The notes under the pieces were generated by a model, which searched no databases, was not told the DNA's origin, and saw nothing but the letters and a program-made list of their open reading frames with translations. From an uncultured Planctomycetales bacterium (GTDB lineage Bacteria > Omnitrophota > Gorgyraeia > Zapsychrales > JANLHA01): a stretch of 64,000 bases of DNA. Made by a program: the position numbers and the translations under genes. How positions within the stretch are numbered: position 1 is the first letter of the stretch; the number at the start of each line of letters is the position of its first letter. This document shows, in pieces, positions 1 through 64,000 of this stretch. The stretch covers positions 12,440-76,439 of the forward strand of contig CAYJXI010000005.1 in the NCBI GenBank assembly GCA_964374105.1, written 5' to 3'.

Positions 1-3000
1 TTGCTTTTTATATTGTTTTTTGGGACATCCAATGGTCAAAGTAAGGTTATTGAAGGTTATGATCCTATCACCGCAATGCGTCTTTTATATTTTTATTTTA
101 AAAATTATATGCTGAGAAATGATAAAGACATTCAACAATTCGGCAATTTTGTCGAAAGAATATCGAGCGGGGAATTTATAAAGGAACGATGGACGGCCTT
201 AAGTCAATTAATCGAATCCGCAGAAAAAGGGGAAATGGACAAAGAGTTCCTTAATTTAGGATTATTAGAAACCATTGCCTCTTCTGTAGGAGATGATGGT
301 GTTCAGGGTGCTTACAGAGAGTTGAGAAGAGTAGCTACCTACGTAAAGACTGATAAGGTGGCCTCGGGGATTGTGACAGCGGAATTTTTGAAAGAGTACA
401 GTAATGAGGCCAAAGGTTCCACCTCATGGGCTTACATGGCCATTGGAACATTATTTCGCGCCGGCATTGACAAGCGGTATCCGGCGGAAGAGGTTCGGAT
501 ATTTTTAGATAAACTTGTAAACAAATTAGGTGACTCGTGGATAGGTTATCAGAGTCTTGACAGTTTGGTCCGGAGTATTCTTTATGCTAAAGAAATCGAT
601 TCGGCCGTTTTAGATTTGCCTTTTCTTTCTTCCTTGCTCGAGTTTGATAATCCCGGTTTGGTTTTGCAGGCTTATTATCACTTGGCTAAGGCGGGGGTGG
701 TGAACAAAGAAAATTTTGAAAAAATAAAAAACCTTTTTGATATCATCAATGATGGAATTCATCGTTTTAATCGAAGTCCAGATCAAATTTATCAACCTCT
801 TAAGAAATTCATTCAGACGGTTAAGGATAAAGATTTAAACCGCAATGTTCTCAATATGGATGTCCTGGCAGCGGTATTCCGCAATATGCCGGGTAATGAG
901 GATTATCTTGAAAGAGAGTTCACAGCTTTAGAGCATCTGGCAGAAACGGTGAAGGCCGAGGGGCTGAATGAGGTGATTTTAGAACCCCGTGTCCTTTTAG
1001 GATCTTGGACAGGAGCCGGCACGAGCTTCGCTTGGGCTGCCGGCCACTTGCGTAATCTCGCTCGGGCGGTCAAAAGGGGAGAAGTGGATTCTTTTGTCCT
1101 TACCTCGGATTTGTTACCCTTTATGGCGGAGAATCTGCAGTATGACATCGCTTATGGCGCTTTGTTGTTGCAGGCGATGGCGGAGGCCGGTTTCGTTACC
1201 TCTGAAAATATGAAGGAAGTTAAAGAATTTATTACTGTTTTAGGCCAGGGGATCAAGAAATTCAGGGATGATTTAGCGTCATCCGGGAAGTTGGATGAGT
1301 CTGGCGTTATTCCCAATATGTTGGGTAGGTTAATAGAATTATTCCAAGGTTATGCCCAAAAGCAGATAGACAGCTTTGCGGTTGATTTTAATTTCTTAAA
1401 AGAATTTTTGAATCCAGAAAGAGGGCGCTTGAATGATGCACCGGCCAACTTACTAGCCCTTAACGATTTCGCGGAGGTCCTTAAAAGACAAGGGATTGAC
1501 CCTAAGACAATTCAGTATCCTATTGTGGAAGGCACCCAATTGACGAAGTGGGGTATCCAAAAATTTATTTTAGGGATGGGCCATGCTAAGATTGCCCCAT
1601 CTTTGGATATCATGAGTGTTTATCTTGATAAGGGAGGGATTAATGCCGAGAATATCAAGGATCTTTTAGATCTTGGGGCGGATTTAGGGGGTATCGTCAC
1701 TGGTTCTTATGGTCTCTCCCCGGAAGCATTGCTTGAGATCAAGTATCTCCTCAAAGCGGCAGGGCCGCAGGTCATCGATATTCCTTACTTAAATAGCCTT
1801 TTGAACACACTATGGCATAATCATTATGATGTGAAGGCCTCTATCCCTTTCTTCACCATGATGGGAAATCATGGGCTCTTGCGTCAGGATAACAGCAATG
1901 GGATTTCTTCGTGGTTGATGGGTATTTTCCATTTAATTAAAGTCAATTCAGGTCAGCAGCATTTCTCTGTTGCGTTGGAGGATGTATTGGCAATGCTAAA
2001 ATTAATGCTTGAACACGGCATTGTCAAGGAAGACAACCTAAAAATATTAAAAGAAATCATTAAGGAAATCCCGCCAGACAATGCCGTGCATTATTATAAA
2101 GGTATTGAAGATTTAGTTAATTTAGGTGTCGTGAAGCCATCGGATTTAGAGGAATTGAAGGTTTTGATCCATAATATGAATAAGATAAAGGAACTTAGTG
2201 CCCCAGCCAGACGCGCCGATCAGTCTTATCATTATGTTATAGATTTAATTAATAAGGTCAAACAGGAAAATTTAAGTCCGGCGGTTTTAGATATTAAACT
2301 TCTTAATACCCTCTTAGTATCTTTATTAAAAAACAGAGGGGATCTTCTTATTAATAGCGACCTAGCGTTCAGCGAGTTGGAAAGGCTGGCTTTAACGATC
2401 AAAAGAGAGCGGTTGACACCAGAGGTCTTTTTAAACCGTGATCTTTTGATCGCTTTGGTGGAAAAAGCGAATAGTATATCTGTAGCTTTCCATCGTTATC
2501 AAGAGATATTGATAGCTTCCGGCCATGAAATGTCCGAGATGATCCTTGGCCAGATACTTGATGGGATTAATATTTTTTACGCTCATGGGAGAATGAGTAT
2601 CGAAGAGTATCTGAACAAATTGCCTACTTTTCGAGCGGCTTGGCCGCCCAGTGATTTCATCAGGCACTCTCCGCTTTATGCTGCGGTTGAGTTGTTAGAG
2701 AACAAGGGGTCTCTTATTGAAGAAGTGGAATATGGCACCGACATTCTTCTCTACGAGATGGTTTTGCGAGGTCGGGTCTATCTTTTGCTTCTGCCGCCGG
2801 TATTGGCCGAGCAGCTTAAAGGCAATACCGCCCGGGAGATGCTTAAAGATATTAATCCTTCCAATTATGAAGAAGAGCTTCATCTGGCCGCCCTCTTTGT
2901 CACGCTGCGCCAGGACATCCCCTTAACCGCTGGATTAAGCTATGAGGAGTTTCTGCGTATTGTTAAAGGTGATACGACTTCCAAATACACCCCCATTATT

Positions 3001-6000
3001 TCCGCGTATATCCAAAAGAATGTCTTTGGCAAGGTCGAAAGACTAAACCTTAAGCAGCAGGACCAGATTATCGCGTTAGGGATCGCATTGCACCGGGCTG
3101 TCTTAGGGATGGTTAAAAAAGACGGCGGGAACGAAAATGTTATCACTTTTCGGGAATTGATCCGCTTCAACGAAAATTTCAGCCGATTTTATCTGAGAGA
3201 TACCGGCCTTAAAAATGTCTTGGAACTATTTATTTTGACGGCAACGAATATCTACGGACGAGTGCTCGACACCAGTGACAAACGCAAAGAATTCGCCAAA
3301 ATCCTTATCAAGCTCTTGGAAGGCCACCGGGAATTGTTAGGCCAGGCCCAGGTGGAGTCCGAGGGGTTAAGAGGCAATCTTGAGGACGTTGTTAAGAATA
3401 TTATGCTATTTGGAGATTATGAACATCTGGGGCGGCAACCGCAGGCCGAAGAAATTGTCCCTGAGATCAACATCCGGGCGCTGGTGGAAAGGGCTAGGCA
3501 GGTGGGCAGTGCCTCGCTTTTGATTGTCGATGATGACAATGCGGTCGTGGTCAATAGTGTCTTGACTCAGATGAGCCAGGAAGAAGATACGGTGATGATT
3601 CGTCTTTCGATGAACGGCTTCAGCCGCCGCCAGGAACTCTTTGGGATGTACATACCTAAGACGAGGCTGTCGGAAACGGAAATTAACTCCCAGTTAACCG
3701 CGGTCACTGAAGAGGAGGTTAAGAAGGCCCTAAAGGATATCCTTGGTTTAAAGGACGAGGAGATGGAGGCCGCCTTGAACGAGTGGCAGAAGTCTTTGAT
3801 TTTGAACACCAATCCTTTACTGCGTGAGGCGGTTGCCTTGTATCTGAAAAAGGGCGGTCAATGGCGGGAGTTTATGGAGTGGCAGGACGGGCTTTTAGTG
3901 AAACTGCGCGACCTGGCGAAAAAAAATCCTAACAAGAAATTTCTGTTAGCGATGGAGAATATCTCAGCGGCGCCGGATGGCGTGCGGCTTTTGTTAAACC
4001 CGGTCCTTTGGGAGAGGATGGTAGAGATCCCGGAAAAAGGAAGGCGGATTGAGCTGCCGGAGAATATGAATTTTATCTTGACGATGCACAAGGACACGGT
4101 GATTAAAGATGAGTCATTTATGAACCGGCCGCTGGTGCAGTATGTGCCTGATATGACCCAAGACGATTGGCAGAAGTATCTGACCATTAAGACAGGGCTG
4201 CCGGCCGCGGAGGCAGAGAATTTGTTGACGATTTTCAATCAGCTGGGAACGGTGAGGTTTAAAGAGGCGGTGCGGTTTAACGGTCATGATCTTTTGGAGA
4301 TCGCTCAACGTATCAAAGGCGTTAGCGAGGAAAAAACCGTCAAGGTCCCCGAATTCTTGCTGAAGGAGATTTATGATTATTTACTGTTACGTCTTCGTAC
4401 TCCGGAAGACAGGGAAAAATTGACTGCGGTCGTTTCGACATTCCCCGGATTTGAGATTCAGCCGCCGGTGATTGAAGTGGACCGGGAAAGGGCGGTCGTT
4501 AACTTCGATGGAGTTCAAGTCAAGGTGAGTAAGGCCTTTATCGACTATGCCCGTCGCAATCCTCAAAAAGATTTTGTGGCCTTGATGAATGACCGTTATC
4601 GTTACATTGTGACGGAAATGGAAATGCGGCTTCTCTCGCAGCTGGCCCGGGCCACGAAAGGCTACGGCAATAAGGCGATTCAACTGGAGGGCCCTTCGGG
4701 GGAAGGAAAAACAGAGATTGGCAGGGTCTGGGCGCGTCTGCTTGGGTTTAACTTACGCGAACGCACAATTAATCAGGATACGAACTTAAGCGAATTCCGC
4801 GGCCAGATACGCCCCACCAAAGACGGCCGGTATGAGTTATATGAACCCCAATATTTAACACAGATAGAAGAAGCACGGAATATCTTTTTGTTCAACGAAA
4901 TCAATACGAATGAATCCGGTAGTTTGTATTACTGGCTGTTTCCGGAGATGACGGGCCGGGCAGAGAAAGCCTTGGGTGAATTTGCCCAAACCTCGGATGA
5001 GTCAATTGTCAAAACAGCGCGGATTAATCAAAACAATCTGTGGCTTTTCACGGTCAATCCTGAGGCCAATTATTATGGACGAGGCATGACCCCGCCGATT
5101 GTTTCCTCTCATGTCACTGTCTTCACTATGGCCCAGGATTTAAATAACCTCCCGCAGGTCGTGGAGGGCCACCTTAGACGTAACGGACTCGCCAAACGAT
5201 TAAAGCCGGAATCCTTAAAATACGTCGTCAAGCGCCTAGCGGCTCTGCATTATCATTTAAAGCAGTTCAAAGCGGAAAAACGCCTATCTTCTCCGCAGGA
5301 TATCACTCCCCGGGATATCATCAGTGTGACGGATAAGTTTAAACAGTATTTAAGCGAAAAGATGGATCCCAAGCAGGCCTTGCTCCGGGCGGTCGAAGAG
5401 GTTTATGTTTATACCTGGCAGAAAGGCGCCGATGTTCAATTATCCCGTCTCGAGGTCAAAAAATTTTTTGGCAGAACGGAACAGACAACAGCGCTGGAGG
5501 CTCTGACAGCGGCCCTTAAACAGAAAGAACGTCCGGTGATGGTCTTTGGGAATGCTACCAATGATCCTCAGCAAATCAGAGAATATTTAAAGAAAGCAGA
5601 GCCAGAGGCCATTATTAAAGATGTGCCTTTAAGTTATTTCCACCGTCAGCGGCATTTCCTCGGGGGACTCATGCCCCTGGCCCGAGAGAAAAAGGAAGGT
5701 CTTGAGGCCAAGATCGATGCCTTAAGGCCGCCGCTAGAGGAGAAGTTAGGTCTTCTGCCAAGCCTTATTCAGGAGGCAAGGTTGAATCCCAATCGGACAG
5801 TCTTTGTCCTTCTTTATGAATATTCCCATTTAAACCCACAGGTCGCTCCTCTGTTAAACGAATTTTTCCAGACCGGCCGCATTGACGGCATAGAAGAGAT
5901 GGTGACGCTGGCTATCAGCGAAGAGCTTATCAACCTGCTTGCGGCTAAGGGCAAGTGGCAGCAGTTCCGGGAAGAGTTTCCTGGTCTGTTGCCGGAAGAG

Positions 6001-9000
6001 ATGGAGTCCTTAACAGAGGAACAAAAATTATCCTTTGCCCGATGGTTTTACAGCCAGGCCCCAAAGAATCTGCGTTTTGTTGCAACCAGTTCTAGTGTGG
6101 AAGAAATCAAGTTAAGCCCGGCCGAGATCAACCGTTTTCTCACCGTGAATATCTCTGAAGAATTCAATGCCCTTTGGCTTGAACGCTATCTGCGCCAGCA
6201 TATTTCAACGAAATTGAAACCTTATACGGCGTTGATTGGGAAAATTGTCCGCGAGACGTTTGATTTGTATGTTCAGCAAGCCAGAAATTGGGAGTATGAG
6301 CATAACCGGTTAGGCCGGCGCGATATCGCTGCCTTCTGGGAGCGCCTGGATCAAGAGAGCAGACTGGATGAAGATAAAATTAAGAAATTGGCCTTCTATA
6401 CGTTGGCTATGGGCTTAAGGACAAAATACCGCGAGGAATGGGAAGAGAAAATCGATTACCAGGAAGATTTGGCGGCCGCCAGAGACCAAGAAAGAATAAG
6501 TTATGCCCAGCGGAAGGATGGCATTTATTTGATTGTGGATGGCCTTGAGTTTAAAACCCGGTTGACCAAGATTCCAGAGGAAAAATTTTTAGCCCCTACC
6601 AAGGCCTATGTGCGGCAGTTGGCCTCGATTCTCTTAGGGTTAGAAAGCGGACGGCCTATCATTACGGAAGGGTATCCCGGCGGCGGCAAGACCTCCGGTA
6701 TAGAAGATGCGGCCAAGCGGATCGGGTTAAAATTTTATAAAGATTTAATGTATGAGGATATCGATTTAGGGGAATTTTTAGGCCGGTTGTCCAAAGAGGG
6801 CCAAGAATTTTTGGTCACGGCCTTAAAGCACGATGCGAACGGCCACCGGGTCGTAAAATTTTTGCGCGCTTATGCCGAAGGCGGCATTCACCTTTTGGAT
6901 GAAGGGGCGGTGGGAACAAATTCTCAGGAAGTGATTACCTTTTTAAGTGTGTTGTCGCAACTGCCTGCTATTGATTTAGGTGTTTTTCACCCCGGGTTAG
7001 CAGGCGAGGTCATCAAGAGACACAGGGATTTTCATCTTGCTATTGCCCAGAACCCGGCGCATTCGACCGCTGGGCGGGAAAAGATTTTATACAGTACCGA
7101 TACCTTGGCCCATAAAATCTGGACCGATAACGCCTTAGACCAAGAGGATGCCTTAGCGATTATTAATTATCATCTCGATAAGCCGGACGCTGTTCTTCAA
7201 TCGTTGAAAGAAGAGATGGCCACGATCCACCGGGAATTCACGGATGTCCATCCCCGCAGTGATGAGATAAGCCCGCGGCAGTTGATTATGATTGCTCGTA
7301 TCCTGAATCAGGCCCTGGAGGAAGGCCAGGACCTTGACCGTGCGGCCTTTGAAGGGGTTATGGCCGCCTATTTAACCGGTGTGTCCAAACAAGAATTTGA
7401 ACAAATATGGACAAAGGTGTCAGAAATCACGCAGGGCCGATTCGACCGGTATCTTGAGGAATGGAAAGAACCGATTGATGTGAAGATTAATGACGGATAT
7501 GTCCAGTTTAACGGGATGCGTCTGCCGAAATCTGTACCCAAGGGCAATATCCAACAAAATGACGTATTTATTATTGAGGATCTGCCTTTCGAGAGCCGGA
7601 GTCTGCGGGCCATGGCTTTGGGAGTCTTAATGAACATGCCGGTGGCGCTGTTAGAGGAAGAAGGGGCTGATGCCTTTGATCTTATCAAAAAGTTTGCGTA
7701 TTTAACAGGGTATGAACTGGTGCCTCTGTGGAGCCATCCGCAGATGACCAAGATGCATTTGCTGACAAGTTTACTGCCTAAGTTTGAGGCTCTGATGGAC
7801 CGTTATGGGATTAAACGGGAAGAGGCAGGTCAGGAATTTTTGATGAGTTTAGGGTTTATTGCGCGTTACCTTATGGAAGAAAAGGAATATAACGCCTTTA
7901 ATGAGGAAGAACGCCAGGCCCAAGCACAGAAACTTTTATTCTTCCATTTGATGGACGCGGTTCCGGAACGGCAGCGGGTGATGCTCAATGAGCTCTTAAC
8001 AACGAGCAAGATTCAACTCTTAAACGAAAAGGGAGAGGCGGTCACGTATGTCCTGCCGGAATGGGTCCACATTGTTGTCTCTTCCTCGTTAGAGCATAAA
8101 TTTTCTTCTGCCTTTATTAACCGATTTTTGCCTATTCAGGTCAATACCCTGGAGAATCTGGACGAATTGATCCATGTTATCCAGAACCGTTGGCCCCTCG
8201 TGCGCGAGGAAGAGGTGAGTTGGCTTAAGAAGGTGGTAGGCTTGGTAGTCCGTTATGAAAAACAAGAGGCCTTTGGTCTGCATTACGGATTTAGCCCGCA
8301 GGACATTTATAAACTCGCAGCGCTGATTCATCTGGAGAAACAGCGCGATATGGAAAACAATCGGTTTAATACCAACCCCTTATATTATTTCCTTAAGGCC
8401 ATAACTATTGTTTATGGTCTGGGGTTAGCCGAGGATGATGCGAAGATTTTTGAGGAAAAAATTGTGCAGGAAGGCCTCTTGGGGCCGTTATTGAACACGA
8501 CCGATAAAGATAAACTTGAGGACATCTATGCTCGTCTGCTGGCGCAGATCAAAAAGGATTTGGTGACCTTAGATCGGGAGGTTTATGAAATCCGCATCGA
8601 TGTTTCGCAGCTGGGCGAAGGCGAAGGACTTAAGGTCGCCAATGGCATGAGTATTAAGAGGAATGGCCAGGGGTATATCATCGAGACAGCCGGGGCTAAT
8701 ATTTATCAGGTGAGCGATCAAAATTTGAATGACTGGACTGATCTGACCAAAGGAAACGGGGAGCTCTTGGTCAAACAAGAGGGGGATCATCTCGTCTTTC
8801 AATTGAAGTTAATCAAGAGTATCGGTGGAGTGATTCTGCCCAGAGACGAATTTAACAGGATGAGGAGTCTGCCGGAGAACGAGGTGCCGACGAAAGAATT
8901 TATCCGTTTTACTCCGGAGATGCGTATGTTAGGGGCAGCTGTCCTGCGGGGATGGCAGCCGGTCGAGGATCATTTAGGGCGCCTCCGTCCTCCACGGGTA

Positions 9001-12000
9001 TTGCTCATGAACGGCAGAACCGGAACAGCTAAGACAACATTCATCCGCAATCTTTCGCGCGTCTGGGGCGTGCCGCTTTATATCCTGAATGCCTATGAGG
9101 ATATGAAGGTCTCGGATATGACGGTGGGTTTAAAGTTGGAGGAAGGGAAATTCCAGGTTGGGATCAAGGAATTCTTGGCGAGAGTTGGGAAGATTAACGG
9201 CCAGAGAATCAGTGTCCCTTCCAAAACCACTTCTAACCGCAACATCCTGCTCATTGACGAAGCCAATGCGGCACCGGATATTCTGTATTCTCTAGCGCCC
9301 CTTTTACGCGGCGAGAAAAAGTTTACGGTGGAATATGCGGGCGAGAGTTTTGAGGTGGAGGTTGACGATGAGGTTTTAATCGCCTTGACATTTAATCCGG
9401 CTGAAACTTATGCCGGCAGAGGCGCCTTTGACCGTGAACTGATTGCCCATGCCGAGAAATTGTGGGCCCCGGATCCTTTAAGATATCCGGACTTGACGCT
9501 GATTGACATTTTAAGGGAGTACCATCGCCGAGGAATTACGAAAGCGCAGCAGGAGTTGAAAGAGCAGTTGCCAACCGTAGGTTTGACGATGCACGAGGCC
9601 TTTGCGAAGGTTTCGCCTTATCAAGAGACAGTCAAGAATCTGGAACATCCTGCTCTGGAAGAGCTGGGGAAGGTTGGGGAAGAGGGTCCAGAGAAAACAC
9701 AGGCAACTGAGCCACCGGCAGTTGCCCCGACACTTGAGCCGGCTAGTGTGGCTACACCCCAGGTTGCGGAGATTAGCTATGATGTGAACATCATTAGGAA
9801 GAATGCCCAAGAGTTTACGAAGGATCAAGGGCATCTTGATTTTGCCAGGGACATTCTGGCTGGATTTTTGTTAGCCTTAGGTGACGGCGAGCAGGGGTTA
9901 AATGATGTTGTCCTCAAGGCCGCCAGCATATTAGGGCCGGATGTGGTTGAAATCCTGCAGGACATCGTCAGCCTGTACGGTCGGGAGATTGTTAAAGAAA
10001 GCGAACTGAAAGGGAAGTTTCTTAAATTAAGAAGGGTCTTCATGGCGCATGATGTAGCCCTTTTTATGAAACGGCCGAAAAAGAGGGCTTTGATCATTTT
10101 ATCAACGGAAAAGGTCAAGCGGCGCTTAGCAATGAGCGATGAAAATTTAACTCGGCTGGGAGAAGATCCGGCTAAGTATGCTGATCTTAAGTCTCAGGCC
10201 GCAGTGGTGGGAGGCGAGGAGTATTCACGGCCGGGCGTAAGCGGATTTTTTGAGGGGGAATTTGCCTTTGCCTTTGAGAAGGCAGTTCGCCAGGAGCTGG
10301 CCGCAGCCGGCGTAGAGACTCTTAAAAATGTTACTTTCGAGGAATTTGTGGAATGGGTGGCCTTCCATGAACTTGGGCATGTCATGGATAATTTAAGATT
10401 AAGGGTAAGAGGCTATAAAATCCCGCGGTTGATCCGCTGGACGAAATTAGCGCATGATGTGAATGCCTCTGTCATTGGGTTGTGGCTGTCCGAGAACCTG
10501 GAACTCAATTCAATTCTTTTTCCGTTGATTTTTTCTCCCAAGGCCAAAGAGTATGCCCTTTATGAATTGGTCAATACCATTAGGAAGAATAAGGATAAGA
10601 AAAGTTATTATGTGCAGGCGGCTAAGGGAATTCTTAACGGAATTCTCCTCAAACAAAAAGGTGAGAAAGAACCTTTGATTACGGATGAATTAGAGGAGGA
10701 CCGCATTGACGCAGTAAAGAAGCTAATTGAAGGCCTAACGTCCGAGGAACTCAACAAAATTGCGGTTGAGCTTTATCAACAGCCAAAAGAATATTTGGCC
10801 ACGGCCAAGGCCGGGGCGTATAAGGGCAAGGTCTTGATTAGCGATGGGGGGACAAGCCTTGAGGATATTAACCATGGCGTTGACGGCACCCCGGATGTTG
10901 ATATGGAGTATGAGGATGGGAAAGCGGAAATGAAAATCAAAACCCCCAAAGGCAAAGGCCCGAAGGTCATTGAAGAACCCAAAGGCGGGAAACGTAAACC
11001 CGATGCGGGAGGGAAGAAAGGGCCGAAGGTCAAACCTGAAGATAGTAAAAAGGACGAAAAAGATGAAGAGGAAGAGACTCCTGCAGAAGAAACAGAGGAA
11101 AAGGAACCGGATATTTCGGGAGTTAAGGGAGATATCATTAAGCTCGCCCAGTTATCTCCGGGATTGATTTCGCGGTTTTTGGAAATATTTGCCGGTGTCC
11201 CCAAGATCATCAAGGTCTATGCCGAAAGCGGGGATGAAATCGATATTGAGCGGATTATTACAGGTGACCTGGAACCGTTTTTCCGGCAGAAGATCATTCA
11301 GGCCCTGGCGTCTTTAAGCAGTGGTGTGACTGTGGATATCAGCGGCAGCACGCTTAGTAGGGGTCTGCATGAGGCCTTTGTGCAGATGTCCAAATACTAT
11401 GCCTCCCTATTTTATTATTCGGCTGTGCGTAATAAAGAGGTGGAATTTTCCATCAGCGCCGTCGGCGATTCTTTTCACCCCCTACTGGATTTCCGCGATT
11501 CCCGAAACAAAATGGCGGTGGAAGAGGGATTAACCAAGATATCGACAACAAACGACTATGGGGGAATAAATACCAAAGAGGTACTGGAAGGGCTTAAGAA
11601 GAAATATGCCGACCAGAAGCACAAAAAATATAAGATGGAGATGGTCTTTACAGACGGAGAGGAGACGTCAGGATTGAGTTTTGAGGAATTGCGGCAGATG
11701 GCTGATAGTTTAGAAAAAGAACTGGGGATCGATATTGTTTTTATCGGCCTTAATACGGATGATGTAGAGAATTACTCAAAATTCATTAATCTAAAAAACG
11801 AGGTTTCGGCCGAGCAGTTGGTGGATTTGATTATCCGTATTTCTCTGCTTAAAGTCGAGCGGGGGATGCTGCCCCACGGAAATTTGGCAGAACGGTTTGG
11901 GATGGAAGATAAAGCGGCCAAAGAGGATATTGGAGAAGAGGAATTTTTGCGTCCTGAGTCTGGACTTAAGAAAATCCCTAGCAAAGATTCCGCAATATTA

Positions 12001-12255
12001 ACAAAAGTGTCGGATAATGACCAACCAACACAGCCGCCCGGTGGTATTGATCTTAATCCGATGCATCTTAACTTGGAGATTAAACGGGATTCCCAGGGTG
12101 TGCCTTTGCCCGTGCCTTTACAGCCCATTGAACAGATGAAGATAGAAGGATTTGTTCCGATTATTATTAATATCACCCCCATAACTCGTCTACCCTTTTT
12201 CTTAGGGGCAAAGGAGGAAAATGGGGATCCATCTTTTGATTTAAGCCAGCGCTAG
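1..12255 (+). CDS. Giant multidomain protein A, 5'-truncated by the window (at least 4084 aa). It has helical repeats, three AAA+ (AAA_5/midasin-like) modules, an HExxH motif and a C-terminal vWA/MIDAS domain. It is a paralog of the gene at 13096..27921.
   Basis: Uninterrupted 12.2-kb frame-1 ORF running from the window edge. Walker A GPSGEGKT (4690-4713) with Walker-B-like IFLFNEIN (4882-4905). Walker A GYPGGGKTS (6670-6696) with LLDEG (6892-6906). Walker A NGRTGTAKTT (9001-9039) with ILLIDEANA (9244-9270). HELGH at 10366-10380. vWA MIDAS D-I-S-G-S at 11335-11349 and FTDGEET at 11647-11667. K/E/P-rich linker around 10935-11115. Conserved C-terminal tail at 12034-12183. Collinear with giant B at roughly 50-60% identity from about nt 2860 onward, estimated by eye. 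Confidence 0.85.
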   Translation: MLFILFFGTSNGQSKVIEGYDPITAMRLLYFYFKNYMLRNDKDIQQFGNFVERISSGEFIKERWTALSQLIESAEKGEMDKEFLNLGLLETIASSVGDDGVQGAYRELRRVATYVKTDKVASGIVTAEFLKEYSNEAKGSTSWAYMAIGTLFRAGIDKRYPAEEVRIFLDKLVNKLGDSWIGYQSLDSLVRSILYAKEIDSAVLDLPFLSSLLEFDNPGLVLQAYYHLAKAGVVNKENFEKIKNLFDIINDGIHRFNRSPDQIYQPLKKFIQTVKDKDLNRNVLNMDVLAAVFRNMPGNEDYLEREFTALEHLAETVKAEGLNEVILEPRVLLGSWTGAGTSFAWAAGHLRNLARAVKRGEVDSFVLTSDLLPFMAENLQYDIAYGALLLQAMAEAGFVTSENMKEVKEFITVLGQGIKKFRDDLASSGKLDESGVIPNMLGRLIELFQGYAQKQIDSFAVDFNFLKEFLNPERGRLNDAPANLLALNDFAEVLKRQGIDPKTIQYPIVEGTQLTKWGIQKFILGMGHAKIAPSLDIMSVYLDKGGINAENIKDLLDLGADLGGIVTGSYGLSPEALLEIKYLLKAAGPQVIDIPYLNSLLNTLWHNHYDVKASIPFFTMMGNHGLLRQDNSNGISSWLMGIFHLIKVNSGQQHFSVALEDVLAMLKLMLEHGIVKEDNLKILKEIIKEIPPDNAVHYYKGIEDLVNLGVVKPSDLEELKVLIHNMNKIKELSAPARRADQSYHYVIDLINKVKQENLSPAVLDIKLLNTLLVSLLKNRGDLLINSDLAFSELERLALTIKRERLTPEVFLNRDLLIALVEKANSISVAFHRYQEILIASGHEMSEMILGQILDGINIFYAHGRMSIEEYLNKLPTFRAAWPPSDFIRHSPLYAAVELLENKGSLIEEVEYGTDILLYEMVLRGRVYLLLLPPVLAEQLKGNTAREMLKDINPSNYEEELHLAALFVTLRQDIPLTAGLSYEEFLRIVKGDTTSKYTPIISAYIQKNVFGKVERLNLKQQDQIIALGIALHRAVLGMVKKDGGNENVITFRELIRFNENFSRFYLRDTGLKNVLELFILTATNIYGRVLDTSDKRKEFAKILIKLLEGHRELLGQAQVESEGLRGNLEDVVKNIMLFGDYEHLGRQPQAEEIVPEINIRALVERARQVGSASLLIVDDDNAVVVNSVLTQMSQEEDTVMIRLSMNGFSRRQELFGMYIPKTRLSETEINSQLTAVTEEEVKKALKDILGLKDEEMEAALNEWQKSLILNTNPLLREAVALYLKKGGQWREFMEWQDGLLVKLRDLAKKNPNKKFLLAMENISAAPDGVRLLLNPVLWERMVEIPEKGRRIELPENMNFILTMHKDTVIKDESFMNRPLVQYVPDMTQDDWQKYLTIKTGLPAAEAENLLTIFNQLGTVRFKEAVRFNGHDLLEIAQRIKGVSEEKTVKVPEFLLKEIYDYLLLRLRTPEDREKLTAVVSTFPGFEIQPPVIEVDRERAVVNFDGVQVKVSKAFIDYARRNPQKDFVALMNDRYRYIVTEMEMRLLSQLARATKGYGNKAIQLEGPSGEGKTEIGRVWARLLGFNLRERTINQDTNLSEFRGQIRPTKDGRYELYEPQYLTQIEEARNIFLFNEINTNESGSLYYWLFPEMTGRAEKALGEFAQTSDESIVKTARINQNNLWLFTVNPEANYYGRGMTPPIVSSHVTVFTMAQDLNNLPQVVEGHLRRNGLAKRLKPESLKYVVKRLAALHYHLKQFKAEKRLSSPQDITPRDIISVTDKFKQYLSEKMDPKQALLRAVEEVYVYTWQKGADVQLSRLEVKKFFGRTEQTTALEALTAALKQKERPVMVFGNATNDPQQIREYLKKAEPEAIIKDVPLSYFHRQRHFLGGLMPLAREKKEGLEAKIDALRPPLEEKLGLLPSLIQEARLNPNRTVFVLLYEYSHLNPQVAPLLNEFFQTGRIDGIEEMVTLAISEELINLLAAKGKWQQFREEFPGLLPEEMESLTEEQKLSFARWFYSQAPKNLRFVATSSSVEEIKLSPAEINRFLTVNISEEFNALWLERYLRQHISTKLKPYTALIGKIVRETFDLYVQQARNWEYEHNRLGRRDIAAFWERLDQESRLDEDKIKKLAFYTLAMGLRTKYREEWEEKIDYQEDLAAARDQERISYAQRKDGIYLIVDGLEFKTRLTKIPEEKFLAPTKAYVRQLASILLGLESGRPIITEGYPGGGKTSGIEDAAKRIGLKFYKDLMYEDIDLGEFLGRLSKEGQEFLVTALKHDANGHRVVKFLRAYAEGGIHLLDEGAVGTNSQEVITFLSVLSQLPAIDLGVFHPGLAGEVIKRHRDFHLAIAQNPAHSTAGREKILYSTDTLAHKIWTDNALDQEDALAIINYHLDKPDAVLQSLKEEMATIHREFTDVHPRSDEISPRQLIMIARILNQALEEGQDLDRAAFEGVMAAYLTGVSKQEFEQIWTKVSEITQGRFDRYLEEWKEPIDVKINDGYVQFNGMRLPKSVPKGNIQQNDVFIIEDLPFESRSLRAMALGVLMNMPVALLEEEGADAFDLIKKFAYLTGYELVPLWSHPQMTKMHLLTSLLPKFEALMDRYGIKREEAGQEFLMSLGFIARYLMEEKEYNAFNEEERQAQAQKLLFFHLMDAVPERQRVMLNELLTTSKIQLLNEKGEAVTYVLPEWVHIVVSSSLEHKFSSAFINRFLPIQVNTLENLDELIHVIQNRWPLVREEEVSWLKKVVGLVVRYEKQEAFGLHYGFSPQDIYKLAALIHLEKQRDMENNRFNTNPLYYFLKAITIVYGLGLAEDDAKIFEEKIVQEGLLGPLLNTTDKDKLEDIYARLLAQIKKDLVTLDREVYEIRIDVSQLGEGEGLKVANGMSIKRNGQGYIIETAGANIYQVSDQNLNDWTDLTKGNGELLVKQEGDHLVFQLKLIKSIGGVILPRDEFNRMRSLPENEVPTKEFIRFTPEMRMLGAAVLRGWQPVEDHLGRLRPPRVLLMNGRTGTAKTTFIRNLSRVWGVPLYILNAYEDMKVSDMTVGLKLEEGKFQVGIKEFLARVGKINGQRISVPSKTTSNRNILLIDEANAAPDILYSLAPLLRGEKKFTVEYAGESFEVEVDDEVLIALTFNPAETYAGRGAFDRELIAHAEKLWAPDPLRYPDLTLIDILREYHRRGITKAQQELKEQLPTVGLTMHEAFAKVSPYQETVKNLEHPALEELGKVGEEGPEKTQATEPPAVAPTLEPASVATPQVAEISYDVNIIRKNAQEFTKDQGHLDFARDILAGFLLALGDGEQGLNDVVLKAASILGPDVVEILQDIVSLYGREIVKESELKGKFLKLRRVFMAHDVALFMKRPKKRALIILSTEKVKRRLAMSDENLTRLGEDPAKYADLKSQAAVVGGEEYSRPGVSGFFEGEFAFAFEKAVRQELAAAGVETLKNVTFEEFVEWVAFHELGHVMDNLRLRVRGYKIPRLIRWTKLAHDVNASVIGLWLSENLELNSILFPLIFSPKAKEYALYELVNTIRKNKDKKSYYVQAAKGILNGILLKQKGEKEPLITDELEEDRIDAVKKLIEGLTSEELNKIAVELYQQPKEYLATAKAGAYKGKVLISDGGTSLEDINHGVDGTPDVDMEYEDGKAEMKIKTPKGKGPKVIEEPKGGKRKPDAGGKKGPKVKPEDSKKDEKDEEEETPAEETEEKEPDISGVKGDIIKLAQLSPGLISRFLEIFAGVPKIIKVYAESGDEIDIERIITGDLEPFFRQKIIQALASLSSGVTVDISGSTLSRGLHEAFVQMSKYYASLFYYSAVRNKEVEFSISAVGDSFHPLLDFRDSRNKMAVEEGLTKISTTNDYGGINTKEVLEGLKKKYADQKHKKYKMEMVFTDGEETSGLSFEELRQMADSLEKELGIDIVFIGLNTDDVENYSKFINLKNEVSAEQLVDLIIRISLLKVERGMLPHGNLAERFGMEDKAAKEDIGEEEFLRPESGLKKIPSKDSAILTKVSDNDQPTQPPGGIDLNPMHLNLEIKRDSQGVPLPVPLQPIEQMKIEGFVPIIINITPITRLPFFLGAKEENGDPSFDLSQR

Positions 12256-12316
12256 AAAGAAAGTACAACCGCGCCTACTTTTCTACAAATTTAACCCGGA
12301 TAGAACACCCCCATCG

Positions 12317-12844
12317 CTAATTTTTTAATAATTCTGTGTGTGTCCTTAAGAAATCTCTCACCTTTTCATTGAAGGGAACAAATACTTGATAGAGCTTTAG
12401 ATCCCCTGGCGCTTGAGGTTTGAGGATGCGGGCGACTCGACTTTTGAATCGAAAGCTTGTGGGGATGAGAGTTTCTTCCTCTTTTTGGAAGCCAATAGTG
12501 ACATTGGTTTCTGTATTAAAAGGAATAAATTTGGGGATACTACAGGAAAGACCGATTAAACTGATATCATTAGTTTGGCAGTTAAAATTTTCTTCAGATG
12601 TTTTAATCTGAACGGGGAATTTAAAATTGAATCGGCGATGACGTCTCTTTTCCGATAAGATGTTATCGGGATTTTTTAAACTCAAACGAAACTGTTTAAA
12701 CCCTTCCCCGTAGCGTTTGATCCAGTCTAAGGTGGCGGTGGCAAATCCAATTTCATATCCTATTTTTTCGCTTTCAATCCATTTGTGTTTACGGATTTCT
12801 AAAATAGCCAGCTCATCTTTGAGAAATGAATACGGATTCTTCAT
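12317..12844 (-). CDS. PilZ-domain protein (putative c-di-GMP receptor) with an uncharacterised N-terminal roughly 65-aa domain
   Basis: 175-aa ORF on the minus strand with a strong RBS (AAGGAGGG) 5-8 nt upstream of the ATG at 12844. It contains the RxxxR motif (RRHRR) followed about 21 residues later by D-I-S-L-I-G, matching the DxSxxG PilZ c-di-GMP-binding signature. The N-terminal segment has a W-x-ESEK-x-G...DW pattern that I do not recognise. Confidence 0.6.
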   Translation of the reverse strand: MKNPYSFLKDELAILEIRKHKWIESEKIGYEIGFATATLDWIKRYGEGFKQFRLSLKNPDNILSEKRRHRRFNFKFPVQIKTSEENFNCQTNDISLIGLSCSIPKFIPFNTETNVTIGFQKEEETLIPTSFRFKSRVARILKPQAPGDLKLYQVFVPFNEKVRDFLRTHTELLKN

Positions 12845-13095
12845 TCAACCCTCCTTCTTTTTAAAGGTTAAACGGATTATATCAGATCGCTTTTTCAAAT
12901 CAAGCGATATTTCAACTTTTTATCGACGGAGAGGATGGGTTTTAAAGAAGTCGAAGGAAATTCATAAAAAGAAATTGGGATATGGCAGACTCACCAGTCT
13001 GATAACCAAATTTGTTATTTATAATAATATATTTTATACTTATTCTGACTCATCTTTTAAATTATCTCAAAATTATTTTAAAGCTCTCATTCAAT

Positions 13096-16000
13096 ATGCG
13101 GATTTCAAAGCCTTTCCAACGATTTGTAGCTTTGTGGGTCTTGATTTCTTTTCTGGGGACCTCAAGCTATGCCCAAACCATATTAAGCCTTCCTGCCCCC
13201 GGCACAATGGTGACCGTAAGTGAAGGGTTTATGCCCCCCACCTTAAGGGGAGTCACCATCCATCCGGATAACCCATTGAGCTTCGACTTTATTTTGGATA
13301 TGGGAGATTCCCAGCTTAAAACGCAAGATCTGGAAAGGGAATCATCAAAACTGATCAAATATTTCCTTGCCTCGTTAACGATCCCAGAAAATGAACTTTG
13401 GGTCAATCTTTCTCCTTACGAAAAAGAGAAAATCATCTCGGATCAATTTGGTTTGACCGAGATGGGAAGGGATTTATTGGCGCAGGATTATATCTTGAAG
13501 CAATTGACGGCCTCACTCATCTATCCGGAAAATGAGCTGGGAAAGAAATTCTGGGATCGGGTTTATCAAAAGGCCTATGAGTTGTATGGGACGACCCAGA
13601 TTCCAGTCAATACCTTCAATAAAGTTTGGATTGTCCCCGAACGTGCGGTTGTCTATGAACAGGGGAATACTGCCTTTGTGGTAGACACGCATCTTAAAGT
13701 CATGTTGGAAGGGGATTACTTGGCCCTCAGTGAAAATTTTAAGAGAAGAAATTTTACGGAAGATCAATTGTTAGACAAAGAGGTCAAAGAGCTCGATCAA
13801 ATGAGCTCAAGTATCGTCAAAGAGGTGATCTTGCCTGAGATTGAAAGAGAGGTTAATGAAGGCGAGCATTTTTCCCAATTGCGGCAGATTTATCATTCGT
13901 TAATCCTTGCCGTTTGGTATAAGCAAAATTTGAAGGAGAGTTTATTAAGCAAGGTTTATGTCAATCAGGGAAAGGTGGATGGGGTGGATATCGAAGATAA
14001 GCAGAGCAAGGAGAAGATTTATGAACGGTACCTCGAGGCCTTTCAAAAGGGGGTCTATAACTATATCAAAGAAGATTACGATGCTCATACAGAAAGTTTG
14101 ATCCCCCGAAAGTATTTTAGCGGCGGGGTTCAGTTCAGCCTGGAAAAGGTCAAAGATCAGGCCATTTTGACCACGGTCAAAAAGAAAGAACAGCTGCCCC
14201 TTGAGTCCCGAAAACAATTGTTAAGACACATCGAACGGGCGCGTCAAGGGCGATTTAATCTGATCGCCGCAACCTTAGCGGAAACAACCGGGGATGCCCA
14301 AGCCTTCTTAAGGAATCACCTCGCAAGGCTTAAGACCGAAGATTCGGATCCTCTTTCCCAAGAGTCACGTTTAAATCAAGGATTATCTGAAATCACAACC
14401 GGATTGATCGGCAAACAGTATGAGGTGACTGATGTCCGCGTTGAAAAAGAACGTCTTATCCTCACCACCAAGGATAAAAAGACCATCTCTTTGAATGTCA
14501 GGGAAAAGAAATGGATAACTCAGGATGAGCTGGTTGCCAGATTCAAAACCGCCTTTACCGGCAATGGAAATTTGAAACTCATCACGGATATTGTCAAATT
14601 GTTGCCGGAAAAAATCCAGGTCTTGACCTTTGAAAATCTAGAAGGAGACCTCCTGGGGCTGGCCTCACGAAAATTAGGACTATTGGCCCTGCATCAAAAT
14701 TTGGCCAATAATCCTACCGCCCTTTTTCATGAAATCGGGGAGTTCTTGGGACAGAGTGAGGGAGAGGCACAAGCTCCTTTGAATCTGGAATTTAAGATCA
14801 CCAAAACTCAAGCCAAAACTTTGGGGTTTCTTTATGTCCGTGATCAAAAGGGGAGGGCCATGAGAAAGCTTGCCGTTGAACAACCAGAAGTCGTGGATCT
14901 TTTTCAAAAGGGGCCTAAGAATCATCATTACTTATTGAGGGGCATGCAAAGGATTCTCTTACCACAAGAGGATAAACAATTGTCCATCGAGATTAAAAAG
15001 GCCTTGCATGAAGAGGAGCTGAAAAAGGAGACCAGGGCTGTATTTAAGCGAATCGAGGAAGAGGCAACAGGCAACGTCTCTCTCCAAGATAAATTGACAA
15101 ACGATCAAGCCCAAATCAAAGAGATCCTTGACCTTTTAACTTTGGCTTATCTTGTTAGTCAAAGGGCGGTTGAGAGGGACTCTTTGAAGGCGATTTTTAT
15201 GGGAATCCTTCAATCCGATTCTAGCGAATTTAGGAATTCAATTTATGAATCATTGAAGAATCTTGGGCGATCAGCCATCTTAGAAGAGCTGAATCCACAC
15301 CTTATCCGTTATGATATTCTTGCCCGCCTGATTTCAAAAGGAGGAGAGCAAAGTCCTCTTTTGATCAACATCACCCGATCCTTTGCGCAAGCGAGAATTC
15401 TGACGGGAGACAACCTCGATAAATTTGAATTTCTTATGCTCAACGTTATCCCATCGAATTCTAAAAGGGGAGAGATCTATCAGTCTTTGTTAAAGCTCTC
15501 TGAGCTAGCTCTTGAAGAACTCGATTCCTATGTGATTTTAGGAATTCTGAATTTAGACTTCATAAGACAAATTTTAGATGAGTTAAAACAAGATACACCG
15601 AAGGCGCTTAAGATATTAATTGGATTAACCCAATTAGGAGTCATCACCCAAGAAGCTAAAAGGGATAAACTGAAAACCTTAAAGGCCCTCTTCAGCGGCC
15701 GTGATACAGAAAGGTATCGAAAACAGAAAATTTATGATAGCCTCCTTCATCTTACAGAGACATTTGCGGAAAAAGGGTTAAATCCGCAAATTCTTGATTT
15801 AGAAATCATCCGAGCAGATTTTCTGGCGATATCTAAAAATTCTGATGTCGCCATGGACACTTTTCTTGCCTTGACTGAGATAGGTTTCATTGAACCAAAG
15901 ACACTTAAGAGAATTAGTGGCCTTCTATCCACCCTTGGCATGGGTGATTATAATTCAAAAGACAATTATGACTCTTTGCTGAAATTAGTTAAAGCCGTTA

Positions 16001-19000
16001 AAACAGAAGACTTACCTTCCCAGTTGTTGGATTTTGATTTGTTGAGTACAGTTATCAGTTCTTCTAGGCTAGGTTCCCATCGAGTTCTTGACATGTTATT
16101 AGAAATGGGAAGGGCGGTTAAGACCAATGGGGTAAACCCTGTCATTGTCGATTTAACTCTGCTTAAGGCAGTATTGAATCATTCTCCTTGGCATTCTCAT
16201 GATGTCTATAAAGAAATCTTAAGTTTGGCGGAAACTGTTAAATCTCATAATTTACCTGTTGGAACCCTTTCCAAAGATACCTTAATGAGTCTCCTTGAAT
16301 ATACAAAGATAAATGCAGGAAAAGGAATTCAAATTTTGAAGGCACTTGCTATAGGCGGGGCCATCAAATATGGCGAACTTGATCGCGTAAGAGGTCTTTT
16401 TGTCATTTTTACCGGACAAGATTCGGAATTTTATAATTCTACTTTGCAACACATAGAGGAATCAATCCGGCTCCAATTGGACCCAGTTGTCTTGGACTTT
16501 GATTTGATGAAAAATATCTTTATGCAGAAAATAGCTCCTATTGATTCCAGTTTTAGGGCTTTAAGGGAATTAGCCGAGGCGGTCAAAACAAAGGGGCTGG
16601 ATCCCTCCTTATTGGATGTGAGGTTGCTTGGGGTCGTCACCAAAAAAGAACGGCCCGGATTAGCAGAAATGATTAACGGCTTAAAGACATTGGGAGAATA
16701 TGTCAACAAATACCACTTAGCGGATTTAAAGCACAATATTCTCGATGTCGAACTGCTTAAAACAATCGCAGAGGAAGCGGATGAGAATATTTATAAAAGT
16801 CTGGCCATGTTAGCCAGAACCGTCAAAGAGAAACACTTGGATGAAATAGCGTTGGATCGGGAACTTCTCATCGACATCATTCGCCATTCCAAAGGTTTTG
16901 CGACGGCCAAGCAATTGGATCTCCTGAGCAGTATAGCCAAAGCGGGGCTTCTTTATCCGGATAACCTAGAAAGATTTAAGGATTTTATCAGACAAATTAA
17001 CGAGTTGAGAGAATCCTTTAGAGACGATTTTTCGCAGATTTTTGAAGCCATCGCTGGTTTATTTGATTCCGCTCAAAAAGGGGAGATCAATGAATTCATC
17101 ATTGATTTTGATTTAATTCTTGGGATTTTAGAAAGATCACCAAAACCGATTTCTATTCTTAATTCCCTTAAGGAGATCGGCAAGGCGGTTAAGGTCAAAG
17201 GAGTGAACTTGACCGTGAAAGGCCTTGAGGGGCCGTCAGCGCAAGAACAGGAATATAATTTGGCAACAAAACTGATCCAACAATCGACACATACGGCCAC
17301 TATTCACAAATCTTTGGATCTTTTAACTGAATTGATTGAAAGCGGGTTTGTTCAGCGTGACATCAAACAGGCGGCTCGGTTTATTGCGTTGGTTAATGAG
17401 GATTTGTTTGATGTTTTGATAGAACTCCTTCGAAGTTTTCGAAAGAAAAATGTCAATACCTCGGTCTACGATCCGGATTTTATTTCCCAAGTGATTTCCA
17501 TGACTAAAGACGCAAATGTCTATGGGATTGAAGCCTTAAAGGAGTTGGCAGAAGCGGATATGTTGATCGAGGGTCGGAAAGAAGAAATTATGACATTTTT
17601 CCAAGATATTACTAACATTGTTAAAGAAGAGTTTAGAGCAGATGCCTTTCAGGTTTTAAGTCACTTTATCAAATCTTCAGTGATTAAGTTCGGTCGTTTT
17701 AAAGAGATCATTGATTTCTATAACAAAATTAATAAGTTAAATAATCAGCCTTGGCCTTATCAGGCAATTTTGGCTTTGGATAAAGTTGGTCGAGTAAGAT
17801 TCGAGAATTTAAAAGATTTAGAGACTTTGCTGTTGATCATTGATCAGAAAACCTCTTCTTATGATTATTTAAATTCTATCATTTCCTCAACACAATATGT
17901 CAAAGATAACGAATTGGCCACCGTCATCCTTGAACCTAAATTATTGACAGAAATCCTTGCCAAAGAAATTTCCCATCCTGAATTTAAAAAGATTCTCGAT
18001 CAATTGATCGAATTGGCCAAAGTGATTAAAAGGAAAGATATTCCCATTCAATTGGCTATCCATTTGGATTCCTTTCGATATATTTTTGGGAATTTTGCTC
18101 CAAACTATAGCCTAGAAATTTTTAAATGGTATACGGACTTTCTCAAAGAAAATAGTGAATCGCTTAACTCTGTCCTCATAGAAGGTATTTGGGATGGGAT
18201 GAAACTCGTTAAGACAATCAAGGAAGAACAAGGTGGTGAGGGTCAAAAGGAAGTCTCCCAATTTTTAAATTGGTTTAGTTCGCATTTTGTAAAGGATAAA
18301 GAATTGTTTCCTTTGCATTTTAGTTTCAAGACATTTGCCGAGGAAGGCAAATTTACAATTGACCGGTTTTCGGTTGAGAACAATCTGTATTTACTCCCTA
18401 CCGAGATCCGCCAAAAGATTAAAGAAAAAGGATTTGAAGAGATCTTAAAAGAGGTAAATCCCTCCAATTATCTTGAGGAAGTTTATGCCGCCTCACTCTA
18501 TGTGGCTTTACGTCGAGATGTACAGGTTGCCATCGGTTTGACCTTTAAGGAATTCTTGGAGATCTTAAACGGAAAGGCCAATTCTCCCTTTAGTTCCCTC
18601 GTGACTTCCTTGATACAAAGAAAGGTCTTTAAAATGGAATTGGAGCTCACCCCCAGCCAGCAAGAACAAATCATTACTTTAAGTATTGCCTTGCATAAGG
18701 CCATGTTAGATCTCTTCCATGAATCGGCAACAAGCGGAAGCGTCACCTTCCGTGAGCTTATTCGATTCAACGTCAGTTTCAGTAAATTTTATTTGCAACA
18801 GATTGGGTTAGAGAATGTGATCGAGTACTTTATTTTAACCGCCTATAATATCTATGGCCGAATTATTGATACCCAAGAGAAAAAAGAAAAGTTTACAAAG
18901 GCCATGATCGGACTTTTATATTCAGATAAGTTTAAGCTTTTGCTGGGACAGGCGCAAATTGAATCCGAGGGAATCAGGGGGAAAATCTCCGAAATTATCC

Positions 19001-22000
19001 AGAATATCGTGGATTATGCGGATTATACGGATTTGAAACGCTTACCCCAGGAAGAGGAAATCCCCTTAAAAGTCACCATCAAGGCCGTGATTGAGCGGTC
19101 ATTACAGACAGACAGTGCTCCCCTCCTAATTGTTGATGATGACAATTCCATCCTAGTCGAGGAGGTTTTAGAAGAGTTGAGCCAACAAAAAGATACTGTC
19201 ATGATCCGCATCACGATGAATGCCTTCAGCCGGCGGCAGGAGTTGTTTGGCATGTATCTGCCTAAAAAGCTTTTGTTGGAAAGGCAAGTCAATGCGCTTG
19301 TTGAGACGGCCCCCCAGAGCGATATTCAAGCTGCCCTCAAAGAGATTTTGGGGTTAAAAGAAGATGAGGTCGACTCTTATTTTAAGGAATGGCAGAACAC
19401 CTTGAGTTTAAGGGAAGACCATTTTCTGCGTCAGGCCATAGCCACCTATTTGAATAATAAAGAAGATTGGCGTCAATTTATGGAATGGAAAAACGGGGTT
19501 TTGGTCAGGTTAAAGGAGAAGGCCAAGAAAGACAAAAAGAAAAAGTATCTCATCAATCTCGATAACATCTCCGCCGCCCCGGATAGTGTGCGGCTCCTTT
19601 TGAATCCTGTTTTGTGGGAGCGAATGGTGGAAGTTCCTGAAAAAGGAATGCTTTTAGAATTACCCTCTAATTTGAATTTCATCATGACCATGCATAAGGA
19701 TACAAAAATCATCGACGACGCATTTATGAACCGTCCCTTAGTCCAACACGTTGCCCCTTTGAGTCAGACAGATTATATTCGTTATTTGACAAAAAGCGTC
19801 GGCCTTCAAAAACAAGTGGCCGAACATCTATTGGGAATATTCTCTGAGATTAAAAGACAAGGATTTTTCGAAGACCCGAGACTCAATTTTCATGATCTTA
19901 TCGAAATCGCCAAACGTGCGACACGGGTTTCCTTAGAAAATGATTTGAAACAGGAAGATGTCCTTTTTAAAGAAGCCTTTGATTACCTGTTCTTAAGGAT
20001 GAGGAATGAAAAGGATCGAGACAATTTGAAAAAAATCTTGTTCAGTGACAAAGAGCAAGGTCTTTATCATCCTCTTAAGATCACCGTTGATCGAGAGAAT
20101 GGTGAGATCAACTTTGATGGGGTGAGGCTTAAAGCCTCACCAGCATTCTTGGGTCATTTAAAAGAAACCCCCGAAGCTGATTTTATTAAATTGATGAATG
20201 ATCATTATGGATATATCGTGACGGAATTAGAGATGAGTATTCTTTCTCAGTTGGCGCGTTCCATGAAATATGGTAACAGGGTCGTTCAGTTGGAAGGGCC
20301 TTCCGGGGAAGGGAAAACGGAAGTCGGCCACGTCTTTTCTAAGCTCATTGCTCTTAATCTGGTTGAGCGCACAATCAATCAAGAGACAAATCTGTCAGCA
20401 TTCCGCGGGATCATTCGGCCCACCAAAGCAGGGCGTTATGAATTGTATGAGCCGGTGTATTTAGAACACATTGAAGAGGGCGGGAATTTATTTTTATTGA
20501 ATGAGATCAATACCAATCAATCGGGGGGATTGTATTATTGGCTGTACCCTGAGATCACTCAGCGTGATCACAAAACATTAAGTGAATTCGCTGACATAAG
20601 CGATGAGTCAATCGTCAAAAGGGCCCGGATCGACCAAAATAACCTTTGGCTGTTTACCGTGAATCCGTATGGGTTTTTGGGGCGCGGCATCACTCCTCCC
20701 ATTATCCCCTCCCAAGTCAGTATCTTTTATATGGCCCAGAATCCCGATTCCCTTCCCGAAGTCATCCGCGGTTATTTTGAACGAAACGGTTTACGTGAAG
20801 TTCTTTCCGGTGATTTGTTCAAAGAATATGTGGATAAATTGACATCCATCCATAAGGCCTTAAGAGAGCTTAAATTCACCTATCGATTGCGTTCTCCCCA
20901 AGACATTACCCCACGGGAACTGATCAGTGTCACAACAAAATTTCGCAACTTCATGGTAGAGGAAAAATTAACGCCTAAGGGAGCCTTCCAACGCGCCGTT
21001 GAGGAAACTTATACTTATGTTTGGAAGAATTTAGAGGATATAAAACTGGTGCGTTCGCTGGTCAATGAGATCAATGGGCATGCGGGAAATACGTATCAGG
21101 ATAGAGCGTTTTTGAATAGGGTTGTTGTCGAAGCAACTCGGCCAGTGATGATCTTTTTAACGGCCGCCAATGATCTTACCCAATTGGAAGGATCCATCCA
21201 GGAAAAAGATCCCAAGGCCCAGCTTTTTCATATTCCGTTAAGCTATTTTCACCGCAACCGGCAGTTTGTAGGAGGATTGATTCCTAAGGGGGAAAAAAAG
21301 GTTTTGAGCGGCCGATGGAAAGAAGTCCATCAGTTGACAGCGCAGTTAGAAGAGGGGTTAGGGATCATCCCGGAATTGATCAAAGAGGCGAGGTTTAATC
21401 CCGAAAGAAACATTTATGGCATTTTATATAATTATACGCATCTTAATCCTCAAGTGGCTCCCTTATTGAACGAATTTTTCCAGAAAGGATACTTAGAGGG
21501 AATCGAGGAGCTTATCACCTCAAGGGTCAGTGAGGAATTGTTAAGGCAACTGAAATCACAACCTCAAACCATTTGGCAACAACTCCGAGGAGACTTCGCT
21601 GGCAGTCTTCCCGGGGAGATTGAGCAATTGTCAGATGAAGAAAAACTTTCCTTTGCGCGGTGGTTTTATTCAAAAGCACCCCGGAATTTACGATTCATCG
21701 CAACAGGCTCGAGTGTAGAAGAAACCAGTTTAAGTCCGGCCGAATTGAATCGCTTCTTGGCGGTTAATATTTCTGCAGAAATGGACCTTGAATGGTTAGA
21801 GAATTATTTGGGAAATAAAATAAGTCAAAATGGCTTGGATGCTTATGAATCACAGATCAGTCAAGTGGTGATTCCCGCCTACCAATTCTATCAGCAACAA
21901 ATGGCCCTTTATGAATACGACCACAATCGTTTGGGGAGAAGTGATGTTGATGCTTTTATTGAAACCTTGAAGGAATATCCCAGCCTCAATCCTTCTCTTA

Positions 22001-25000
22001 TCAAAAAATTAGCTTTTTATACATTCGGGATGGGATTAAGGCCGAAATTCAGGGATGAATATCAACTTAAGATCAAATATCAGGAAGAATGGGGACAGCA
22101 GACCAATCTCTTTCGATATGAAACCAGAGCAGATGGTATTTATCTTATTGTGGATGGGATTGCCATGAAAACACAACTGAAAGAGATCCCTAAGAAACGA
22201 TTTTTAGCCCCCACCAAAAATTTGATCCGGCAGATGGCCTCCATGCTGATAGGTTTAAAAAGGGGGAGGATCCTCATTATCGAAGGGGAACCTGGAGGAG
22301 GCAAAACCTCAGGATCAGAGGATCTGGCCGAGCGCTTAGGGTTGGATTTTTATAAGGAGCTCATGTACGAGGATATCAATCTGGGAGATTTTTTGGGAAG
22401 GCTTTCTAAGGAAGGGAATGAATATGTTCTGACAGCTTTAAAGAAGGATCCTCAGCAAAGACCCTTGATCAGATTTTTGAAGGCTTATACACAGGGAGGG
22501 TTATTTTTATTAGATGAAGGGGCTATTGGTTTTAACTCCCAAGAGGTGATTTCCTATCTAACGGAATTAGCCCAATTGAAGGAATTTGATTTAGGCTTGT
22601 TTCATCCGGGATTAAAGGGGCAGGTTTTGAAACGTCATCCCCAATTTTATTTGGCGATGGCCCAGAATCCGGCCAAAACAACCAAGGCCAGAAAGCCGGT
22701 TCCCTATCGAGTGGATACCCTGGCTCACAAGACATGGTCAGACAATATCCTTGATGAAGAAGATGCGATCCGAATCATGGATTATTATCTCACCAGTCCT
22801 GAAGCCATCTCTCTGGATTTGAAAAAGAAAATCGTCAACATCCATATCCAGTTTTCCCGGCAGCATCCCCGGAAAGAAGAATTAAGCCCCCGACAAATCA
22901 TTATGATCGCCCGACTTTTAACCCGGGCCATTGAGGAAAATGCCAATCTTGAGCGAGCCATTTTTGAAGGGCTTATGCTGGGGTATTTAACCGCCGAGTC
23001 GCAAGAGGAATTCACCAAATTATGGTCGGTGGTTGACCAGCAAATGCAAGGGAGGCTCAATCGATATTTAGCCGAATGGAAAGAGCCAGTGAAGATCGAA
23101 AAAGAAGACAATTTTATTCGATTAAATGGAACTAAATTGACCAAATCGGGGACGGAAGGCAATGTCTCGGAGAGAGACTTCCAAATCATTGAGAATTTAC
23201 CTTCCCAAAGCAAGAGTCTTCGGGCGCTGGCCTTAGGGTTATCCATGAATATGCCGATTGCCCTTCTTCAAGAGGATGGGGCCGATGCCCTCGATTTAGT
23301 TAGGAAATTCGCCTATAAGGTCAACTACGAACTTCATACGTTATGGTCTCATCCGCAAATGACTAAGATGCACGTTCTGGAAAACTTATTGCCCAAATTC
23401 AAAGCCCAATTTGATCGTTACGGGATCAAAGAGGAAGAGGTCACGAAAGAATTTATTATGGGATTAGGATTTTTGGCCAGGCATCTCATGAGACACGCAG
23501 AATATGAAAAACTTGACCTTAAGCAAAAAACCACCCAAACCCAGAAGATTCTTTTCTTTCATTTGATGGATGCGATCCCAGAGAAACAGCGGGTTTTATT
23601 AAATGATTTACTGAATACAAACAAAATTGAACTGATCGATGAGAAGGGAGAAGCTGCCATTTATATTTTACCCGATTGGGTGCATATCATGATCTCCTCT
23701 CCGGTAGAACACAAATTTTCCTCCGCATTTATCAATCGTTTCTTACCCATTCGGATTTCCCCGATTTCTGATTTAGATGAGATAACAACCGTCATTCAAA
23801 ATCGCTATCCTTTGGTTAAGGAAGATGAGGTTGTTTGGCTAAGACAAGTTGCAAACACGGTTTATGAATTCGATAGAAATGGTGTCTTTAGTCTTCATTA
23901 TGGATTTAGCCCCCGGGATGTTTTCAAACTAGCCGCCTTGGTGCAATTAGAAAAGCAGCGGGATATCGAGATGGGGAAGTTGAGTGACGATCCGCAAAAC
24001 CCAAAACGAGTTTCTCTCTACCAGAATCCCCTGTATTATGTGATGAAGGCATTCTTTCTGACTTATGGGTTGGGGATCAAAGAATCCGACTACGCGATCT
24101 TTGAGAACGAAATCATTAAGAAAAAGTTCTTAATGCCATTGGGGAAGGGGAGAGAACCACGCATCGTCAATGAGGTGTATGAAAAGATCAAAGCCAGAAT
24201 AAAGGAAGATTTGTCCGGATTAGAGACCGAGGACTATATCTTGAGGGTGGATATAGGTCAGATGGTGGAAGGCAAACTTGAGACCCTCCCGAATGGAATG
24301 AATATAACTCGAACGAAGGGAGGTTTTATTATTACCACTCTGTCGGCCAATGTCTATCAAGTGAGAGATGACCAATTGAAGGATTGGGTAAACCTAAATC
24401 CGGACAGCGATGAATTTTCTCTGAAGCTTGAAGAAAATCAAATGATTTTTAAATTAAAATTGATAAATAGTATCGGAGGGGTCTTCATCCCCAGAGATGA
24501 AGTCAACCAATTATTGAGTTTACCGGAAAGAGAAGTCCCTACCAAAGAATTTATCCGCTACACTAAAGAAATCCGATACCTTGACTCAAGCATTTTGCGG
24601 GGATGGCAAAGGTTCAAAGATTATAGCAATCGGATGGAGGCCCCCCGGGTTCTTTTGCTGAATGGCCTCACCGGGACAGCCAAAACAACCTTGATTAGAA
24701 ATATTGCCAGAATTTGGGGGGTGCCCCTGTATATCCTTAACTCCTTTGAGGAGATCAAAGTGTCGGATTTGACCGTGGGACTTAAGTTGAGGGAAGGGAA
24801 GTTTCAGGTCGGAATTAAGGAATTTTTGGCTCGGGTGGGTAAAATCAACGGGACTCGCTTCAGCATCCCTTCCAAAACCACCTCAAACCGTTCTATCCTT
24901 TTAATTGATGAGGCGAATGCCAATCCAGAAATCCTCTATGCCCTAGCCCCCTTATTCCGGGGGGAGAAAAAGTTTACTGTGGAATATGTAGGGGAAAGTT

Positions 25001-27921
25001 TTGCGGTCGAGGTTGATAGTGAGGTGATGGTTGTTTTGACATTTAATCCTGTCGAAACTTATGCCGGGCGGGGAAAATTTGCTGATGAAATTGTTTCGTT
25101 TGCAGAAAAACTTTGGGCGCCGGATCCTCTCAAATACCCCGAGGAGGTTTTGGTGAGTATTTTGCAGGAATACCACCGGCGGGGCATCACAAAGACTCGT
25201 CAGGAAATTGAACGGCAACTGCCCAGTTTGCCCTTGATCTCTCAAGAAGGGTTTAAAGAGGTTGAGCCCTCTATGGTGGAAGTCAAAGCCGCGCCCCATC
25301 CTTTGGTGGAAAGTTTAGACTCGGTTTTGGGAGGGCCTAAAGAACCAGAAGCTGAGGGTGAGAAACCCGAGGTCAAGATAGAAGAGAAGAAACCCAAAGA
25401 AAAGATCCAGATCAAGATAGAGTACGATACCACACTGATCAAAGAGGCGGCCAAGCAATTTAAAAAGGAAGAGGGTCCTTTGTTCTTTATCGAGAATATT
25501 TTGAATGGATTTCTCTCTGCGATCGCCAATGGCAATTCTGATGAAGAGCTAAGAGAGTTGGTTTTAAAGGTTTCCGATCTCCTCGGAGTGGACGTTGGGC
25601 GAGTAGTTAAAGATATCATCGAGATTTATCAAAAGAATTTGATCAATGAAGGTGAGCTCAAAGATGCACTTCTTGAATTAAGACGAGTTTTTATCAAAAG
25701 AGGACTTGCCGTATTTATGAAAATCGTAGTCAAGGATGATACCCCGTTCATTGTTTTGACGACTGAAGAAATTCAGCGCATGAAGAGATTAAAAGCCGAT
25801 GATTTAAGCAAATTGGGAGAAGATTGGGTCAAATATAAAAGGAATCTTCCTCGGACGTTGGTAGTCAAAGGGAATAAATATAAACGCCCGGGAGTGAGTG
25901 GATTTTTTGAAGGGGAATTGGCCTTCGCCTTCGAAGAGGTGGCTCAGAATGAAATGATAACAGCCAAAGTATCGGCCATTTCGAATGTGACTTTTGAAGA
26001 ATTCGTTGATTGGATTGCCCTCCATGAACTAGGACATGTCATGGATAAGATGAGACTTAAAGTGAGGGGATTTGAGGTTCAAGAAAAGAAACCCTGGGAA
26101 AAATTGATTCAGGATGTGAATACCTCCGGAATCGGGGTATGGCTTTCTCAGAATATTGAATTGAATGCGATGATCTTACCCTTGATATTCTCCCCGAAGG
26201 CTAAAGAGTTTGCTTTATACGAACTGGTTCATATGGCCAACACCTTAAGAGATGTTAATGATTATTATTTTCAAGCCGCCCGGGGAATCTTGAATGCCCT
26301 TATGAAATACCTCTACGAAAAGGGGGAAATCAAAGAGTTGGTTGTATTAGAAGAAGATTTTACCGATGAATTTGACCGGCGACTCAATTTGATCAAAAGT
26401 GTCATCGAGAAAATGACTTCTAAGGAGCTGAATGCGATGGGGGCGGTTATTTATCAGAATCCGGCTAAGTATTTCTTTGAGGTCAAGGGAGGAAAGTATA
26501 AATCGAAGATTCTAGTCATGAGCGGTCCCGATAGTATTGAGGAAGTTTCTTTGGGGGTAGATGGGATACCGGATGTCGATATGCAGTATGCAGAGAAAGA
26601 GGGTGAAGTTGAAATTACAACTCCACCCAGCGAAGGGAATAAGTCCAAATTGATTCGGGAACCGAAATGGAGTGAGGCCACAGAAGAAGGAGAAGAAGGC
26701 CCTAAAGGGCCGCCGAGCGGTCAAAAAGGCGAAATAGAGGAGGCGGTCAAGGAAGAGGAATTGACTTCAGGATTAAAGAAACAAATTGAGACTTTGAAGG
26801 AAATCAATCCTAATCTGATTTCTCGATTTTTAGAGAATTTTGCGGGGACCCCAGAGACGATTAAGGAATATGCTGATACCGGAGACCGGATTGATGTAGA
26901 AAGAGCCATGATAGGGGATCCGGAGGCCCTCTTTACCGAAAAGACCTTGGAGAGACTCGCGCAATTAAGTATTGGCTTGACGATTGATGTCAGCGGAAGT
27001 GTCCGTGGGTGGTTGCTGAATCAGTTTATTACGATGGCTCGGTATTATTCGTCTTTATTTCATTATGCTTCAGTGAAAAATAAAGAAGTCGATTTTTCGA
27101 TCAGTGCGGTTGGGGATTTTTTTCATTCTATTTTGAAATTTATCGATGCCAGAAACAGGGAGGCCGTGGAAAAGGCCTTAGATAAGATCTCTGAGATTCG
27201 TGACAGCGGGGGGATCAACACGCTATCCGTGATCAAAGGCCTTCGAAATAAGTATTCACAGCAAAAAGACAAGGTTTATAAGATGGAGATTGTCTTAACC
27301 GATGGCGGGGAAACCTCGGGAGTCGCTTTTAAGGAATTGCGGGAGAAAGTTATTCAATTGGAAAAGGACCTCGGGATCGATGTGGTTTTTATTGGGATCA
27401 ATACAAAAGAGGTCAGTAATTATTCTAAGTTTATCGTTTTGGATAAAAATCCAAAGGCCGAAGATCTGATTCAATTGATTATTAAACTGTCCATGTTAAA
27501 AAGCCGGGAAGGCATGTTGCCTTACGGGGATTTAGGTGAGTTATTAGGAATCGTCCCCAAAAAGAAGGGGGAGGCCCCCGAGGCCCAATTAATCCCTGAG
27601 CGTCAATCTCCAAATCCAACTTTAAAAAGATCTGATAAAGCCATATTGACCAACCAACCACCCGGAGGGATTGATCTTAATCCAGCCAATTTCCAATTAG
27701 AGATCAAGCGGGATGAAAACGGCATCCCTCTTCCTATTCCTTTACAGCCGATTGAACAAATGAAGATTGATGGTTTTGTACCCATTATCATCAATATCAC
27801 ACCCATTCATAACCTTCCCAACATTTTTGGGGGGCTTCCGAATAAAGACAAACCCTCTGACTCCTCGACCTTAAGTTATCGCCAGGAATCGGAGATGGAA
27901 TTGGTGGGTACTACCCCTTAA
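13096..27921 (+). CDS. Giant multidomain protein B (about 4941 aa). It has a Sec signal peptide, an N-terminal domain, an array of ~45-aa helical repeats, three AAA+ (AAA_5/midasin-like) modules, an HExxH motif and a C-terminal vWA/MIDAS domain.
   Basis: Uninterrupted 14.9-kb ORF. The ORF track starts at TTG 13012, but the in-frame ATG at 13096 gives MRISKPFQRFVALWVLISFLGTSSYA|QT, a textbook signal peptide. Walker A GPSGEGKT at 20296-20319 with LFLLNEIN at 20488-20511. GEPGGGKTS at 22285-22311 with LLDEG around 22510-22521. NGLTGTAKTT at 24661-24690 with LIDEANA at 24901-24921. HELGH at 26023-26037. MIDAS D-V-S-G-S at 26986-27000 and LTDGGE at 27295-27312. Conserved C-terminal tail at 27658-27807. 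Confidence 0.85.
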   Translation: MRISKPFQRFVALWVLISFLGTSSYAQTILSLPAPGTMVTVSEGFMPPTLRGVTIHPDNPLSFDFILDMGDSQLKTQDLERESSKLIKYFLASLTIPENELWVNLSPYEKEKIISDQFGLTEMGRDLLAQDYILKQLTASLIYPENELGKKFWDRVYQKAYELYGTTQIPVNTFNKVWIVPERAVVYEQGNTAFVVDTHLKVMLEGDYLALSENFKRRNFTEDQLLDKEVKELDQMSSSIVKEVILPEIEREVNEGEHFSQLRQIYHSLILAVWYKQNLKESLLSKVYVNQGKVDGVDIEDKQSKEKIYERYLEAFQKGVYNYIKEDYDAHTESLIPRKYFSGGVQFSLEKVKDQAILTTVKKKEQLPLESRKQLLRHIERARQGRFNLIAATLAETTGDAQAFLRNHLARLKTEDSDPLSQESRLNQGLSEITTGLIGKQYEVTDVRVEKERLILTTKDKKTISLNVREKKWITQDELVARFKTAFTGNGNLKLITDIVKLLPEKIQVLTFENLEGDLLGLASRKLGLLALHQNLANNPTALFHEIGEFLGQSEGEAQAPLNLEFKITKTQAKTLGFLYVRDQKGRAMRKLAVEQPEVVDLFQKGPKNHHYLLRGMQRILLPQEDKQLSIEIKKALHEEELKKETRAVFKRIEEEATGNVSLQDKLTNDQAQIKEILDLLTLAYLVSQRAVERDSLKAIFMGILQSDSSEFRNSIYESLKNLGRSAILEELNPHLIRYDILARLISKGGEQSPLLINITRSFAQARILTGDNLDKFEFLMLNVIPSNSKRGEIYQSLLKLSELALEELDSYVILGILNLDFIRQILDELKQDTPKALKILIGLTQLGVITQEAKRDKLKTLKALFSGRDTERYRKQKIYDSLLHLTETFAEKGLNPQILDLEIIRADFLAISKNSDVAMDTFLALTEIGFIEPKTLKRISGLLSTLGMGDYNSKDNYDSLLKLVKAVKTEDLPSQLLDFDLLSTVISSSRLGSHRVLDMLLEMGRAVKTNGVNPVIVDLTLLKAVLNHSPWHSHDVYKEILSLAETVKSHNLPVGTLSKDTLMSLLEYTKINAGKGIQILKALAIGGAIKYGELDRVRGLFVIFTGQDSEFYNSTLQHIEESIRLQLDPVVLDFDLMKNIFMQKIAPIDSSFRALRELAEAVKTKGLDPSLLDVRLLGVVTKKERPGLAEMINGLKTLGEYVNKYHLADLKHNILDVELLKTIAEEADENIYKSLAMLARTVKEKHLDEIALDRELLIDIIRHSKGFATAKQLDLLSSIAKAGLLYPDNLERFKDFIRQINELRESFRDDFSQIFEAIAGLFDSAQKGEINEFIIDFDLILGILERSPKPISILNSLKEIGKAVKVKGVNLTVKGLEGPSAQEQEYNLATKLIQQSTHTATIHKSLDLLTELIESGFVQRDIKQAARFIALVNEDLFDVLIELLRSFRKKNVNTSVYDPDFISQVISMTKDANVYGIEALKELAEADMLIEGRKEEIMTFFQDITNIVKEEFRADAFQVLSHFIKSSVIKFGRFKEIIDFYNKINKLNNQPWPYQAILALDKVGRVRFENLKDLETLLLIIDQKTSSYDYLNSIISSTQYVKDNELATVILEPKLLTEILAKEISHPEFKKILDQLIELAKVIKRKDIPIQLAIHLDSFRYIFGNFAPNYSLEIFKWYTDFLKENSESLNSVLIEGIWDGMKLVKTIKEEQGGEGQKEVSQFLNWFSSHFVKDKELFPLHFSFKTFAEEGKFTIDRFSVENNLYLLPTEIRQKIKEKGFEEILKEVNPSNYLEEVYAASLYVALRRDVQVAIGLTFKEFLEILNGKANSPFSSLVTSLIQRKVFKMELELTPSQQEQIITLSIALHKAMLDLFHESATSGSVTFRELIRFNVSFSKFYLQQIGLENVIEYFILTAYNIYGRIIDTQEKKEKFTKAMIGLLYSDKFKLLLGQAQIESEGIRGKISEIIQNIVDYADYTDLKRLPQEEEIPLKVTIKAVIERSLQTDSAPLLIVDDDNSILVEEVLEELSQQKDTVMIRITMNAFSRRQELFGMYLPKKLLLERQVNALVETAPQSDIQAALKEILGLKEDEVDSYFKEWQNTLSLREDHFLRQAIATYLNNKEDWRQFMEWKNGVLVRLKEKAKKDKKKKYLINLDNISAAPDSVRLLLNPVLWERMVEVPEKGMLLELPSNLNFIMTMHKDTKIIDDAFMNRPLVQHVAPLSQTDYIRYLTKSVGLQKQVAEHLLGIFSEIKRQGFFEDPRLNFHDLIEIAKRATRVSLENDLKQEDVLFKEAFDYLFLRMRNEKDRDNLKKILFSDKEQGLYHPLKITVDRENGEINFDGVRLKASPAFLGHLKETPEADFIKLMNDHYGYIVTELEMSILSQLARSMKYGNRVVQLEGPSGEGKTEVGHVFSKLIALNLVERTINQETNLSAFRGIIRPTKAGRYELYEPVYLEHIEEGGNLFLLNEINTNQSGGLYYWLYPEITQRDHKTLSEFADISDESIVKRARIDQNNLWLFTVNPYGFLGRGITPPIIPSQVSIFYMAQNPDSLPEVIRGYFERNGLREVLSGDLFKEYVDKLTSIHKALRELKFTYRLRSPQDITPRELISVTTKFRNFMVEEKLTPKGAFQRAVEETYTYVWKNLEDIKLVRSLVNEINGHAGNTYQDRAFLNRVVVEATRPVMIFLTAANDLTQLEGSIQEKDPKAQLFHIPLSYFHRNRQFVGGLIPKGEKKVLSGRWKEVHQLTAQLEEGLGIIPELIKEARFNPERNIYGILYNYTHLNPQVAPLLNEFFQKGYLEGIEELITSRVSEELLRQLKSQPQTIWQQLRGDFAGSLPGEIEQLSDEEKLSFARWFYSKAPRNLRFIATGSSVEETSLSPAELNRFLAVNISAEMDLEWLENYLGNKISQNGLDAYESQISQVVIPAYQFYQQQMALYEYDHNRLGRSDVDAFIETLKEYPSLNPSLIKKLAFYTFGMGLRPKFRDEYQLKIKYQEEWGQQTNLFRYETRADGIYLIVDGIAMKTQLKEIPKKRFLAPTKNLIRQMASMLIGLKRGRILIIEGEPGGGKTSGSEDLAERLGLDFYKELMYEDINLGDFLGRLSKEGNEYVLTALKKDPQQRPLIRFLKAYTQGGLFLLDEGAIGFNSQEVISYLTELAQLKEFDLGLFHPGLKGQVLKRHPQFYLAMAQNPAKTTKARKPVPYRVDTLAHKTWSDNILDEEDAIRIMDYYLTSPEAISLDLKKKIVNIHIQFSRQHPRKEELSPRQIIMIARLLTRAIEENANLERAIFEGLMLGYLTAESQEEFTKLWSVVDQQMQGRLNRYLAEWKEPVKIEKEDNFIRLNGTKLTKSGTEGNVSERDFQIIENLPSQSKSLRALALGLSMNMPIALLQEDGADALDLVRKFAYKVNYELHTLWSHPQMTKMHVLENLLPKFKAQFDRYGIKEEEVTKEFIMGLGFLARHLMRHAEYEKLDLKQKTTQTQKILFFHLMDAIPEKQRVLLNDLLNTNKIELIDEKGEAAIYILPDWVHIMISSPVEHKFSSAFINRFLPIRISPISDLDEITTVIQNRYPLVKEDEVVWLRQVANTVYEFDRNGVFSLHYGFSPRDVFKLAALVQLEKQRDIEMGKLSDDPQNPKRVSLYQNPLYYVMKAFFLTYGLGIKESDYAIFENEIIKKKFLMPLGKGREPRIVNEVYEKIKARIKEDLSGLETEDYILRVDIGQMVEGKLETLPNGMNITRTKGGFIITTLSANVYQVRDDQLKDWVNLNPDSDEFSLKLEENQMIFKLKLINSIGGVFIPRDEVNQLLSLPEREVPTKEFIRYTKEIRYLDSSILRGWQRFKDYSNRMEAPRVLLLNGLTGTAKTTLIRNIARIWGVPLYILNSFEEIKVSDLTVGLKLREGKFQVGIKEFLARVGKINGTRFSIPSKTTSNRSILLIDEANANPEILYALAPLFRGEKKFTVEYVGESFAVEVDSEVMVVLTFNPVETYAGRGKFADEIVSFAEKLWAPDPLKYPEEVLVSILQEYHRRGITKTRQEIERQLPSLPLISQEGFKEVEPSMVEVKAAPHPLVESLDSVLGGPKEPEAEGEKPEVKIEEKKPKEKIQIKIEYDTTLIKEAAKQFKKEEGPLFFIENILNGFLSAIANGNSDEELRELVLKVSDLLGVDVGRVVKDIIEIYQKNLINEGELKDALLELRRVFIKRGLAVFMKIVVKDDTPFIVLTTEEIQRMKRLKADDLSKLGEDWVKYKRNLPRTLVVKGNKYKRPGVSGFFEGELAFAFEEVAQNEMITAKVSAISNVTFEEFVDWIALHELGHVMDKMRLKVRGFEVQEKKPWEKLIQDVNTSGIGVWLSQNIELNAMILPLIFSPKAKEFALYELVHMANTLRDVNDYYFQAARGILNALMKYLYEKGEIKELVVLEEDFTDEFDRRLNLIKSVIEKMTSKELNAMGAVIYQNPAKYFFEVKGGKYKSKILVMSGPDSIEEVSLGVDGIPDVDMQYAEKEGEVEITTPPSEGNKSKLIREPKWSEATEEGEEGPKGPPSGQKGEIEEAVKEEELTSGLKKQIETLKEINPNLISRFLENFAGTPETIKEYADTGDRIDVERAMIGDPEALFTEKTLERLAQLSIGLTIDVSGSVRGWLLNQFITMARYYSSLFHYASVKNKEVDFSISAVGDFFHSILKFIDARNREAVEKALDKISEIRDSGGINTLSVIKGLRNKYSQQKDKVYKMEIVLTDGGETSGVAFKELREKVIQLEKDLGIDVVFIGINTKEVSNYSKFIVLDKNPKAEDLIQLIIKLSMLKSREGMLPYGDLGELLGIVPKKKGEAPEAQLIPERQSPNPTLKRSDKAILTNQPPGGIDLNPANFQLEIKRDENGIPLPIPLQPIEQMKIDGFVPIIINITPIHNLPNIFGGLPNKDKPSDSSTLSYRQESEMELVGTTP
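15280..17240 (+). repeat. Array of tandem degenerate ~45-50-aa alpha-helical repeats inside giant protein B, seen at the protein level. Consensus is roughly h..L..LAxxVKxxGLxPxxLDhxLL.
   Basis: Repeated segments with a similar pattern, for example NPQILDLEIIRADFLAIS, LPSQLLDFDLLSTVISS...LLEMGRAVKTNGVNPVIVDLTLLKAVL, LDPVVLDFDLMKNIF...LAEAVKTKGLDPSLLDVRLLGVV and INEFIIDFDLILGIL...IGKAVKVKGVNLTV. Giant A carries analogous repeats in roughly nt 300-2300. Confidence 0.4.
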
Positions 27922-28038
27922 GTAACAAGATAACTCTCCCAAAGGGAATGCACCTTTACAAAGCAAATCATGGAAGATATAATACCTTGCAACTAGTAAA
28001 TAGAACCATTTTTCAAAAGACATCCTGAAGGCAAATCT

Positions 28039-29301
28039 ATGTTAACTCTTCTTTTAATTTTGGGATTGGTTAATGCGGGCTTACTAATCCTCGTTCTTAT
28101 TCGTACATTTCCTAAAGAGGTGACTCAACTGACAGGTAGGCTAGAATCCCTGGAAAAAATTCAGGAGAGGTCAGAAAGGCTTCTGTTGGAAGAGATCGCC
28201 AAGAATCGGGAAGAATTAAGGCAGAGCCTCCAATCTTTTAACGATTCGGTTTTATCCCGGATGACAGAGATTTCCACCCTTCAGAAAAATCAACTGGATA
28301 GTTTTCAAAATCACTTGTCTTCCTTAACCCAGATCAATGAAACAAAATTGGATAAAATCCGAGAGGTGGTTGAGGAAAGATTGAGGACTCTGCAGGAGGA
28401 TAATAATCAGAAGTTGGAAAAGATGCGGGAAACAGTCGATGAAAAACTGCACTCCACCTTAGAAAAACGTTTAGGAGAATCCTTTAGTATCGTTAGTGAA
28501 CGGCTGGAGAAGGTGCATCAGGGTTTAGGCGAGATGCAGAATTTGGCCTCGGGGGTCGGGGACCTTAAAAAAGTATTAACCAATGTCAAGACCCGTGGGA
28601 TTTTGGGAGAGGTTCAGCTGGGATCTCTCTTAGAGCAGATTTTGACTCCCGCTCAATACGAAAGAAATGTTATTACCAAACGAACAGGAAGAGATTCTGT
28701 CGAGTTTGCTATTAAGCTTCCGGGGAAGAATCATGACGAGGTGTATTTACCTATTGATGCCAAATTTCCTACCGAGGATTATGAAAAATTACAAAATGCT
28801 CAGGACGAAGCCAATGTGGAAAGAATTGAAGAAGCCGGCAAAGCCTTGGAAAGAAGATTAAAATTAGAGGCAAAGAATATCCGGGATAAGTATATCGATC
28901 CCCCTCACACCACGGATTTTGCTATTTTATTTCTCCCCTTTGAAGGACTTTATGCGGAGGTCTTACGGCGTCCAGGACTTTTTGATCAATTGCAGCGGGA
29001 GTTTCGAGTTGTGGTGGCAGGACCCACGAACATTGCCGTCCTTTTAAATAGTCTGCAATTGGGATTCCGCACCTTGGCCGTGGAAAAACGGGCCAGCGAG
29101 GTGTGGAGACTTTTGGGATCCGTCAAAACCGAATTTGGCAAATTTGGAGAACTTCTTGATAAAACAAAGGATAAACTCAAACAGGCCAGTGATAATATCG
29201 AGGATGCGGCACGCAAGTCCCGCACGATCGAGAATCAGCTGAAGGAGGTTCAACAACTGCCGGTTGCCTCGCAACCAGATTTATTGGATCAAAAGGTCTA
29301 G
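28039..29301 (+). CDS. rmuC: DNA recombination protein RmuC
   Basis: 420-aa protein with an N-terminal TM helix, long coiled-coil region and a C-terminal RmuC-type domain (ILFLPFEGLYAEV...VVAGPTNIAVLLNSLQLGFRTLAVEKRASEVW). Confidence 0.75.
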   Translation: MLTLLLILGLVNAGLLILVLIRTFPKEVTQLTGRLESLEKIQERSERLLLEEIAKNREELRQSLQSFNDSVLSRMTEISTLQKNQLDSFQNHLSSLTQINETKLDKIREVVEERLRTLQEDNNQKLEKMRETVDEKLHSTLEKRLGESFSIVSERLEKVHQGLGEMQNLASGVGDLKKVLTNVKTRGILGEVQLGSLLEQILTPAQYERNVITKRTGRDSVEFAIKLPGKNHDEVYLPIDAKFPTEDYEKLQNAQDEANVERIEEAGKALERRLKLEAKNIRDKYIDPPHTTDFAILFLPFEGLYAEVLRRPGLFDQLQREFRVVVAGPTNIAVLLNSLQLGFRTLAVEKRASEVWRLLGSVKTEFGKFGELLDKTKDKLKQASDNIEDAARKSRTIENQLKEVQQLPVASQPDLLDQKV

Positions 29302-30006
29302 ATGGTTTCGTTTGATCAATTTTTCCCTTCTGGTGTCCACGCCTTTGTCAGTGATCGAACGGTTGATTTTAAGTCCCATCCCAAGACAGAAGGATTCACC
29401 TCCCAACAAAAAAGTTATTTACAGGCGCATTTCCCTTATTCCTATCAAAGGCTCGTGAATATCCATCAGGTCCACGGCGATTTTGTTTGGGCGATAGAAA
29501 AAGAGGATTTAGATCAGCTGAATGGTGCCCAAGAGGCCGATGGGGTTATCACCCATGTAGTGGATGTCTTAATCGCGGTGCGAACGGCCGATTGTCTTTC
29601 GATTTTTATTTATGATCCCAAGAGAAAATGCCTAGGTTTGGTCCACGCCGGTTGGCGGGGGACACATAAGCAAATTATTATGAAAGCCCTGCAGGCGATG
29701 AAAGAACATTGGGGGTGTTCCTTGGGAGATTTGCTGATTGCCTTTGGCCCTTGTATCCGTAAGTGTTGTTATCAGGTGGGAGGTGAATTCAAAGACTATT
29801 TCCCGCAAGATATTGAAAAGCATGCGGGAAAATATTATCTCGATTTACTCCTCGTTAATAAAAAACAATTGATCCAGCAAGGAGTGAAATCTAGCGCAAT
29901 TTATGATTGTCAAATTTGCACCTGTTGCGACAAAAGATTTTTCTCTTTCCGTCGAGAGAAGGAGGCGGCTGGCCGGCAGATTTCTCTGATGATCCTTAAA
30001 ACTTAG
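29302..30006 (+). CDS. pgeF: Peptidoglycan editing factor PgeF / YfiH family (DUF152, laccase-domain purine nucleoside phosphorylase)
   Basis: 234-aa protein with HQVHG, DG..T.......RTADC and HAGWRG motifs typical of the YfiH/PgeF family. Its start overlaps the rmuC stop (TAGATG). Confidence 0.75.
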   Translation: MVSFDQFFPSGVHAFVSDRTVDFKSHPKTEGFTSQQKSYLQAHFPYSYQRLVNIHQVHGDFVWAIEKEDLDQLNGAQEADGVITHVVDVLIAVRTADCLSIFIYDPKRKCLGLVHAGWRGTHKQIIMKALQAMKEHWGCSLGDLLIAFGPCIRKCCYQVGGEFKDYFPQDIEKHAGKYYLDLLLVNKKQLIQQGVKSSAIYDCQICTCCDKRFFSFRREKEAAGRQISLMILKT

Positions 30007-30122
30007 GGAGACTTTAAGGGGGGGAAATATTCAATTTGAAAAATAAAGGTTTATCAGTATAATGTAAAGAATTCAAGAAGAGCGAAATTCGTTGTGACCA
30101 CACCGATGGGAGGTAAAGAAAA

Positions 30123-30446
30123 TTGAAGGGGTCGTATATCGTCATATTTGTGACAGTGAAGGATTTAGAAGAAGCAACCAAGATTAGCCACACCTTATTG
30201 GAGAAGAAACTGGTTGCTTGTGTGAATATTGTCAAAGAAGTTCAGTCTCATTTCTGGTGGCAAGGAAAGATTGATCAAGCAACGGAAGCCTTACTTGTCA
30301 TCAAGACTCAAAAGGCCCTTTTAAAATCAATTATTAAGATCGTGCGGTCTTTACATAGTTATACGGTGCCGGAAATCATTGCTCTTCCTATCATTGCGGG
30401 ACATAAAGATTATTTAGACTGGGTCAGTGAGTCTACCGTCCACTAA
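30123..30446 (+). CDS. cutA: Divalent-cation tolerance protein CutA
   Basis: 107-aa CutA1-like sequence (YIVIFVTV...LVACVNI...SHFWWQGKI...LLVIKT...HSYTVPEIIALPI). TTG start with GGAGGT RBS at 30108-30113. Confidence 0.75.
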   Translation: MKGSYIVIFVTVKDLEEATKISHTLLEKKLVACVNIVKEVQSHFWWQGKIDQATEALLVIKTQKALLKSIIKIVRSLHSYTVPEIIALPIIAGHKDYLDWVSESTVH

Positions 30447-30454
30447 TCCCATTA

Positions 30455-30575
30455 TTGACTCGTTCGACGGCGCTCAAGCCCCGCCCTTCAGAGCGAGGAA
30501 AGAGGCGCCGCTTAAGAGTCAACCCTTAAGCCAAGCCCCGCTCTTTTAGAGCGGGGATAGTCAAAGGGTTGACTC
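30455..30575. repeat. Two adjacent GC-rich palindromic (REP-like) units sharing the core CAAGCCCCGC...CAGAGCG(A/G)GG, flanked by inverted TTGACTC/GAGTCAA
   Basis: Seen directly: TIR TTGACTC (30455-30461) and GAGTCAA (30514-30520). A perfect 9-bp hairpin CCCCGCTCT-TTT-AGAGCGGGG at 30536-30556. A second hairpin GTCAA-AGGG-TTGAC at 30560-30573. Confidence 0.5.
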
Positions 30576-30617
30576 AATTCAAAAAGGAAGATAGACTTTA
30601 AAAGAGAGGACATTCAA

Positions 30618-31190
30618 ATGAAAAATAGGGTGCGAACAATTCTGTTATTTATTTTTTTGATGATGATCTTTTCTCTAACAAGATCATCTTATTCTTTCGG
30701 ACAACTTTTCTTTTTCGAGAATCCATTGATAGGCAAACAAGCTCCGGATTTTACCTTGAAGACATTGAGTGGCAAAAGTTTGAATTTGAATCAATGGCGT
30801 AAGGGAGATCCCGCTATTGTATTTTTTTGGGCAACGTGGTGCCCGCATTGCCGCCAGCAGTTGGGGGAGTTAAATGATCAGAGTCAGCAGATAGCGCAAA
30901 AGGGGATCAAACTTATCTTGGTCGATTTGGGAGAGGAAGCCAAAAAGGTGCGCTCTTATATGGAGAAGAATCAATATTCTTTTGATGTTTTTTTGGATGA
31001 GGATTCCTCCGTATCAGAAAAGTATGGAATTATAGGAGTCCCCACTTTCTTTTTCGTTGATAAAGCTGGGATCATTCAAGCGGTGGAGCATGCCATTCCG
31101 GAAGACTATGACAAGATTTTTTTAGAGGAAAACAAAGGCGAAATTGAAAAGGGGGTTGAAGGTAAGAAAGAGGTTAAAGATAAGACGTAA
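30618..31190 (+). CDS. Periplasmic thiol:disulfide oxidoreductase of the TlpA/ResA/DsbE thioredoxin family
   Basis: 190-aa protein with a signal peptide/TM (ILLFIFLMMIFSLT) and a thioredoxin fold with WATWCPHC CxxC active site. RBS AGAGAGG upstream. Confidence 0.75.
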   Translation: MKNRVRTILLFIFLMMIFSLTRSSYSFGQLFFFENPLIGKQAPDFTLKTLSGKSLNLNQWRKGDPAIVFFWATWCPHCRQQLGELNDQSQQIAQKGIKLILVDLGEEAKKVRSYMEKNQYSFDVFLDEDSSVSEKYGIIGVPTFFFVDKAGIIQAVEHAIPEDYDKIFLEENKGEIEKGVEGKKEVKDKT

Positions 31191-31240
31191 ATTTTTAAGA
31201 ATTCCCTTCTGTAGCTAAAGGAGTGTCCCGGGACTTTCAG

Positions 31241-32737
31241 TTAGTTTCTTTCACTGTTTTGATCCAAAAGTTTTGAGATATTGTCTTCCAAATCTGCCCG
31301 AAGCCTTAAAAGAGTTAAAAAGTCATTGAAGGCCGCAGTTTTCATCTCGAATAACAGCGTCTTGCTAAAAGCCTCTTTTTGTTTTTCAAATTCCTTCTGA
31401 TCAATCGGAATTCGGCTATCCAGGTGTAAGATACAAAAACCGGTTTCTGTCTCAACGATTCCCTCCGATAATTTCCTCTCTTCATTTAAGGAGAAAGCCA
31501 TTTCCTGAAAATCCCTTGAAATCCCAATTTTGGGGAGATATTCCCCCCGGCTGAAAACAGGGGTCTGATGGATTTCCAATCCCTGGTTTTTGGCAATATC
31601 AACAAAGTCAGGCCTTCTTAAAGATTGAAAAGTCTGTTGGATCAATTTTAAATTTTCTTCTGCTTTCTGTTGGGCAATTTTTTTGGCTTGCGATTTGATC
31701 CAGGCCTCTTTGACTTTATCTTTGGTTTCCTCATAGTCAGGAATGTTAGTATCTTTTTTTTCCAAGATTCTTAAGATTTGAAATCCTTTAGGGGTTTGAA
31801 GGGGTTCACTGATTTCCCCTACCTTTAATTGGAAAATTTTTTGCAGGATAGGATAAGACCAGCCGACTTTAAGATTGGGTTGTTCAATGCTAAAAAAGTC
31901 ACTTCTTTCTACCGTAAGATTAAATTTCGCAGCGACTTGTTGAAAGTCAGCCACCTGAGAAACTTCTGTCCTAACCTGCTGGACTGTAGAATAAACATTT
32001 TCCTGATCTTCCTTTGACGCATTTTCCGGATAGTCGAAGGAAATATATTCCACATTGATCATCTCAGGCAACTGAAATTTTTCTTTGTTCTTTTGATAAT
32101 AGTCTATGGCTTGGTCTTCATCAAAGGTGACTTGGTTGGTGTAATTTTCCGGAGAGAATAAGATATAGCTGATTTGAATTTTTTCCTTTTTTTTCTTATA
32201 GGCGTTGAAAATTTCTTCATTTGAGATAGTGATTTTAGCTGTTTGTTTTTCAAATAATCGCATCAATTTTAGATTTTCTCGGATTCCTTCTTCAAAATCT
32301 CGAGATCGAATGGAAAAAGCCTTGCGAAGAATCACATCATAGAGTCTTTTATCAAATTGTCCATTGGTTTGAAACAAGGAATTCTCTTTTATGGTTTTAA
32401 TTACATCTTGGTCGGGAATTTTAATTTTTTGCTTTTGGGCTTCATGAAGCAAAATGATCCGATCCCATGTCTTGGCCTCCAAGTTTAGATATTCCTTTAT
32501 TTGCCGATAATTTTCGGGGTATTGAATCATGGCTTCAATTTGAGTAAGAAGATAATGACGTTCAAATTCTTTAGGAGGGATCTTTTTCCCAAAGATCTTT
32601 CCGGCATAATTCAGTCCTTGGGGTTCATTTAAGGAATAGGTCTGCCAGAAGATACCAAAAGAAAGGATGATCCCAAAGGTGATCATCCATAAAATTTTTT
32701 GCATAACTCCTTTTTTCCGGAGAATTTTAAGAACCAT
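31241..32737 (-). CDS. ppiD: Membrane-anchored periplasmic chaperone of the PpiD/SurA family (peptidyl-prolyl isomerase-like with a degenerate parvulin domain)
   Basis: 498-aa protein with an N-terminal TM anchor (ILWMITFGIILSFGIF), a SurA-N-like region and a parvulin-like segment. Confidence 0.6.
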   Translation of the reverse strand: MVLKILRKKGVMQKILWMITFGIILSFGIFWQTYSLNEPQGLNYAGKIFGKKIPPKEFERHYLLTQIEAMIQYPENYRQIKEYLNLEAKTWDRIILLHEAQKQKIKIPDQDVIKTIKENSLFQTNGQFDKRLYDVILRKAFSIRSRDFEEGIRENLKLMRLFEKQTAKITISNEEIFNAYKKKKEKIQISYILFSPENYTNQVTFDEDQAIDYYQKNKEKFQLPEMINVEYISFDYPENASKEDQENVYSTVQQVRTEVSQVADFQQVAAKFNLTVERSDFFSIEQPNLKVGWSYPILQKIFQLKVGEISEPLQTPKGFQILRILEKKDTNIPDYEETKDKVKEAWIKSQAKKIAQQKAEENLKLIQQTFQSLRRPDFVDIAKNQGLEIHQTPVFSRGEYLPKIGISRDFQEMAFSLNEERKLSEGIVETETGFCILHLDSRIPIDQKEFEKQKEAFSKTLLFEMKTAAFNDFLTLLRLRADLEDNISKLLDQNSERN

Positions 32738-32953
32738 GGGAGCCTCACATAAATTAGATCAATGAAATTAAATTTCCAAATTGCAGTCATTATATCTTTG
32801 AAATTCTTCTTTGACAAGATAGAACAAGCATATCCTGCAGTTTAAGATTAGACTTGTTTTTAAAAAACAAATTTTCTTTACAAGGTTTATACACAAAGTT
32901 ATAATACCCCCTGTTTATAAATAATAGTAATAGAGCTATTAGGATAACTAAAA

Positions 32954-33844
32954 GTGATGAAAAAATTAGAGAATAAATTGAAATTGGGATTACCTAAAGG
33001 AAGCCTGCAAGAGGCCACGGTCAAGGTCTTTGAAAGGGCGGGATTTAAAATCTATGTTTCTGAGCGTTCGTATTTCCCCGTCATTGATGATCATGAAATT
33101 GAGCCCGTCCTACTCCGGGCTCAGGAGATGTCTAGGTATGTGGAGGATGGGGTCTTAGATTGTGGGATTACGGGGCATGATTGGATTTTAGAAAATCAGT
33201 CGGAAGTCGTAGCGCTGGCAGAGTTGGTTTATGCCAAACAATCCTCAGTGAAGGTCCGCTGGGTTTTAGCTGTCCCGGAAAATTCTAACGTCCATTCGGT
33301 TAAAGATCTCAATGGTAAGAGAATCGCTACCGAACTTGTGACCGTTACAAAGAATTTCTTAAAACAAAATAAAGTCAGAGCGGATGTCGAGTTTAGTTGG
33401 GGAGCAACCGAGGCTAAAGTCGCCACCGGGCTTGTGGATGCGGTTGTGGAACTGACGGAAACAGGAACAAGTTTAAGGGCCAATAAATTACGCATCGTGA
33501 CCACCATCTGTGAGTCTTCTACTCAATTTATCTGCAATAAGGAAGCTATTAAGCATTCTTGGAAACGACAGAAAATGGAACAAATCACCATGCTTTTAAA
33601 AGGGGCAATTGAGGCCGATGGGATGGTTGGGTTAAAAATGAATGTTGAGAAGAAAAATTTGGATAATGTATTAAACTTGTTGACTTCATTAAAAAATCCA
33701 ACGATCTCAAATTTGAGTCAGGCCGGCTGGCTGGCCGTTGAAACAGTCATCCATGAGGGAAAAGTCCGTACTTTGATCCTGGAACTTAAAAAAGTCGGAG
33801 CTCAAGGCATCATTGAATATTCCCTTAATAAAATTATATACTAG
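32954..33844 (+). CDS. hisG: ATP phosphoribosyltransferase, long form with C-terminal regulatory domain
   Basis: 296 aa. Motifs LGLPKGSL, D(C)GITGHDW and TGTSLRAN, plus a C-terminal HisG_C-like domain. No other his genes are nearby. Confidence 0.8.
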
Positions 33845-33889
33845 TAGTATGAGAAAAGTTAAAAACCCAATAAAGTAAAGGTAAAGATT

Positions 33890-33991
33890 ATGCCTTGCGG
33901 CAGAAAAAGAAAATTAAGAAAAATTAGAACTCACAAGCGAAAAAAACTTAGAAAGGCCCTGCGCCACCTCAAAAAGCGGGATTGGGCATAA
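33890..33991 (+). CDS. 33-aa extremely basic small protein resembling ribosomal protein bS22-like peptides; missed by the 60-aa ORF cutoff
   Basis: ORF MPCGRKRKLRKIRTHKRKKLRKALRHLKKRDWA. Its composition and pattern (MPxGxKRK...THKRKK.LRK.RH.KK) are like bS22-type peptides. Call made from memory of the family, with no search. Weak RBS (AAAGG). Confidence 0.45.
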   Translation: MPCGRKRKLRKIRTHKRKKLRKALRHLKKRDWA

Positions 33992-34180
33992 GCTGATTTT
34001 AAGAATTGGTTGCAACAATTATGAACAAAACCTCAATCCATTAGCTTTTCGGTGGTGGGGTTCAAGTTTTACAAATTTTTGTACTTAAAGTCAATTATGT
34101 TTGAGACAGTTTTAAAGTTAGCCTTGAGTTAAGCTTAAGATAAGATTTAAAAAATTTTATCAAAAGGGGCATAGAGAGTT

Positions 34181-35161
34181 ATGAGGAAAAGCAGAGATAT
34201 TAAATTATACTTAGTGATCTTCTTCACTTTAGGATTTTTTAGTCAATTTCTGACTCCCTCTTTAGCCAATGAAGATCTTAATAGGCGGGCGAAGAGTCTG
34301 GCCGCTTATACGCTTGGTGTCATATACGATCTTCAAGGATTCCCGGAAAAGGCCATTGACGAATATGAAAAGGCCGCAGAAATGGAAGATCATTCTGCTA
34401 TCCATTTGCGGTTAGGTGCGGATTTTGCCAGGCTGGGAAAGCTGGATCAAGCTATAGTCCACTTGCAGCAAGTTCTTGAAAAAGATTCCAGTAATATTCA
34501 AGCCCGATATCTTCTTGGCCTTATCTATTTTACGGAAAAACAATACGACAAGGCTGCCCAACAATATGAAATTATTCTTCAATCGCTTGCACAAATTGAA
34601 CCGGAAAATATTGAAATCTACAGCAATCTTGCGCAATTATATTATTCCCAGAAAGATTATGAAAAGGCCATTCATCAGTTTGAAAAAATTCTTTCTATTG
34701 AACCGAGCAATGTGGATATCCTATATCTTTTAGGATCTTTGTACGTCGAATTGAATAAACGCGATCAGGCCATTGAATTGTTTACAAAAGCTATCAAAAT
34801 TGACCCCGACCATGATGGGATTTTGAATTCTCTAGGTTATTTGTATGCTGAGGATGGAATTAATTTGGATGAAGCCCAAAGCCTTATTGAACGGGCCTTG
34901 AAACTTAATCCGGAAAATGGGGCTTATTTGGACAGTTTAGGATGGGTTTATTTCAAAAAAGGTCAATACGAACAAGCGCTCAAATATCTAAAACAAGCAG
35001 ACAATTATCTTAAAGATCCAGTGATTTATGAACACATAGGGGATGTTTATTTCCAATTGAATAAGACAGAAGGAGCCAAAAAATATTGGAGTCTATCCTT
35101 AGAATTATTCCCGGATCAGGAAAGAGTTGTAAATAAATTAAAATTGTTGAAACAAAATTAG
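34181..35161 (+). CDS. Exported tetratricopeptide-repeat (TPR) protein
   Basis: 326-aa protein with a signal peptide (LYLVIFFTLGFFSQFLTPSLA) followed by multiple 34-aa TPR units (Y/A/L/G periodicity, for example AxxxLGxxYxxxxxYxxAxxxFxKAL). Confidence 0.75.
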   Translation: MRKSRDIKLYLVIFFTLGFFSQFLTPSLANEDLNRRAKSLAAYTLGVIYDLQGFPEKAIDEYEKAAEMEDHSAIHLRLGADFARLGKLDQAIVHLQQVLEKDSSNIQARYLLGLIYFTEKQYDKAAQQYEIILQSLAQIEPENIEIYSNLAQLYYSQKDYEKAIHQFEKILSIEPSNVDILYLLGSLYVELNKRDQAIELFTKAIKIDPDHDGILNSLGYLYAEDGINLDEAQSLIERALKLNPENGAYLDSLGWVYFKKGQYEQALKYLKQADNYLKDPVIYEHIGDVYFQLNKTEGAKKYWSLSLELFPDQERVVNKLKLLKQN

Positions 35162-35293
35162 GTTATAGCTTTCGCATAGCCCTTAACCAAAGAAAAATCG
35201 CACGTTATATCAATATTTCAAGCTTTATCCCAAGGAGTTTTTTCAATCCATTCAAAATGATTTTTATCACAATTTGAGTTCGATATATATTAG

Positions 35294-36151
35294 ATGAGTA
35301 GTATTACCCTTCGATCCCCTGCCAAACTTAATCTTTTCTTAAGAGTCCTCAATAGAAGATGGGATGGCTATCATAATCTGGAGACATTATTTGAGAGGAT
35401 TAATTTGTGGGATGATATTGAGTTGAAAACGAATAAAACGGGGCGAATCCGAGTCTATTGCAATCATCCCCATGTCCCGCAAGGACCCAAAAACCTTGTT
35501 TATCGTGTTGCGCATATTTTAAAGCAGAATTATAAGATTTCAGATGGAATTGACATCAAAATCACAAAACGAATCCCTGTTGCGGCCGGTTTAGCGGGCG
35601 GTTCAAGCAATGCAGCGAGTGTTCTTCTAGGACTCAATAAAATCTGGAAATTATTCTTACCTTTGCAGAAACTGGTTTCGATTGGGCAGGGGTTAGGAAG
35701 TGATATCTCATTTTTCTTATATAACTGTAGCTGGGCTTTAGGATTAAACCGGGGTGACCGAATAAAAATAGTTTTTTTATCAACTCGACTTTGGCACATC
35801 CTGATTGTGCCTTGCGTCAAAATGTATTCGTCAGAAGTATTTACGGGGCTTAATTTGCAGTTGACAAAGAGAGTTGATAATGTTAATATTTTAATCCACT
35901 ATTTAAGGAAAAATTGCCTTAAAGAAGCCGGTGTATTATTACATAATGATTTGGAGTCAAGCATTTTAAGACTTCAACCTCAGCTGAAAACCCTGAAAGA
36001 AAGGTTACAAAAGTGGCCCGTTCTAGGGGTCTGTTTCTCTGGGAGTGGTCCTTCTCTTTTCGGATTAACCCGAAATAAGCAAGATGCAGAAAGGATAAGA
36101 TTAGCCCTTAGTAAAATTTATAAGCAGGTATTTGTTGTTACCACATTGTAA
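35294..36151 (+). CDS. ispE: 4-diphosphocytidyl-2-C-methyl-D-erythritol kinase
   Basis: 285-aa GHMP kinase. N-terminus SPAKLNLFLRV..RR.DGYH.L and ATP-binding loop PVAAGLAGGSSNAASVLLGLN. Confidence 0.8.
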   Translation: MSSITLRSPAKLNLFLRVLNRRWDGYHNLETLFERINLWDDIELKTNKTGRIRVYCNHPHVPQGPKNLVYRVAHILKQNYKISDGIDIKITKRIPVAAGLAGGSSNAASVLLGLNKIWKLFLPLQKLVSIGQGLGSDISFFLYNCSWALGLNRGDRIKIVFLSTRLWHILIVPCVKMYSSEVFTGLNLQLTKRVDNVNILIHYLRKNCLKEAGVLLHNDLESSILRLQPQLKTLKERLQKWPVLGVCFSGSGPSLFGLTRNKQDAERIRLALSKIYKQVFVVTTL

Positions 36152-36159
36152 TAGGAGTC

Positions 36160-36270
36160 CTTCGGCCTCGCCTCACACCTCGTGCCGAGCCTCGGTGCGA
36201 GGCAGGACGATAGATGCCCAACACCTGCTTGTCGCCTGCCTGACGGCAGTCAGGGCAGAGAGGCGCCAAA
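36160..36270. repeat. GC-rich palindromic intergenic element, a member of a dispersed family with the core CCTGCCTGACGG(C/T)AG
   Basis: GCCTCGC...GCGAGGC stem (36165-36202). CTGCC-TGACGGCAGTCAG-GGCAG hairpin with an internal CTGAC-GGCA-GTCAG motif around 36236-36258. About 65% GC in a roughly 40% GC context. Related cores occur at 39361-39380 and 63594-63615. Confidence 0.5.
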
Positions 36271-36329
36271 ACTATTTTGGGTAATAAAAATGGTGAAGGG
36301 CCTGAACCATAATAGGAGGAAAACATCTT

Positions 36330-36734
36330 ATGCATATCACAGAGATCAGGGTGTTTTTAAAAGAAGGACAGGATAAGAAATTAAAGGCTTATACAACAGT
36401 CACTTTTGATAATGCCTTTGTCGTAAGGAATATTAAAGTCATTCAAGGGGCAAACGGGTTATTTATTGCTATGCCTTCAAGAAAGGTCAAAAATCCCTGC
36501 CCCAAGTGCAGTTTTAAAAATGAGGCAGGGAGTAAATTTTGCAATCAATGTGGTGCGTCAGTTCCCGCACATGCTCAGGAGGAACATGAAACACACGATG
36601 TTAAATCAGATCATCGTGATATAGCCCATCCTATAACCCAGGAATTCCGGGAGTATTTGCAAAAAGAGATCCTAGAGGCTTACAAAAAAGAAGTGGAGAA
36701 AAACCCTTCCCAAGGACGCTCCTCGGGCGTTTGA
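36330..36734 (+). CDS. spoVG: SpoVG-family protein fused to a C-terminal zinc-ribbon and an acidic His-rich tail
   Basis: N-terminal roughly 85 aa are SpoVG-like (MHITEIRVFLKEG..KLKAYTTVTFDNAFVVRNIKVIQGANGLFIAMPSRK). This is followed by CPKCSFKNEAGSKFCNQCG (CxxC-x10-CxxC) and HAQEEHETHD..DHRDIAH. GGAGG RBS 9 nt upstream. Confidence 0.75.
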   Translation: MHITEIRVFLKEGQDKKLKAYTTVTFDNAFVVRNIKVIQGANGLFIAMPSRKVKNPCPKCSFKNEAGSKFCNQCGASVPAHAQEEHETHDVKSDHRDIAHPITQEFREYLQKEILEAYKKEVEKNPSQGRSSGV

Positions 36735-36787
36735 ACCTCCGAGAGTAATCCTTAAGGTCTGTTGATAAAAACGACAAAAGGAATTAT

Positions 36788-36859
36788 TGCCCGGTGGTGT
36801 AATTGGTAACACACGAGACTTTGGATCTCGGTTTCCTGGTTCGAGCCCAGGCTGGGCAG
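36788..36859 (+). tRNA. tRNA-Gln (anticodon UUG)
   Basis: Hand-folded 72-nt cloverleaf. Acceptor stem TGCCCGG/CTGGGCA with one G-T wobble. D-arm GTGT-AATTGGTA-ACAC. Anticodon arm CGAGA-CTTTGGA-TCTCG gives anticodon TTG. T-arm CCTGG-TTCGAGC-CCAGG. U1:A72 and G73 are tRNA-Gln identity features. CCA is not encoded. Confidence 0.75.
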
Positions 36860-36995
36860 TTTCTGGTAAGTCATCTACGATTCGGAGGCTTTGGTTAAGG
36901 AAATGTAAGCTAAAGAAGTTTCACGACAAATTTAATAGTTATATAACATTTGTTAAAATTATCAAAAAAAATGTCTAAGGAAGTGAAAAGAATTT

Positions 36996-38258
36996 ATGAA
37001 AGGATTGCGAACGATTATCTTGGCGGCAGGGAAAGGAACTCGGATCAAATCTGAGACCCCTAAAGTTTTACATTCGGTTTGTGGGAAGCCTTTGCTCCAA
37101 TATGTCTTGGATGTTGTTTTTGATATCGGTTCTGTGAAAAATTGTGTCGTCTTAGGACATCGAAGTCAACAAGTCAAAGAAGCTCTACGGAATGATATTC
37201 AAGTTGTCATCCAAAAAAGACTTCTAGGCACAGCAGATGCGGTTAAATGCGCTTATAAATATTTTAAGAATTATAAAGGGGATGTTTTGATATTGTGTGG
37301 GGATACACCCCTTTTACATCCAGAAACGCTTAAAAAATTAATCAGAAAACACCGCAAGACCAATGCCGCTTGCACCTTTTTGACAGCGTTTGTTCAAGAA
37401 CCCATTGGTTACGGCCGAGTATTAAGAGATTCCAAGGGGATGGCGGTTGCTATCCGAGAAGAGAATGATGCAACCGAATTTGAAAAGAATATTATCGAGA
37501 TCAATGTGGGGGTTTATTGCTTTAAAAGTAATATTTTATTTCAATTGATTAATGACATTAGAGTCAATAAGAGGAAAAAAGAGTTTTATTTAACCGATAT
37601 CATCGAAATTTTGACTCAACAGGGAGATAAGAACGAAACGTTAGAAGTTGAAGAGGCTAACGAAGGGCTAGGAATTAATACAAGAGAGGATTTGGCCAAA
37701 TCGGAGGCGATTTTACGGCAGCGTATTTTAAAGGAATTCATGTTGAAGGGCGTAACCATCGTTGATCCTCAAACGGCTTTCATTCATGCAGATGTAAAAA
37801 TTGGCCAAGATACAGTTATTTGTCCTTTTACGATTATAGAAAGCAATGTGGTCGTTGGAGCTAATTGTATCATAGGACCTTTTGCTCATTTAAGGCCAGG
37901 AACAAAAATCGGGAATCATGTCCAGGTAGGAAATTTCGCTGAGGTGTCTCGAACTCAGCTTGGAGAGCGTACCTTGATGAAACATTTCTCTTTTTTAGGT
38001 GATGCCCAGGTGGGGTCGCATGTCAATATTGGGGCGGGAGTCGTCACCGCCAATTTTGATGGAAAGGTAAAAAATAAGACGAGGATTCTCGATAACGCCT
38101 TTATCGGTTCAGACTCCATCTTAGTGGCACCCGTGAAGATTGGCAAAAAAGCTATTACTGGGGCAGGATGTGTTGTGACCAAAGGGAAAATCATTCCCGA
38201 TCGCAGTGTGGTAGTGGGGGTACCGGGAAGGATTCTTAAAAGAAAAGTAAAAAGTTGA
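36996..38258 (+). CDS. glmU: Bifunctional UDP-N-acetylglucosamine pyrophosphorylase / glucosamine-1-phosphate N-acetyltransferase
   Basis: 420 aa. N-terminus ILAAGKGTRIKS..PKVLH, with C-terminal left-handed beta-helix hexapeptide repeats. Confidence 0.85.
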   Translation: MKGLRTIILAAGKGTRIKSETPKVLHSVCGKPLLQYVLDVVFDIGSVKNCVVLGHRSQQVKEALRNDIQVVIQKRLLGTADAVKCAYKYFKNYKGDVLILCGDTPLLHPETLKKLIRKHRKTNAACTFLTAFVQEPIGYGRVLRDSKGMAVAIREENDATEFEKNIIEINVGVYCFKSNILFQLINDIRVNKRKKEFYLTDIIEILTQQGDKNETLEVEEANEGLGINTREDLAKSEAILRQRILKEFMLKGVTIVDPQTAFIHADVKIGQDTVICPFTIIESNVVVGANCIIGPFAHLRPGTKIGNHVQVGNFAEVSRTQLGERTLMKHFSFLGDAQVGSHVNIGAGVVTANFDGKVKNKTRILDNAFIGSDSILVAPVKIGKKAITGAGCVVTKGKIIPDRSVVVGVPGRILKRKVKS

Positions 38259-38344
38259 GATTAAACATATTTTCATTTTTTTTAAGATTTTTAAATGAGA
38301 AATGGGAAGAGATCCTCGTTGGTTAATATAAGGATTCTACGATA

Positions 38345-39304
38345 ATGAATGATCTGGCTGTTTTTGCGGGTAATGCCAACAAAGCCTTGGCGGAAAAAAT
38401 CGCTACCAGTTTGAAAGTTTCTCTGACGGATGTTTTGGTCAGCCGGTTCAGCGAGGGGGAAATTCAGGTCCAAATCAAGGAAAATATCCGGGGGAAAGAT
38501 GTTTTCATCATTCAGCCGACCTGTCCGCCACCCAATGAAAATTTAATGGAGTTATTGATCTTGATTGATGCCGCGCGCCGGGCTTCTGCACAAAGGATCA
38601 CCGCGGTTTTGCCTTATTATGGTTATGCAAGACAGGATCGCAAAGATCAACCGCGGGTACCGATTACGGCTAAACTGGTGGCTAATCTCATCGTTGCGGC
38701 CGGGGCCAATCGAGTCTTGGCTCTGGATTTGCATGCCAGTCAGATCCAAGGATTTTTTGATATTCCCGTAGATCACTTATATGCCATTAACACGATGTGT
38801 GATTATATTGTGAAGAAAAAATTAAATAAAAAAGATTTGGTGGTGGTTTCCCCAGACGTTGGGAGTCTTAAAATGGCGCGTGCCTATGCCAAAAAATTAA
38901 AAGCGAGTTTCGCCGTTGTGGATAAAAGACGAGTTAACAGTACTCAAATAGAAGTGTTGAATATCTTAGGTGACGTTAAAGGAAAGACTGCGCTGATGGT
39001 GGATGATATTGTTGCTACGGCAGGTTCTTTGGTGGACGCCGTACAAGGACTGGGGAAGAGCGGCGTCATAAGCGTCTATGCGACTATTACTCATGGGATT
39101 CTTTCGGGGAATGCTCTTCAGAAGATTAATGATTGCCAGATTCTTAAGGAAGTATGTATCTCGGATAGTATTCCTTGCAAAGATGGGAACAATCCGAATT
39201 CTAAGATAAAGATTGTATCGGTGGCTTCCATGCTGGCTGAGGCTATTCAAAGGATTCATAATGAGAAGTCGGTCAGCTGTTTATTTGACGAACCGAGAAC
39301 CTAA
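38345..39304 (+). CDS. prs: Ribose-phosphate pyrophosphokinase (PRPP synthetase)
   Basis: 319 aa. Start LAVFAGNANKALAEKIA, with conserved GY(A/C)RQDRK and DLHA..IQGFFD motifs. Confidence 0.9.
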   Translation: MNDLAVFAGNANKALAEKIATSLKVSLTDVLVSRFSEGEIQVQIKENIRGKDVFIIQPTCPPPNENLMELLILIDAARRASAQRITAVLPYYGYARQDRKDQPRVPITAKLVANLIVAAGANRVLALDLHASQIQGFFDIPVDHLYAINTMCDYIVKKKLNKKDLVVVSPDVGSLKMARAYAKKLKASFAVVDKRRVNSTQIEVLNILGDVKGKTALMVDDIVATAGSLVDAVQGLGKSGVISVYATITHGILSGNALQKINDCQILKEVCISDSIPCKDGNNPNSKIKIVSVASMLAEAIQRIHNEKSVSCLFDEPRT

Positions 39305-39309
39305 TTTTT

Positions 39310-39462
39310 TTATTAGAAACGGTTTCATAATCTCCTTTTGTCATTCCCGAACGTCTTAACCTGCCTGTCGGCAGACAGGTCGGTCCCACCCAGGTGGGAC
39401 TGCTTTCGCAGGAATGACACCGGAGACGGAGGAGTTAGAGGTTATGAAACCACTTCTAATAA
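39310..39462. mobile_element. MITE-like GC-rich palindromic element of about 153 nt with 21-bp terminal inverted repeats
   Basis: Outer TIR TTATTAGAAACGGTTTCATAA (39310-39330) versus TTATGAAACCACTTCTAATAA (39442-39462), 19/21 complementary. Inner inverted repeat GTCATTCC (39343-39350) / GGAATGAC (39411-39418). Internal hairpins CCTGTC-GGCA-GACAGG and GTCCCAC-CCAG-GTGGGAC. The inner part is homologous to the repeats at 36160-36270 and 63589-63679. Confidence 0.55.
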
Positions 39463-39545
39463 GAAGGAGTGATGAAGATAGTAAGCTGTGCTAAAGAGGT
39501 TGACCCACGAAACGAAATTAATGAATTTTGAAGAGGTGAAAGGCA

Positions 39546-40265
39546 ATGGAAGAGATTAAATTAGATGTGCAAATTCGCAATGAAATTGGAACACGACATG
39601 TCAAAAGAGTCCGTCGTCAAGAGTTTGTTCCGGGGGTGATCTACGGTCGAAGCCAAAAGTCTACCCCCATTAAAGTGGATCGAAAAATTTTTGAACGTAT
39701 TCGACGTCAGCAGCAGACAGGAAATATCATTTTTCACCTGAATGTAAAGGAAGGCGATAAGTTATTGAAAGATTATTCGGCCATTGTCAAGGAAGAGCAA
39801 CATGATCCGGTAACGGATCGTATTCTGCATATTGATTTTAATAGCATTTCTTTGACGGAAAAGATTGAAGTGAAAGTTGCGGTGGTGGCCAAGGGAGAAC
39901 CTATAGGGGTTAAGGTGGATGGAGGGTCGCTGGAACATGTCCTTTGGGAATTGGATGTCATCTGTCTTCCGACACAGATCCCGCAAAGTATCGAAGTGGA
40001 TGTTAGCCAGCTTAAGATTGCGGACAGCATTCATGTGAAAGATATTCAGTTACCAGAAGGAGTTACTACCAAGCATGATCCCGAAGCTATTATTCTTGCC
40101 GTGGCGGCACCCATGAAAGAGGAAGTTGTGGCCCCAACGGCTGAGCCAGTGGAATTAGAGGTTATTAAAGAAAAGAAAGAGCTTCCTGCTGAGAAGAAAC
40201 CCATTGAAACAGAAGAGAGAAAGGAAGAAAAGAAGGAAGAGAAAAAAGAGAAAAAGGAGAAATAA
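39546..40265 (+). CDS. rplY: 50S ribosomal protein L25 / general stress protein Ctc, with a K/E-rich C-terminal extension
   Basis: 239 aa. The L25 N-domain and beta-barrel domain are recognisable (RGKG..RRLR..G.VPGVIYG). Ends with EKKEEKKEKKEK. Confidence 0.8.
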   Translation: MEEIKLDVQIRNEIGTRHVKRVRRQEFVPGVIYGRSQKSTPIKVDRKIFERIRRQQQTGNIIFHLNVKEGDKLLKDYSAIVKEEQHDPVTDRILHIDFNSISLTEKIEVKVAVVAKGEPIGVKVDGGSLEHVLWELDVICLPTQIPQSIEVDVSQLKIADSIHVKDIQLPEGVTTKHDPEAIILAVAAPMKEEVVAPTAEPVELEVIKEKKELPAEKKPIETEERKEEKKEEKKEKKEK

Positions 40266-40347
40266 GGAAAATTTCCTCGTGCGCCAATTGAGAGTGGGGC
40301 GGAAGGTTTAAGGGAAATTCGCTGATGAAACTTATCTAAAGAGGTCT

Positions 40348-40959
40348 TTGAAAGAGGAGATTTTAGGTTTGCGAGAAATTATGGTTATTGTAGGGTTAGG
40401 AAATCCAGGGAAGGAATATGAATATTCAAGACATAATCTGGGTTTCCAGGTGGTTAGGCATTTAGCCAATGAATTTCATTTAAAATTCGGGAAAGAATCG
40501 TATTGTGAAGGACTGATCGCTAAAGGGGAAATTTCGCAAAGAGATTGTATGTTATTGATGCCTGCGACGTTTATGAATCATTCGGGTCTTGCGGTTAAAC
40601 AAATTGTCAACAGAAACAGCATAGACCTAGATAAGATTTTAGTCGTTTGTGACGATTTCAATTTAGATTTTGGCTTCTTAAGATTACGCAGGCGTGGAAG
40701 TGATGGAGGACACAACGGATTAAGTTCGATCATTGATCATTTGGGATCACAGAATTTTGCTCGTTTAAGATTGGGGATTGGTCAAAAGACCAAGGCCGAT
40801 TTTAATGACAAGGTTACATTTGTGCTGGGGGTATTTGATCAAAAGGAAAAACAGAAACTCAATTCTTTTGTTAAGTTGGCGTCGGATTGTTGCTCAGCAT
40901 GGTTAATTCAAGATTTCGATCAAGTGATAGCTCAGTTCAATAATCGGCAGGTGGAATGA
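40348..40959 (+). CDS. pth: Peptidyl-tRNA hydrolase
   Basis: Contains IVGLGNPG..Y..RHN.GF and the conserved D/H residues. The ORF-track start is TTG 40348. The true start may be TTG 40368 (GAGGAG RBS 8 nt upstream) or ATG 40381. Confidence 0.8.
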   Translation: MKEEILGLREIMVIVGLGNPGKEYEYSRHNLGFQVVRHLANEFHLKFGKESYCEGLIAKGEISQRDCMLLMPATFMNHSGLAVKQIVNRNSIDLDKILVVCDDFNLDFGFLRLRRRGSDGGHNGLSSIIDHLGSQNFARLRLGIGQKTKADFNDKVTFVLGVFDQKEKQKLNSFVKLASDCCSAWLIQDFDQVIAQFNNRQVE

Positions 40960-41015
40960 ACTTTAAGGAGTTGACTTTAAGGGTTGCGTTTTATCTGTTA
41001 ATGAAGGAGTAAAAC

Positions 41016-41303
41016 ATGAACAAATATGAGATGGTGGTCATTGTGGATGCGACCACGCCCCAAGGGGAAAAGGAGACTATTGTGAAAGAAATGACCGATG
41101 CCATCACAAAGTGTGAAGGGAAGGTAATCAACAGTCAGGTGTGGTTGGAAAAACACAAATTTACTTTTCGCATGAGAAGAAGTACCGAAGGAACCTATTA
41201 TTTGATCAATTTTGAGATGTTGCGTTCCACCCTGGCAAAATTGCGACAAATTGTGAAGTTAAATGAGAGGATTTTGCGGTCGTTGATTATTAGAATTGAT
41301 TAA
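41016..41303 (+). CDS. rpsF: 30S ribosomal protein S6
   Basis: 95 aa. MNKYEMVVIVDATTPQGEKETIVKEMTDAI...EGKVINSQVWLEKHKFTFRM parallels canonical S6. Confidence 0.85.
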   Translation: MNKYEMVVIVDATTPQGEKETIVKEMTDAITKCEGKVINSQVWLEKHKFTFRMRRSTEGTYYLINFEMLRSTLAKLRQIVKLNERILRSLIIRID

Positions 41304-41418
41304 TTTTCCTTTTGTGGTAGCTTATATATGTATTTATATTCGTATTTGATATTCGTAAATTCCATTGATTATTGGGGAAGAAAGTTTAGTTAAAACAAAT
41401 ATTGTGAGGGAGGGTAAA

Positions 41419-41877
41419 ATGGCGAATCTGAACAAGGTATTTTTAATCGGCAATTTAACTCGAGATCCTGAATTAAGGTATACCCCAGCTGGGGTGGCAG
41501 TGGCCAATTTGGGTTTGGCGGTCAATCGCAGATTCCGTGATAAATCCGGAGAACTGAAAGAAGATGTCTGTTTTCTTACCGTAACGGTCTGGGATAAACA
41601 GGCCGAGGCTTGCTGCCAATATTTACAAAAGGGAAGTCCCATTTTTGTGGAAGGGGTATTACAATCACGTTCTTGGGAAACCAGTGATGGTCAAAAAAGA
41701 AGCACCATTGACGTCCGTGCCGAACGTGTTCAATTTCTAGGAAAGTTTTCCGCAGATAAACAGACGGAAGAGGTATTTCAGAAGAATACCGATCAGGTCA
41801 TGGATCATGCCCCCGCATCCAGTCCGCAATTGTCAGCAGATACGGTGAGTCCTGCGGATGTGGCTTGGGATGAATAA
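41419..41877 (+). CDS. ssb: Single-stranded DNA-binding protein
   Basis: MANLNKVFLIGNLTRDPELRYTPAGVAVANLGLAVNRRF... OB-fold with an acidic C-terminal tip (DVAWDE). GAGGGAGGG RBS directly upstream of ATG 41419; the ORF track extends upstream spuriously to 41365. Confidence 0.9.
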   Translation: MANLNKVFLIGNLTRDPELRYTPAGVAVANLGLAVNRRFRDKSGELKEDVCFLTVTVWDKQAEACCQYLQKGSPIFVEGVLQSRSWETSDGQKRSTIDVRAERVQFLGKFSADKQTEEVFQKNTDQVMDHAPASSPQLSADTVSPADVAWDE

Positions 41878-41890
41878 TAATCTAGCTCTT

Positions 41891-41975
41891 AAGCTTTCAG
41901 TTATCAGCTTTCAGAAAAAGGATGAAGGAGTTGTTTGTCAACTGAAAACTGAGGGCTGAGAGCTGATAACTTTAG
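41891..41975 (+). promoter_or_regulatory. 16-nt near-perfect inverted repeat, a potential long stem-loop, in the ssb-rpsR intergenic leader
   Basis: AAGCTTTCAGTTATCAGCTTTCAG (41891-41914) versus CTGAGGGCTGAGAGCTGATAACTTTAG (41949-41975). The cores AGTTATCAGCTTTCAG and CTGAGAGCTGATAACT are complementary at 15/16 positions. Possible attenuator or r-protein autoregulatory structure; function not established. Confidence 0.3.
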
Positions 41976-41991
41976 TTTTAAGGAGGGACAA

Positions 41992-42267
41992 TTGTTTCAA
42001 GAACATAGACGAAGAACAGACATAGAGGGTCGCCCTCAAGCGCGCGGGATAAAACCGACTAGAATTATGAAATATCTTATCCCTAAGGATGCGAAGATAG
42101 ATTATAAGAATTTACCTTTAATACAAAAATTCATAACTGATCGTGGGAAGGTTGTTCCACGACGAGTTACAGGGGTTTCTTCAAAAGAACAAAGGGAATT
42201 AGCCAGGGCTCTTAAAAGAGCGCAATTCTTAGCCTTGGTACCAGTGGGGAGTACAAAAAGACGTTGA
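41992..42267 (+). CDS. rpsR: 30S ribosomal protein S18
   Basis: TTG start preceded by an AAGGAGGG RBS. Basic N-terminus (HRRRTD) and conserved core [33 protein letters not shown]. Confidence 0.85.
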
Positions 42268-42414
42268 TCTTTCTTTGGGTCTAAAATTCCCTCCCAAAAT
42301 CCTGTTTTTAACAATTGAGAATTGTTTTGTTAATTCCTAAGAGTATTTTTCTCCGATTTGAGATAAGAAGAGAGGAAATTCTAAAAGTTATTTTTGTCGG
42401 GAGGAGTAAAAATT

Positions 42415-42858
42415 ATGGAAATTATCCTAGGTCAAGATATCCCCAAATTAGGGAAAGTCGGAGATGTGATTAAGGTGAAAGATGGTTATGCCCGCAATTT
42501 TCTTATTCCTAAGAAAATGGCGTACGTGGCTACTCCTGATAATTTAAGGAGAATCGAACGGGAGAGGGTCCAAAAAGTTGCCCAAAACGAAAAGGTTAAA
42601 AAAGAAGCCGAGGCCTTGGCCGAAAAAATAAGCAAGGTCTCTTGTACACTCACTGTGGAAGTCAATGATCTAGAAAAACTTTATGGATCAGTTTCGGAAA
42701 ATGATATTGCCAAAGCTCTCGAGATTGAGGGATTCTCGATCGATAAAAAATCCATTATCCTCGAAAAGCCAATTGAAGAATTAGGCATCTTTGAGGTTAA
42801 GGTTAAAGTTCACCCAGAAGTCATGGCTAAAATTCGAGTATGGGTAGCGAAGAAATAA
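42415..42858 (+). CDS. rplI: 50S ribosomal protein L9
   Basis: MEIILGQDIPKLGKVGDVIKVKDGYARNFLIPKKMA... GGGAGGAG RBS upstream of ATG 42415. Confidence 0.9.
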   Translation: MEIILGQDIPKLGKVGDVIKVKDGYARNFLIPKKMAYVATPDNLRRIERERVQKVAQNEKVKKEAEALAEKISKVSCTLTVEVNDLEKLYGSVSENDIAKALEIEGFSIDKKSIILEKPIEELGIFEVKVKVHPEVMAKIRVWVAKK

Positions 42859-44171
42859 AAATTCCCCCCCAGAATTTAGAGGCAGAACAGTGTGTTCTGG
42901 GGGCCATGCTCATTGATGAAGAGGCCATTGCTTTGGCTCTGGAAATTCTTGATGAAGATTGGTTTTATGAGGAAACCCACCGCAAGATCTATTCTGCCAT
43001 TCTGGATGTTTATAATAACAGAAAAAATGTGGATTTGATCACTCTGACGGATAGACTCAAGAGTGAAGGACTCATGGAAACGGTTGGGGGGGGGGCCTAT
43101 TTATCTCATTTGATTGACATGGTCCCCACTTCTGCCAATGCGGAACATTACGCTGGTATTGTCAAAGAAAAGGGGATTTTAAGAAAGCTTATCAAAAATG
43201 CTACCCAAATTGTGAGTCATTGTTTTGAATCAAAAGGTCATGTTCAGGAAGTCGTTGATAACGCCGAACGACTGATCTTTGAAGTAGCCGATTTAAAACA
43301 TCAGCAAAGCTCCGCACATATCAAAGACCTTGTCAAGAGCAATATTGCCCTCATCGATAATCTTTATCAGCGAAAAGAGCATGTTACGGGATTGGCCACG
43401 GGATTTACGGAATTTGATCGTTTGACTTCTGGATTGCAGGCCTCAGATCTTGTTATTTTGGCGGGACGTCCTTCAATGGGTAAAAGTGCTCTAGCCATCT
43501 CCATGGTTCAACACATTGGGACCGAGTTAAAGAGGGCGATCGCTTTTTTTAGTTTAGAGATGTCGAAAGAACAGCTGGTACAAAGAATGCTGTGTTCCCA
43601 GGCCCGGGTCGATGCCCATAAAGTGAGATCAGGTTATTTATCCCCCTCGGATTGGCCTAAATTAACCTCGGCCGCGGGGAAATTGTCATCCGCTTCCATT
43701 TTTATTGATGATACCCCCGCCATTTCGGCTTTAGAGTTAAGGGCCAAGGCAAGACGTTTGAAAATGCATCATGATATACAATTGTTAGTTTTGGATTATT
43801 TACAAATGATGCAAGGCCACACCCGGAGCGATAGCCGCCAACAAGAAATTTCCGATATCTCTCGAGCCATCAAGGCCCTTGCTCGCGAATTAAAGATTCC
43901 TATTATTGCGTTAAGCCAGTTATCTCGAGCAGTGGAAAGTCGTCAGAATCATCGGCCACAGCTGTCCGACCTACGTGAGTCAGGGGCGATTGAACAGGAT
44001 GCGGATGTGGTTGTCCTTTTAATGAGAGAGGAATATTACAATCCAACGGAGGATAATAAAGGAATTGCCGAAGCCATTATAGCTAAACAACGAAATGGAC
44101 CGGTTGGCACCGTTAAACTCACATTCATTAAAGAATATATGCGATTTGAAAATCTTGCACAACCCGATTGA
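42840..44171 (+). CDS. dnaB: Replicative DNA helicase DnaB
   Basis: 443 aa. N-terminal PPQNLEAEQCVLGAML. Walker A GRPSMGKSALAI. Characteristic motifs, including the SGAIEQDADVV motif. Overlaps the rplI 3' end, completing the rpsF-ssb-rpsR-rplI-dnaB arrangement. Confidence 0.9.
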   Translation: MGSEEIKIPPQNLEAEQCVLGAMLIDEEAIALALEILDEDWFYEETHRKIYSAILDVYNNRKNVDLITLTDRLKSEGLMETVGGGAYLSHLIDMVPTSANAEHYAGIVKEKGILRKLIKNATQIVSHCFESKGHVQEVVDNAERLIFEVADLKHQQSSAHIKDLVKSNIALIDNLYQRKEHVTGLATGFTEFDRLTSGLQASDLVILAGRPSMGKSALAISMVQHIGTELKRAIAFFSLEMSKEQLVQRMLCSQARVDAHKVRSGYLSPSDWPKLTSAAGKLSSASIFIDDTPAISALELRAKARRLKMHHDIQLLVLDYLQMMQGHTRSDSRQQEISDISRAIKALARELKIPIIALSQLSRAVESRQNHRPQLSDLRESGAIEQDADVVVLLMREEYYNPTEDNKGIAEAIIAKQRNGPVGTVKLTFIKEYMRFENLAQPD

Positions 44172-44202
44172 CAGATCCAATGCGAACTTTTATAATCACC
44201 TC

Positions 44203-46527
44203 ATGTTGTTTATAAAAATCATATTGTGTTTCATATGTCAAATCGTTTTTTTGGTATCGACAGTTTTCGCTCAACCCTCTGAAACTGCCCCCTCTTCTTT
44301 CCAAACAGAGAAGAAACTTATTAAGGTTGTAGAAGTTAAGGGAAATAAAACAATTGGTTTATCTGTCATTTTATCCAAAATCAAAACCCGCGTGGGTCAA
44401 GAATGTTTACAGAGTATTATTAGTGATGATTTAAAACGTTTGTATAACACTGGTTATTTCTCGGATGTGAATGTGGATCGACAGGATTATGAGGAAGGTG
44501 TGAAGGTTATCTTTTATGTGACCGAGAAACCACTCGTTGATAAAATCACTTTTTCCAAAACTCGCTATTACAGTGCAAAAGCTCTACTCAAAAAAATCAA
44601 TACCAAATCTGGGAGGTTTCTTGATAATAAAACGTTGAATGATGATGTTCGTAAGATTGAAGAAATTTATGTTAAGAAAGGGTTGACCTTTGCTTCTGTT
44701 AAAGTGGAAACGGAAAAAGATGAACTCACTAATAAAGTCAATGTTCATTTTGTCATTAAAGAAGGGGGACAGATTCGGATCAAGAGAATTAAAATAGAAG
44801 GGAATCAGGCTTTCAAGAATAAAAGGATTCTTAGGATCATTAAGACACGATCCCGTTGGCTTTTCAATTCAGGATTTTTGAAAGAAGAAGTCCTGCAAGA
44901 GGATATGGAGCGCATTAAATCCTTCTATGAGAAAGAAGGTTTTATCGATGCGGCTGCAAATTTTGAATATGAAAATATCAGCGATGTCTATCGTAATGTT
45001 GTCATCCATATCAATGAAGGAAAGAGATATTATGTCGAATCTATTTCTGTCATAGGCAATAAGATACTGGAAAAGGAAAAAATTATTGAGGTTATGAAAG
45101 AGGTCAAAACGGGCGGTATTTTTAGTCGAGAAAAATTAACTGTAGATATATCTAACATTCGTTCTTTATATTTCGATAAAGGTTATATTTTTGCTAATGT
45201 CCGGGAGTCAACCTCACTGAATCCTATGACAGGGAAGGTAGAGATTAAACTTGATATTGAAGAGGGGAGTTTGGCTTACATCAATAAGATTAAGATTCAG
45301 GGGAATGAACGCACTCGGGATATTGTTATCCGTCGAGAATTGCGGTTATACCCCGGGGATCAATTTGATGGTGTAAAACTTAAAAGAACAAAGGAACGAT
45401 TGAATAACTTGGGTTATTTTGAAGATGTCAGTTACGACATAGAAGATACCGACATCCCTGACCGTAAGGATTTAATTGTTCAAGTCAAAGAAGCCAAGAC
45501 CGGTTCCTTAAGCTTTGGGGGAGGGTACAGCACCGTTGATCAGTTCGTGGGTTTTATTGAAATCGAACAGAAAAATTTTGATTTTGCCAACTGGCCGACT
45601 TTTACCGGAGGAGGACAACACTTGGAATTAAGAACTGAGTCCGGTTCAACGCGTAGCAATACCCGTTTGAGTTTCACTGAGCCTTGGCTTTTTGATTACC
45701 CGGTTTCCGGTGGGTTTGATGCCTACATCACTGAGCGAGAAAGAGAGCGAGATGTGGGGTATTCCTTTGATGAAAAAAGGGTGGGGGGTGACGTCCGACT
45801 TGGAAAAGACTTTACGGAACACGTCTCTGGGGGTATCGCCTATCAGATGGAAAATATTGAGATCGATAATTTTGATACCGGTGTTTCGGCAGATTTATTG
45901 GCGGAACAGGGAGAAAATACCATCAGCAGTGTGGGGTTATCCTTGAGCTTCGATTCCAGGGATAGTGTATTTAACCCAACGAGTGGGATATTCTTAAGTC
46001 AGACAACGGATATTGCAGGAGGAATCTTGGGTGGAGATAAGGATTTTGTTCGCTGGACAGGCCGATCCAGTTATTTCCTTCCTTTGAAACTCGATTCTGT
46101 ATTGGAATTTCGGTTGCGAACTGGAATTGTGGATGCCTATGGTGATACAGGAAAGGTTCCCATTTTCGAACGTTTCTATTTGGGTGGCGCTAGGACCATC
46201 CGCGGATACAATGAACGTCAAGTCGGCCCTTTGGATCCTGTGACGGAGGATCCTATCGGTGGGGAGAGTATGCTGGTAGGAAATGTTGAATACTTGATTC
46301 CATTAATTGATTTTGTTAAAATGTCCGCGTTTTTTGATATTGGTAATGTCTGGTCAAAACTCAAAAGTTATGGATCGGGAGGATTTAAGGCAGGGGCGGG
46401 TCTGGGTTTGCGGGTCAAGACCCCGATTGGACCGATCAGTTTGGATTATGGTTATCCCTTAAATGATGAACCTGGGGAAGAAGAACGGTCAGGAAAATTT
46501 TATTTTAGCGTAAGCCGGGGATTCTAG
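44203..46527 (+). CDS. bamA: Outer membrane protein assembly factor BamA
   Basis: Signal peptide MLFIKIILCFICQIVFLVSTVFA from ATG 44203; the ORF track extends upstream to 44095. Repeated POTRA-like modules. C-terminal beta-barrel ending in an aromatic residue (SRGF). Confidence 0.85.
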   Translation: MLFIKIILCFICQIVFLVSTVFAQPSETAPSSFQTEKKLIKVVEVKGNKTIGLSVILSKIKTRVGQECLQSIISDDLKRLYNTGYFSDVNVDRQDYEEGVKVIFYVTEKPLVDKITFSKTRYYSAKALLKKINTKSGRFLDNKTLNDDVRKIEEIYVKKGLTFASVKVETEKDELTNKVNVHFVIKEGGQIRIKRIKIEGNQAFKNKRILRIIKTRSRWLFNSGFLKEEVLQEDMERIKSFYEKEGFIDAAANFEYENISDVYRNVVIHINEGKRYYVESISVIGNKILEKEKIIEVMKEVKTGGIFSREKLTVDISNIRSLYFDKGYIFANVRESTSLNPMTGKVEIKLDIEEGSLAYINKIKIQGNERTRDIVIRRELRLYPGDQFDGVKLKRTKERLNNLGYFEDVSYDIEDTDIPDRKDLIVQVKEAKTGSLSFGGGYSTVDQFVGFIEIEQKNFDFANWPTFTGGGQHLELRTESGSTRSNTRLSFTEPWLFDYPVSGGFDAYITERERERDVGYSFDEKRVGGDVRLGKDFTEHVSGGIAYQMENIEIDNFDTGVSADLLAEQGENTISSVGLSLSFDSRDSVFNPTSGIFLSQTTDIAGGILGGDKDFVRWTGRSSYFLPLKLDSVLEFRLRTGIVDAYGDTGKVPIFERFYLGGARTIRGYNERQVGPLDPVTEDPIGGESMLVGNVEYLIPLIDFVKMSAFFDIGNVWSKLKSYGSGGFKAGAGLGLRVKTPIGPISLDYGYPLNDEPGEEERSGKFYFSVSRGF

Positions 46528-46586
46528 TTTTAAACAAAGTAAAAATTTAACAATCAAAAAGTCAAGAAAAATAAAGGAGGACTATT

Positions 46587-47117
46587 GTGAAAAATCTAAG
46601 ATTAGTGATTTTACTTGTAGGGAGTGTTTTCGTTTTTAATTCATTAGCGCTAGCCCAAACCTCAAATTTAAAAAAGGTTGGATTTTTAGACTTAAGCAAG
46701 ATTTTTGACAGTTATGAAAAAACCAAAGAGTATGATGCAATGCTGGAAGGGAAACACCAAGAATATGTTAAGCAACACAATCAGAAGATGGAAGAAATCA
46801 ATGAGAAGACAGGGAAATTGGCCCTTCTCAAAGATGATGAGAAAAAAAAGATTCAGGATGAAATCGATCAGAAGAAACGGGAACTGGCCGAGTTTGATCA
46901 GGCGGCAAGGACGGATTTGACCAAACAGCGCGACGAAAAAATCAGAGAAATTTTATTGGAAATAGAAAAGATCGTTAGTGATTTTGCCAAGAAAGAGGGT
47001 TATGATATGATATTAAATGATCGTGTTCTTATTTTTGGCAATGAGCAAATGGATGTGTCTGATCAGATATTGAAAGTCTTAAACGAAGATTATAATAAAA
47101 AAGAAGAGAAGAAATAG
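46587..47117 (+). CDS. skp: Periplasmic chaperone Skp (OmpH family)
   Basis: GTG start 6 nt after an AAGGAGG RBS. Signal peptide LVILLVGSVFVFNSLALA. Coiled-coil K/E-rich body typical of OmpH/Skp. Canonical position between bamA and lpxD. Confidence 0.7.
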   Translation: MKNLRLVILLVGSVFVFNSLALAQTSNLKKVGFLDLSKIFDSYEKTKEYDAMLEGKHQEYVKQHNQKMEEINEKTGKLALLKDDEKKKIQDEIDQKKRELAEFDQAARTDLTKQRDEKIREILLEIEKIVSDFAKKEGYDMILNDRVLIFGNEQMDVSDQILKVLNEDYNKKEEKK

Positions 47118-47127
47118 TTCTTAAACA

Positions 47128-48189
47128 ATGATGCCTAAGACTCTCGGAGAGATTGCCGAACTGATTGAAGGGGAATTGATAGGAAATTCAACCCTCGTCA
47201 TTACAGGATTATCGGGAATTAAAGAGGCCCAGCAGGGTGATTTGACCTTTGTTGCTAATTCCAAATATTTCCCATTGGTTGCCAAGACCAAGGCCTCTGC
47301 GATTATTACGCCGAGGGAAATGGATTTAAAAGGATCGACTTCCATCATACGAACCGAGAATCCCTCGCTTGCCTTTGCTAAAGTGGTTTCCTTGATTTTC
47401 GGTCATCCCTCGCCCTTCTCTCAAGGAATTCACAAGAGCGCCATCATTGCCGAAGATGCGGAAATTGGCCCTGGTGTCAACATTGGCCCCTCTACTGTTG
47501 TGGAAGAGAAAGTCAAAATTGGAGCCAATACCACGATCGGCAGTGGTTGTTTCATCGGTCATTTGACCACCATTGGTCGTGACTGCCTCATTTATCCTAA
47601 CATCACTATTCGAGAGAGAATTGCCATTGGAAACCGAGTTATTATTCACAGCGGGACTGTTATTGGATCGGATGGTTTTGGTTTTGTGAATGTCAAGGGG
47701 ATTCATCAAAAAATCCCTCAGATCGGGACGGTGGAAATTCAAGATAATGTAGAAATCGGTGCTAATGTCACGATCGATCGAGCTCGTTTTGACAAAACCA
47801 TCATTGGTCAAGGAACTAAGATCGATAATCTGGTGCAGATTGCTCACAATGTGAGAATCGGAAAGAATTGTATCATTGTTTCCCAAGTTGGTATCTCGGG
47901 AAGTACTGTCCTTGAAGATAACGTGACCTTAGCTGGTCAGGTGGGTTTAACCGGACACATCACAATTGGTGAAGGAGCCGTTGTGGCTTCCCAGTCGGGA
48001 GTGTCCAATTCTGTCCCTCCTTATACAACTGTTTGGGGGTTCCCTGCCAAACCTCATATGCACGCAAAGCGGGTGAATGCCTGTGTGCAGCGATTACCTC
48101 ATTATGTCAAAGTTATTCAAGATTTAAAGAAGCGGATCGAAGGACTTGAGGCAAAACTGAAAGAAGAAAAACCCAAAAGCAAATCTTAA
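47128..48189 (+). CDS. lpxD: UDP-3-O-(3-hydroxyacyl)glucosamine N-acyltransferase
   Basis: 353 aa. N-terminal LpxD domain plus a long left-handed beta-helix with hexapeptide repeats (IGxNVxIGxxxxI...). Confidence 0.85.
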   Translation: MMPKTLGEIAELIEGELIGNSTLVITGLSGIKEAQQGDLTFVANSKYFPLVAKTKASAIITPREMDLKGSTSIIRTENPSLAFAKVVSLIFGHPSPFSQGIHKSAIIAEDAEIGPGVNIGPSTVVEEKVKIGANTTIGSGCFIGHLTTIGRDCLIYPNITIRERIAIGNRVIIHSGTVIGSDGFGFVNVKGIHQKIPQIGTVEIQDNVEIGANVTIDRARFDKTIIGQGTKIDNLVQIAHNVRIGKNCIIVSQVGISGSTVLEDNVTLAGQVGLTGHITIGEGAVVASQSGVSNSVPPYTTVWGFPAKPHMHAKRVNACVQRLPHYVKVIQDLKKRIEGLEAKLKEEKPKSKS

Positions 48190-48227
48190 GGAAATTTTTA
48201 AACTAAAATACACCCCGGGAACTCCCC

Positions 48228-48265
48228 ACACACCCGGTGTTTGTCTTAACAAACACCGGGTGTGT
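48228..48265 (+). terminator. Perfect 17-bp stem-loop (ACACACCCGGTGTTTGT-CTTA-ACAAACACCGGGTGTGT) between lpxD and lpxC/fabZ
   Basis: Seen directly. It lies 39 nt after the lpxD stop and is followed by GTTAATTTGA, only weakly U-rich. It could be an intrinsic terminator, an attenuator or an RNA-stability element. Confidence 0.4.
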
Positions 48266-48313
48266 GTTAATTTGACCTAATTAAAATTTGATAAGAAAAT
48301 CAGCATAAAAACA

Positions 48314-49642
48314 GTGGAATTACAAAAGACTATTAAACAGGAATTGTCAATTAAAGGGGCGGGACTGCATACGGGCTGTCGGGTTACGGTTCGATTGAAA
48401 CCCTCCCCAGAAAATAGCGGGATCAGCTTTATTAGAGTCGATGGCCGCCAGCAATCTGTTATCAAAGCAAGTTACGAAAGTATTCTCATCAACTCAAAAA
48501 TCCCGCGTTGTACTTCGATCGGCAATGGGAAGGTTGTGATTCATACGGTTGAACATCTGATGAGTGTTTTGTATGGATTGGGAATTGATAATGCGATGAT
48601 AGAAATAGATGGGGAGGAATTGCCGGGCCTCGATGGGAGCGGATTGGAATTCTTAAGGGCTATTAAAAAAGTAGGGATTATTGAACAAAGAGCCCCTCGG
48701 CAATACATTGAAATCAAGGAACCCTTGGTTGTCCATGAAGGGGATTCTTCCATTATCATTGTCCCTGATCAGGAGTTAAAAATTTCCTACACCTTGGCCT
48801 ATCAGCATTCTTATTTAAATTCGCAATTTTTTACTGCCACGGTTAATAGTATTACTTATGAACAAGACATTGCCCCCAGTAGAACCTTCTGCCTCGAAGA
48901 AGAAGCACAGTTCCTCCTCTCCCAAGGCCTTGGGAAAGGGGCCAATTATGAAAATACCTTGGTGATTGGCAAGAACGGGGTGATCCAAAATCAACTGCGA
49001 TTCAAGGATGAGTTTGCCAGACATAAGGTTCTGGATTTGATTGGGGATATCTATTTGTTAGGAAAACCGATCCGCGGCTATATCTTTGCTATCAAGAGTG
49101 GTCATTATCTCAACATAGAATTGTTGAAAAAGATATGGCTTCATGATCAGCCTAGTCAGAAAAAGAGTTTTATCCCGGAATACGCCTTGGGGGACAAAAA
49201 AGAATTGGATATCCACCAAATTATGAAAATCTTACCGCACCGTTTCCCATTTTTATTGGTCGATCGGGTGATTGAATTAGAAAAAGCCAAGAGAATTGTC
49301 GGTATTAAAAATGTTACGATCAATGATCCATTTTTTGCAGGACATTTCCCTTCTCGTTCGATCATGCCGGGGGTTTTGATTGTGGAAGCCATCGCTCAGA
49401 CCGCCGGGATTCTGGTGCTTACTGACGAAAATCACCAAGGGAAGGTGGCCTTATTTTTAGGCGCTAACAATATCAAATTTCGGAAGTTGGTCGGACCTGG
49501 AGAACAATTGATCATGACAGTGGAAATGACGAGGGATCGTTCAAAGACGGCTATCCTTTATGGTCAAGCCAAAGTCAATGGAGAAGTTGTGGCAGAGGTT
49601 GATCTGATTTTTTCATTTACAAATGCTTCTTTTCTGGATTGA
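48314..49642 (+). CDS. lpxC/fabZ: Bifunctional UDP-3-O-acyl-N-acetylglucosamine deacetylase / 3-hydroxyacyl-ACP dehydratase (LpxC-FabZ fusion)
   Basis: GTG start. N-terminal roughly 280 aa are LpxC-like ([10 protein letters not shown].....P). C-terminal roughly 150 aa are a FabZ hot-dog domain ([13 protein letters not shown]....G.K....[16 protein letters not shown]). Confidence 0.85.
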
Positions 49643-49711
49643 GTCTGATAAAAAATTAGTGTATAATAAAAACCAACTTTTGAAATTATCCTATCAACTT
49701 TTTAAAAACGT

Positions 49712-50497
49712 ATGGAAAGTGTGCAATTGCATAAGACAGCGGTGATTCATCCCTCCGCCAAATTGGCTTGCGGTGTTGCGGTTGGTCCTTATTCGGTCAT
49801 TGGACCTTATGTCACCATTGCTGAGAATGTGAAGATAGGCAGTCATTGCATTATCGAAGGCCAGGCCGCCATCGGAAAAAATTGTCAGATTTTTACGGGC
49901 GCCATTATTGGCAGTGCTCCACAGGATAAAAAATACAATGGCGAAGAGGATGTTTCTTTTACGATCGGGGAGAACAATATCATCCGGGAATACGTGACGA
50001 TGAATACGGGAACCTCGGAAGGAGGAGGGAAAACCATTGTTGGGAATAATAATCTTTTTATGGCTTATTCTCATGTGGCGCACGACTGTATCATTGGCAA
50101 CAACTGTGTCCTGGCCAATGCGGGAACTTTAGCCGGGCATGTCACCCTGGAAGATAATGCGGTGGTGGGGGGATTGAGTGCGGTTCATCAATTTGTCCGC
50201 CTCGGACGTCTTTCCATTGTAGGAGGCTGTTCTAAAGTGGTGCAGGATATTCCTCCTTTTTCCATGTGTGATGGTCATCCGGCAAAGGTTTATGATCTGA
50301 ATTATACAGGGCTAAAACGCGCTAAAATTTCACTAAAGACAATTAATTTATTAAAACAAGCCTTCAAGATTCTTTTTCACAGTGGCCTCTCCAAAACCCA
50401 TGCCATTGAGAAGATTGAAAAAGAAATCGAACCTTCTCCTGAGGTTGAGCACCTCATCTTTTTTGCTAAGACAACAAAACGGGGACTCTGTAGTTAA
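49712..50497 (+). CDS. lpxA: Acyl-ACP--UDP-N-acetylglucosamine O-acyltransferase
   Basis: 261 aa. N-terminal hexapeptide-repeat beta-helix (IHPSAKLACGVAVGPYSVIGPYVTI...) and a C-terminal LpxA helical domain. Confidence 0.85.
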   Translation: MESVQLHKTAVIHPSAKLACGVAVGPYSVIGPYVTIAENVKIGSHCIIEGQAAIGKNCQIFTGAIIGSAPQDKKYNGEEDVSFTIGENNIIREYVTMNTGTSEGGGKTIVGNNNLFMAYSHVAHDCIIGNNCVLANAGTLAGHVTLEDNAVVGGLSAVHQFVRLGRLSIVGGCSKVVQDIPPFSMCDGHPAKVYDLNYTGLKRAKISLKTINLLKQAFKILFHSGLSKTHAIEKIEKEIEPSPEVEHLIFFAKTTKRGLCS

Positions 50498-50636
50498 CGG
50501 TTCCTAGTGAATGGTTAATTGTTAATGGCTTTAAGGTAGTGAGAATAAGTGTTTGCTTTAAAAACTCCCATCTCAATCCAAATCACAGACCATTAACTAT
50601 TGACCGTTTACTGTTTAGGGGTTACCATTCAATCAT

Positions 50637-51446
50637 ATGCAAATTCAAACTCTGGGATTGATTGCGGGTAATGGGAAATTCCCACTTCTTTTTGCCCAGG
50701 CGGCTAAAAGGCAAAACATCAAAATCGTTGCGGCCGGGATTCGTGGGGATACGTCATTAACTTTAAGATTTTTTGTTGATAAATTTTTGTGGTTTAAGGT
50801 GGGAGAACTGGAGAAACTGTTCTCCTATTTCAAAAACGAGGGGATTAGATATGTCCTCATGGCTGGTCAGGTTAACCCCAAAAATTTATTTGATCAAAGG
50901 ATTCAATTGGACCAAAGATTCCAAAATCTCATTCAATCTTTGGAGGATCGTAAGGCGGATACGATTTTCTCAGCGATTGCCCAAAAATTAAAAGAGGAGG
51001 GGATGGAACTCTTGGATTCAACCTTTCTTTTAAAATCGCATATTGCCCCCAAAGGGACATTAAGTCGTCGAGGTCCAACCCTTCAGGAATTAGAGGATAT
51101 TGAATTTGGCAGGAATATTGCTAAGGCCATGGGTGGCTTAGATGTTGGTCAGATGGTGGTGGTGAAGGACAAGGCCATTGTCGCTATTGAAGCCCTGGAA
51201 GGAACAGACCGCTGCATCTTCCGAGGTGGAAAGATCGCAAAGAGAGGTGCCGTGGTTGTCAAGGTCAGTAAACCCAAACAAGACGAGCGTTTCGATGTCC
51301 CCGTCATTGGTCCCCAAACAATAAAAACAATGAAACAATGTCAAGCCAGGTGTCTTGCCATTGAGGCCGACAAGACCTTAATCATCGATCGGAAAGAATG
51401 TTTACGCCTTGCCAACAAAGCCGGGATCTGTATTGTCGCTTTCTAA
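50637..51446 (+). CDS. lpxI: UDP-2,3-diacylglucosamine pyrophosphatase LpxI (DUF1009 family)
   Basis: 269 aa. LGLIAGNGKFP...AAKRQNIKIVAAGI at the N-terminus and a C-terminal catalytic domain (DVGQMVVVKDKAIVAIEALEGTD). The placement after lpxA matches lpxI organisation in LpxH-lacking lineages. Confidence 0.6.
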   Translation: MQIQTLGLIAGNGKFPLLFAQAAKRQNIKIVAAGIRGDTSLTLRFFVDKFLWFKVGELEKLFSYFKNEGIRYVLMAGQVNPKNLFDQRIQLDQRFQNLIQSLEDRKADTIFSAIAQKLKEEGMELLDSTFLLKSHIAPKGTLSRRGPTLQELEDIEFGRNIAKAMGGLDVGQMVVVKDKAIVAIEALEGTDRCIFRGGKIAKRGAVVVKVSKPKQDERFDVPVIGPQTIKTMKQCQARCLAIEADKTLIIDRKECLRLANKAGICIVAF

Positions 51447-51544
51447 TCATGAATTGCGAGGCTTAAAAAAATGGAAACGACAGAAGAGGGATTGAGGTTA
51501 AGTGTTTTAGGTAATCCACTTAAAACTATAAGTGCAATAAGCCA

Positions 51545-51724
51545 ATGAACGAAGACATCCTAGCTGATATCCGTAACAAACTCACTGTTCCGAGGATTGC
51601 CTTAGAGAGACTGGCCAAAGGGGAGAAGGTGCCAAGTGAGTTTCTCGAATTGGCTTTGGAAGAGTTAAACTCGGTCATTAATGCGATGGAAAACTATTTT
51701 AGAAAAATGAATCCTTTAAGGTAA
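51545..51724 (+). CDS. 59-aa predicted helical protein (hypothetical), below the ORF-track size cutoff
   Basis: ORF MNEDILADIRNKLTVPRIALERLAKGEKVPSEFLELALEELNSVINAMENYFRKMNPLR, found by manual translation. No recognisable family. Sits at the edge of the accessory islet. Confidence 0.3.
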   Translation: MNEDILADIRNKLTVPRIALERLAKGEKVPSEFLELALEELNSVINAMENYFRKMNPLR

Positions 51725-51789
51725 ATTCTTAAGTACAATATCATCTCCTGATCGAGGGGTGTTGTCATGCCGCTTTATGAAGGAATCTT

Positions 51790-52218
51790 ATGCCTTTCAA
51801 GATCAACGATGAATACGTCCAAAATCTCTTTACAAAACATTTAAGGGCAACTGAAACAGATCTCATTTATGGTTTTGGATTTAACATGGGTCCTTTATGG
51901 AGTCATGCCTTCTTGGGGGCTTTAACTGTTTTCTTTATGAAATTTTATTTTCTCGGACTAACCCAAGAACGCTTGCTTGTGTTGGAAGTCGATATGATGT
52001 ATAAGGAGAAACGCTTGCTACCAATCGAATTTGTCCAGATTGATGAAATCAAGATCAAAAATTTGTTCTTAGGCTTAAGGGTGTTCATCATTAGGTTGGT
52101 CAATGGGAAAAAATTTAGTTTGACGATGAGTCCAAAACCCATAGGACTCAAAAACGCCAAAGACCATTTAGAACGAATGTGCCAGATCTTCTACGCACGT
52201 AATTTACGGCGGTCCTAA
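51790..52218 (+). CDS. Hypothetical membrane-associated protein with a bacterial PH-like (bPH/DUF304-type) C-terminal domain
   Basis: 142 aa. Hydrophobic segment WSHAFLGALTVFFMKFYFLG followed by a ...LLVLEVD...IKIKNLFLGLRVFIIRLVNGKKFSLTMS pattern reminiscent of bPH domains. AAGGA RBS 7 nt upstream. Confidence 0.4.
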   Translation: MPFKINDEYVQNLFTKHLRATETDLIYGFGFNMGPLWSHAFLGALTVFFMKFYFLGLTQERLLVLEVDMMYKEKRLLPIEFVQIDEIKIKNLFLGLRVFIIRLVNGKKFSLTMSPKPIGLKNAKDHLERMCQIFYARNLRRS

Positions 52219-52243
52219 GCAGGGGTTTTAACAGAAATTTCCG

Positions 52244-52507
52244 ATGGCCAAATTCCGTTGGGCCAAAATTCCGATGCCAACACGACTGGACCCAAATGAA
52301 TTTAAGTTATGTCGTGTGACCCAAGAATCCCAAGGGGATGTGGTTTTGGACCCATTTGTCGGCAGTGGAACAACATGCGTTGCCGCCTTGAAAACCAAAA
52401 GACATTATATCGGCTATGATACCAACAAAGAATACTGTAAGTTAGCGGAGAGAAGAATTGAGAGTTCTCTTCAAGAGCAAATTTCTTTGTTTGAGTCCAA
52501 AAAATGA
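52244..52507 (+). pseudogene. Truncated remnant (C-terminal about 50 aa) of a beta-class N6-adenine/N4-cytosine DNA methyltransferase
   Basis: The 87-aa ORF contains [41 protein letters not shown], which is the AdoMet-binding motif I region (DPFxGSGTT) that lies C-terminal in beta-class MTases. The upstream catalytic (D/N/S)PPY region is absent. The length is about a third of a functional enzyme. Confidence 0.6.
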
Positions 52508-52555
52508 ATCATGGAAAGATTTAGCTTCTTCAATGCAGGGGCTATTTAGGATAAG

Positions 52556-52588
52556 AAAGGACAGGTTAAAACCTGTCCTTTCTTATAC
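52556..52588 (+). terminator. Rho-independent terminator-like hairpin after the methyltransferase remnant
   Basis: GGACAGG-TTAAAA-CCTGTCC stem-loop (52559-52578) followed by TTTCTTAT. A second perfect palindrome ATTGTGGCC-GGGC-GGCCACAAT lies about 40 nt downstream. Confidence 0.5.
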
Positions 52589-52719
52589 CCCAAGAAGCGG
52601 CGGTGGGGAAATGATGCGTCAAATTGTGGCCGGGCGGCCACAATTGGGGAAAAGGGTAAAAAAAGTAGTGTCGGTCCCGACTTTACCGACTTTAAAATAA
52701 ACAATAAGATTGAAAGATT

Positions 52720-53574
52720 ATGGAAAATAAAGATGATTTTGACAAGGCTATAGAAGAACTTGAGAAAGCACATAAGTCAGGTAATATTAAGGACGTTAAA
52801 TTCTATAGTCAGTATTTGGATATTAAATTAAAGAACCAGCAAAACCAATTAAATAAAATTGCGATTGAAAATCTTAACAAGATTAGTGATTTAATAGCTG
52901 GTTTAAAAAAGGAAATCGAAAGCAGTACGGATAGAATAAACAATTCAAACAAAATTTTGTCTGATCAACAGAGTGGGCAAAACAAATGGATGTTGTTTTG
53001 GACAGCTATTGTCGCGGTAACATCTATCTTTGCAAGTATAACTTCATGGAATAGTGCAAAAAGTGCAAATTTATCGGTTATTCAAGCAGAAAATACAGCT
53101 AAAGCTCAATTGCGTCCGTATCTTCTTATTGAACTGGTTAAGAACCAATTACCATGGGATGGTAAAGCAAAAATAGTTTTGCCAGTAAATTTAAGAAATA
53201 TAGGACAAACTCCAGCTTTAAAGATTTTAAAAGGATATAATAGTTTTTTGCTAGATAAATCAGGAGTTAATATTTTGGTACAACCTTTCAGGGAGAGGGC
53301 CGGAGAGGAAGACTCACTCTCACCAACCCAGATTTCTGCAAAACATATGCTCGATATCAATATAACAGGATTTAATCTTGAAAAGAATTTAGCTATTAAA
53401 GTTGAGCTCCTAATTTCTTACGAAGGATTCCATGAAATCGATTCTAAGCGATACTTTTCAAAATCAATTTATATAATGACTCCAAGAAAGACAGCAAATG
53501 GTACTGTTGTCTTCATAGTATCTCAACCCAAGTTGGCATTTGGATATGCAGAAGATGGGTGGGATTATAAATAG
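52720..53574 (+). CDS. Hypothetical protein with an N-terminal coiled coil, one TM helix and a roughly 170-aa C-terminal domain of unknown function, in an AT-rich island
   Basis: 284 aa. Coiled-coil heptads in residues 1-90. TM segment WMLFWTAIVAVTSIFASITSW. No recognisable family. The local sequence is visibly more AT-rich than the flanking housekeeping genes. Confidence 0.5.
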   Translation: MENKDDFDKAIEELEKAHKSGNIKDVKFYSQYLDIKLKNQQNQLNKIAIENLNKISDLIAGLKKEIESSTDRINNSNKILSDQQSGQNKWMLFWTAIVAVTSIFASITSWNSAKSANLSVIQAENTAKAQLRPYLLIELVKNQLPWDGKAKIVLPVNLRNIGQTPALKILKGYNSFLLDKSGVNILVQPFRERAGEEDSLSPTQISAKHMLDINITGFNLEKNLAIKVELLISYEGFHEIDSKRYFSKSIYIMTPRKTANGTVVFIVSQPKLAFGYAEDGWDYK

Positions 53575-53650
53575 ATATAGTGGAATCCGGGGGACAAACG
53601 CCGAAACCCAAATTAAAAACTAAGGTATTAGACATTTCTGAGAGAGGATG

Positions 53651-53688
53651 CGCCCTAGGGTTGGATTGACACCTTAGGGCTTTTTCTA
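53651..53688 (+). terminator. Hairpin plus T-run downstream of the 52720..53574 ORF, overlapping the lysS -35 element
   Basis: GCCCTAGGG-TTGGATTGACA-CCTTAGGGC (8/9-bp stem) followed by TTTTTCT. Confidence 0.4.
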
Positions 53689-53694
53689 TATAAT
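53666..53694 (+). promoter_or_regulatory. Consensus sigma70-type promoter for lysS (TTGACA-17 nt-TATAAT)
   Basis: TTGACA at 53666-53671, a 17-nt spacer, and TATAAT at 53689-53694. This lies 43 nt upstream of the lysS ATG at 53737. In an AT-rich genome, -10-like hexamers occur by chance; the perfect -35/-10 pair with ideal spacing is the evidence. Confidence 0.45.
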
Positions 53695-53736
53695 CATGTA
53701 ATTCTTTTATACTATTTTTAAAATTAATATTAAATT

Positions 53737-55203
53737 ATGGATCCTCAAGAAATTAAAAGTGTTAGACTGGAAAAACTTAAAGATCTCTTAACCAAAGGGG
53801 TTAACCCTTATCCCGGCCGTTTTGAACGACTTTTTCAAATTGGAAAGGTTTTAGCCGATTTCGTGGAAGAGAAGGAAGTTAAACTTGCCGGCCGGATTCT
53901 GGCTAACCGCAAACACGGCAAAGTCCATTTTATGGATCTGGGTGATTTGACCGGCAAGATCCAGTTGTTTGTAAAAATCGACTATGTGGGAGAAAGGCTT
54001 TTTGAGATTGTGCAGAGCCTTGACATAGGGGATATCATTGGCGTTCGAGGGATCCTCTTTAAGACCAGAACCGGGGAACAGAGTGTCCGAGTGGTGGAAT
54101 TAACGCTTCTTACCAAATCCCTTATGTCTCTGCCAGAAAAATGGCACGGCCTTAAAGATGTGGAGATCCGTTATAGGCAGCGTTATGTGGATTTGATTGC
54201 CAATAAAGAAGTGAGAGAGGTCTTTATTAAAAGGAGCAAGATCATCTCCTTCATTCGCTCATACTTGGATGAATGTGGATTTATGGAAGTGGAAACACCG
54301 ATGTTGCAATCCCTGGCAGGGGGCGCTCGCGGCAAACCCTTTAAAAGCAAACACAATGCCTTTGATATGGAAGTTTACTTACGCATTGCTCCGGAACTGT
54401 ATCTGAAGCGACTTTTGGTGGGGGGATTTGAAAAGGTTTATGAAATCAATCGGAATTTTCGTAATGAAGGGATTTCCACTCGCCATAATCCGGAGTTTAC
54501 GATGCTAGAAGCTTATCAAGCCTATGGGAATTTTGAAGACATGATGAAGTTAATGGAGGATCTTATCAGCGGCACCGTTAAGGCTATCCTAGGATCCTAT
54601 AAGGTGACTTATCAAGGCCAAGAGATCGATTTTACCCCACCCTGGCAAAGGCAGTCATTTGCAACAATCGTTAAGAAAGAATTTGATATCAATCCTTCCG
54701 ATGACGCCCAGACAATGAAGGTTAAGGTTTTAAAGAAGCACAAAAATAAAACGGTAGAACTGCAGAAATTAACTCGTTCGTCGGTCATGAAGATTGTGGA
54801 GGATTATTTGGAAGAGCACGCTTCCTTGAATCCAGTATTCTTGACTGAATATTTTACCTTTTTGTGCCCTTTGGCCAAGACCGCGCCAGGAAACCCATTG
54901 CTTTCCGAACGTTTTGAATTATTTATCGGAGGCTTAGAGATAGGCAATGCCTATTCTGAGTTGAATGATCCTCAGGAACAAAAGAAAAGACTGCTGGAGG
55001 ATCTTGAGGATGACACCGAATCTGGATTAAGAGCCATTGATGAGGATTTTATTCATGCCTTGGAATATGGTATGCCACCGGCCGGTGGATTAGGTATCGG
55101 AATAGATCGTTTGGTCATGTTGTTGACCGATTCTCCTTCTATTAGGGATGTGATTCTGTTCCCATTATTGAAGCCAGTTGCAGAAGGACACAAAGAAACA
55201 TGA
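53737..55203 (+). CDS. lysS: Lysine--tRNA ligase (class II)
   Basis: 488 aa. N-terminal OB anticodon-binding domain (GRILANRKHGKVHFMDLGD) and class II core motifs (FRNEG, ...GGLGIGIDRLVMLLTD). Confidence 0.9.
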   Translation: MDPQEIKSVRLEKLKDLLTKGVNPYPGRFERLFQIGKVLADFVEEKEVKLAGRILANRKHGKVHFMDLGDLTGKIQLFVKIDYVGERLFEIVQSLDIGDIIGVRGILFKTRTGEQSVRVVELTLLTKSLMSLPEKWHGLKDVEIRYRQRYVDLIANKEVREVFIKRSKIISFIRSYLDECGFMEVETPMLQSLAGGARGKPFKSKHNAFDMEVYLRIAPELYLKRLLVGGFEKVYEINRNFRNEGISTRHNPEFTMLEAYQAYGNFEDMMKLMEDLISGTVKAILGSYKVTYQGQEIDFTPPWQRQSFATIVKKEFDINPSDDAQTMKVKVLKKHKNKTVELQKLTRSSVMKIVEDYLEEHASLNPVFLTEYFTFLCPLAKTAPGNPLLSERFELFIGGLEIGNAYSELNDPQEQKKRLLEDLEDDTESGLRAIDEDFIHALEYGMPPAGGLGIGIDRLVMLLTDSPSIRDVILFPLLKPVAEGHKET

Positions 55204-55276
55204 CACAAGTTAGAGGTCAGAAGTCAAAGGTCAACAGTCAAATTAAAATTTTATTAACAAATTGTCTTTTGATTTC

Positions 55277-55331
55277 AGCCCTCCCTGGCCCGCCAGTTGC
55301 CAAGGCCAGGGAGGGCTGACTTCTGACTTTT
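55277..55331 (+). terminator. Perfect 14-bp GC-rich stem-loop after lysS, followed by CTGACTTTT; embedded in a larger imperfect palindrome
   Basis: AGCCCTCCCTGGCC (55277-55290), loop CGCCAGTTGCCAA, GGCCAGGGAGGGCT (55304-55317). Flanked by inverted GTCAGAAGTCA / TGACTTCTGAC copies. The downstream ACTTGAGGACTTT motif is also found at 63631-63647. Confidence 0.5.
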
Positions 55332-55356
55332 CACCTGTGACTTGAGGACTTTAGAT

Positions 55357-56553
55357 ATGAATTACGAAAATTGGATTAGCTTCCGATATATTAAAGCCAA
55401 AAAGACGGGCTTTCTTTCCTTCTTGAATTTTATTGCAGTAGCAGGAGTGGCCATTGGGGTGGCCGCTTTGATTGTGGTGACCGGTGTGATGACAGGTTTT
55501 GGCAATAATCTACGGGAAAAAATTATTGGGACCACCCCGCACATTGTGATTGAAAAAGAAACGGGCGTCAGTCATTTCGAGGAAGTCCAAGAAAAATTGA
55601 ATCGTATGGAAGGGATTGTCGGTTCCTCTCCTTATATCCATGGGAATATTTTCCTAGAAGAGTCAGGGAGGGCCTTTGGCATTGCGATCCGGGGGATTCA
55701 TCCTAAAACGGAAGAGAAGGTCACAAAGATTAAGCAATATCTTATTGAAGGCAAGATGGAGGATTTAGAGCGTAATGATGGGGTCATCATCGGAAGCGAA
55801 CTGGCCAGATATTACGGTTATTCTTTAGGAGATCAAGTGACATTGATTGCCCCGGGATCAGGGATCGCCGGTCATGGTTGGCGGTACCAACTGAATGTGG
55901 TGGGAATTTTTAATACGGGCATGATCGATTATGATACGAATCTTGTTTTGGTCAGTCTTAAGAAAGCCCAAGAGATTTTTAATCTGCCAGTGGAAAAATC
56001 CACTGGGATCGGGATCAGAATAAAAAATCCTTATCAGGTGCGGGAAATTAAAGAGGAGCTTTATAGAAAATTTGGGTACAGTTATGTTGTTAAGACGTGG
56101 ATTGATGTCAATCGCAATTTGTTTGAGGCCTTGTTCTTGGAAAAGTGGGGATTATTTATTATCTTGACTCTTATGGTGCTAGTTGCCTCTTTTAATATTA
56201 TTAGTACTTTAATTGTTACGGTCACAAGTAAGATCCATGACATTGGCATCCTTCAGTCATTAGGTGTTCCTAAGAGGTCGATCAAGAGCATTTTCACCAA
56301 ACAGGGGATTTTTATTGGGATCGTGGGAACTTTTTGGGGGGTGGTGGGAGGGGTGGTTTTAAGTTACCTCTTACGGACTTATGTCAAGGTCCCGGAGGAG
56401 ATTTACTCAATCGACCGGGTCCCCATTGAGTTGCAGCTTAAGGATATGCTGATTATAGTGGCCGCCTCACTTATCATCAGTTATCTAGCGACAATTTACC
56501 CCGCGGCTAAGGCAGCGAGTCTTCAGCCGGTCCAAGCTTTGCGTTATGAATAA
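55357..56553 (+). CDS. lolC: Lipoprotein-releasing ABC transporter permease (LolC/LolE family, FtsX-like)
   Basis: N-terminal TM, a large periplasmic MacB-like domain, and three C-terminal TM helices (FtsX fold). The ORF-track start is TTG 55342. The ATG at 55357 (MNYENWISFRYIKAKK) is more typical. Confidence 0.75.
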   Translation: MNYENWISFRYIKAKKTGFLSFLNFIAVAGVAIGVAALIVVTGVMTGFGNNLREKIIGTTPHIVIEKETGVSHFEEVQEKLNRMEGIVGSSPYIHGNIFLEESGRAFGIAIRGIHPKTEEKVTKIKQYLIEGKMEDLERNDGVIIGSELARYYGYSLGDQVTLIAPGSGIAGHGWRYQLNVVGIFNTGMIDYDTNLVLVSLKKAQEIFNLPVEKSTGIGIRIKNPYQVREIKEELYRKFGYSYVVKTWIDVNRNLFEALFLEKWGLFIILTLMVLVASFNIISTLIVTVTSKIHDIGILQSLGVPKRSIKSIFTKQGIFIGIVGTFWGVVGGVVLSYLLRTYVKVPEEIYSIDRVPIELQLKDMLIIVAASLIISYLATIYPAAKAASLQPVQALRYE

Positions 56554-56618
56554 GCGGCCCAAATATCGATTCAAATTGAGGAAAATCTTCTTAACGTTTA
56601 AAGAAAATTTAAATTTTT

Positions 56619-57326
56619 ATGTTTAAGGATAGTAAATGTGTAGTATATTATTACCCGATGATCGAAGCCAAAAATGTCCACAAAATCTATGATCATTTAG
56701 CCAATCGATTGCATGTTTTAAAGGGAATATGTCTTAAGATTGAAAAGGGGGAAGTCCTTGCGATTGTAGGGCCTTCGGGAGCAGGGAAGTCGACTTTGCT
56801 CCACATTCTAGGAGGGCTCGAAACACCAACGGAAGGCGAGATTGCTTTTGAAAGTAAAGATATTTACAAGCTCAATGATGAGGAAAGGGCTAAACTGAGA
56901 AATCAAAAGATTGGTTTTATTTTTCAATTCTATCATTTGTTGCCGGAGTTTACCGCTTGGGAAAATGTCCTTTTACCTACCCTTATTCATTCGAAAGGGA
57001 AACCGTTAGAGTCCTTAAAGTCAAAGGCCGTCGATTTGCTGAACCGGGTGGGTTTAAATGACCGTCAAGAACATATGCCCAATGAACTTTCGGGTGGAGA
57101 ACAACAGCGGGTGGCCATTGCCCGGGCCATCATCAATGATCCAACCATCATTTTTTGTGATGAACCAACCGGCAATTTGGATTCGGAAAATGGGGATAAA
57201 ATCATTCAATTGCTTCTGGAATTGAATACGAAGAATCAACAGACTCTGGTCATTGTGACACATGATGAGCAATTGGCATCTCATTCGCATCAGGTTATCC
57301 ATATGCGAGATGGATGCCTTGTTTAA
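56619..57326 (+). CDS. lolD: Lipoprotein-releasing ABC transporter ATP-binding protein
   Basis: Walker [13 protein letters not shown] signature [14 protein letters not shown] and Walker [13 protein letters not shown]. Alternative start ATG 56658 ([11 protein letters not shown]). Follows lolC/E directly. Confidence 0.75.
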
Positions 57327-57360
57327 AGAAGGTTAAGAGTTCAAAAAAAGGATTTCAGTT

Positions 57361-58224
57361 ATGAAAATTTATCTCAATGGTCGGTTTGTCAGTCGTAAGG
57401 AGGCTAAAATTTCGGTTTTTGACCATGGGCTGCTCTATGGGGATGGTGCGTTTGAAGGGATTCGATCCTATAACCGATTAGTGTTTAAATTAGAGGAGCA
57501 TGTCAACAGGCTTTTCGAAACCGCCCATACCTTGATGATCTCAATCCCTTTGAGTAAAAAGGAGATGATCAAGGCGGCGGTGGCTACTTTAAAAGAGAAT
57601 AACTTAAAAGATGCTTATATTCGGGTGGTGGTCACCCGAGGTGAGGGAGACTTAGGGCTTGATCCACGCAAGTGTTATGGCCGGCCGGAAATTATTATCA
57701 TTGCCGACAAGATTACCTTGTATTCTGAGGAACTTTATAAGAAGGGGATGGCGATCATTACTGTCCCTACTGCGCGCAATCATCCGGAGGCTATTAACCC
57801 GCAATTGAAGTCCTTGAATTATCTGAATAATATCTTGGCAAAGATTGAAGCCAATAATTCGGGATTTGCCGAGGCCATCATGCTAGATACCCAAGGATAT
57901 GTGGCCGAATGTACGGGGGACAATATCTTTATTCTTAAAAGAAAAGTGCTGATGACCCCCTCGCAAGGACGTTTGCGTGGGATTACGCGCGATACGGTTT
58001 TAGAACTGGCCGAAAAAATCAAAATGAAAACCAGGGAAGGCCAGATCACTCGGCACGAAGTTTATAATTCGGATGAATGTTTTTTAACCGGAACGGCGGC
58101 GGAAATTATTCCAGTTGTCAAAGTTGATGGTAGAATAATAGGGGACGGCAAGCCCGGTAAAATAACAAAAACAATGATGACATTGTTTAAGGAAGAAACA
58201 AAGAAAAAAGGTGTGAGGTATTAA
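57361..58224 (+). CDS. ilvE: Class IV (fold type IV) aminotransferase, IlvE-like branched-chain amino acid aminotransferase
   Basis: 287 aa. YGDGAFEGIRSY, the LxxHxxRL motif (HVNRLFETA) and the conserved PLP-lysine region. The short length leaves D-amino-acid aminotransferase or PabC as alternatives. Confidence 0.65.
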   Translation: MKIYLNGRFVSRKEAKISVFDHGLLYGDGAFEGIRSYNRLVFKLEEHVNRLFETAHTLMISIPLSKKEMIKAAVATLKENNLKDAYIRVVVTRGEGDLGLDPRKCYGRPEIIIIADKITLYSEELYKKGMAIITVPTARNHPEAINPQLKSLNYLNNILAKIEANNSGFAEAIMLDTQGYVAECTGDNIFILKRKVLMTPSQGRLRGITRDTVLELAEKIKMKTREGQITRHEVYNSDECFLTGTAAEIIPVVKVDGRIIGDGKPGKITKTMMTLFKEETKKKGVRY

Positions 58225-58264
58225 TTGAAGCACAGATCATCTGTGCCTTAAGAGAGGGAATTGA

Positions 58265-58774
58265 ATGCAATGTGATATTTGCGGTAAAAAGAAGGCTACT
58301 GTCCATTTAACGGAGATCGTTGATGAACAGATGTCTGAAATGCATTTGTGCGAGGAATGTGCTCGCGAAAAAAGTGTCCAGATGGAACAGCAGTTTGGCT
58401 TAGCCGATCTTTTGGCGGGCTTAGCGGATTTCGGTAAGCAGGTCAAAGATTTTGAAAAGGTAAAATTAGAATGTCCTAACTGTACGATGAATTATGATGA
58501 TTTTAAAAAGTTAGGCCGGTTAGGATGCAGTGAATGTTATACGGCCTTTAAGGATCATCTGGCTACCTTACTGAAAAAAATTCATGGATCCAATTGTCAT
58601 TTGGGCAAATCACCGGAATCGATACCCAAATTGGGTAAAAAAAAGATGGAGGATTTACGCGATTTGCGCAACCAAATGCAACTGGCTATCCAAAATGAAG
58701 ATTTTGAAAAGGCAGCACAATTGCGGGATAAAATCCGTGATTTAGAGAAGAAAGAAGAAATAGGTAATCCTTAG
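58265..58774 (+). CDS. mcsA: McsA-like activator of protein arginine kinase (zinc fingers plus a C-terminal UVR motif)
   Basis: 169 aa. CDICGKK...HLCEECA and CPNC...CSECY Cys4 pairs. C-terminal UvrB/C-type motif EDFEKAAQLRDKIRDLE. Located immediately upstream of mcsB-clpC. Confidence 0.6.
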   Translation: MQCDICGKKKATVHLTEIVDEQMSEMHLCEECAREKSVQMEQQFGLADLLAGLADFGKQVKDFEKVKLECPNCTMNYDDFKKLGRLGCSECYTAFKDHLATLLKKIHGSNCHLGKSPESIPKLGKKKMEDLRDLRNQMQLAIQNEDFEKAAQLRDKIRDLEKKEEIGNP

Positions 58775-58802
58775 AAATTTAAGGGGGGGGTAGAAAATAG
58801 AC

Positions 58803-59855
58803 ATGACGCTCGATGATCTTATTCAACGCACCGGAGAGTGGATTAAAGGGACTGGTCCGAATTCCAATATTGTAATGTCTTCCAGGATTCGGCTAGCCCG
58901 AAATATAGCAAAAATTCCATTTTCCAACAAGGCCTCCAAAAAGGCTTTGCAAGAAGTGATGGATAGTATTCAGGCGGCGGTCAAAGATGATAACTATCTT
59001 AAGAATTCCCTATTTTTGAAGATGAACGAAATGGATAATATTGATAAACAGTTCTTAATTGAACGTCATCTGATGAGCCATGAACATGCAACCGGAATGG
59101 ATGGTAAGGCCTTGGTTGTGTCTACCGATGAGGTTGTCTCGATTATGATCAATGAAGAAGATCATTTAAGGATCCAGGTGATTCAATCAGGGTTTAATTT
59201 AGGGGAAACGTGGAATATCATCAATACGATTGATGATAACCTCTCTAGAAAGTTGGATTTTGCTTATTTATCGCAATGGGGATACCTAACGGCTTGTCCC
59301 ACCAACACCGGCACCGCGATGCGAGGGTCAGTGATGCTTCATTTGCCGGCCTTAGTTATGACAAAACAAATTAACAAGGTCTTAGCGGCTATTGCGAAGT
59401 TAGGATTCGCCTCACGCGGTTTTTATGGAGAGGGAACGCAGGCCAGAGGAAATTTTTATCAGATCTCTAACCAGGTTTCTCTGGGCCACAGTGAGGAGGA
59501 TATTATTCAGAATATTATCGGTTTGATTCGGCAAGTGATCGAACAAGAGGAACAAGGTCGTCAGGCTTTGGTTGTTCAGAATAAAGCGATGCTGGAGGAT
59601 AAGATTTTTCGTTCTTTGGGATTATTGAAGAATGCCTATATCATTTCCAGCCAAGAAACCATTGAGCTTCTTTCGATGGTGCGATTAGGAATTGATCTGG
59701 GGGTCATCAAGGAAATCGATCGCTTAACCATTAATGAGTTATTCATTACCATTCAACCTGCTCATCTTCAGAAGACGGAAGGGAAAAAATTATCCTCTTC
59801 CGCTCGAGATACAAAAAGAGCGAGTTTAATAAGACAAAAATTGGGAGGTCAATAG
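58803..59855 (+). CDS. mcsB: Protein arginine kinase McsB (ATP:guanido phosphotransferase family)
   Basis: 350 aa. Phosphagen-kinase catalytic signature ...TACPTNTGTAMRGSVMLHLP... and a conserved arginine-binding region. Confidence 0.8.
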   Translation: MTLDDLIQRTGEWIKGTGPNSNIVMSSRIRLARNIAKIPFSNKASKKALQEVMDSIQAAVKDDNYLKNSLFLKMNEMDNIDKQFLIERHLMSHEHATGMDGKALVVSTDEVVSIMINEEDHLRIQVIQSGFNLGETWNIINTIDDNLSRKLDFAYLSQWGYLTACPTNTGTAMRGSVMLHLPALVMTKQINKVLAAIAKLGFASRGFYGEGTQARGNFYQISNQVSLGHSEEDIIQNIIGLIRQVIEQEEQGRQALVVQNKAMLEDKIFRSLGLLKNAYIISSQETIELLSMVRLGIDLGVIKEIDRLTINELFITIQPAHLQKTEGKKLSSSARDTKRASLIRQKLGGQ

Positions 59856-62282
59856 ATGTTTAATAGATTCACAGAAAGAGCAAGAAAAGTCATCGTTTAT
59901 GCCAAGGAAGAGGCACGAAGATTTAATCACGATTATATTGGCACCGAGCATCTTCTCTTAGGTTTAATCCGCGAAGGAGAAGGGGTGGCCGCCGCGGTCC
60001 TGCAAAAATTGGGTCTGGATTTGGAGACAATCCGGATTGAGGTGGAGAAGTTAGTTCAGCCCGGTCCTCAGACCCAAGTCTTGGGGGATATCCCTTTTAC
60101 GCCTCGTTCGAAAAAGGCATTGGAATTATCCGCTGAGGAAGCGCGTGCCTTAGGGCATAATTACATTGGAACCGAACATCTTCTTTTAGGTTTAGTCAAA
60201 GAAGGGGAAGGAATGGCTTATCGGGTCCTTCTTAATTTAGGATTAGATTTAGGGAAATTACGCAATGAAGTGATGGAACTTTTGGGATCGGGAATTCCAG
60301 GGTTTGGATCCCAAGAGCCAGTGAAGATGGGGAAAACCCCTGCCATTGATGCCTATGGCCGCAATTTGAATAAATTGGCCAAAGAAGGGAAATTAGATCC
60401 CGTTATCGGCCGTCAGAATGAGATCGAAAGAATTGTGCAAATTTTAAGTCGCAGGACAAAGAACAATCCTGTCCTCTTGGGGGAGGCAGGGGTTGGGAAG
60501 ACTGCCATTGTGGAAGGATTAGCCCAGCTGATTGTTCAAGGTGATGTCCCTGAGCTCCTGAGGGATAAAAATATTATTGTCCTGGATCTGGCCCTTATGA
60601 TAGCCGGGACAAAATATCGGGGGCAATTTGAGGAGCGGATTAAGGCTATCATGGATGAAATCAAACGCTCGGGGAAAATCATTCTTTTTATTGATGAGTT
60701 GCATACGCTCGTTGGAGCAGGGGCGGCAGAGGGAGCCATTGATGCGGCCAATATTCTAAAACCAGCTTTGTCCCGAGGAGAAATCCAGTGCATTGGGGCA
60801 ACCACTCTGGATGAATATCGCAAACATATTGAAAAAGACGCGGCCCTAGAGAGACGTTTCCAACCCATCATCGTTGATCCTCCTACGGTGGAAGAGGCTA
60901 TCCAAATTATGAAAGGTCTTCGGGACAGGTATGAAGCTCATCATCGGGTCAAATATTCCGATGAGGCCTTGGAGGCGGCGGTGAGGTTATCGGATCGTTA
61001 TATCTCGGGGCGATTTTTACCGGATAAGGCGGTGGATATTTTGGATGAGGCTGGTTCACGGGCTCGTCTGAAAGCCATGGAGGTCCCCCAAGATATCAAG
61101 GATCTGGAAGGCCAGATTGAACAATTAAGAAAAGAAAAAGAATCCTATATCAAAAGTCAAGACTTTGAGAAGGCGGCCCACATGCGTGATGAAGAGCGGG
61201 GCATCCGAGAGAATTTGGAGAGAGCCCGCAATGAATGGCAGCAAAAACGAGATAATATTACTTTGACTTTAGGAGAGGATGATATCGCCAGGGTCATTTC
61301 CCAATGGACTAAGATCCCTCTTGTGCGTTTGGAGCAAAAGGAGAGCGAAAAGTTGCTCAATATGGAGCAACATATAAAAAAGGTTATCATAGGCCAGGAG
61401 GAGCCCATTGGGGCTATCGCTCGGGCCGTGCGTCGATCCCGGGCCGGCATTAAGAATCCTCGTCGGCCGATTGGTTCCTTTGTCTTTCTTGGGCCGACCG
61501 GTGTCGGGAAAACCCTTTTGGCTCGGGTCCTCTCTGAATTTATGTTTGGGGATGCAGAGGCCCTGATCCAAATTGATATGTCGGAATACATGGATAAATT
61601 CAATGTGTCTCGTCTTATCGGTGCTCCTCCGGGGTATGTGGGATATGAAGAGGGAGGGCAATTGACAGAAAAGGTGAGACGCAAGCCATATTCTGTGGTC
61701 CTTCTGGATGAGATTGAAAAAGCTCATCCAGATGTGTTCAATCTTCTGTTGCAAGTCTTTGAGGATGGCCGTTTGACGGACAGTTTGGGCCGCAAAGTGG
61801 ATTTTCGTAACACGATCATTATTATGACGTCTAATGTGGGAGCCGAGATGATCAGATCAAAAGCGGCTTTAGGATTTGTTTCTCAAAAAGGGGATACGAC
61901 CTATGAGGATATGAAGACCCGGTTGCTGGAAGAAATTAAAAAAGTTTTTAAACCGGAATTCTTAAATCGGATTGATGATATCATTGTTTTTAAATCGTTG
62001 ACAAGGGAAAGTCTTTATTCGATCGTTGATCTTGAGATTAAAGAGGTGGTTAAAAGACTTAAGGATAAAGAAATTGATATAGAATTAAATCAAGAGGCTA
62101 TTGAACTTTTTGTCGAAAAAGGATTTGATCCGATTTATGGGGCAAGACCCTTAAAAAGGACCATCCAACGCCTCCTTGAGGACCCCTTAGCCGAGGAAAT
62201 TATTGCCGGACAACATAAGGAAGGAAGCAAAATTAACGTCTCAAGGCATAATGATGCTCTTGTCTTTAATAAATCTAGATAA
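59856..62282 (+). CDS. clpC: ATP-dependent Clp protease ATP-binding subunit ClpC
   Basis: 808 aa. Duplicated Clp-N repeats ([11 protein letters not shown] twice). AAA+ D1 ([15 protein letters not shown]). UVR motif ([11 protein letters not shown]). AAA+ D2 ([12 protein letters not shown]). ClpP-binding IGF-type loop context. Start overlaps the mcsB stop. Confidence 0.85.
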
Positions 62283-62355
62283 GACATTCCATCTATTAAT
62301 GGCCTTAGAGAAATTCACTTCTCTTGACCTATGAGGGCAATGTTTCTTTACGGTG

Positions 62356-62410
62356 CCGAAGCTAGTGGTTCGACCCCGCCTCTTGTCCCGCTAAGCGGGA
62401 CGGCGGGGCT
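62356..62410 (+). other. Nested GC-rich stem-loop structure downstream of clpC with a tRNA-like GGTTCGA motif but no cloverleaf
   Basis: CCCCGCC-TCTT-[GTCCCGC-TAA-GCGGGAC]-GGCGGGG nested hairpins (62371-62410), preceded by AGTGGTTCGACC. I could not fold a complete tRNA or a tmRNA tRNA-like domain, because no complementary acceptor strand is present. Confidence 0.3.
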
Positions 62411-62536
62411 CACCAGTAGTCCTCAAGCAAAGTGAAAAGATTAATTTGTCGAAGGACTAGAACTAAAAAAGAATTTGAAATCAGCTAAAAATCTAATGAT
62501 AAGGTTAAATCATTTGTTCGATTTAATTGCAAACGT

Positions 62537-63559
62537 TTGTCCCAATTCCGTTATCGGCTTCCCCTAATCACAGAACGATCCATGATCAGAAATTCGATTC
62601 TTTTTTGTATTATCGTAGTTTTTTGGATTGTTCCCATTCCCTTACTGGCAGATATTCATATCCCACTGGAAGGACAAATTGACTTTTTGAGAAAGAAACT
62701 GCATATAACGATCAATTCTATGAATGAGAATCCTATCCATGTGAACATTGTTCAAAGCTCTTCCGATTTTTATCATTTTGCTATCGATATGAATCAGCTA
62801 TCAACACCTCTTTTTGAAATTTCAACTTTGATTAAAGGAAAGTTCCAAGTGCAGAAAGCCAAGAAGGATGGGATTCTTTCCTTTCGGGGGAAGATTTGGA
62901 GTCAATATATATTGATCAATGATCAATCTGGCAGAGAATTTTTTGGCGAATTTCATTTTAAAAAAGACAGGTTGTATATTCGATCATTACATTTTAGAGG
63001 GGTCTTCTGCCGGGGGACAATTGAGATCATGCCACCCTATCATACCGAATTAGTTTTTAAGGTATCCTCGATGGCTCTTAAAGATTTTTTACTTTTTTTC
63101 GCAAGCCAAAAAAAATATAGGGCCCAGGGGAATGTGGATGGAGAAATCCTTGTTTCTGGAAATGCGGATCAACTGCAGTTGAAAGGGAATCTTTCAGCGT
63201 ATAAAGGATATATCAACAAACTTCAATTTAGCAATATCTTTGTGAATCTTACCGGGCAATGGCCCAGAGTTCAACTTTCAAATTCAACGATCACAAAAGA
63301 AGATGGCCTGATTTTTAACATTCTCGGTCAGATCGACCTTAATGACAGAAAGAATTATGTCAAACAAATCAAGGCATTAACGCTGACACCTTTGATCAAT
63401 AATGATCTTAACAAATCGGAGTGGACTTTAAAAAGGATTACCTCGAAAGAACACTTTGGTATCACTGAGTTCAAGTATCTTCGCCAAAAGGGAAATGAAA
63501 AGAATTTTCAGGAAGACAGTTCCGAGATGTTGAGAATTGAGCGAAAATTGGAATTTTAG
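62537..63559 (+). CDS. Hypothetical exported or membrane-anchored protein
   Basis: 340-aa ORF. Probable start at ATG 62582 (MIRNSILFCIIVVFWIVPIPLLA: signal or anchor). Beta-rich composition with no recognisable family. Confidence 0.5.
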   Translation: MSQFRYRLPLITERSMIRNSILFCIIVVFWIVPIPLLADIHIPLEGQIDFLRKKLHITINSMNENPIHVNIVQSSSDFYHFAIDMNQLSTPLFEISTLIKGKFQVQKAKKDGILSFRGKIWSQYILINDQSGREFFGEFHFKKDRLYIRSLHFRGVFCRGTIEIMPPYHTELVFKVSSMALKDFLLFFASQKKYRAQGNVDGEILVSGNADQLQLKGNLSAYKGYINKLQFSNIFVNLTGQWPRVQLSNSTITKEDGLIFNILGQIDLNDRKNYVKQIKALTLTPLINNDLNKSEWTLKRITSKEHFGITEFKYLRQKGNEKNFQEDSSEMLRIERKLEF

Positions 63560-63588
63560 AATAGTAGGGCGGTCCAAATTATTCAATT

Positions 63589-63773
63589 GTCATTCCTGCC
63601 TGACGGTAGGCAGGCGAAAGCAGTCCTTCGATTACACTTGAGGACTTTGCCCTTAAGCGAAGTCGAAGGGCAGGAATCCAGAAGGGGAATTTGGACCCCC
63701 GATTATCACGCCAAAGGCGTGATCCGCCTAGGGCGGAAAACATACCTGCCTGCCGGCGGGGGTGACAGAATCC
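63589..63773. repeat. Cluster of GC-rich palindromic elements including an inverted copy of the 39310-39462 element core
   Basis: GTCATTCCTGCC (63589-63600) ... GGGCAGGAATCC (63668-63679) TIR-like ends. Internal CCTGCC-TGACGGTA-GGCAGG. CGAAAGCAG, matching the reverse complement of CTGCTTTCG in the 39310 element. Then ATCACGCC-AAA-GGCGTGAT (63705-63723), CCGCC-TAG-GGCGG (63724-63736) and CCTGCCTGCCGGCGGG (63745-63760). The ORF-track 66-aa ORF here is probably spurious. Confidence 0.5.
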
Positions 63774-64000
63774 ATTTCTCGAATTAGCATCATCATCATC
63801 GATAAGTTATTACTATTTATTTTTTCCATTAATGTATGGTCACAACCTTAACCAGATCTCTATCTCCCATATTACGATTTATAGGCTATATAGGTCAGCT
63901 ATCGATTCTTCTTTGGCAAACCTTATGCTGGACATTTATCCCACCTTTTAAAAAGGATCGATTCCTTTTCCAGGCGCAAAGGGTAGGATGGGGGAGTTTT

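Follow-up and report, generated by a model that had tools for sequence, protein, structure and literature searches.

Single polypeptides with six tandem MoxR-type AAA modules have been placed early in eukaryotic evolution, where they yielded dynein and midasin (PMC3495828). In bacteria, MoxR-vWA systems such as CbbQ-CbbO, NorQ-NorD, RavA-ViaA and MoxR-vWA-YebA consist of a homohexamer, with subunits of ~300 aa, and a vWA protein that is a separate chain, and a linkage of MoxR, vWA, transglutaminase and peptidase in operons has been proposed (PMC3495828). A bacterial chain of six AAA modules with a MIDAS domain would therefore have an architecture so far held to be a eukaryotic invention. For the Omnitrophota, passages in three sources propose that the bacteria depend on hosts and that their giant proteins act at the surface or in attack (PMC10066038; 10.1101/2023.11.21.568195; 10.64898/2026.06.07.730766), and an adhesin or coat role has been suggested for giant open reading frames (ORFs) of the phylum (PMC10066038).

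The window analysed here, 64,000 nucleotides of an Omnitrophota contig, opens with two giant genes, A and B, whose features all lie on the forward (+) strand. Giant A (1..12255) is open at the window start and encodes 4,084 aa, the C-terminal part of a protein of 4,924 aa. Its upstream continuation was found in P0002 (4,924 aa; locus L001, GCA_947085705.1), which is 99.98% identical to giant A; the N-terminal 840 aa, signal peptide and N-module included, lie upstream of the window. Giant B (13096..27921) is complete at 4,941 aa and identical to database protein P0001; its ORF spans 13012..27921, with the ATG at 13096 as the likely start. A and B are intact same-strand paralogues, as the first-pass annotation had described them. 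That annotation had put their collinear C-terminal part at about 3,100 aa, which was too short: over 4,140 columns, giant A 42-4078 and giant B 935-4921 align with 45% identity, and the collinear part is therefore ~4,000 aa. A recent tandem duplication was considered and rejected, because the distance between A and B (45% identity) is as large as that to homologues in other genomes (43-47%), and because their GC3 differs (0.52 in A, 0.46 in B).

Between the giants, on the minus strand (12317..12844), lies a gene for a 175-aa protein with a PilZ domain (Pfam PilZ, E 6e-10), in which RRHRRF and NDISLIG supply both the RxxxR and the (D/N)xSxxG motifs of PF07238. Its identification as PilZ stands, but the suggestion that it regulates the giants was rejected, as it is encoded on the opposite strand and a PilZ gene was present at 0 of 13 related loci; it is probably outside the giant system. 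The genes adjoining the giants are housekeeping genes, no translocation machinery was identified among them, and the bacterium is a diderm as judged by its BamA/Lpx genes. A vWA-MoxR conflict or defence system (Kaur et al. 2020; PADLOC) was also considered and set aside, given these neighbours and given that the PADLOC defence models produced P-loop-level matches only (IetA 23.5 bits, mad8 21.5 bits).

Each chain carries six AAA-type modules, three with a P-loop (M1-M3) alternating with three degenerate ones (D0-D2), and their order in both giants is D0-M1-D1-M2-D2-M3. The motifs that the first-pass annotation had read in the three P-loop modules are all present in both giants, as GPSGEGKT and FL(L/F)NEINT in M1, G(E/Y)PGGGKTS and LLDEGA in M2, and NG(L/R)TGTAKTT and LLIDEANA in M3, and its expectation of further degenerate modules is borne out by D0, D1 and D2. 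In giant B, D0 (19213..20220) is a degenerate AAA_5-type module that matches the C-terminal half of Pfam AAA_5 (E 2e-4) and gives a midasin-type lid match (AAA_lid_7). It is followed by M1 (20221..21177), an AAA_5 module with GPSGEGKT, the Walker B FLLNEINT, where Asn stands in for Asp, and sensor-1 FTVNP, and by the degenerate D1 (21184..22107), which has no P-loop and contains YNYTHLNPQVAPLLNEFFQ, LRFIATGSS and LSPAELNRF. M2 (22114..23094), also AAA_5, carries GEPGGGKTS and LLDEGA and is of all modules the nearest to midasin AAA5. In the degenerate D2 (23095..24192), LLQEDGADALD replaces the P-loop and is accompanied by LFFHLMD and SSAFINRF. A small beta-rich domain, kept in relatives, fills the gap between D2 and M3 (24199..24495; AF2 secondary structure, model residues 1020-1104), and M3 (24496..25545; NGLTGTAKTT, LLIDEANA, LTFNP) gives the top Pfam AAA_5 match. 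The same series, beta domain included, occupies 3607..9891 in giant A (aa 1203-3297), where borders were taken from the architecture that local HMMs gave for P0002, moved by 840 aa, and from Pfam AAA_5 and AAA_lid_7.

Pfam AAA_5 (PF07728), which the first-pass annotation had anticipated, scores 69.4 bits in A and 70.6 bits in B against a curated cut-off of 22, with matches in four separate stretches of giant B; the AAA_lid_7 matches in the giants are sub-threshold. NCBIfam gave P-loop-level matches only, and single-sequence PDB searches with the AAA and C-terminal regions returned nothing useful. By their sequence, the P-loop modules belong to the AAA_5/MoxR (helix-2-insert) clade. M2 has canonical Walker A and B motifs, M1 has N-E instead of D-E in its Walker B in most members, and the Walker A of M3 deviates (GxxGxAKT). 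The sensor-1 Asn is present in M1 and M3, and the AF2 model shows a lid and a pre-sensor-1 hairpin in M2.

The six modules arose by triplication of one pair, a degenerate D and a P-loop M. An initial hhalign comparison of M1, M2 and M3 with the full region had missed the D modules, which became visible with AF2-based borders. M1, M2 and M3 then matched one another with a probability of 95-98%, and D0, D1 and D2 with 85-90%, which indicates that the triplication was internal and that the six modules arose inside the giant family. Sequence similarity between D and M is weak (E 0.005-0.4, hhalign); in the AF2 model the D regions have the AAA_5 beta-alpha-beta order, a pre-sensor hairpin and an 'xxAxxNRF' motif. 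This model covers D1-M2-D2, half of the presumed ring (pLDDT 70, pTM 0.47), and resembles dynein and midasin across two to three consecutive modules. Foldseek aligned 1,100-1,260 columns of it with motor domains of dynein, among them 7mi3, an AAA2-4 fragment (E 1e-14 to 1e-15).

Behind the six modules the chain continues with an HExxH...NxEL domain, then a short linker rich in acidic residues, then a vWA domain whose MIDAS is intact. The gap of ~420 aa between M3 and the vWA holds the HExxH domain and a ~70-aa acidic/Gly-rich stretch, which in giant B (aa ~4499-4568) precedes the vWA. The HExxH (zincin-like) domain lies at 10204..10653 in giant A (aa 3402-3551; HELGH at aa 3456) and at 25858..26322 in giant B (HELGH at aa 4310-4314; NIELNA ~40 aa further downstream). 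The HELGHVMD motif noted at first pass is thus real, and its HExxH core is deeply conserved: H, E, G, H, N, E and L of the extended signature are invariant in 13 members of 25-49% identity (H86, E87, H90 and N129-x-E131 of the alignment). In a gluzincin-type metallopeptidase a Glu downstream of HExxH is the third zinc ligand, for which the Glu of NxEL would be the candidate here. The domain matched no known peptidase family by sequence in Pfam or PDB, the best matches being Peptidase_M60 (E 0.009, in 2 of the 13) and M90 (E 0.2), and it was not detectable in a more divergent subfamily. In one relative, P0124, the slot between M3 and the vWA holds a Transglut_core domain (E 8e-7), in agreement with the linkage of MoxR and vWA to transglutaminases and peptidases proposed in PMC3495828.

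The vWA domain lies at 11167..11925 in giant A (DISGS, GGINT, TDGEET; Pfam VWA E 5.4e-7, 30.4 bits) and at 26818..27582 in giant B (DVSGS, GGINT, TDGGET; E 5.6e-6, 27.1 bits, scored on a tile), and both scores exceed the curated cut-off. The complete MIDAS claimed at first pass is present in both giants, as D(V/I)SGS ... GGINT ... TDG(G/E)ETS, and its residues (DxSGS, GGINT, TDGxET) are conserved in relatives.

This cassette sits on a scaffold that is not its own. Giant B begins with a predicted Sec-type signal peptide (13096..13173, aa 1-26), read from the sequence: MRISKPFQRFVALWVLISFLGTSSYA followed by Q has R2, K5 and R9, a hydrophobic core and a cleavage motif with S-Y-A before Q, which by eye fits the Sec rule, and the 'AQ' at the putative cleavage site is nearly invariant in 24 homologues. 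No further TM segments were seen in the giants, and their location is therefore predicted to be extracytoplasmic in this diderm; some close relatives (P0121, P0125) have no signal peptide at all. Next comes a conserved N-terminal module of ~350 aa (13174..14145, aa ~27-350), which matched no known fold and is 55-65% identical to more than 100 proteins and 62% identical to that of full-length A (P0002). A Leu-rich internal repeat array (15163..18405, aa ~690-1770) was seen by profile comparison only, hhalign matching non-overlapping windows with a probability of 95-99% and E down to 2e-18; a BLAST self-comparison of giant B 400-2080 showed no repeats. The repeats claimed at first pass are thus confirmed, and their composition suggests the helical fold it gave them. 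At the other end, both giants have a conserved 55-aa tail (annotated at 11986..12243 in A, with GGIDLNP...GFVPIIINITPI, and at 27598..27891 in B), whose consensus, GGIDLNP..L.I..D....LP...Q.....I.GF.PVIIN..P, occurs in 114 of 130 fetched proteins, always at most 52 aa from the C-terminus.

We define as 'bookend' giants those proteins that combine a signal peptide and the ~350-aa N-module with a GGIDLNP...GF.PVIIN..P tail at their very C-terminal end, a class to which both A (through full-length P0002) and B belong. The bookends are common to hundreds of Omnitrophota giants that carry unrelated enzyme domains, among them cytosolic enzymes needing ATP or NAD. The signal peptide reported at first pass holds as a sequence feature, but it is not specific to the cassette. 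Given that the bookends are shared so widely, the AAA-vWA cassette is one cargo among many that this scaffold carries, which implies that it is exported, anchored or delivered by the route that the multi-enzyme giants use. The N-module and C-tail point to an undescribed targeting system; the pair is not described in passages of Nielsen & Lui 2026 and West-Roberts et al. 2023. The cassette itself is rare (~70 clusters, mostly labelled Omnitrophota). Our literature searches found no published description of an AAA_5-HExxH-MIDAS cassette, and a term search of these two preprints on Omnitrophota giant proteins gave none.

We lean towards the reading that each giant is a self-contained MoxR-type AAA+/vWA/peptidase machine in one polypeptide. 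By analogy with dynein, midasin and RNF213, the six modules may close into a pseudo-hexameric ring, in which the ATP sites of M1, M2 and M3 would alternate with three structural modules. A protein substrate would be captured at the MIDAS domain by one of its acidic residues, pulled on or remodelled as the ring turns over ATP, and cleaved by the HExxH domain, a putative peptidase. Such a giant would be a fused version of the proposed bacterial MoxR-vWA-peptidase operons, with midasin stripping assembly factors as a functional parallel, mounted on a scaffold of Sec signal peptide, N-module, repeat array, cargo and C-tail. Against this reading weigh the Asn in the M1 Walker B, the deviant M3 Walker A, the weak D-M similarity, and an HExxH domain that belongs to no known peptidase family and escapes detection in the divergent subfamily. 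ATP supply also speaks against it, because ATP is not expected at the predicted extracytoplasmic site.

The giants could instead be delivered: exported through Sec and the N-module/C-tail route, they would pass into or onto a host or prey cell, where host ATP would let them degrade or remodel complexes of that cell. Such an effector would fit a signal peptide unaccompanied by other TM segments, the ATP- or NAD-dependent enzymes of the bookend paralogues, the host dependence and the surface or attack roles proposed in passages of the three sources cited above, and an episymbiotic or predatory way of life, which has been proposed for Omnitrophota. We nevertheless consider it rather unlikely, with housekeeping neighbours in place of adjoining translocation machinery, with relatives (P0121, P0125) that have no signal peptide, and with no known mechanism that moves a 550-kDa chain over two or three membranes. 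Unlikely, too, is a broader proposal in which Omnitrophota export a giant arsenal, glycolytic multi-enzymes together with the single-chain AAA ring, by an undescribed N-module/GGIDLNP-tail route, to act in or on the host with host ATP, and in which, separately, bacteria evolved hexameric AAA_5 rings as single chains with a MIDAS tail; if true, such rings would overturn the view of a eukaryote-only origin. Very unlikely, in our judgement, is a mainly structural role, as an adhesin or as a protein of the surface or coat, in which the AAA, HExxH and vWA domains are relics or binding modules with neither ATPase nor protease activity. The predicted extracytoplasmic location, a long repeat array, the frequency of adhesion among vWA domains, the three of six AAA modules that are already degenerate and the adhesin/coat role proposed for giant Omnitrophota ORFs (PMC10066038) would suit it. 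However, relatives without a signal peptide exist, and relics are not expected because the Walker A Lys/Thr, Walker B Glu, sensor-1 Asn, HExxH and MIDAS residues are invariant even among members that are 25-50% identical. An artefact of assembly or gene calling, be it a chimeric contig or a false fusion of ORFs, has to be considered for a metagenome-assembled genome, since giant ORFs are prone to misassembly. Its probability is negligible: the A-PilZ-B layout recurs in the independent assembly L001, which argues against a chimera, neither ORF has an internal stop over 27 kb, and the order D0-M1-D1-M2-D2-beta-M3-Zn-VWA is collinear in ~30 cluster representatives from other samples.

Outside the family, the closest detectable sequences appear to be eukaryotic midasins. 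Of 5.8 billion proteins, a single one from outside the family matched, a midasin from a fungus (E 3e-5), and the tier below the family in an exhaustive search consists of ~4,400-5,600-aa proteins with 5-8 matched stretches each; the two that were looked up are both fungal, one of them named midasin. M2 scores 31 bits against midasin AAA5 and ~17 bits against NorQ and MoxR. Midasin (Rea1/MDN1), a eukaryotic ribosome-assembly AAA+ protein, is likewise a single chain of ~4,900 aa with six AAA_5-clade modules and a C-terminal MIDAS/vWA domain after an acidic stretch. Together with the sub-threshold midasin-lid matches, these likenesses would suit a true evolutionary relationship, with the giants either ancestor-like or derived from a gene that passed between eukaryotes and PVC bacteria. 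We regard this as clearly unlikely. All six midasin modules (AAA1-6) match the M-type (M2) part of the profile only, so the giants are not collinear with them, and the triplication places the origin of six modules within the giant family, whereas the two fungal midasins examined have P-loops in all six. Solved Rea1/Mdn1 chains were absent among sequence matches at E<=1, and whole-protein midasin scores are inflated, being sums of 5-8 weak stretches. The N-terminal and linker regions have no homology: midasin has a ~1,700-aa helical linker that the giants lack, and their N-terminal 2,000 aa (signal peptide, N-module, repeat array) are unrelated to midasin. The acidic region is ~70 aa in the giants and hundreds of aa in midasin, and the giants have an extra HExxH domain. 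The comparison with midasin holds for the six modules, the MIDAS and the closeness in sequence, but not for collinearity or the long linker. Most likely, the cassette arose independently and the likeness is architectural, reached in parallel.

The other described systems differ in their own ways. No dynein stalk, microtubule-binding domain or buttress was detected in the giants and no dynein Pfam family reached threshold, while dynein lacks their vWA and HExxH domains. Unlike the bacterial MoxR-vWA systems, the giants combine all parts in a single chain, in which three positions are degenerate, on a signal-peptide scaffold; the HExxH or transglutaminase slot mirrors the peptidase association of MoxR-vWA-YebA transglutaminase operons (PMC3495828). 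They may offer a compact model for MoxR-vWA-peptidase action, a mechanism still poorly understood. With the Omnitrophota giant 'multi-enzyme' proteins A and B share phylum, multi-kiloresidue chains, a signal peptide and cytosolic-type domains, besides the N-module and C-tail. At 4.9 kaa they fall below the 2026 domain-architecture catalogue, because this covers proteins of at least 10,000 aa. The conserved cassette gives a concrete handle on the role of Omnitrophota giant proteins, and bookends on hundreds of giants with cytosolic enzymes sharpen the question of where these enzymes work. As a natural experiment on the evolution of single-chain AAA rings, the giants suggest that a bacterial lineage built a six-module chain by a different path from that of eukaryotes, in which a degenerate/active pair was tripled, the MIDAS partner was kept and a peptidase-like domain was added.

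The open reading frame of giant A (1-12255, forward strand) encodes 4,084 residues and runs past the window start, and that of giant B (13012-27921, forward strand) likely starts at ATG 13096, giving 4,941 residues; neither contains an internal stop. BLASTP aligns residues 42-4078 of A with 935-4921 of B over 4,140 columns (45% identity), and thus the homology and collinearity proposed in the first-pass annotation are borne out, although the collinear stretch, at ~4,000 residues, is longer than the 3,100 given there. A database protein of 4,924 residues (P0002) is 99.98% identical to giant A across all 4,084 residues and provides the 840 N-terminal residues missing from the window, so that an upstream continuation does exist. 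On its contig (L001, GCA_947085705.1), giant A, an opposite-strand PilZ gene and the start of giant B follow in the window order. Given this order in an independent assembly, and the uninterrupted frames, it is very unlikely that the giants arose as an assembly chimera. Every motif read initially is present in the giants and kept in relatives; the finding is real, and its domain-level account largely correct.

The Pfam profile AAA_5, which represents the dynein-related AAA subfamily, scores 69-71 bits in giants A and B (cut-off 22), and the midasin AAA lid has sub-threshold matches. When giant B was tiled, a fourth, partial AAA_5 match (2130-2203) and a lid match (2260-2315) appeared ahead of the first P-loop. 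In an AlphaFold2 model of B 2690-3860 (8-sequence alignment, pLDDT 70, pTM 0.47), the second P-loop module (M2) is a complete AAA_5 module, and its flanks repeat the strand-helix order without a P-loop. In the degenerate module D2 the P-loop site reads LLQEDGADALD and the Walker-B position LFFHLMD, followed by a pre-sensor hairpin and SSAFINRF; D1 carries YNYTHLNPQVAPLLNEFFQ, LRFIATGSS and LSPAELNRF. Profile-profile comparison with model-derived boundaries groups the P-loop modules M1, M2 and M3 (probability 95-98%) and the degenerate modules D0, D1 and D2 (85-90%, E about 1e-6), whereas similarity between D and M modules is weak (E 0.005-0.4). These groupings show that the AAA region is a triplicated pair of degenerate and P-loop modules, D0-M1-D1-M2-D2-M3. 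The additional degenerate modules predicted at first reading were thus found, making six modules rather than three. In agreement, Foldseek aligns 1,100-1,260 model columns to dynein motor domains (E 1e-14 to 1e-15), including 7mi3, an isolated AAA2-AAA4 fragment; we infer that the six modules may close into a ring.

The interval between M3 and the vWA domain holds HE(L/I)GH, with N-(I/L/V)-E-L 20-45 residues downstream, and none of the residues H, E, G, H, N, E, L varies among 13 members at 25-49% identity. By its residues this would be a gluzincin pattern, that is, HExxH plus a distal Glu. The domain matched no Pfam or PDB family, the best being Peptidase_M60 (E 0.009, two members). One relative (P0124) lacks the HExxH domain and has instead, in the same slot, a transglutaminase-core domain (residues 3533-3594, E 8e-7), flanked by M3 at 3044-3180 and vWA at 3771-3878. 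This displacement supports a putative peptidase role for the slot. It also echoes the MoxR-vWA operons, for which transglutaminase-like peptidases were proposed as proteolytic partners (PMC3495828). Ahead of the vWA domain is a short linker that is acidic and rich in Gly (B ~4499-4568). The C-terminal vWA assignment was upheld, as Pfam VWA scores above threshold (30.4 bits in giant A; 27.1 bits in a giant B tile) and the MIDAS signature is complete (D-x-S-G-S, G-G-I-N-T, T-D-G-x-E-T).

A core-only search of 5.8 billion clusters returned 12 proteins, of which 11 are giants from metagenome-assembled genomes; among the six with a source name, five are labelled Omnitrophica/Omnitrophota and one Elusimicrobiota. 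A word-indexed homologue search with M2 alone (window 22111-23094) had no match at E<=1, its own source protein included, and therefore the negatives of that search for short P-loop queries are untrustworthy. Scanning 185,579 species genomes gave 13 loci, mostly labelled Omnitrophota. In an exhaustive profile search, 505 cluster representatives reached E<=1e-3 and 67 reached E<=1e-30, the upper tiers being bacterial giants of 2-7.6 kaa, one labelled Chlamydiota. With local HMMs, the order D0-M1-D1-M2-D2-beta-M3-Zn-VWA (beta, a small domain before M3; Zn, the HExxH domain) is kept in about 30 representatives; in a more divergent subfamily there are large insertions, and no HExxH domain can be detected. 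The AAA-Zn-vWA cassette follows very different N-termini (P0121, P0125, P0141, P0145 and P0133 versus P0131, P0134, P0137 and P0144), some without a hydrophobic segment and some with a signal-peptide-like start and several TM-like segments; in P0125 a PQQ/NHL beta-propeller lies on its N-terminal side.

In giants A and B, the cassette is best described as mounted on a phylum-specific giant-protein scaffold. In most of the 120 listed matches (481 in all), the ~350-residue N-module after the signal peptide is shared at 55-65% identity, as is a ~55-residue C-terminal tail (GGIDLNP..L.I..D....LP...Q.....I.GF.PVIIN..P). In giant B these bookends occupy window 13096-14145 (signal peptide and N-module) and 27598-27891 (tail), on the forward strand. 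Other bookend proteins (P0008-P0120; 2.7-6.1 kaa) have unrelated middles that contain cytosolic enzymes, glycolytic ones among them; the domains found there include phosphoglucose isomerase, phosphoglycerate kinase, enolase, GAPDH, malate synthase, PEP carboxykinase, UbiB kinases, methyltransferases and receiver domains. Several of these proteins lie on one contig; P0025 and P0045, for example, share one of 29 kb. No fold is known for the N-module; between it and the AAA region is a Leu-rich repeat array (B residues ~690-1770) visible by profile comparison only. In a term-level search, two preprints about giant proteins of Omnitrophota yielded no account of the cassette or of the bookend pair.

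The N-terminus of giant B is predicted to be a textbook Sec signal peptide and is its sole hydrophobic segment, and the organism is a diderm whose genes for BamA, Skp and LpxA/C/D/I lie in the window. Export would leave the chain without ATP, although its catalytic residues are conserved. The giant may be delivered to a compartment that contains ATP, for instance a host cell, or the N-terminal segment may fail to export the whole chain; a signal-peptide-like N-terminus is present in some cassette relatives and absent in others.

The gene between the giants (12317-12844, minus strand) encodes a genuine PilZ protein with intact c-di-GMP motifs. It had been suggested as their regulator, but it lies on the opposite strand and no PilZ was found at any related locus. 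The distance from A to B equals that of either to homologues in other genomes. GC/GC3 is 0.46/0.52 in giant A (core 0.48/0.55) and 0.42/0.46 in giant B, and housekeeping genes have a GC3 of 0.38-0.46, below that of giant A. Given this distance and GC3 gap, the pair goes back either to an old duplication or to two acquisitions made separately, and giant A may have a separate origin. The other window genes are housekeeping, and PADLOC detected no defence system. At 58265-62282, genes for a UVR-motif protein, an ATP:guanido phosphotransferase and a ClpC-type double-AAA protein follow one another, resembling McsA-McsB-ClpC; this arrangement is most familiar from Firmicutes and occurs here in a diderm that has BamA and Lpx genes. 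A 442-residue ORF (48314-49642) fuses LpxC to a FabA/FabZ-like dehydratase domain within a BamA-Skp-LpxD-LpxC/FabZ-LpxA-LpxI cluster. Two ORFs (52720-53574, 284 residues; 62537-63559, 340 residues) matched nothing in Pfam at E<=1e-5. The stretch L001 135-3734, some 6-10 kb upstream of giant A, encodes a small Dockerin_1 protein, a receiver-domain protein, an alpha/beta hydrolase and a cellulase-family protein.

The giants are best regarded as members of a rare bacterial family that combines six MoxR/AAA_5 modules, a peptidase-like domain and a MIDAS domain in a single chain; our confidence is high for the architecture and moderate for the mechanism. Shared ancestry with midasin is a minority possibility. 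Against midasin AAA5, M2 scores 31 bits over 170 residues, compared with about 17 bits over 60 residues for NorQ and one MoxR structure, and the twelfth core-only match is a fungal midasin (E 3e-5). The tier below the bacterial giants consists of ~4,400-5,600-residue proteins with 5-8 matched stretches each; both of the two looked up are fungal, one named midasin. However, each of the six midasin modules matches the profile solely in its M-type part, the D/M triplication occurred within the bacterial family, and solved Rea1/Mdn1 chains are absent from the sequence matches. Direct descent is therefore disfavoured, and the likeness of the giants to midasin is most likely architectural, a parallel invention.

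Follow-up and report, generated by a model that had tools for sequence, protein, structure and literature searches.

MapZ (PA4608) is a stand-alone PilZ adaptor of Pseudomonas aeruginosa, which binds CheR1 when loaded with c-di-GMP. In YcgR, PlzD (VCA0042) and MotI, c-di-GMP binds the RxxxR linker located between an N-terminal domain and the PilZ barrel. Degenerate or ligand-independent proteins are also found among PilZ proteins, as exemplified by a Xanthomonas PilZ protein and the tPilZ protein XCC6012. The PilZ domains that bind c-di-GMP carry two motifs, RxxxR and [D/N]hSxxG, which are typically lost from those that do not bind it (Galperin & Chou, bioRxiv 10.1101/814665). In Omnitrophota, most giant genes are reported to have small pilZ homologues after them and, before them, a secretion locus with a Rotamase_2 PPIase; GGDEF domains are present inside some of the giants, and an interaction between pilZ and GGDEF has been proposed (West-Roberts et al, 2023, bioRxiv 10.1101/2023.11.21.568195).

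We analysed a 64,000-nucleotide stretch of Omnitrophota DNA (hereafter, the window) in which a gene encoding a 175-aa protein lies between two giant genes, A and B. The earlier note had described it as the sole gene between the giants and as divergent from giant B, and the ORF list agrees on both counts, no other ORF of such size being found in this interval. The gene is also convergent with giant A, from which it is separated by a gap of 61 nt. The same protein sequence is also recorded from other assemblies (P0001). The features discussed below are the following:

1..12255, plus strand: giant A, truncated at the window edge; AAA_5 and VWA domains, weak midasin-lid match
12317..12844, minus strand: 175-aa coding sequence with two domains, a helical module at the N-terminus and PilZ, from the ORF list
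12341..12652, minus strand: PilZ beta-barrel and C-terminal helix, residues 65–168 (Pfam PF07238; Foldseek)
12551..12568, minus strand: [D/N]hSxxG motif, D93-I-S-L-I-G98 (translation check)
12632..12646, minus strand: RxxxR motif, R67-R-H-R-R71, in a low-confidence interdomain linker (translation check)
12677..12823, minus strand: predicted helical hairpin, residues 8–56 (LKDELAILEIRKHKWIESEKIGYEIGFATATLDWIKRYG...), putative DUF4032-type "HKW-SE-G-DW" module (AF2)
12845..13095, no strand: spacer from the PilZ ATG to the giant B ATG, 251 bp, GC 29%
12850..12854, minus strand: Shine–Dalgarno sequence GGAGG, 5 nt 5′ of the PilZ ATG (sequence)
12876..12903, minus strand: putative sigma-70-type promoter of the PilZ gene, TTGATT (12903–12898), 16 nt, TG, TATAAT (12881–12876)
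12918..12929, minus strand: CCGTCGATAAAA box, candidate regulatory site upstream of the PilZ −35
13096..27921, plus strand: giant B, 4941 aa; AAA_5 and a weak midasin-lid match
28039..33844, no strand: retained ancestral block after giant B (Pfam matches)
28039–29301: RmuC (Pfam)
29302–30006: Cu-oxidase_4, YfiH-like (Pfam)
30123–30446: CutA1 (Pfam)
30618–31190: AhpC/redoxin (Pfam)
31241–32737, minus strand: SurA-like PPIase (Pfam)
32954–33844: HisG (Pfam), then TPR, GHMP kinase and so on

The 175-aa protein had been assigned to the PilZ family from its RxxxR and DxSxxG motifs, with motif spacing and fold prediction named as the checks that could refute the assignment. Both support a PilZ domain. 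The Pfam PilZ profile (PF07238) matches residues 65–150 with 39.8 bits (E=6e-10; gathering cut-off 22.5), and both motifs are present. The AlphaFold2 (AF2) model, built on the alignment of homologues, has a mean pLDDT of 84, with strands across residues 77–157 that form the barrel, a C-terminal helix at residues 160–168, and the RxxxR motif in a low-confidence linker between the N-terminal helices and the barrel. When this predicted model was used as the query for Foldseek against the PDB, the top ~40 matches were all PilZ proteins, with a probability of up to 1.00, including MotI/DgrA, PlzD, BcsA, Alg44, YcgR, MapZ, MrkH and PlzA. The profile score, the motifs RxxxR and [D/N]hSxxG, and the predicted barrel with its helix are those of the canonical PilZ class, and confirm, as far as sequence and modelling can tell, that 12317–12844 encodes a canonical PilZ protein.

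Residue frequencies were calculated from an alignment (A2) of 115 full-length homologues of this protein. E65, R67 and R71 are invariant (115/115) and R70 is found in 113 sequences; at position 93, D or N occurs in 104, a hydrophobic residue occupies position 94, and 110 sequences have G98. At position 95, 60 homologues have S, like the window protein, and 53 have N. When the profile of the 115 homologues was compared to solved structures, the best match was MapZ/PA4608, at a weak score (E ~0.8) with the register of both motifs kept, RRHRR corresponding to ERRRFHR and DISLIG to DVSLHG. The residues of the binding motifs appear to be under selection across the family, a pattern that fits the motif definition of Galperin & Chou (bioRxiv 10.1101/814665), and c-di-GMP is predicted to bind at R67xxxR71 and D93xSxxG98. 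Within the 64-kb window, Pfam detects no gene with a GGDEF, EAL or HD-GYP domain.

The N-terminal ~65 residues had been reported as uncharacterised. In the AF2 model they form two helices (residues 11–28 and 34–56) predicted with high confidence (pLDDT 93–97), and conservation over the 115 homologues is much higher in this hairpin than in the PilZ barrel (mean top-residue frequency, 0.80 versus 0.37). Its pattern, E-I-x-K-H-K-W-x-E-S-E-K-x-G-x-D/E-I-G-F...A-x-D-W, is related to DUF4032 (PF13224), whose C-terminal ~35 positions (~125–161 of 163) align with the window module and with its stand-alone relatives. The direct match is below the threshold (12.9 bits for the whole protein and 15.1 for the N-terminus alone, for a gathering score of 23.8) and covers only profile positions ~131–161, the first ~120 being missing from the window protein. 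The connection is made by intermediates: P0141 matches the window module by phmmer (E=8e-12) and passes the DUF4032 cut-off at 37 bits, and P0152, another phmmer relative of the module, scores 70 bits against DUF4032. These matches support the assignment of the hairpin as a putative DUF4032-type module, with a homology that would be transitive, through proteins such as P0141. The region is thus recognised as a module; DUF4032 is not known to have a function, and no mention of DUF4032 or PF13224 was found in the literature searched.

The module is mostly encountered on its own. An exhaustive phmmer search with residues 1–64 retrieved 589 cluster representatives, mostly of 54–130 aa; these include some proteins with two or three copies in tandem, one HPr fusion and some DUF4032 proteins. 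When the family alignment was used to scan metagenomes, >560 matches were obtained, of which the best 80 correspond to five full-length members and 75 module-only matches; most of the latter comprise residues ~16–53 alone, mostly within ORFs of 75–110 aa. Note that neighbour clustering around the stand-alone modules is confounded by spurious high-GC ORFs and by the close relatedness of the loci. The fusion of this hairpin to PilZ is absent from the PilZ survey of Galperin & Chou (bioRxiv 10.1101/814665). The combination of a two-helix DUF4032-type hairpin and a PilZ barrel is a previously undescribed domain architecture.

How does this architecture compare to the described receptors? Like MapZ, the window protein is small and cytoplasmic, with a canonical PilZ barrel, both motifs in register and a matching fold, and the ligand-dependent adaptor logic of MapZ is also the one we propose below; the two differ in that MapZ is devoid of an N-terminal helical module and in the weakness of their sequence match. 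The top fold matches of the barrel are YcgR, PlzD (VCA0042) and MotI/DgrA (5vx6, E 1.9e-5; 2rde; 5y6f). The N-terminal domain of these three proteins is a PilZ-like beta-barrel (PilZN, YcgR_2), whereas that of the window protein is the hairpin of ~45 aa. We rejected a YcgR-like class because the N-terminal domain is helical, with no Pfam match to PF07317 or PF12945 (PilZN/YcgR_2) in the window protein. No flagellar or motility gene was found near the PilZ gene of the window.

The AT-rich, ~250-bp region that the PilZ gene had been said to share with giant B measures 251 bp, with a GC content of 29% compared to ~41% for the window, and the strong ribosome-binding site that had been noted is the GGAGG located 5 nt before the ATG; GGAG-type sites stand at the equivalent place before the PilZ start in homologous loci. 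The strongest promoter-like site of the spacer faces the PilZ gene (10/12 match with an extended −10). An arrangement of the form TTGnnn-N14-16-TGnTATAAT is present in 12 of the 13 family loci scanned, 25–75 nt 5′ of the start, and it is kept by the PilZ orthologue of locus L151 even though a large gene ends 104 nt upstream. The GTCGA core of the CCGTCGATAAAA box recurs at a similar position upstream of the −35 in 8 of the 13 loci. These signals show a PilZ gene predicted to be monocistronic, which has a conserved, near-consensus promoter of its own and a strong ribosome-binding site and looks like an autonomous, well-expressed unit.

Other elements of the spacer were not retained. The two palindromes described previously are both present (ATCGCTT-9-AAGCGAT at 12886–12908 and CAGACT-4-AGTCTG at 12986–13001), but 28–33% of the dinucleotide-preserving shuffles of the spacer hold as many inverted repeats as the real sequence, and we rejected them as operators. 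The first one coincides in part with the −35 and spacer of the PilZ promoter, and the upstream regions of homologues do not conserve it. Likewise, the promoter-like sequence TTGTTA-17-TATACT (13012–13040) does exist, but as a weak 9/12 match in DNA of 26–34% GC it stays at chance level, and belongs to a set of 8 promoter-like sites (2.6 expected); the best site is the one that faces the PilZ gene, and we discarded this sequence as evidence for a shared control region. The sole intrinsic-terminator-like site (12650–12671, plus strand) lies inside the PilZ coding sequence, on the wrong strand and at chance level, and was also rejected.

The PilZ family comprises at least 115 full-length homologues of ~165–180 aa, and all members with a source name are from Omnitrophota. 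We compared the genomic context of the 15 family loci readable on both flanks, window included. In 11 of these 15, no large gene is present within 10 kb of the PilZ gene. Nine of the 11 (L001, L003, L005, L006, L066, L068, L145, L147 and L148) share one common synteny, with no product >900 aa within 10 kb. On the first side of PilZ, this block contains HisG, a SurA-like PPIase, AhpC/redoxin, CutA1, Cu-oxidase_4, RmuC and usually DinB; on the other side, an HhH-GPD (EndoIII-like) glycosylase, a cupin, an ABC-F protein, a pseudouridine synthase and a SpoU methylase. The PilZ gene itself is on the strand opposite to its neighbours. The order DinB, PilZ, HhH-GPD is found in at least seven genomes, whose PilZ proteins are 41–52% identical to the window protein, DinB being not adjacent to PilZ in L005 and L148. 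The remaining two of the 11 loci, L070 and L150, carry distant members in other contexts, likewise without large genes.

In the window, the order of genes from RmuC to HisG, which directly follows giant B, is the one found beside the PilZ orthologues of L001, L003, L005, L006, L145, L147, L148 and L149, and the remaining window genes are housekeeping genes. Since the order of the block matches that of the relatives, giant B occupies the slot of DinB and giant A the slot of HhH-GPD, and, with the housekeeping block kept right after giant B, the giants look like lineage-specific arrivals beside a resident gene. Judging from gene order, the opposite-strand orientation of PilZ is ancestral to the block, not a feature linked to the giants.

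Giant A is 4924 aa long in another assembly (L010), and homologues aligning from residue 1–2 support 13096 as the start of giant B. The two are paralogues, with 44.8% identity over 4150 aa. Both contain AAA_5 modules of the dynein/midasin type, a VWA domain is detected only in giant A, and Pfam finds no GGDEF or EAL domain in either. A head of ~350 aa and a tail of ~60 aa of giant B recur in 52 Omnitrophota loci, the middle does not, and the head-bearing proteins of these loci range from about 900 to >3,700 aa. A metagenome scan with the C-terminal 449 aa of giant A gave 383 pattern matches, none of which was confirmed, and word-index searches with the giant A C-terminus and with its AAA_5 region returned two hits and one hit, respectively, missing the giants themselves, probably because low-complexity and AAA words dominated these searches. 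Orthologues of the giant core could thus not be collected, and linkage was assessed from the giant side with the shared head domain alone. Within the fetched flanks, none of the 52 giant-head loci has a full-length member of the PilZ family (0/52). Two of them, L018 and L044, harbor module-only genes only, the syntenic slot of L018 being occupied by one of 76 aa, and a motif scan beside the 52 loci gave no other canonical PilZ.

Seen from the PilZ side, a large gene with the head and tail is found near the orthologue in 4 of the 15 loci (the window, L151, L149 and L067), for a rough expectation of 5–10% in what is a small sample of loci that are not phylogenetically independent. In two of these four, the large gene is directly adjacent. 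In locus L151, two large genes of the head/tail type (1615 and 1449 aa) stand directly upstream of the PilZ orthologue on the same strand, and a further gene of at least 3219 aa lies 1.7 kb downstream of it. L149 and L067 each have one head-bearing large gene, by the SurA-like PPIase and ~6 kb from PilZ, and in L018 a head-bearing large gene lies between Cu-oxidase_4 and SurA. L151 and the window (there, after giant A) both show PilZ right downstream of a giant gene, a position not seen in 11 of the 15 loci. The pilZ genes of the preprint resemble this one in being small Omnitrophota genes that directly follow a giant gene and have a Rotamase_2 PPIase nearby; their giants, however, are far larger, of the Archaeovorin or Dockerin type, and followed by carbohydrate-uptake genes (bioRxiv 10.1101/2023.11.21.568195), and, unlike them, most orthologues of the window PilZ are without a giant neighbour.

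The earlier note read the placement of the gene as suggesting c-di-GMP-dependent control of the giants, and proposed a neighbourhood analysis as a check. As stated, this suggestion is not supported: PilZ and large genes are mostly unlinked from either side (11/15 and 0/52), although L151, L149 and L067 do provide cases of proximity. The position of PilZ is weak evidence for such a control because it is a standard Omnitrophota gene, usually found amid housekeeping genes. Nevertheless, with 4 loci of 15 above the expectation and with the pilZ genes reported in the preprint, a functional tie to large surface proteins may exist. We infer that the adjacency of the giants is mainly a consequence of where large genes landed in this region.

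We therefore favor a reading that follows the protein and its family: the product is probably a cytoplasmic stand-alone c-di-GMP receptor or adaptor, in which the hairpin is joined to the PilZ barrel by the flexible RxxxR linker. The canonical candidate binding site is placed where the barrel meets a rigid helical module. As in YcgR, PlzD and MotI, by analogy, the binding of c-di-GMP would order the RxxxR linker and re-orient the hairpin against the barrel; this shift may expose or hide a conserved basic and aromatic surface (R18-K19-H20-K21-W22 and D40-W41), and the re-orientation would switch the ability of the hairpin to bind a partner. Such a domain closure of the hairpin-PilZ protein is suggested by these relatives. 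As the hairpin is the most constrained part of the protein, and as the family persists in the absence of a nearby large gene, the partner is likely to be a conserved cellular component, and the giants are doubtful candidates for this role.

In the main competing explanation, the PilZ protein would serve as a c-di-GMP switch dedicated to the neighbouring giants, or more broadly to the head/tail family, and would control their ATPase, export or assembly post-translationally. The giants adjoin the PilZ gene on both sides in the window, the two head/tail genes of L151 lie right upstream of the orthologue, and those of L149 and L067 stand ~6 kb away beside the SurA-like PPIase; the preprint places pilZ after most giants and a Rotamase_2 PPIase before them, the two landmarks of the syntenic block described here, and notes GGDEF domains in some giants (West-Roberts et al, 2023). 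However, the giants A and B are devoid of GGDEF and EAL, and the pilZ genes of the preprint may belong to another family than the window PilZ. Moreover, large genes are absent within 10 kb of PilZ in 11 of the 15 orthologue loci, no full-length family member is near any of the 52 head-family loci, the promoter of the PilZ gene is retained in L151, where a large gene lies directly upstream, and hardly any homologues of the giants' AAA+/VWA core were detected (in a limited word-index search) whereas the PilZ family is phylum-wide. We thus regard this control as doubtful. A more general form, in which the hairpin-PilZ protein is the c-di-GMP switch for large or giant secreted proteins of a head–cargo–tail type, the hairpin gating export, assembly or AAA+ activity, would account for pilZ and a SurA-like PPIase repeatedly bracketing giant genes, and we consider it unlikely.

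The conservation of the hairpin could also point to a degenerate or ligand-independent PilZ adaptor, with the barrel serving as a scaffold and the hairpin acting without c-di-GMP. The hairpin exceeds the barrel in conservation, the module stands alone in hundreds of proteins and, as a 76-aa gene, in the syntenic slot of L018, and about half of the family has N at position 95. But RxxxR, which with [D/N]hSxxG is typically lost from PilZ domains that do not bind, is invariant in 115/115 homologues, G98, D/N93 and a hydrophobic residue at 94 are retained, and the window protein has a fully canonical DISLIG, making this adaptor quite improbable in our estimate. A regulator tied to its DNA-repair neighbours (DinB, divergent; HhH-GPD, convergent; RmuC, nearby), for instance linking c-di-GMP to damage tolerance, would agree with the recurrence of DinB, PilZ and HhH-GPD in at least seven genomes and with a shared divergent spacer carrying the conserved GTCGA box. 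It seems very improbable: the whole ~20-kb block is syntenic, so that the adjacency of DinB and HhH-GPD to PilZ is not specific; DinB is not adjacent in L005 and L148; both neighbours are replaced by giants in the window with the PilZ gene kept; and the distant members L150 and L070 lie in other contexts.

PilZ receptors being well known, the assignment of the domain is in itself routine. The fusion to PilZ, by contrast, is a first functional handle on the hairpin module, and points to a role in signalling output or in partner binding. The genomic context sharpens the published suggestion of a partnership between pilZ and giants: here, PilZ is a resident gene of a housekeeping block around which large genes come and go, so that co-location calls for a statistical test before being read as a functional link. 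Overall, the earlier proposal is partly supported: a PilZ protein is confirmed, in a new domain architecture, and the data neither prove nor require a control of the giants. If a link to the giants were true, it would open a rare regulatory access to such proteins in a phylum that is uncultivated and may be predatory.

Giants A and B, the two paralogues on either side of the PilZ gene, are members of a modular head-cargo-tail family. The head comprises ~350 N-terminal residues beginning MRISKPFQRF..., and the tail ~60 C-terminal residues with the pattern PPGGIDLNP...LEIKRD...PLQPIEQMKI-GFVPIIINITPI. Both are common to more than 50 Omnitrophota proteins, with lengths between about 900 and more than 3,700 aa, the middle parts of which are unrelated. 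The family is found at the following loci:

Window 1-12255 (+), giant A, cut by the window edge
Window 13096-27921 (+), giant B
L013-L064, L067, L149 and L151, loci in other assemblies

The start of the head is hydrophobic in the manner of a signal peptide and is a candidate for one. The tail, for which no match to any named signal was found, looks like a candidate sorting or anchoring signal.

The GC content of giant A (0.45-0.49; window 1-12000) lies somewhat above that of giant B and the remaining window (about 0.37-0.44; window 13000-64000). Nearly all window genes are on the + strand, the exceptions being the PilZ and SurA-like genes, and the GC skew is positive along the whole window. 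Genes for a McsA-like protein with a UVR motif, a McsB-like ATP:guanido phosphotransferase and a ClpC-type AAA+ protein stand in a row (58265-62282, +) and make up the protein-arginine-kinase cassette for quality control, whose best-known examples come from Firmicutes. A single 442-aa ORF (48314-49642, +) joins LpxC to a FabA/FabZ-like dehydratase domain, within a lipid A cluster (LpxD, LpxC-FabZ, LpxA, LpxI) that comes after BamA and Skp. The ORFs at 52720-53574 (+, 284 aa) and 62537-63559 (+, 340 aa) displayed no Pfam match at E ≤ 1e-5.

The HKW module, the DUF4032-type two-helix hairpin at the N-terminus of the PilZ-family protein, also occurs in other arrangements. In one genome (L018), the gene in the syntenic slot lacks the PilZ barrel and encodes nothing beyond this module and the KRRxxRF stretch:

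L018 1548-1775 (-), module-only gene, 76 aa

The same block carries an 1862-aa head/tail protein between Cu-oxidase_4 and SurA. This arrangement is possibly an assembly artefact because the contig contains runs of N. Elsewhere, the module is repeated in tandem, two or three times, in some proteins among P0141, P0146, P0156, P0246 and P0152; P0246 joins it to a PTS HPr domain, and P0152, a DUF4032 protein that contains it, has a ParB-like ILDGHHRV motif at its N-terminus.

Just upstream of the PilZ orthologue, five genomes carry a divergent gene for a conserved hydrophobic mini-protein of 49-55 aa (...GIKIFLLVWIIFVPIAITNRLEKIIKLLEDKK):

L001 9564-9731 (-)
L005 9575-9724 (-)
L006 9652-9801 (-)
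L066 ~9572-9715 (-)
L067 ~9717-9860 (-)

This gene is missing from the window, where the start of giant B takes its place. Contigs with the orthologue P0019 (L007, L008 and L009, from three independent assemblies) all stop upstream of the PilZ start, at a distance of 30-146 nt from it. A repetitive or large gene might lie concealed at this recurrent assembly break. A C(C/T)GTCGA(G/C/T)AA box is conserved 24-48 nt upstream of the PilZ-family promoter -35 at 8 of 13 loci:

Window 12918-12929 (-), box
Upstream regions of L001, L003, L005, L006, L065, L066 and L147, box

The box could serve as the binding site of a regulator.

Follow-up and report, generated by a model that had tools for sequence, protein, structure and literature searches.

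Several described systems resemble, each in part, the giant protein analysed here. Midasin/Rea1 is likewise a giant single polypeptide with several AAA_5-class modules, a midasin-type lid (AAA_lid_7) and long, partly acidic linkers followed, at the C-terminus, by a VWA domain whose MIDAS motif reads DxSxS; presumably the two would also share a mechanism of pulling on a ligand. In the RavA-ViaA, NorQ-NorD and CbbQ-CbbO pairs, AAA_5/AAA_3-class ATPases with a Walker A of the form G-x-x-G-x-[AG]-K-T are coupled to VWA/MIDAS as well, but these are cytoplasmic homohexamers of ~300-residue subunits and the VWA domain sits on a separate protein. The TpsA/FHA/CdiA proteins have a Sec leader, behind it an N-terminal domain that is conserved and spans a few hundred residues, and then a huge, Cys-poor, variable body, a 'conserved head, polymorphic body' design that is found throughout the family described below. 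In type IX cargo of Bacteroidota the Sec leader often exposes an N-terminal Gln, the 'Q-rule' (PMC5837995, PMC10653852), so that such cargo shares with our family a Sec leader with Gln at +1, and also a small conserved C-terminal sorting domain. Finally, the 'Archaeovorins' (West-Roberts et al. 2023 and a 2026 complete-genome preprint) come, judging by homolog names, from the same phylum, Omnitrophota; these sources describe long multi-enzyme proteins with signal peptides, a small pilZ gene nearby, and AAA_5, NUDIX, HAD, GGDEF, methyltransferase, glycosyltransferase and HEAT domains predicted to be extracellular. Omnitrophota are widespread, uncultured and thought to be predators or parasites. 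The published work notes with some puzzlement the 'cytoplasmic' enzyme domains in predicted-extracellular regions of their long proteins.

The window, i.e. the whole stretch of 64,000 nucleotides that was analysed, contains two giants in tandem. For the second of them, giant B (ORF 13096-27921, + strand, stop codon 27919-27921, 4,941 aa), a reading of the sequence had pointed to a localisation paradox, a Sec leader on a protein with three P-loop AAA modules. Both sides of the paradox were borne out, the leader being conserved and the ATPase sites apparently intact and under purifying selection. The features of the locus outside the cargo of giant B are the following:

1..12255, + strand: giant A, a tandem paralog of at least 4,084 aa whose 5' end lies beyond the window edge (45% identity to B 935-4921)
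12317..12844, - strand: small PilZ-domain gene between giants A and B (PF07238, E 5.9e-10)
13096..13173, + strand: predicted signal peptide of giant B, aa 1-26 (n-region MRISKPFQR, h-region FVALWVLISFLG, c-region TSSYA)
13174..14130, + strand: N-terminal 'bookend' domain (N-domain), aa 27-345, QTILSLPAPGTMV…RKYFSGG, Omnitrophota-specific
14155..14172, + strand: first junction hexapeptide, DQAILT (aa 354-359), 9 residues downstream of the N-domain
14380..14994, + strand: post-N-domain extension, aa 429-633 (32% identity to residues 422-617 of family member P0036, E 1e-18)
27634..27651, + strand: junction hexapeptide again, as DKAILT (aa 4847-4852), with 2 residues between it and the C-tail
27658..27834, + strand: C-terminal 'bookend' tail (C-tail), a fixed-length module of 58 residues, PPGGIDLNP…GFVPIIINITPIHNLPNIFGG

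Giant A has the same AAA/HExxH/VWA cargo as giant B, with its C-tail at 12034-12207 and a junction motif at 11986-12003. The PilZ gene has a promoter-like site at 12903-12876; small pilZ genes adjoining Omnitrophota giant genes are on record in 10.1101/2023.11.21.568195. The window further contains envelope genes for BamA, Skp, LpxD, LpxC-FabZ, LpxA, LpxI and a LolC/E-like permease, and because BamA, Skp, the Lpx genes and the permease are present we take the source organism to be diderm. Of the Omp85 family, the window encodes only the housekeeping BamA, in the Skp-Lpx cluster 16 kb away.

Translated from ATG 13096, giant B begins with MRISKPFQRFVALWVLISFLGTSSYAQT…, and its leader reads MRISKPFQRF-VALWVLISFLG-TSSYA, then QT. 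We applied rule-based criteria for Sec/signal peptidase I rather than a trained predictor (positive n-region, uninterrupted h-region of ~7-16 residues, small residues at -3 and -1), and by these giant B has a tripartite leader, as the sequence-only reading had proposed: the n-region carries a charge of +3 (R2, K5, R9), the h-region has 12 residues, and S at -3 and A at -1 precede a Gln (S-Y-A/Q), which places the predicted cleavage between A26 and Q27. The n-region MRISKPFQRF contains no RR and hence no Tat motif (S/T-R-R-x-F-L-K), and homolog leaders mostly have a single aromatic-Arg pair. A lipobox (Cys at +1, signal peptidase II) is absent, since there is no cysteine anywhere in giant B. 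A Kyte-Doolittle scan found no second hydrophobic 19-mer at a mean of at least 1.4 beyond the leader; without a second membrane span, the cargo could not return to the cytoplasm. The start codon cannot lie downstream, a case with which the sequence-only reading had reckoned, because A26, Q27, L32, P33 and G36, conserved at 90% or more among homologs, all precede the next in-frame Met (M38) and would be lost. An upstream in-frame TTG at 13012 was rejected as well, the extension being AT-rich and non-conserved. A weak promoter-like site at 13012-13040 would start the transcript 3' of this TTG. A Shine-Dalgarno motif is missing at giant B, as at about half of the window's genes.

Comparison with homologs confirms the predicted leader as a real, conserved trait of a family rather than a feature of a single protein. 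A [small]-x-[small] site followed by Gln was found in 181 of the 192 homologs with complete N-termini, at a fixed distance of 29-37 residues before a conserved domain motif, and the remaining 11 have AxA-type sites too. Among the 181, Ala occupies -1 in 95% and -3 is taken by A, V, S or G; in a subset of 160 leaders used for a logo, Ala at -1 reaches 96%. Prolines lie at -6/-7 (64% of homolog leaders have one at -6), the median charge of the n-region is +3, and the h-region is about 16 residues long versus 12 in giant B. Gln at +1 was present in just 13% of 47 other putative signal peptides collected in a crude scan. The near-universal Gln is thus a trait of this family, and a phylum-wide 'Q-rule' for Omnitrophota was rejected on the same count. 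Read by eye, Gln at +1 was seen also in the leaders of the window's Skp, BamA and TlpA-like proteins.

The family plan in Omnitrophota, as it emerges from the alignments, is a leader, an N-domain of ~320 residues, a variable cargo and a C-tail of 58 residues. We define the family by a small-x-A leader with Gln at +1, the N-domain at ~27-345, the tail GGIDxNP…G[FL]xP[VI]I and a near-absence of Cys; giant B has all four, and giant A has the three that are visible, its N-terminus being beyond the window edge. A homolog search with the N-domain of giant B gave 1,598 matches (top E 1e-143), and the domain is present in 8,055 cluster representatives, mostly with Omnitrophota names, where its onset is always at about residue 35-50. 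Its AF2 model is a mixed alpha/beta fold (pLDDT 71.7, pTM 0.71); no Pfam or NCBIfam model covers it and a search of the PDB by fold and sequence gave no match. The C-tail (consensus GGIDLNP…GF-PVIINI-P, invariant residues G, G, I, D, G, P, P, G) likewise had no match in profile searches of Pfam, NCBIfam and the PDB. The two bookends go together: of 53 ORFs that bear the tail and are complete at the 5' end, 48 start with the N-domain, and among orthologs of giant B one (P0250) keeps leader and N-domain and another (P0251) the C-tail. In one case, an enolase (L028), the C-tail is present without a leader. For P0102, a short complete member, AF2 gave a mean pLDDT of 51.9, with 52-79 in the C-tail segment. 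The junction hexapeptide occurs exactly twice in giant B, and motifs of this class are enriched about 6-10-fold at cargo borders family-wide; the post-N-domain extension is common to some other members. Elsewhere the cargo includes Pkinase, ABC1, PfkB, PP2C, GT2, GNAT, SAM methyltransferase, NUDIX and HAD domains, and also GGDEF/EAL, DnaJ, Response_reg and HATPase_c. The problem of nucleotides and cofactors for exported cargo is therefore one of the whole family and not of giant B alone. The family is apparently undescribed; in West-Roberts et al. 2023 and the 2026 preprint, a keyword search found no mention of the bookends, of cysteine exclusion or of the AAA and VWA cargo described below.

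A further mark of the family is the exclusion of cysteine. Giants A and B contain none in 9,025 residues (4,084 + 4,941), versus 97 in the 10,047 residues of the other 30 ORFs of the window (0.97%; P~1e-38), which contradicts an organism-wide cysteine-free proteome as the cause and disfavours the earlier suggestion that giant B is not translocated at all. By our own grouping, Cys amounts to 0.25% in seven envelope proteins of the window and to 1.25% in the remainder. Family cargo contains 0.07% Cys over 200,826 residues, and an independent set seeded with the C-tail 0.04%, versus 1.08% in neighbouring ORFs. When leader and N-domain are considered, 151 of 157 cysteines lie within the first 45 residues; the leader tolerates Cys and the rest hardly does, which fits removal of the leader. 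The ORF of P0255, considered as a possible control with cysteines and without a leader, runs off the 5' end of its contig.

Between its bookends, giant B carries the following cargo:

15013..18375, + strand: leucine-rich region, aa ~640-1760, low in Pro/Gly (composition, motif spacing)
19048..20085, + strand: module D1, AAA-like without P-loop, with a midasin-type lid (Pfam, hhalign)
20218..21165, + strand: module I2, P-loop AAA_5, Walker A GPSGEGKT (aa 2401), Walker B LFLLNE, sensor-1 TVNP
21193..22155, + strand: module D3, degenerate, LNRF motif, homologous to D1 and D5 (hhalign)
22198..23295, + strand: module I4, P-loop AAA_5, Walker A GEPGGGKT (aa 3064), Walker B LFLLDE, sensor-1 AQNP
23323..24495, + strand: module D5, degenerate, INRF motif, homologous to D1 and D3 (hhalign)
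24568..25440, + strand: module I6, the best-preserved AAA_5, MoxR-type Walker A GLTGTAKT (aa 3857), Walker B LLIDE, sensor-1 TFNP
25801..26355, + strand: conserved region containing a zincin-like HELGH (aa 4310-4314), with charged linkers rich in D/E and K/R on either side
26980..27420, + strand: VWA domain, aa 4629-4775, MIDAS motif DVSGS (PF00092, E 2.2e-8; DxSxS at aa 4631)

The leucine-rich region, with a motif L(D/N)P..hLDh.LL repeated at ~40-residue spacing or multiples of it (aa 817-1340), is probably a helical-repeat scaffold; the ortholog P0250 is without the entire region. Giant B shows the AAA_5/AAA_3 profile, Walker A and B motifs and sensor-1 of MoxR-class AAA+ proteins. The strongest AAA_5 match falls on I6 (E 1.8e-19, aa 3853-3987), with weaker ones on I2, I4 and D1; the last covers profile positions 54-125 (E 5.5e-4) and is followed by AAA_lid_7 at aa 2260-2315 (E 2e-3). 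Self-BLAST of giant B showed no internal repeats, so that profile comparison was needed to establish homology among modules: hhalign relates I2 to I4 with a probability of 97.9% and D1 to D3 and D5 with E 7e-5 and 9e-6, D3 and D5 being tied to AAA solely through D1. The three P-loop modules thus alternate with three mutually homologous degenerate ones as a triplicated pair, (D-I)x3. Judged by their conservation, purifying selection has kept the ATPase sites intact: in I4 and I6 the GK[ST], D-E, sensor-1 Asn and nearby candidate finger arginines are invariant in orthologs at 35-48% identity. Complete loss of catalytic residues, which would have dissolved the paradox, is thereby contradicted, and the idea that the modules are non-hydrolysing is not supported for the second and third of them. 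It may hold for the first, I2, in which the N-E anticipated in Walker B was found (LFLLNE); the I2 motifs, N-E included, are invariant in the 7-8 orthologs covering this module, a sign that one or more of the three sites may bind ATP without hydrolysing it. The linkers contain 18-21% D/E. HExxH is present in both giants and in P0252, and the HELGH region had no Pfam match. From aa 4560 to 4941, Pfam and NCBIfam gave, apart from the VWA domain, a single match, to Radical_SAM and below threshold (E 0.014; 16 bits versus a cutoff of 29.5). A profile of the AAA region recovered only six partial homologs, all from Omnitrophota or Elusimicrobiota-labelled metagenome bins, and a genome scan gave one locus. 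A homolog search with the C-terminal third returned nothing, probably because low-complexity words swamped the query. A role in anti-phage defence was rejected, PADLOC models giving only P-loop-level matches (IetA 23.5 bits, mad8 21.5 bits).

Set against the known systems, giant B departs from Midasin/Rea1 in keeping a P-loop in only three modules, alternating with three degenerate ones, and in being bacterial and apparently exported, with a signal peptide, N-domain, C-tail and HExxH and without cysteines; no midasin or dynein chain in the PDB was recovered at E<=1, and the best PDB matches, very weak, were to NorQ. Unlike the MoxR-VWA pairs, it has everything fused in one exported chain, dead modules alternating with live ones. 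Neither a TPS domain (Haemagg_act; Pfam, NCBIfam) nor an adjoining TpsB gene was found, and in contrast to TpsA/FHA/CdiA proteins the family has globular enzymes rather than a beta-helix as cargo, and a conserved C-tail. Pfam and NCBIfam models of T9SS C-terminal domains did not match giant B; the family belongs to another phylum and has an extra conserved N-domain, and T9SS cargo consists of classical extracellular enzymes and adhesins, not of nucleotide-dependent enzymes. Compared with the 'Archaeovorins', giant B has no transmembrane helices and is shorter (4.9 versus >30 kaa).

We would put at about even the chances that giant B is exported and acts outside its producer on the ATP of a prey or host cell. 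That this would be the source of ATP is an extrapolation from observations in another Omnitrophota species. Omnitrophota have been inferred to be predators or parasites, according to PMC10066038. The 26-residue leader, as its sequence supports, would thread unfolded giant B through SecYEG and be cut off by signal peptidase I after A26, and the mature protein would join the bookended, nearly cysteine-free family, in which N-domain and C-tail most likely form a shared sorting, anchoring or delivery module leading to the cell surface or beyond. The cargo would be a midasin/MoxR-like machine in which three tandem pairs of degenerate and active AAA_5 modules probably make a six-lobed ring in one polypeptide, and arginines of the degenerate modules (xNRF motifs) may complete the neighbouring active sites; the zincin-like HExxH region and the VWA/MIDAS domain, putatively ligand-binding, would follow the ring. 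Since its catalytic residues are conserved, the machine should need ATP, most likely that of another cell, which it would reach at an open predator-prey (or host) junction or by delivery into that cell. A target held there by the MIDAS domain would be pulled or remodelled by the ring. Against exit from the periplasm counts that, to our knowledge, a folded AAA ring of ~560 kDa exceeds known outer-membrane secretins. More tentatively, at somewhat less than even chances, leader, N-domain, C-tail and Cys exclusion may together constitute an undescribed phylum-wide export or delivery pathway whose cargo works in or on the cytoplasm of prey or host, with the motifs that bracket the cargo (D-x-A-I/M-L-T, SSSP-I/V) as processing sites that release it. 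Such a pathway would export thousands of nucleotide- or cofactor-dependent enzymes, including kinases, methyltransferases, glycosyltransferases, a J-domain protein and a midasin-like motor.

Giant B might also be exported and do without ATP. It would then be a surface adhesin or coat protein that works through its VWA/MIDAS domain, HExxH region and helical repeats, and its AAA modules would be rigid scaffolding, or would carry no nucleotide or merely sense it. VWA domains and zincins are common extracellular modules, the evidence for export (leader statistics, Cys exclusion) serves this explanation as well, in module 1 the Walker B Asp is replaced by an invariant Asn, and the P-loop is gone from three of six modules. 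A surface 'coat' role has also been proposed for giant Omnitrophota proteins (PMC10066038). We nevertheless consider it unlikely, because the invariance of GK[ST], D-E, sensor-1 Asn and arginines in I4 and I6 at such divergence is hard to understand without catalysis, and because the kinases, methyltransferases, glycosyltransferases, DnaJ and receiver domains found across the family cannot all be scaffolds. An uncleaved signal anchor, which would leave giant B entirely periplasmic but for its tether in the inner membrane, had also been offered and now looks quite improbable. The positive-inside rule does place the leader N-in, h-regions of homologs reach about 16 residues, and long Omnitrophota proteins are often predicted to be membrane-anchored (10.64898/2026.06.07.730766); the h-region of giant B, however, has just 12 residues, the helix-breaking prolines and the prevalent Ala at -1 fit signal peptidase I cleavage, the distribution of Cys points to removal of the leader, and an anchor would leave the ATP problem standing.

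AAA+, kinase, methyltransferase, DnaJ and receiver domains are usually cytoplasmic, and there is a slim chance that giant B is never translocated, its N-terminus belonging to the N-domain fold or tethering the protein peripherally to the membrane, and its ATPases staying in the producer's cytoplasm. The helix as which AF2 draws the leader in the N-domain model of giant B, the leader-less enolase and the verdict 'highly unlikely' passed on some extracellular predictions by West-Roberts et al. (10.1101/2023.11.21.568195) would agree with this, but it leaves without reason a conserved (-3,-1) site followed by Gln at a fixed distance from the domain, as well as the near-absence of Cys from cargo types that normally contain it, yet not from leaders, and giant B has no second membrane span to hold the cargo inside. 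Signal peptides do route proteins to intracellular compartments in some PVC-group bacteria, e.g. the anammoxosome, and delivery of enzymes to prey by vesicles is known from other predators. Targeting to an internal membrane-bound compartment of the producer, or to outer-membrane vesicles with nucleotides available, would thus fit the shared sorting module; we give it a very slim chance, as we know of no report of a compartment with lumenal ATP in Omnitrophota and see no vesicle or organelle machinery among the window genes. The ultra-small size of Omnitrophota cells, reported in PMC10066038, also counts against a compartment.

Returning to export beyond the producer, delivery into other cells would make the class a new kind of effector system, uncommonly varied in its cargo, and would give the first midasin-like motor known in use outside its producer; retention in the periplasm would imply ATP-dependent chemistry there, which would be equally unexpected. 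Leader, head domain, tail and absence of Cys mark more than 8,000 protein clusters as one export class, including at least one conserved AAA+ machine with seemingly intact catalytic residues, and so provide a testable handle; family models for both bookend domains would let genome annotation recognise this class. As to the neighbourhood of family genes, no recurrent ORF family was found as a partner at 80 loci (the best, menaquinone genes, at 8 of 80), nor any conserved neighbouring secretion gene at these and the P0077 locus. A PilZ neighbour was present at only 2 of the 80 loci, and at the P0077 locus the family gene is surrounded by housekeeping genes.

Giant ORF B, in which the sequence-only reading saw a localisation paradox because a Sec signal peptide stands on a protein with three P-loop ATPase modules, lies beside a second giant ORF, A, with a small gene between them:

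Main features of the locus (window coordinates)
1-12255, + strand: giant ORF A, at least 4,084 aa, 5′ end outside the window
12317-12844, - strand: small PilZ gene between A and B, 175 residues, Pfam E 5.9e-10
ATG 13096 to stop 27921, + strand: giant ORF B, 4,941 aa
44095-51446: conserved outer-membrane/LPS biogenesis cluster (BamA, Skp, LpxD, LpxC-FabZ fusion, LpxA, LpxI)

A aligns to residues 935-4921 of B at 45% identity, which makes the two tandem paralogs. Their named homologs are labelled almost exclusively Candidatus Omnitrophota or Omnitrophica. Further downstream of B are RmuC, GlmU, PrsA, DnaB, BamA, Skp, LpxD, LpxC-FabZ, LpxA, LpxI, a LolC/E-like permease and ClpB, the housekeeping set of a diderm bacterium; from the cluster at 44095-51446 it follows that the organism is diderm and synthesizes lipid A via LpxI.

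The N-terminus of B reads MRISKPFQRFVALWVLISFLGTSSYA|QT. It carries three positive charges and a hydrophobic core of 12 residues, and the cleavage site has Ser at -3 and Ala at -1. Every element that had suggested a Sec leader is therefore present, and a predicted Sec leader ending in a signal-peptidase-I site is strongly supported. The leader contains no twin-arginine motif, and a lipobox is impossible since B has no cysteine at all. The concern that the true start might lie downstream of ATG 13096 can be set aside, because residues 26-36 are kept in homologs and lie ahead of the next Met. We rejected the upstream TTG at 13012 as a start: it would add only AT-rich sequence and falls inside or upstream of a promoter-like site. 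A Shine-Dalgarno motif is absent before B, as it is before about half of the window's genes. A hydrophobicity scan of the whole protein found no second segment hydrophobic enough to span the membrane, and there is strong support for the prediction that the cargo does not re-enter it.

Database searches place this leader in a large family. With the first 460 residues of B as query, 1,598 significant proteins were found (top E-value 1e-143), and an exhaustive search with residues 27-345, the N-domain, gave 8,055 cluster representatives (E below 1e-30 for 6,310); the match always starts at about residue 35-50, in proteins of ∼400 to 4,969 aa. Among 192 homologs with complete N-termini, 181 have a [small]-x-[small]|Gln site at a set distance, 29-37 residues, from a conserved N-domain motif downstream, and the remaining 11 have AxA-type sites as well. 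Family leaders have Ala at -1 in 95% of cases, A/V/S/G at -3, a bulky residue (mostly Tyr) at -2, Pro at -6 in 64% and an n-region of median charge +3. Neither Pfam nor NCBIfam holds a model of the N-domain; its AF2 model (pLDDT 71.7, pTM 0.71) is mixed alpha/beta, and no relative of this model was found in the PDB. At the other end, A, B and most full-length members share a fixed 58-residue C-terminal module with the consensus GGID(L/F)NP-x2-L-x-L … G(F/L)-x-P(V/I)I-x2-(I/V)-x-P-x2-N(L/F)P-x-(L/F)LG, followed by a short acidic extension. A metagenome scan seeded with this tail alone returned 80 loci. Counting only tail-bearing ORFs with the 5′ end within the locus, there are 53, and 48 of these start with the N-domain, so that head and tail appear as coupled bookends; of the five exceptions, at least two look like family genes whose assembly has a frameshift or a gap. 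Membership of B in this family is strongly supported. At least four other of these loci have tandem gene pairs resembling A-B.

A second line of evidence comes from cysteine. Its avoidance is a known trait of non-cytoplasmic proteins, above all of those that cross the outer membrane unfolded. A and B together have no in-frame cysteine codon in 9,025 residues. TGT/TGC triplets do occur in B out of frame, 92 in one of the two remaining frames and 142 in the other, and the window's 30 further ORFs contain 97 Cys among 10,047 residues (0.97%; P∼1e-38 versus A + B). When these ORFs are grouped by our own assignment, the frequency is 0.25% for seven envelope proteins and 1.25% for the others. In the family as a whole, Cys makes up 0.07% of the 200,826 residues of cargo plus tail, with none in the cargo of 93 of 153 proteins. 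Leader and N-domain together hold 157 cysteines, and 151 of them fall within the first 45 residues, the part expected to be cut off. In the tail-seeded set the frequency is 0.04%, versus 1.08% in 199 neighbouring ORFs. This exclusion is independent, if sequence-based, evidence for export of the family. It extends over the AAA modules no less than over other parts of B, which speaks for export of the entire chain.

The cargo that would thus be carried is as follows:

Features of the cargo of B
15013-18375 (aa ∼640-1760), + strand: Leu-rich stretch of about 1,100 residues, low in Pro/Gly, defined by composition and motif spacing
Walker A at aa 2401, 3064 and 3857: P-loop AAA_5 modules I2, I4 and I6, mutually homologous (hhalign E 5e-13 to 7e-5)
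Alternating with these: P-loop-less modules D1, D3 and D5, mutually homologous (E 9e-6 to 7e-5)
26023-26037 (aa 4310-4314; aa 3456 of A), + strand: HELGH motif in a conserved block (…FEEFVDWIALHELGHVMD…) common to A and the ortholog P0252

Directly after the N-domain comes an extension common to some relatives. The Leu-rich stretch, in which the motif 'L(D/N)P..hLDh.LL' recurs at intervals of about 40 residues or multiples, is probably helical; it is missing entirely from the ortholog P0250, where the N-domain is joined almost directly to the AAA region. D1 still matches AAA_5 in part and has a lid of the midasin type. LNRF in D3, INRF in D5 and the related MNRP in D1 are, judging by their sequence, reminiscent of the DRF motif of MoxR-class modules. 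The simplest reading is that the triplicated degenerate-plus-active pair would form a six-lobed ring in one chain. After I6 follow a charged linker, the conserved HELGH, a second linker that is likewise charged, and then a VWA domain whose MIDAS motif is DVSGS. The HELGH block has no Pfam match, and its sequence suggests an unannotated zincin-like metalloprotease module between AAA ring and VWA domain. When B was compared with six database orthologs and one genomic locus (35-48% identity), Walker A, Walker B, the sensor-1 Asn and nearby arginines were invariant in every ortholog covering each. The three P-loop modules noticed earlier thus do look intact, and the N-E in Walker B of the first, I2, is itself invariant wherever I2 is covered. 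Catalytic conservation of the AAA_5 modules is strongly supported, and so, by its motif, is a MIDAS domain. The bookends are kept in orthologs too (leader and N-domain in P0250, tail in P0251).

Between the bookends, cargo is highly variable and mostly cytoplasmic in type. Its enzymes include protein kinases, ABC1 and PfkB kinases, PP2C, GT2, GNAT, SAM methyltransferases, MobA-like transferases, NUDIX, HAD and GGDEF/EAL; DnaJ, receiver and HATPase_c domains, HEAT and ankyrin repeats, some peptidases (M48, M3, M28) and a GH116 glycosidase also occur. The cofactor problem, which in B concerns ATP, thus extends to the family at large. We propose that the Sec leader of B would route the chain out, with cleavage at its end, that the bookends would serve all members as a module for sorting or delivery, and that the ATPase ring may be active where another cell's ATP is available. 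The last step draws on the literature on Omnitrophota lifestyle: they have been proposed to be predators or parasites (PMC10066038), and for Ca. Velamenicoccus archaeovorus a further paper cites micrographs in which the cytoplasm of predator and victim is in open contact, and suggests that molecules are transferred (PMC13153191).

Alternatively, B could be an ATP-independent surface protein acting only as a scaffold. This fits the N-E site of I2 and the three dead modules, but it is at odds with the invariance of I4 and I6 and with the family-wide cargo, and we consider it unlikely; the earlier suggestion of degenerate, non-hydrolysing AAA modules may apply to I2 and is not supported for I4 and I6. 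That the leader might be an uncleaved anchor, also suggested earlier, is disfavoured by the cleavage motif, by the shortness of the h-region and by the distribution of cysteines, and the ATP problem would remain; we regard it as very improbable. Retention in the cytoplasm, the third of those suggestions, seems to us equally improbable, since it leaves both the conserved cleavage site and the cysteine exclusion unexplained. Delivery into vesicles or an internal compartment seems to us the least probable of these readings.

In function, the cargo of B resembles midasin and the MoxR-VWA systems, and it belongs to the AAA_5 class; a PDB search gave no orthology to midasin. The family's conserved head and polymorphic cysteine-poor body recall two-partner-secretion passengers, and its leader plus C-terminal signal recall cargo of type IX secretion; neither system's defining domains were found in B by Pfam and NCBIfam searches or by comparing the C-tail profile with the PDB. 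For Omnitrophota giant proteins, one study predicts most domains to be extracellular, with AAA_5 within the twenty most frequent, and calls some of these predictions 'highly unlikely' (10.1101/2023.11.21.568195); a 2026 preprint, which reports 176 complete Omnitrophota genomes, makes similar topology calls for long proteins (10.64898/2026.06.07.730766). In keyword searches, none of these papers was found to mention the N-domain, the tail or cysteine exclusion. Exported Omnitrophota mega-proteins are a known phenomenon, within which B falls as a new variant; through the export signature that B reveals for its family, the question of localisation can be tested directly.

Several minor observations concern the borders and ends of these proteins. 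D-x-A-I-L-T occurs exactly twice in B, at 14155-14172 (9 residues past the N-domain) and 27634-27651 (2 residues before the C-tail), and once in A, ahead of its tail (11986-12003). Among 122 family members, the related motifs D-x-A-M/I-L and SSSP-I/V are ∼6-10-fold enriched at the edges of the cargo; they may be processing or linker sites. Beyond the tail, many members have an acidic stretch and several end in …(F)SLSQLN or …VSSLN (A in …FDLSQR), which may be a third short signal. At one metagenome locus (L028, 3675-5543) the C-tail is fused via SSPI-containing linkers to an enolase with no signal peptide, N-domain or upstream ORF and no cysteine in 623 residues, which hints that the tail may work without a Sec leader. 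At another (L062, 2302-2304) a single in-frame TAA splits an apparently single long cysteine-free family gene into pieces of 767 residues (5′ end cut by the locus) and 2,098 residues with the C-tail; misassembly, a pseudogene or readthrough might each account for this.

Read by eye, Gln is also exposed at apparent cleavage sites of Skp (46587-47117, ALA|QT), BamA (44095-46527, VFA|QP) and a TlpA-like protein (30618-31190, SFG|QL). This recalls the Bacteroidetes 'Q-rule' (Gln after signal-peptide cleavage), reported as phylum-specific (PMC5837995, PMC10653852); in a crude scan of other Omnitrophota loci, only 13% of 47 putative signal peptides had Gln at +1. The PilZ gene has the RxxxR…D/NxSxxG signature and a good promoter-like site at 12903-12876. 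Genes of this type adjoining Omnitrophota giant genes have been reported (10.1101/2023.11.21.568195), but only 2 of 80 related loci have such a neighbour. On the unrelated metagenome contigs of L064, L065, L066 and L077, family genes form same-strand adjacent pairs, as A and B do.
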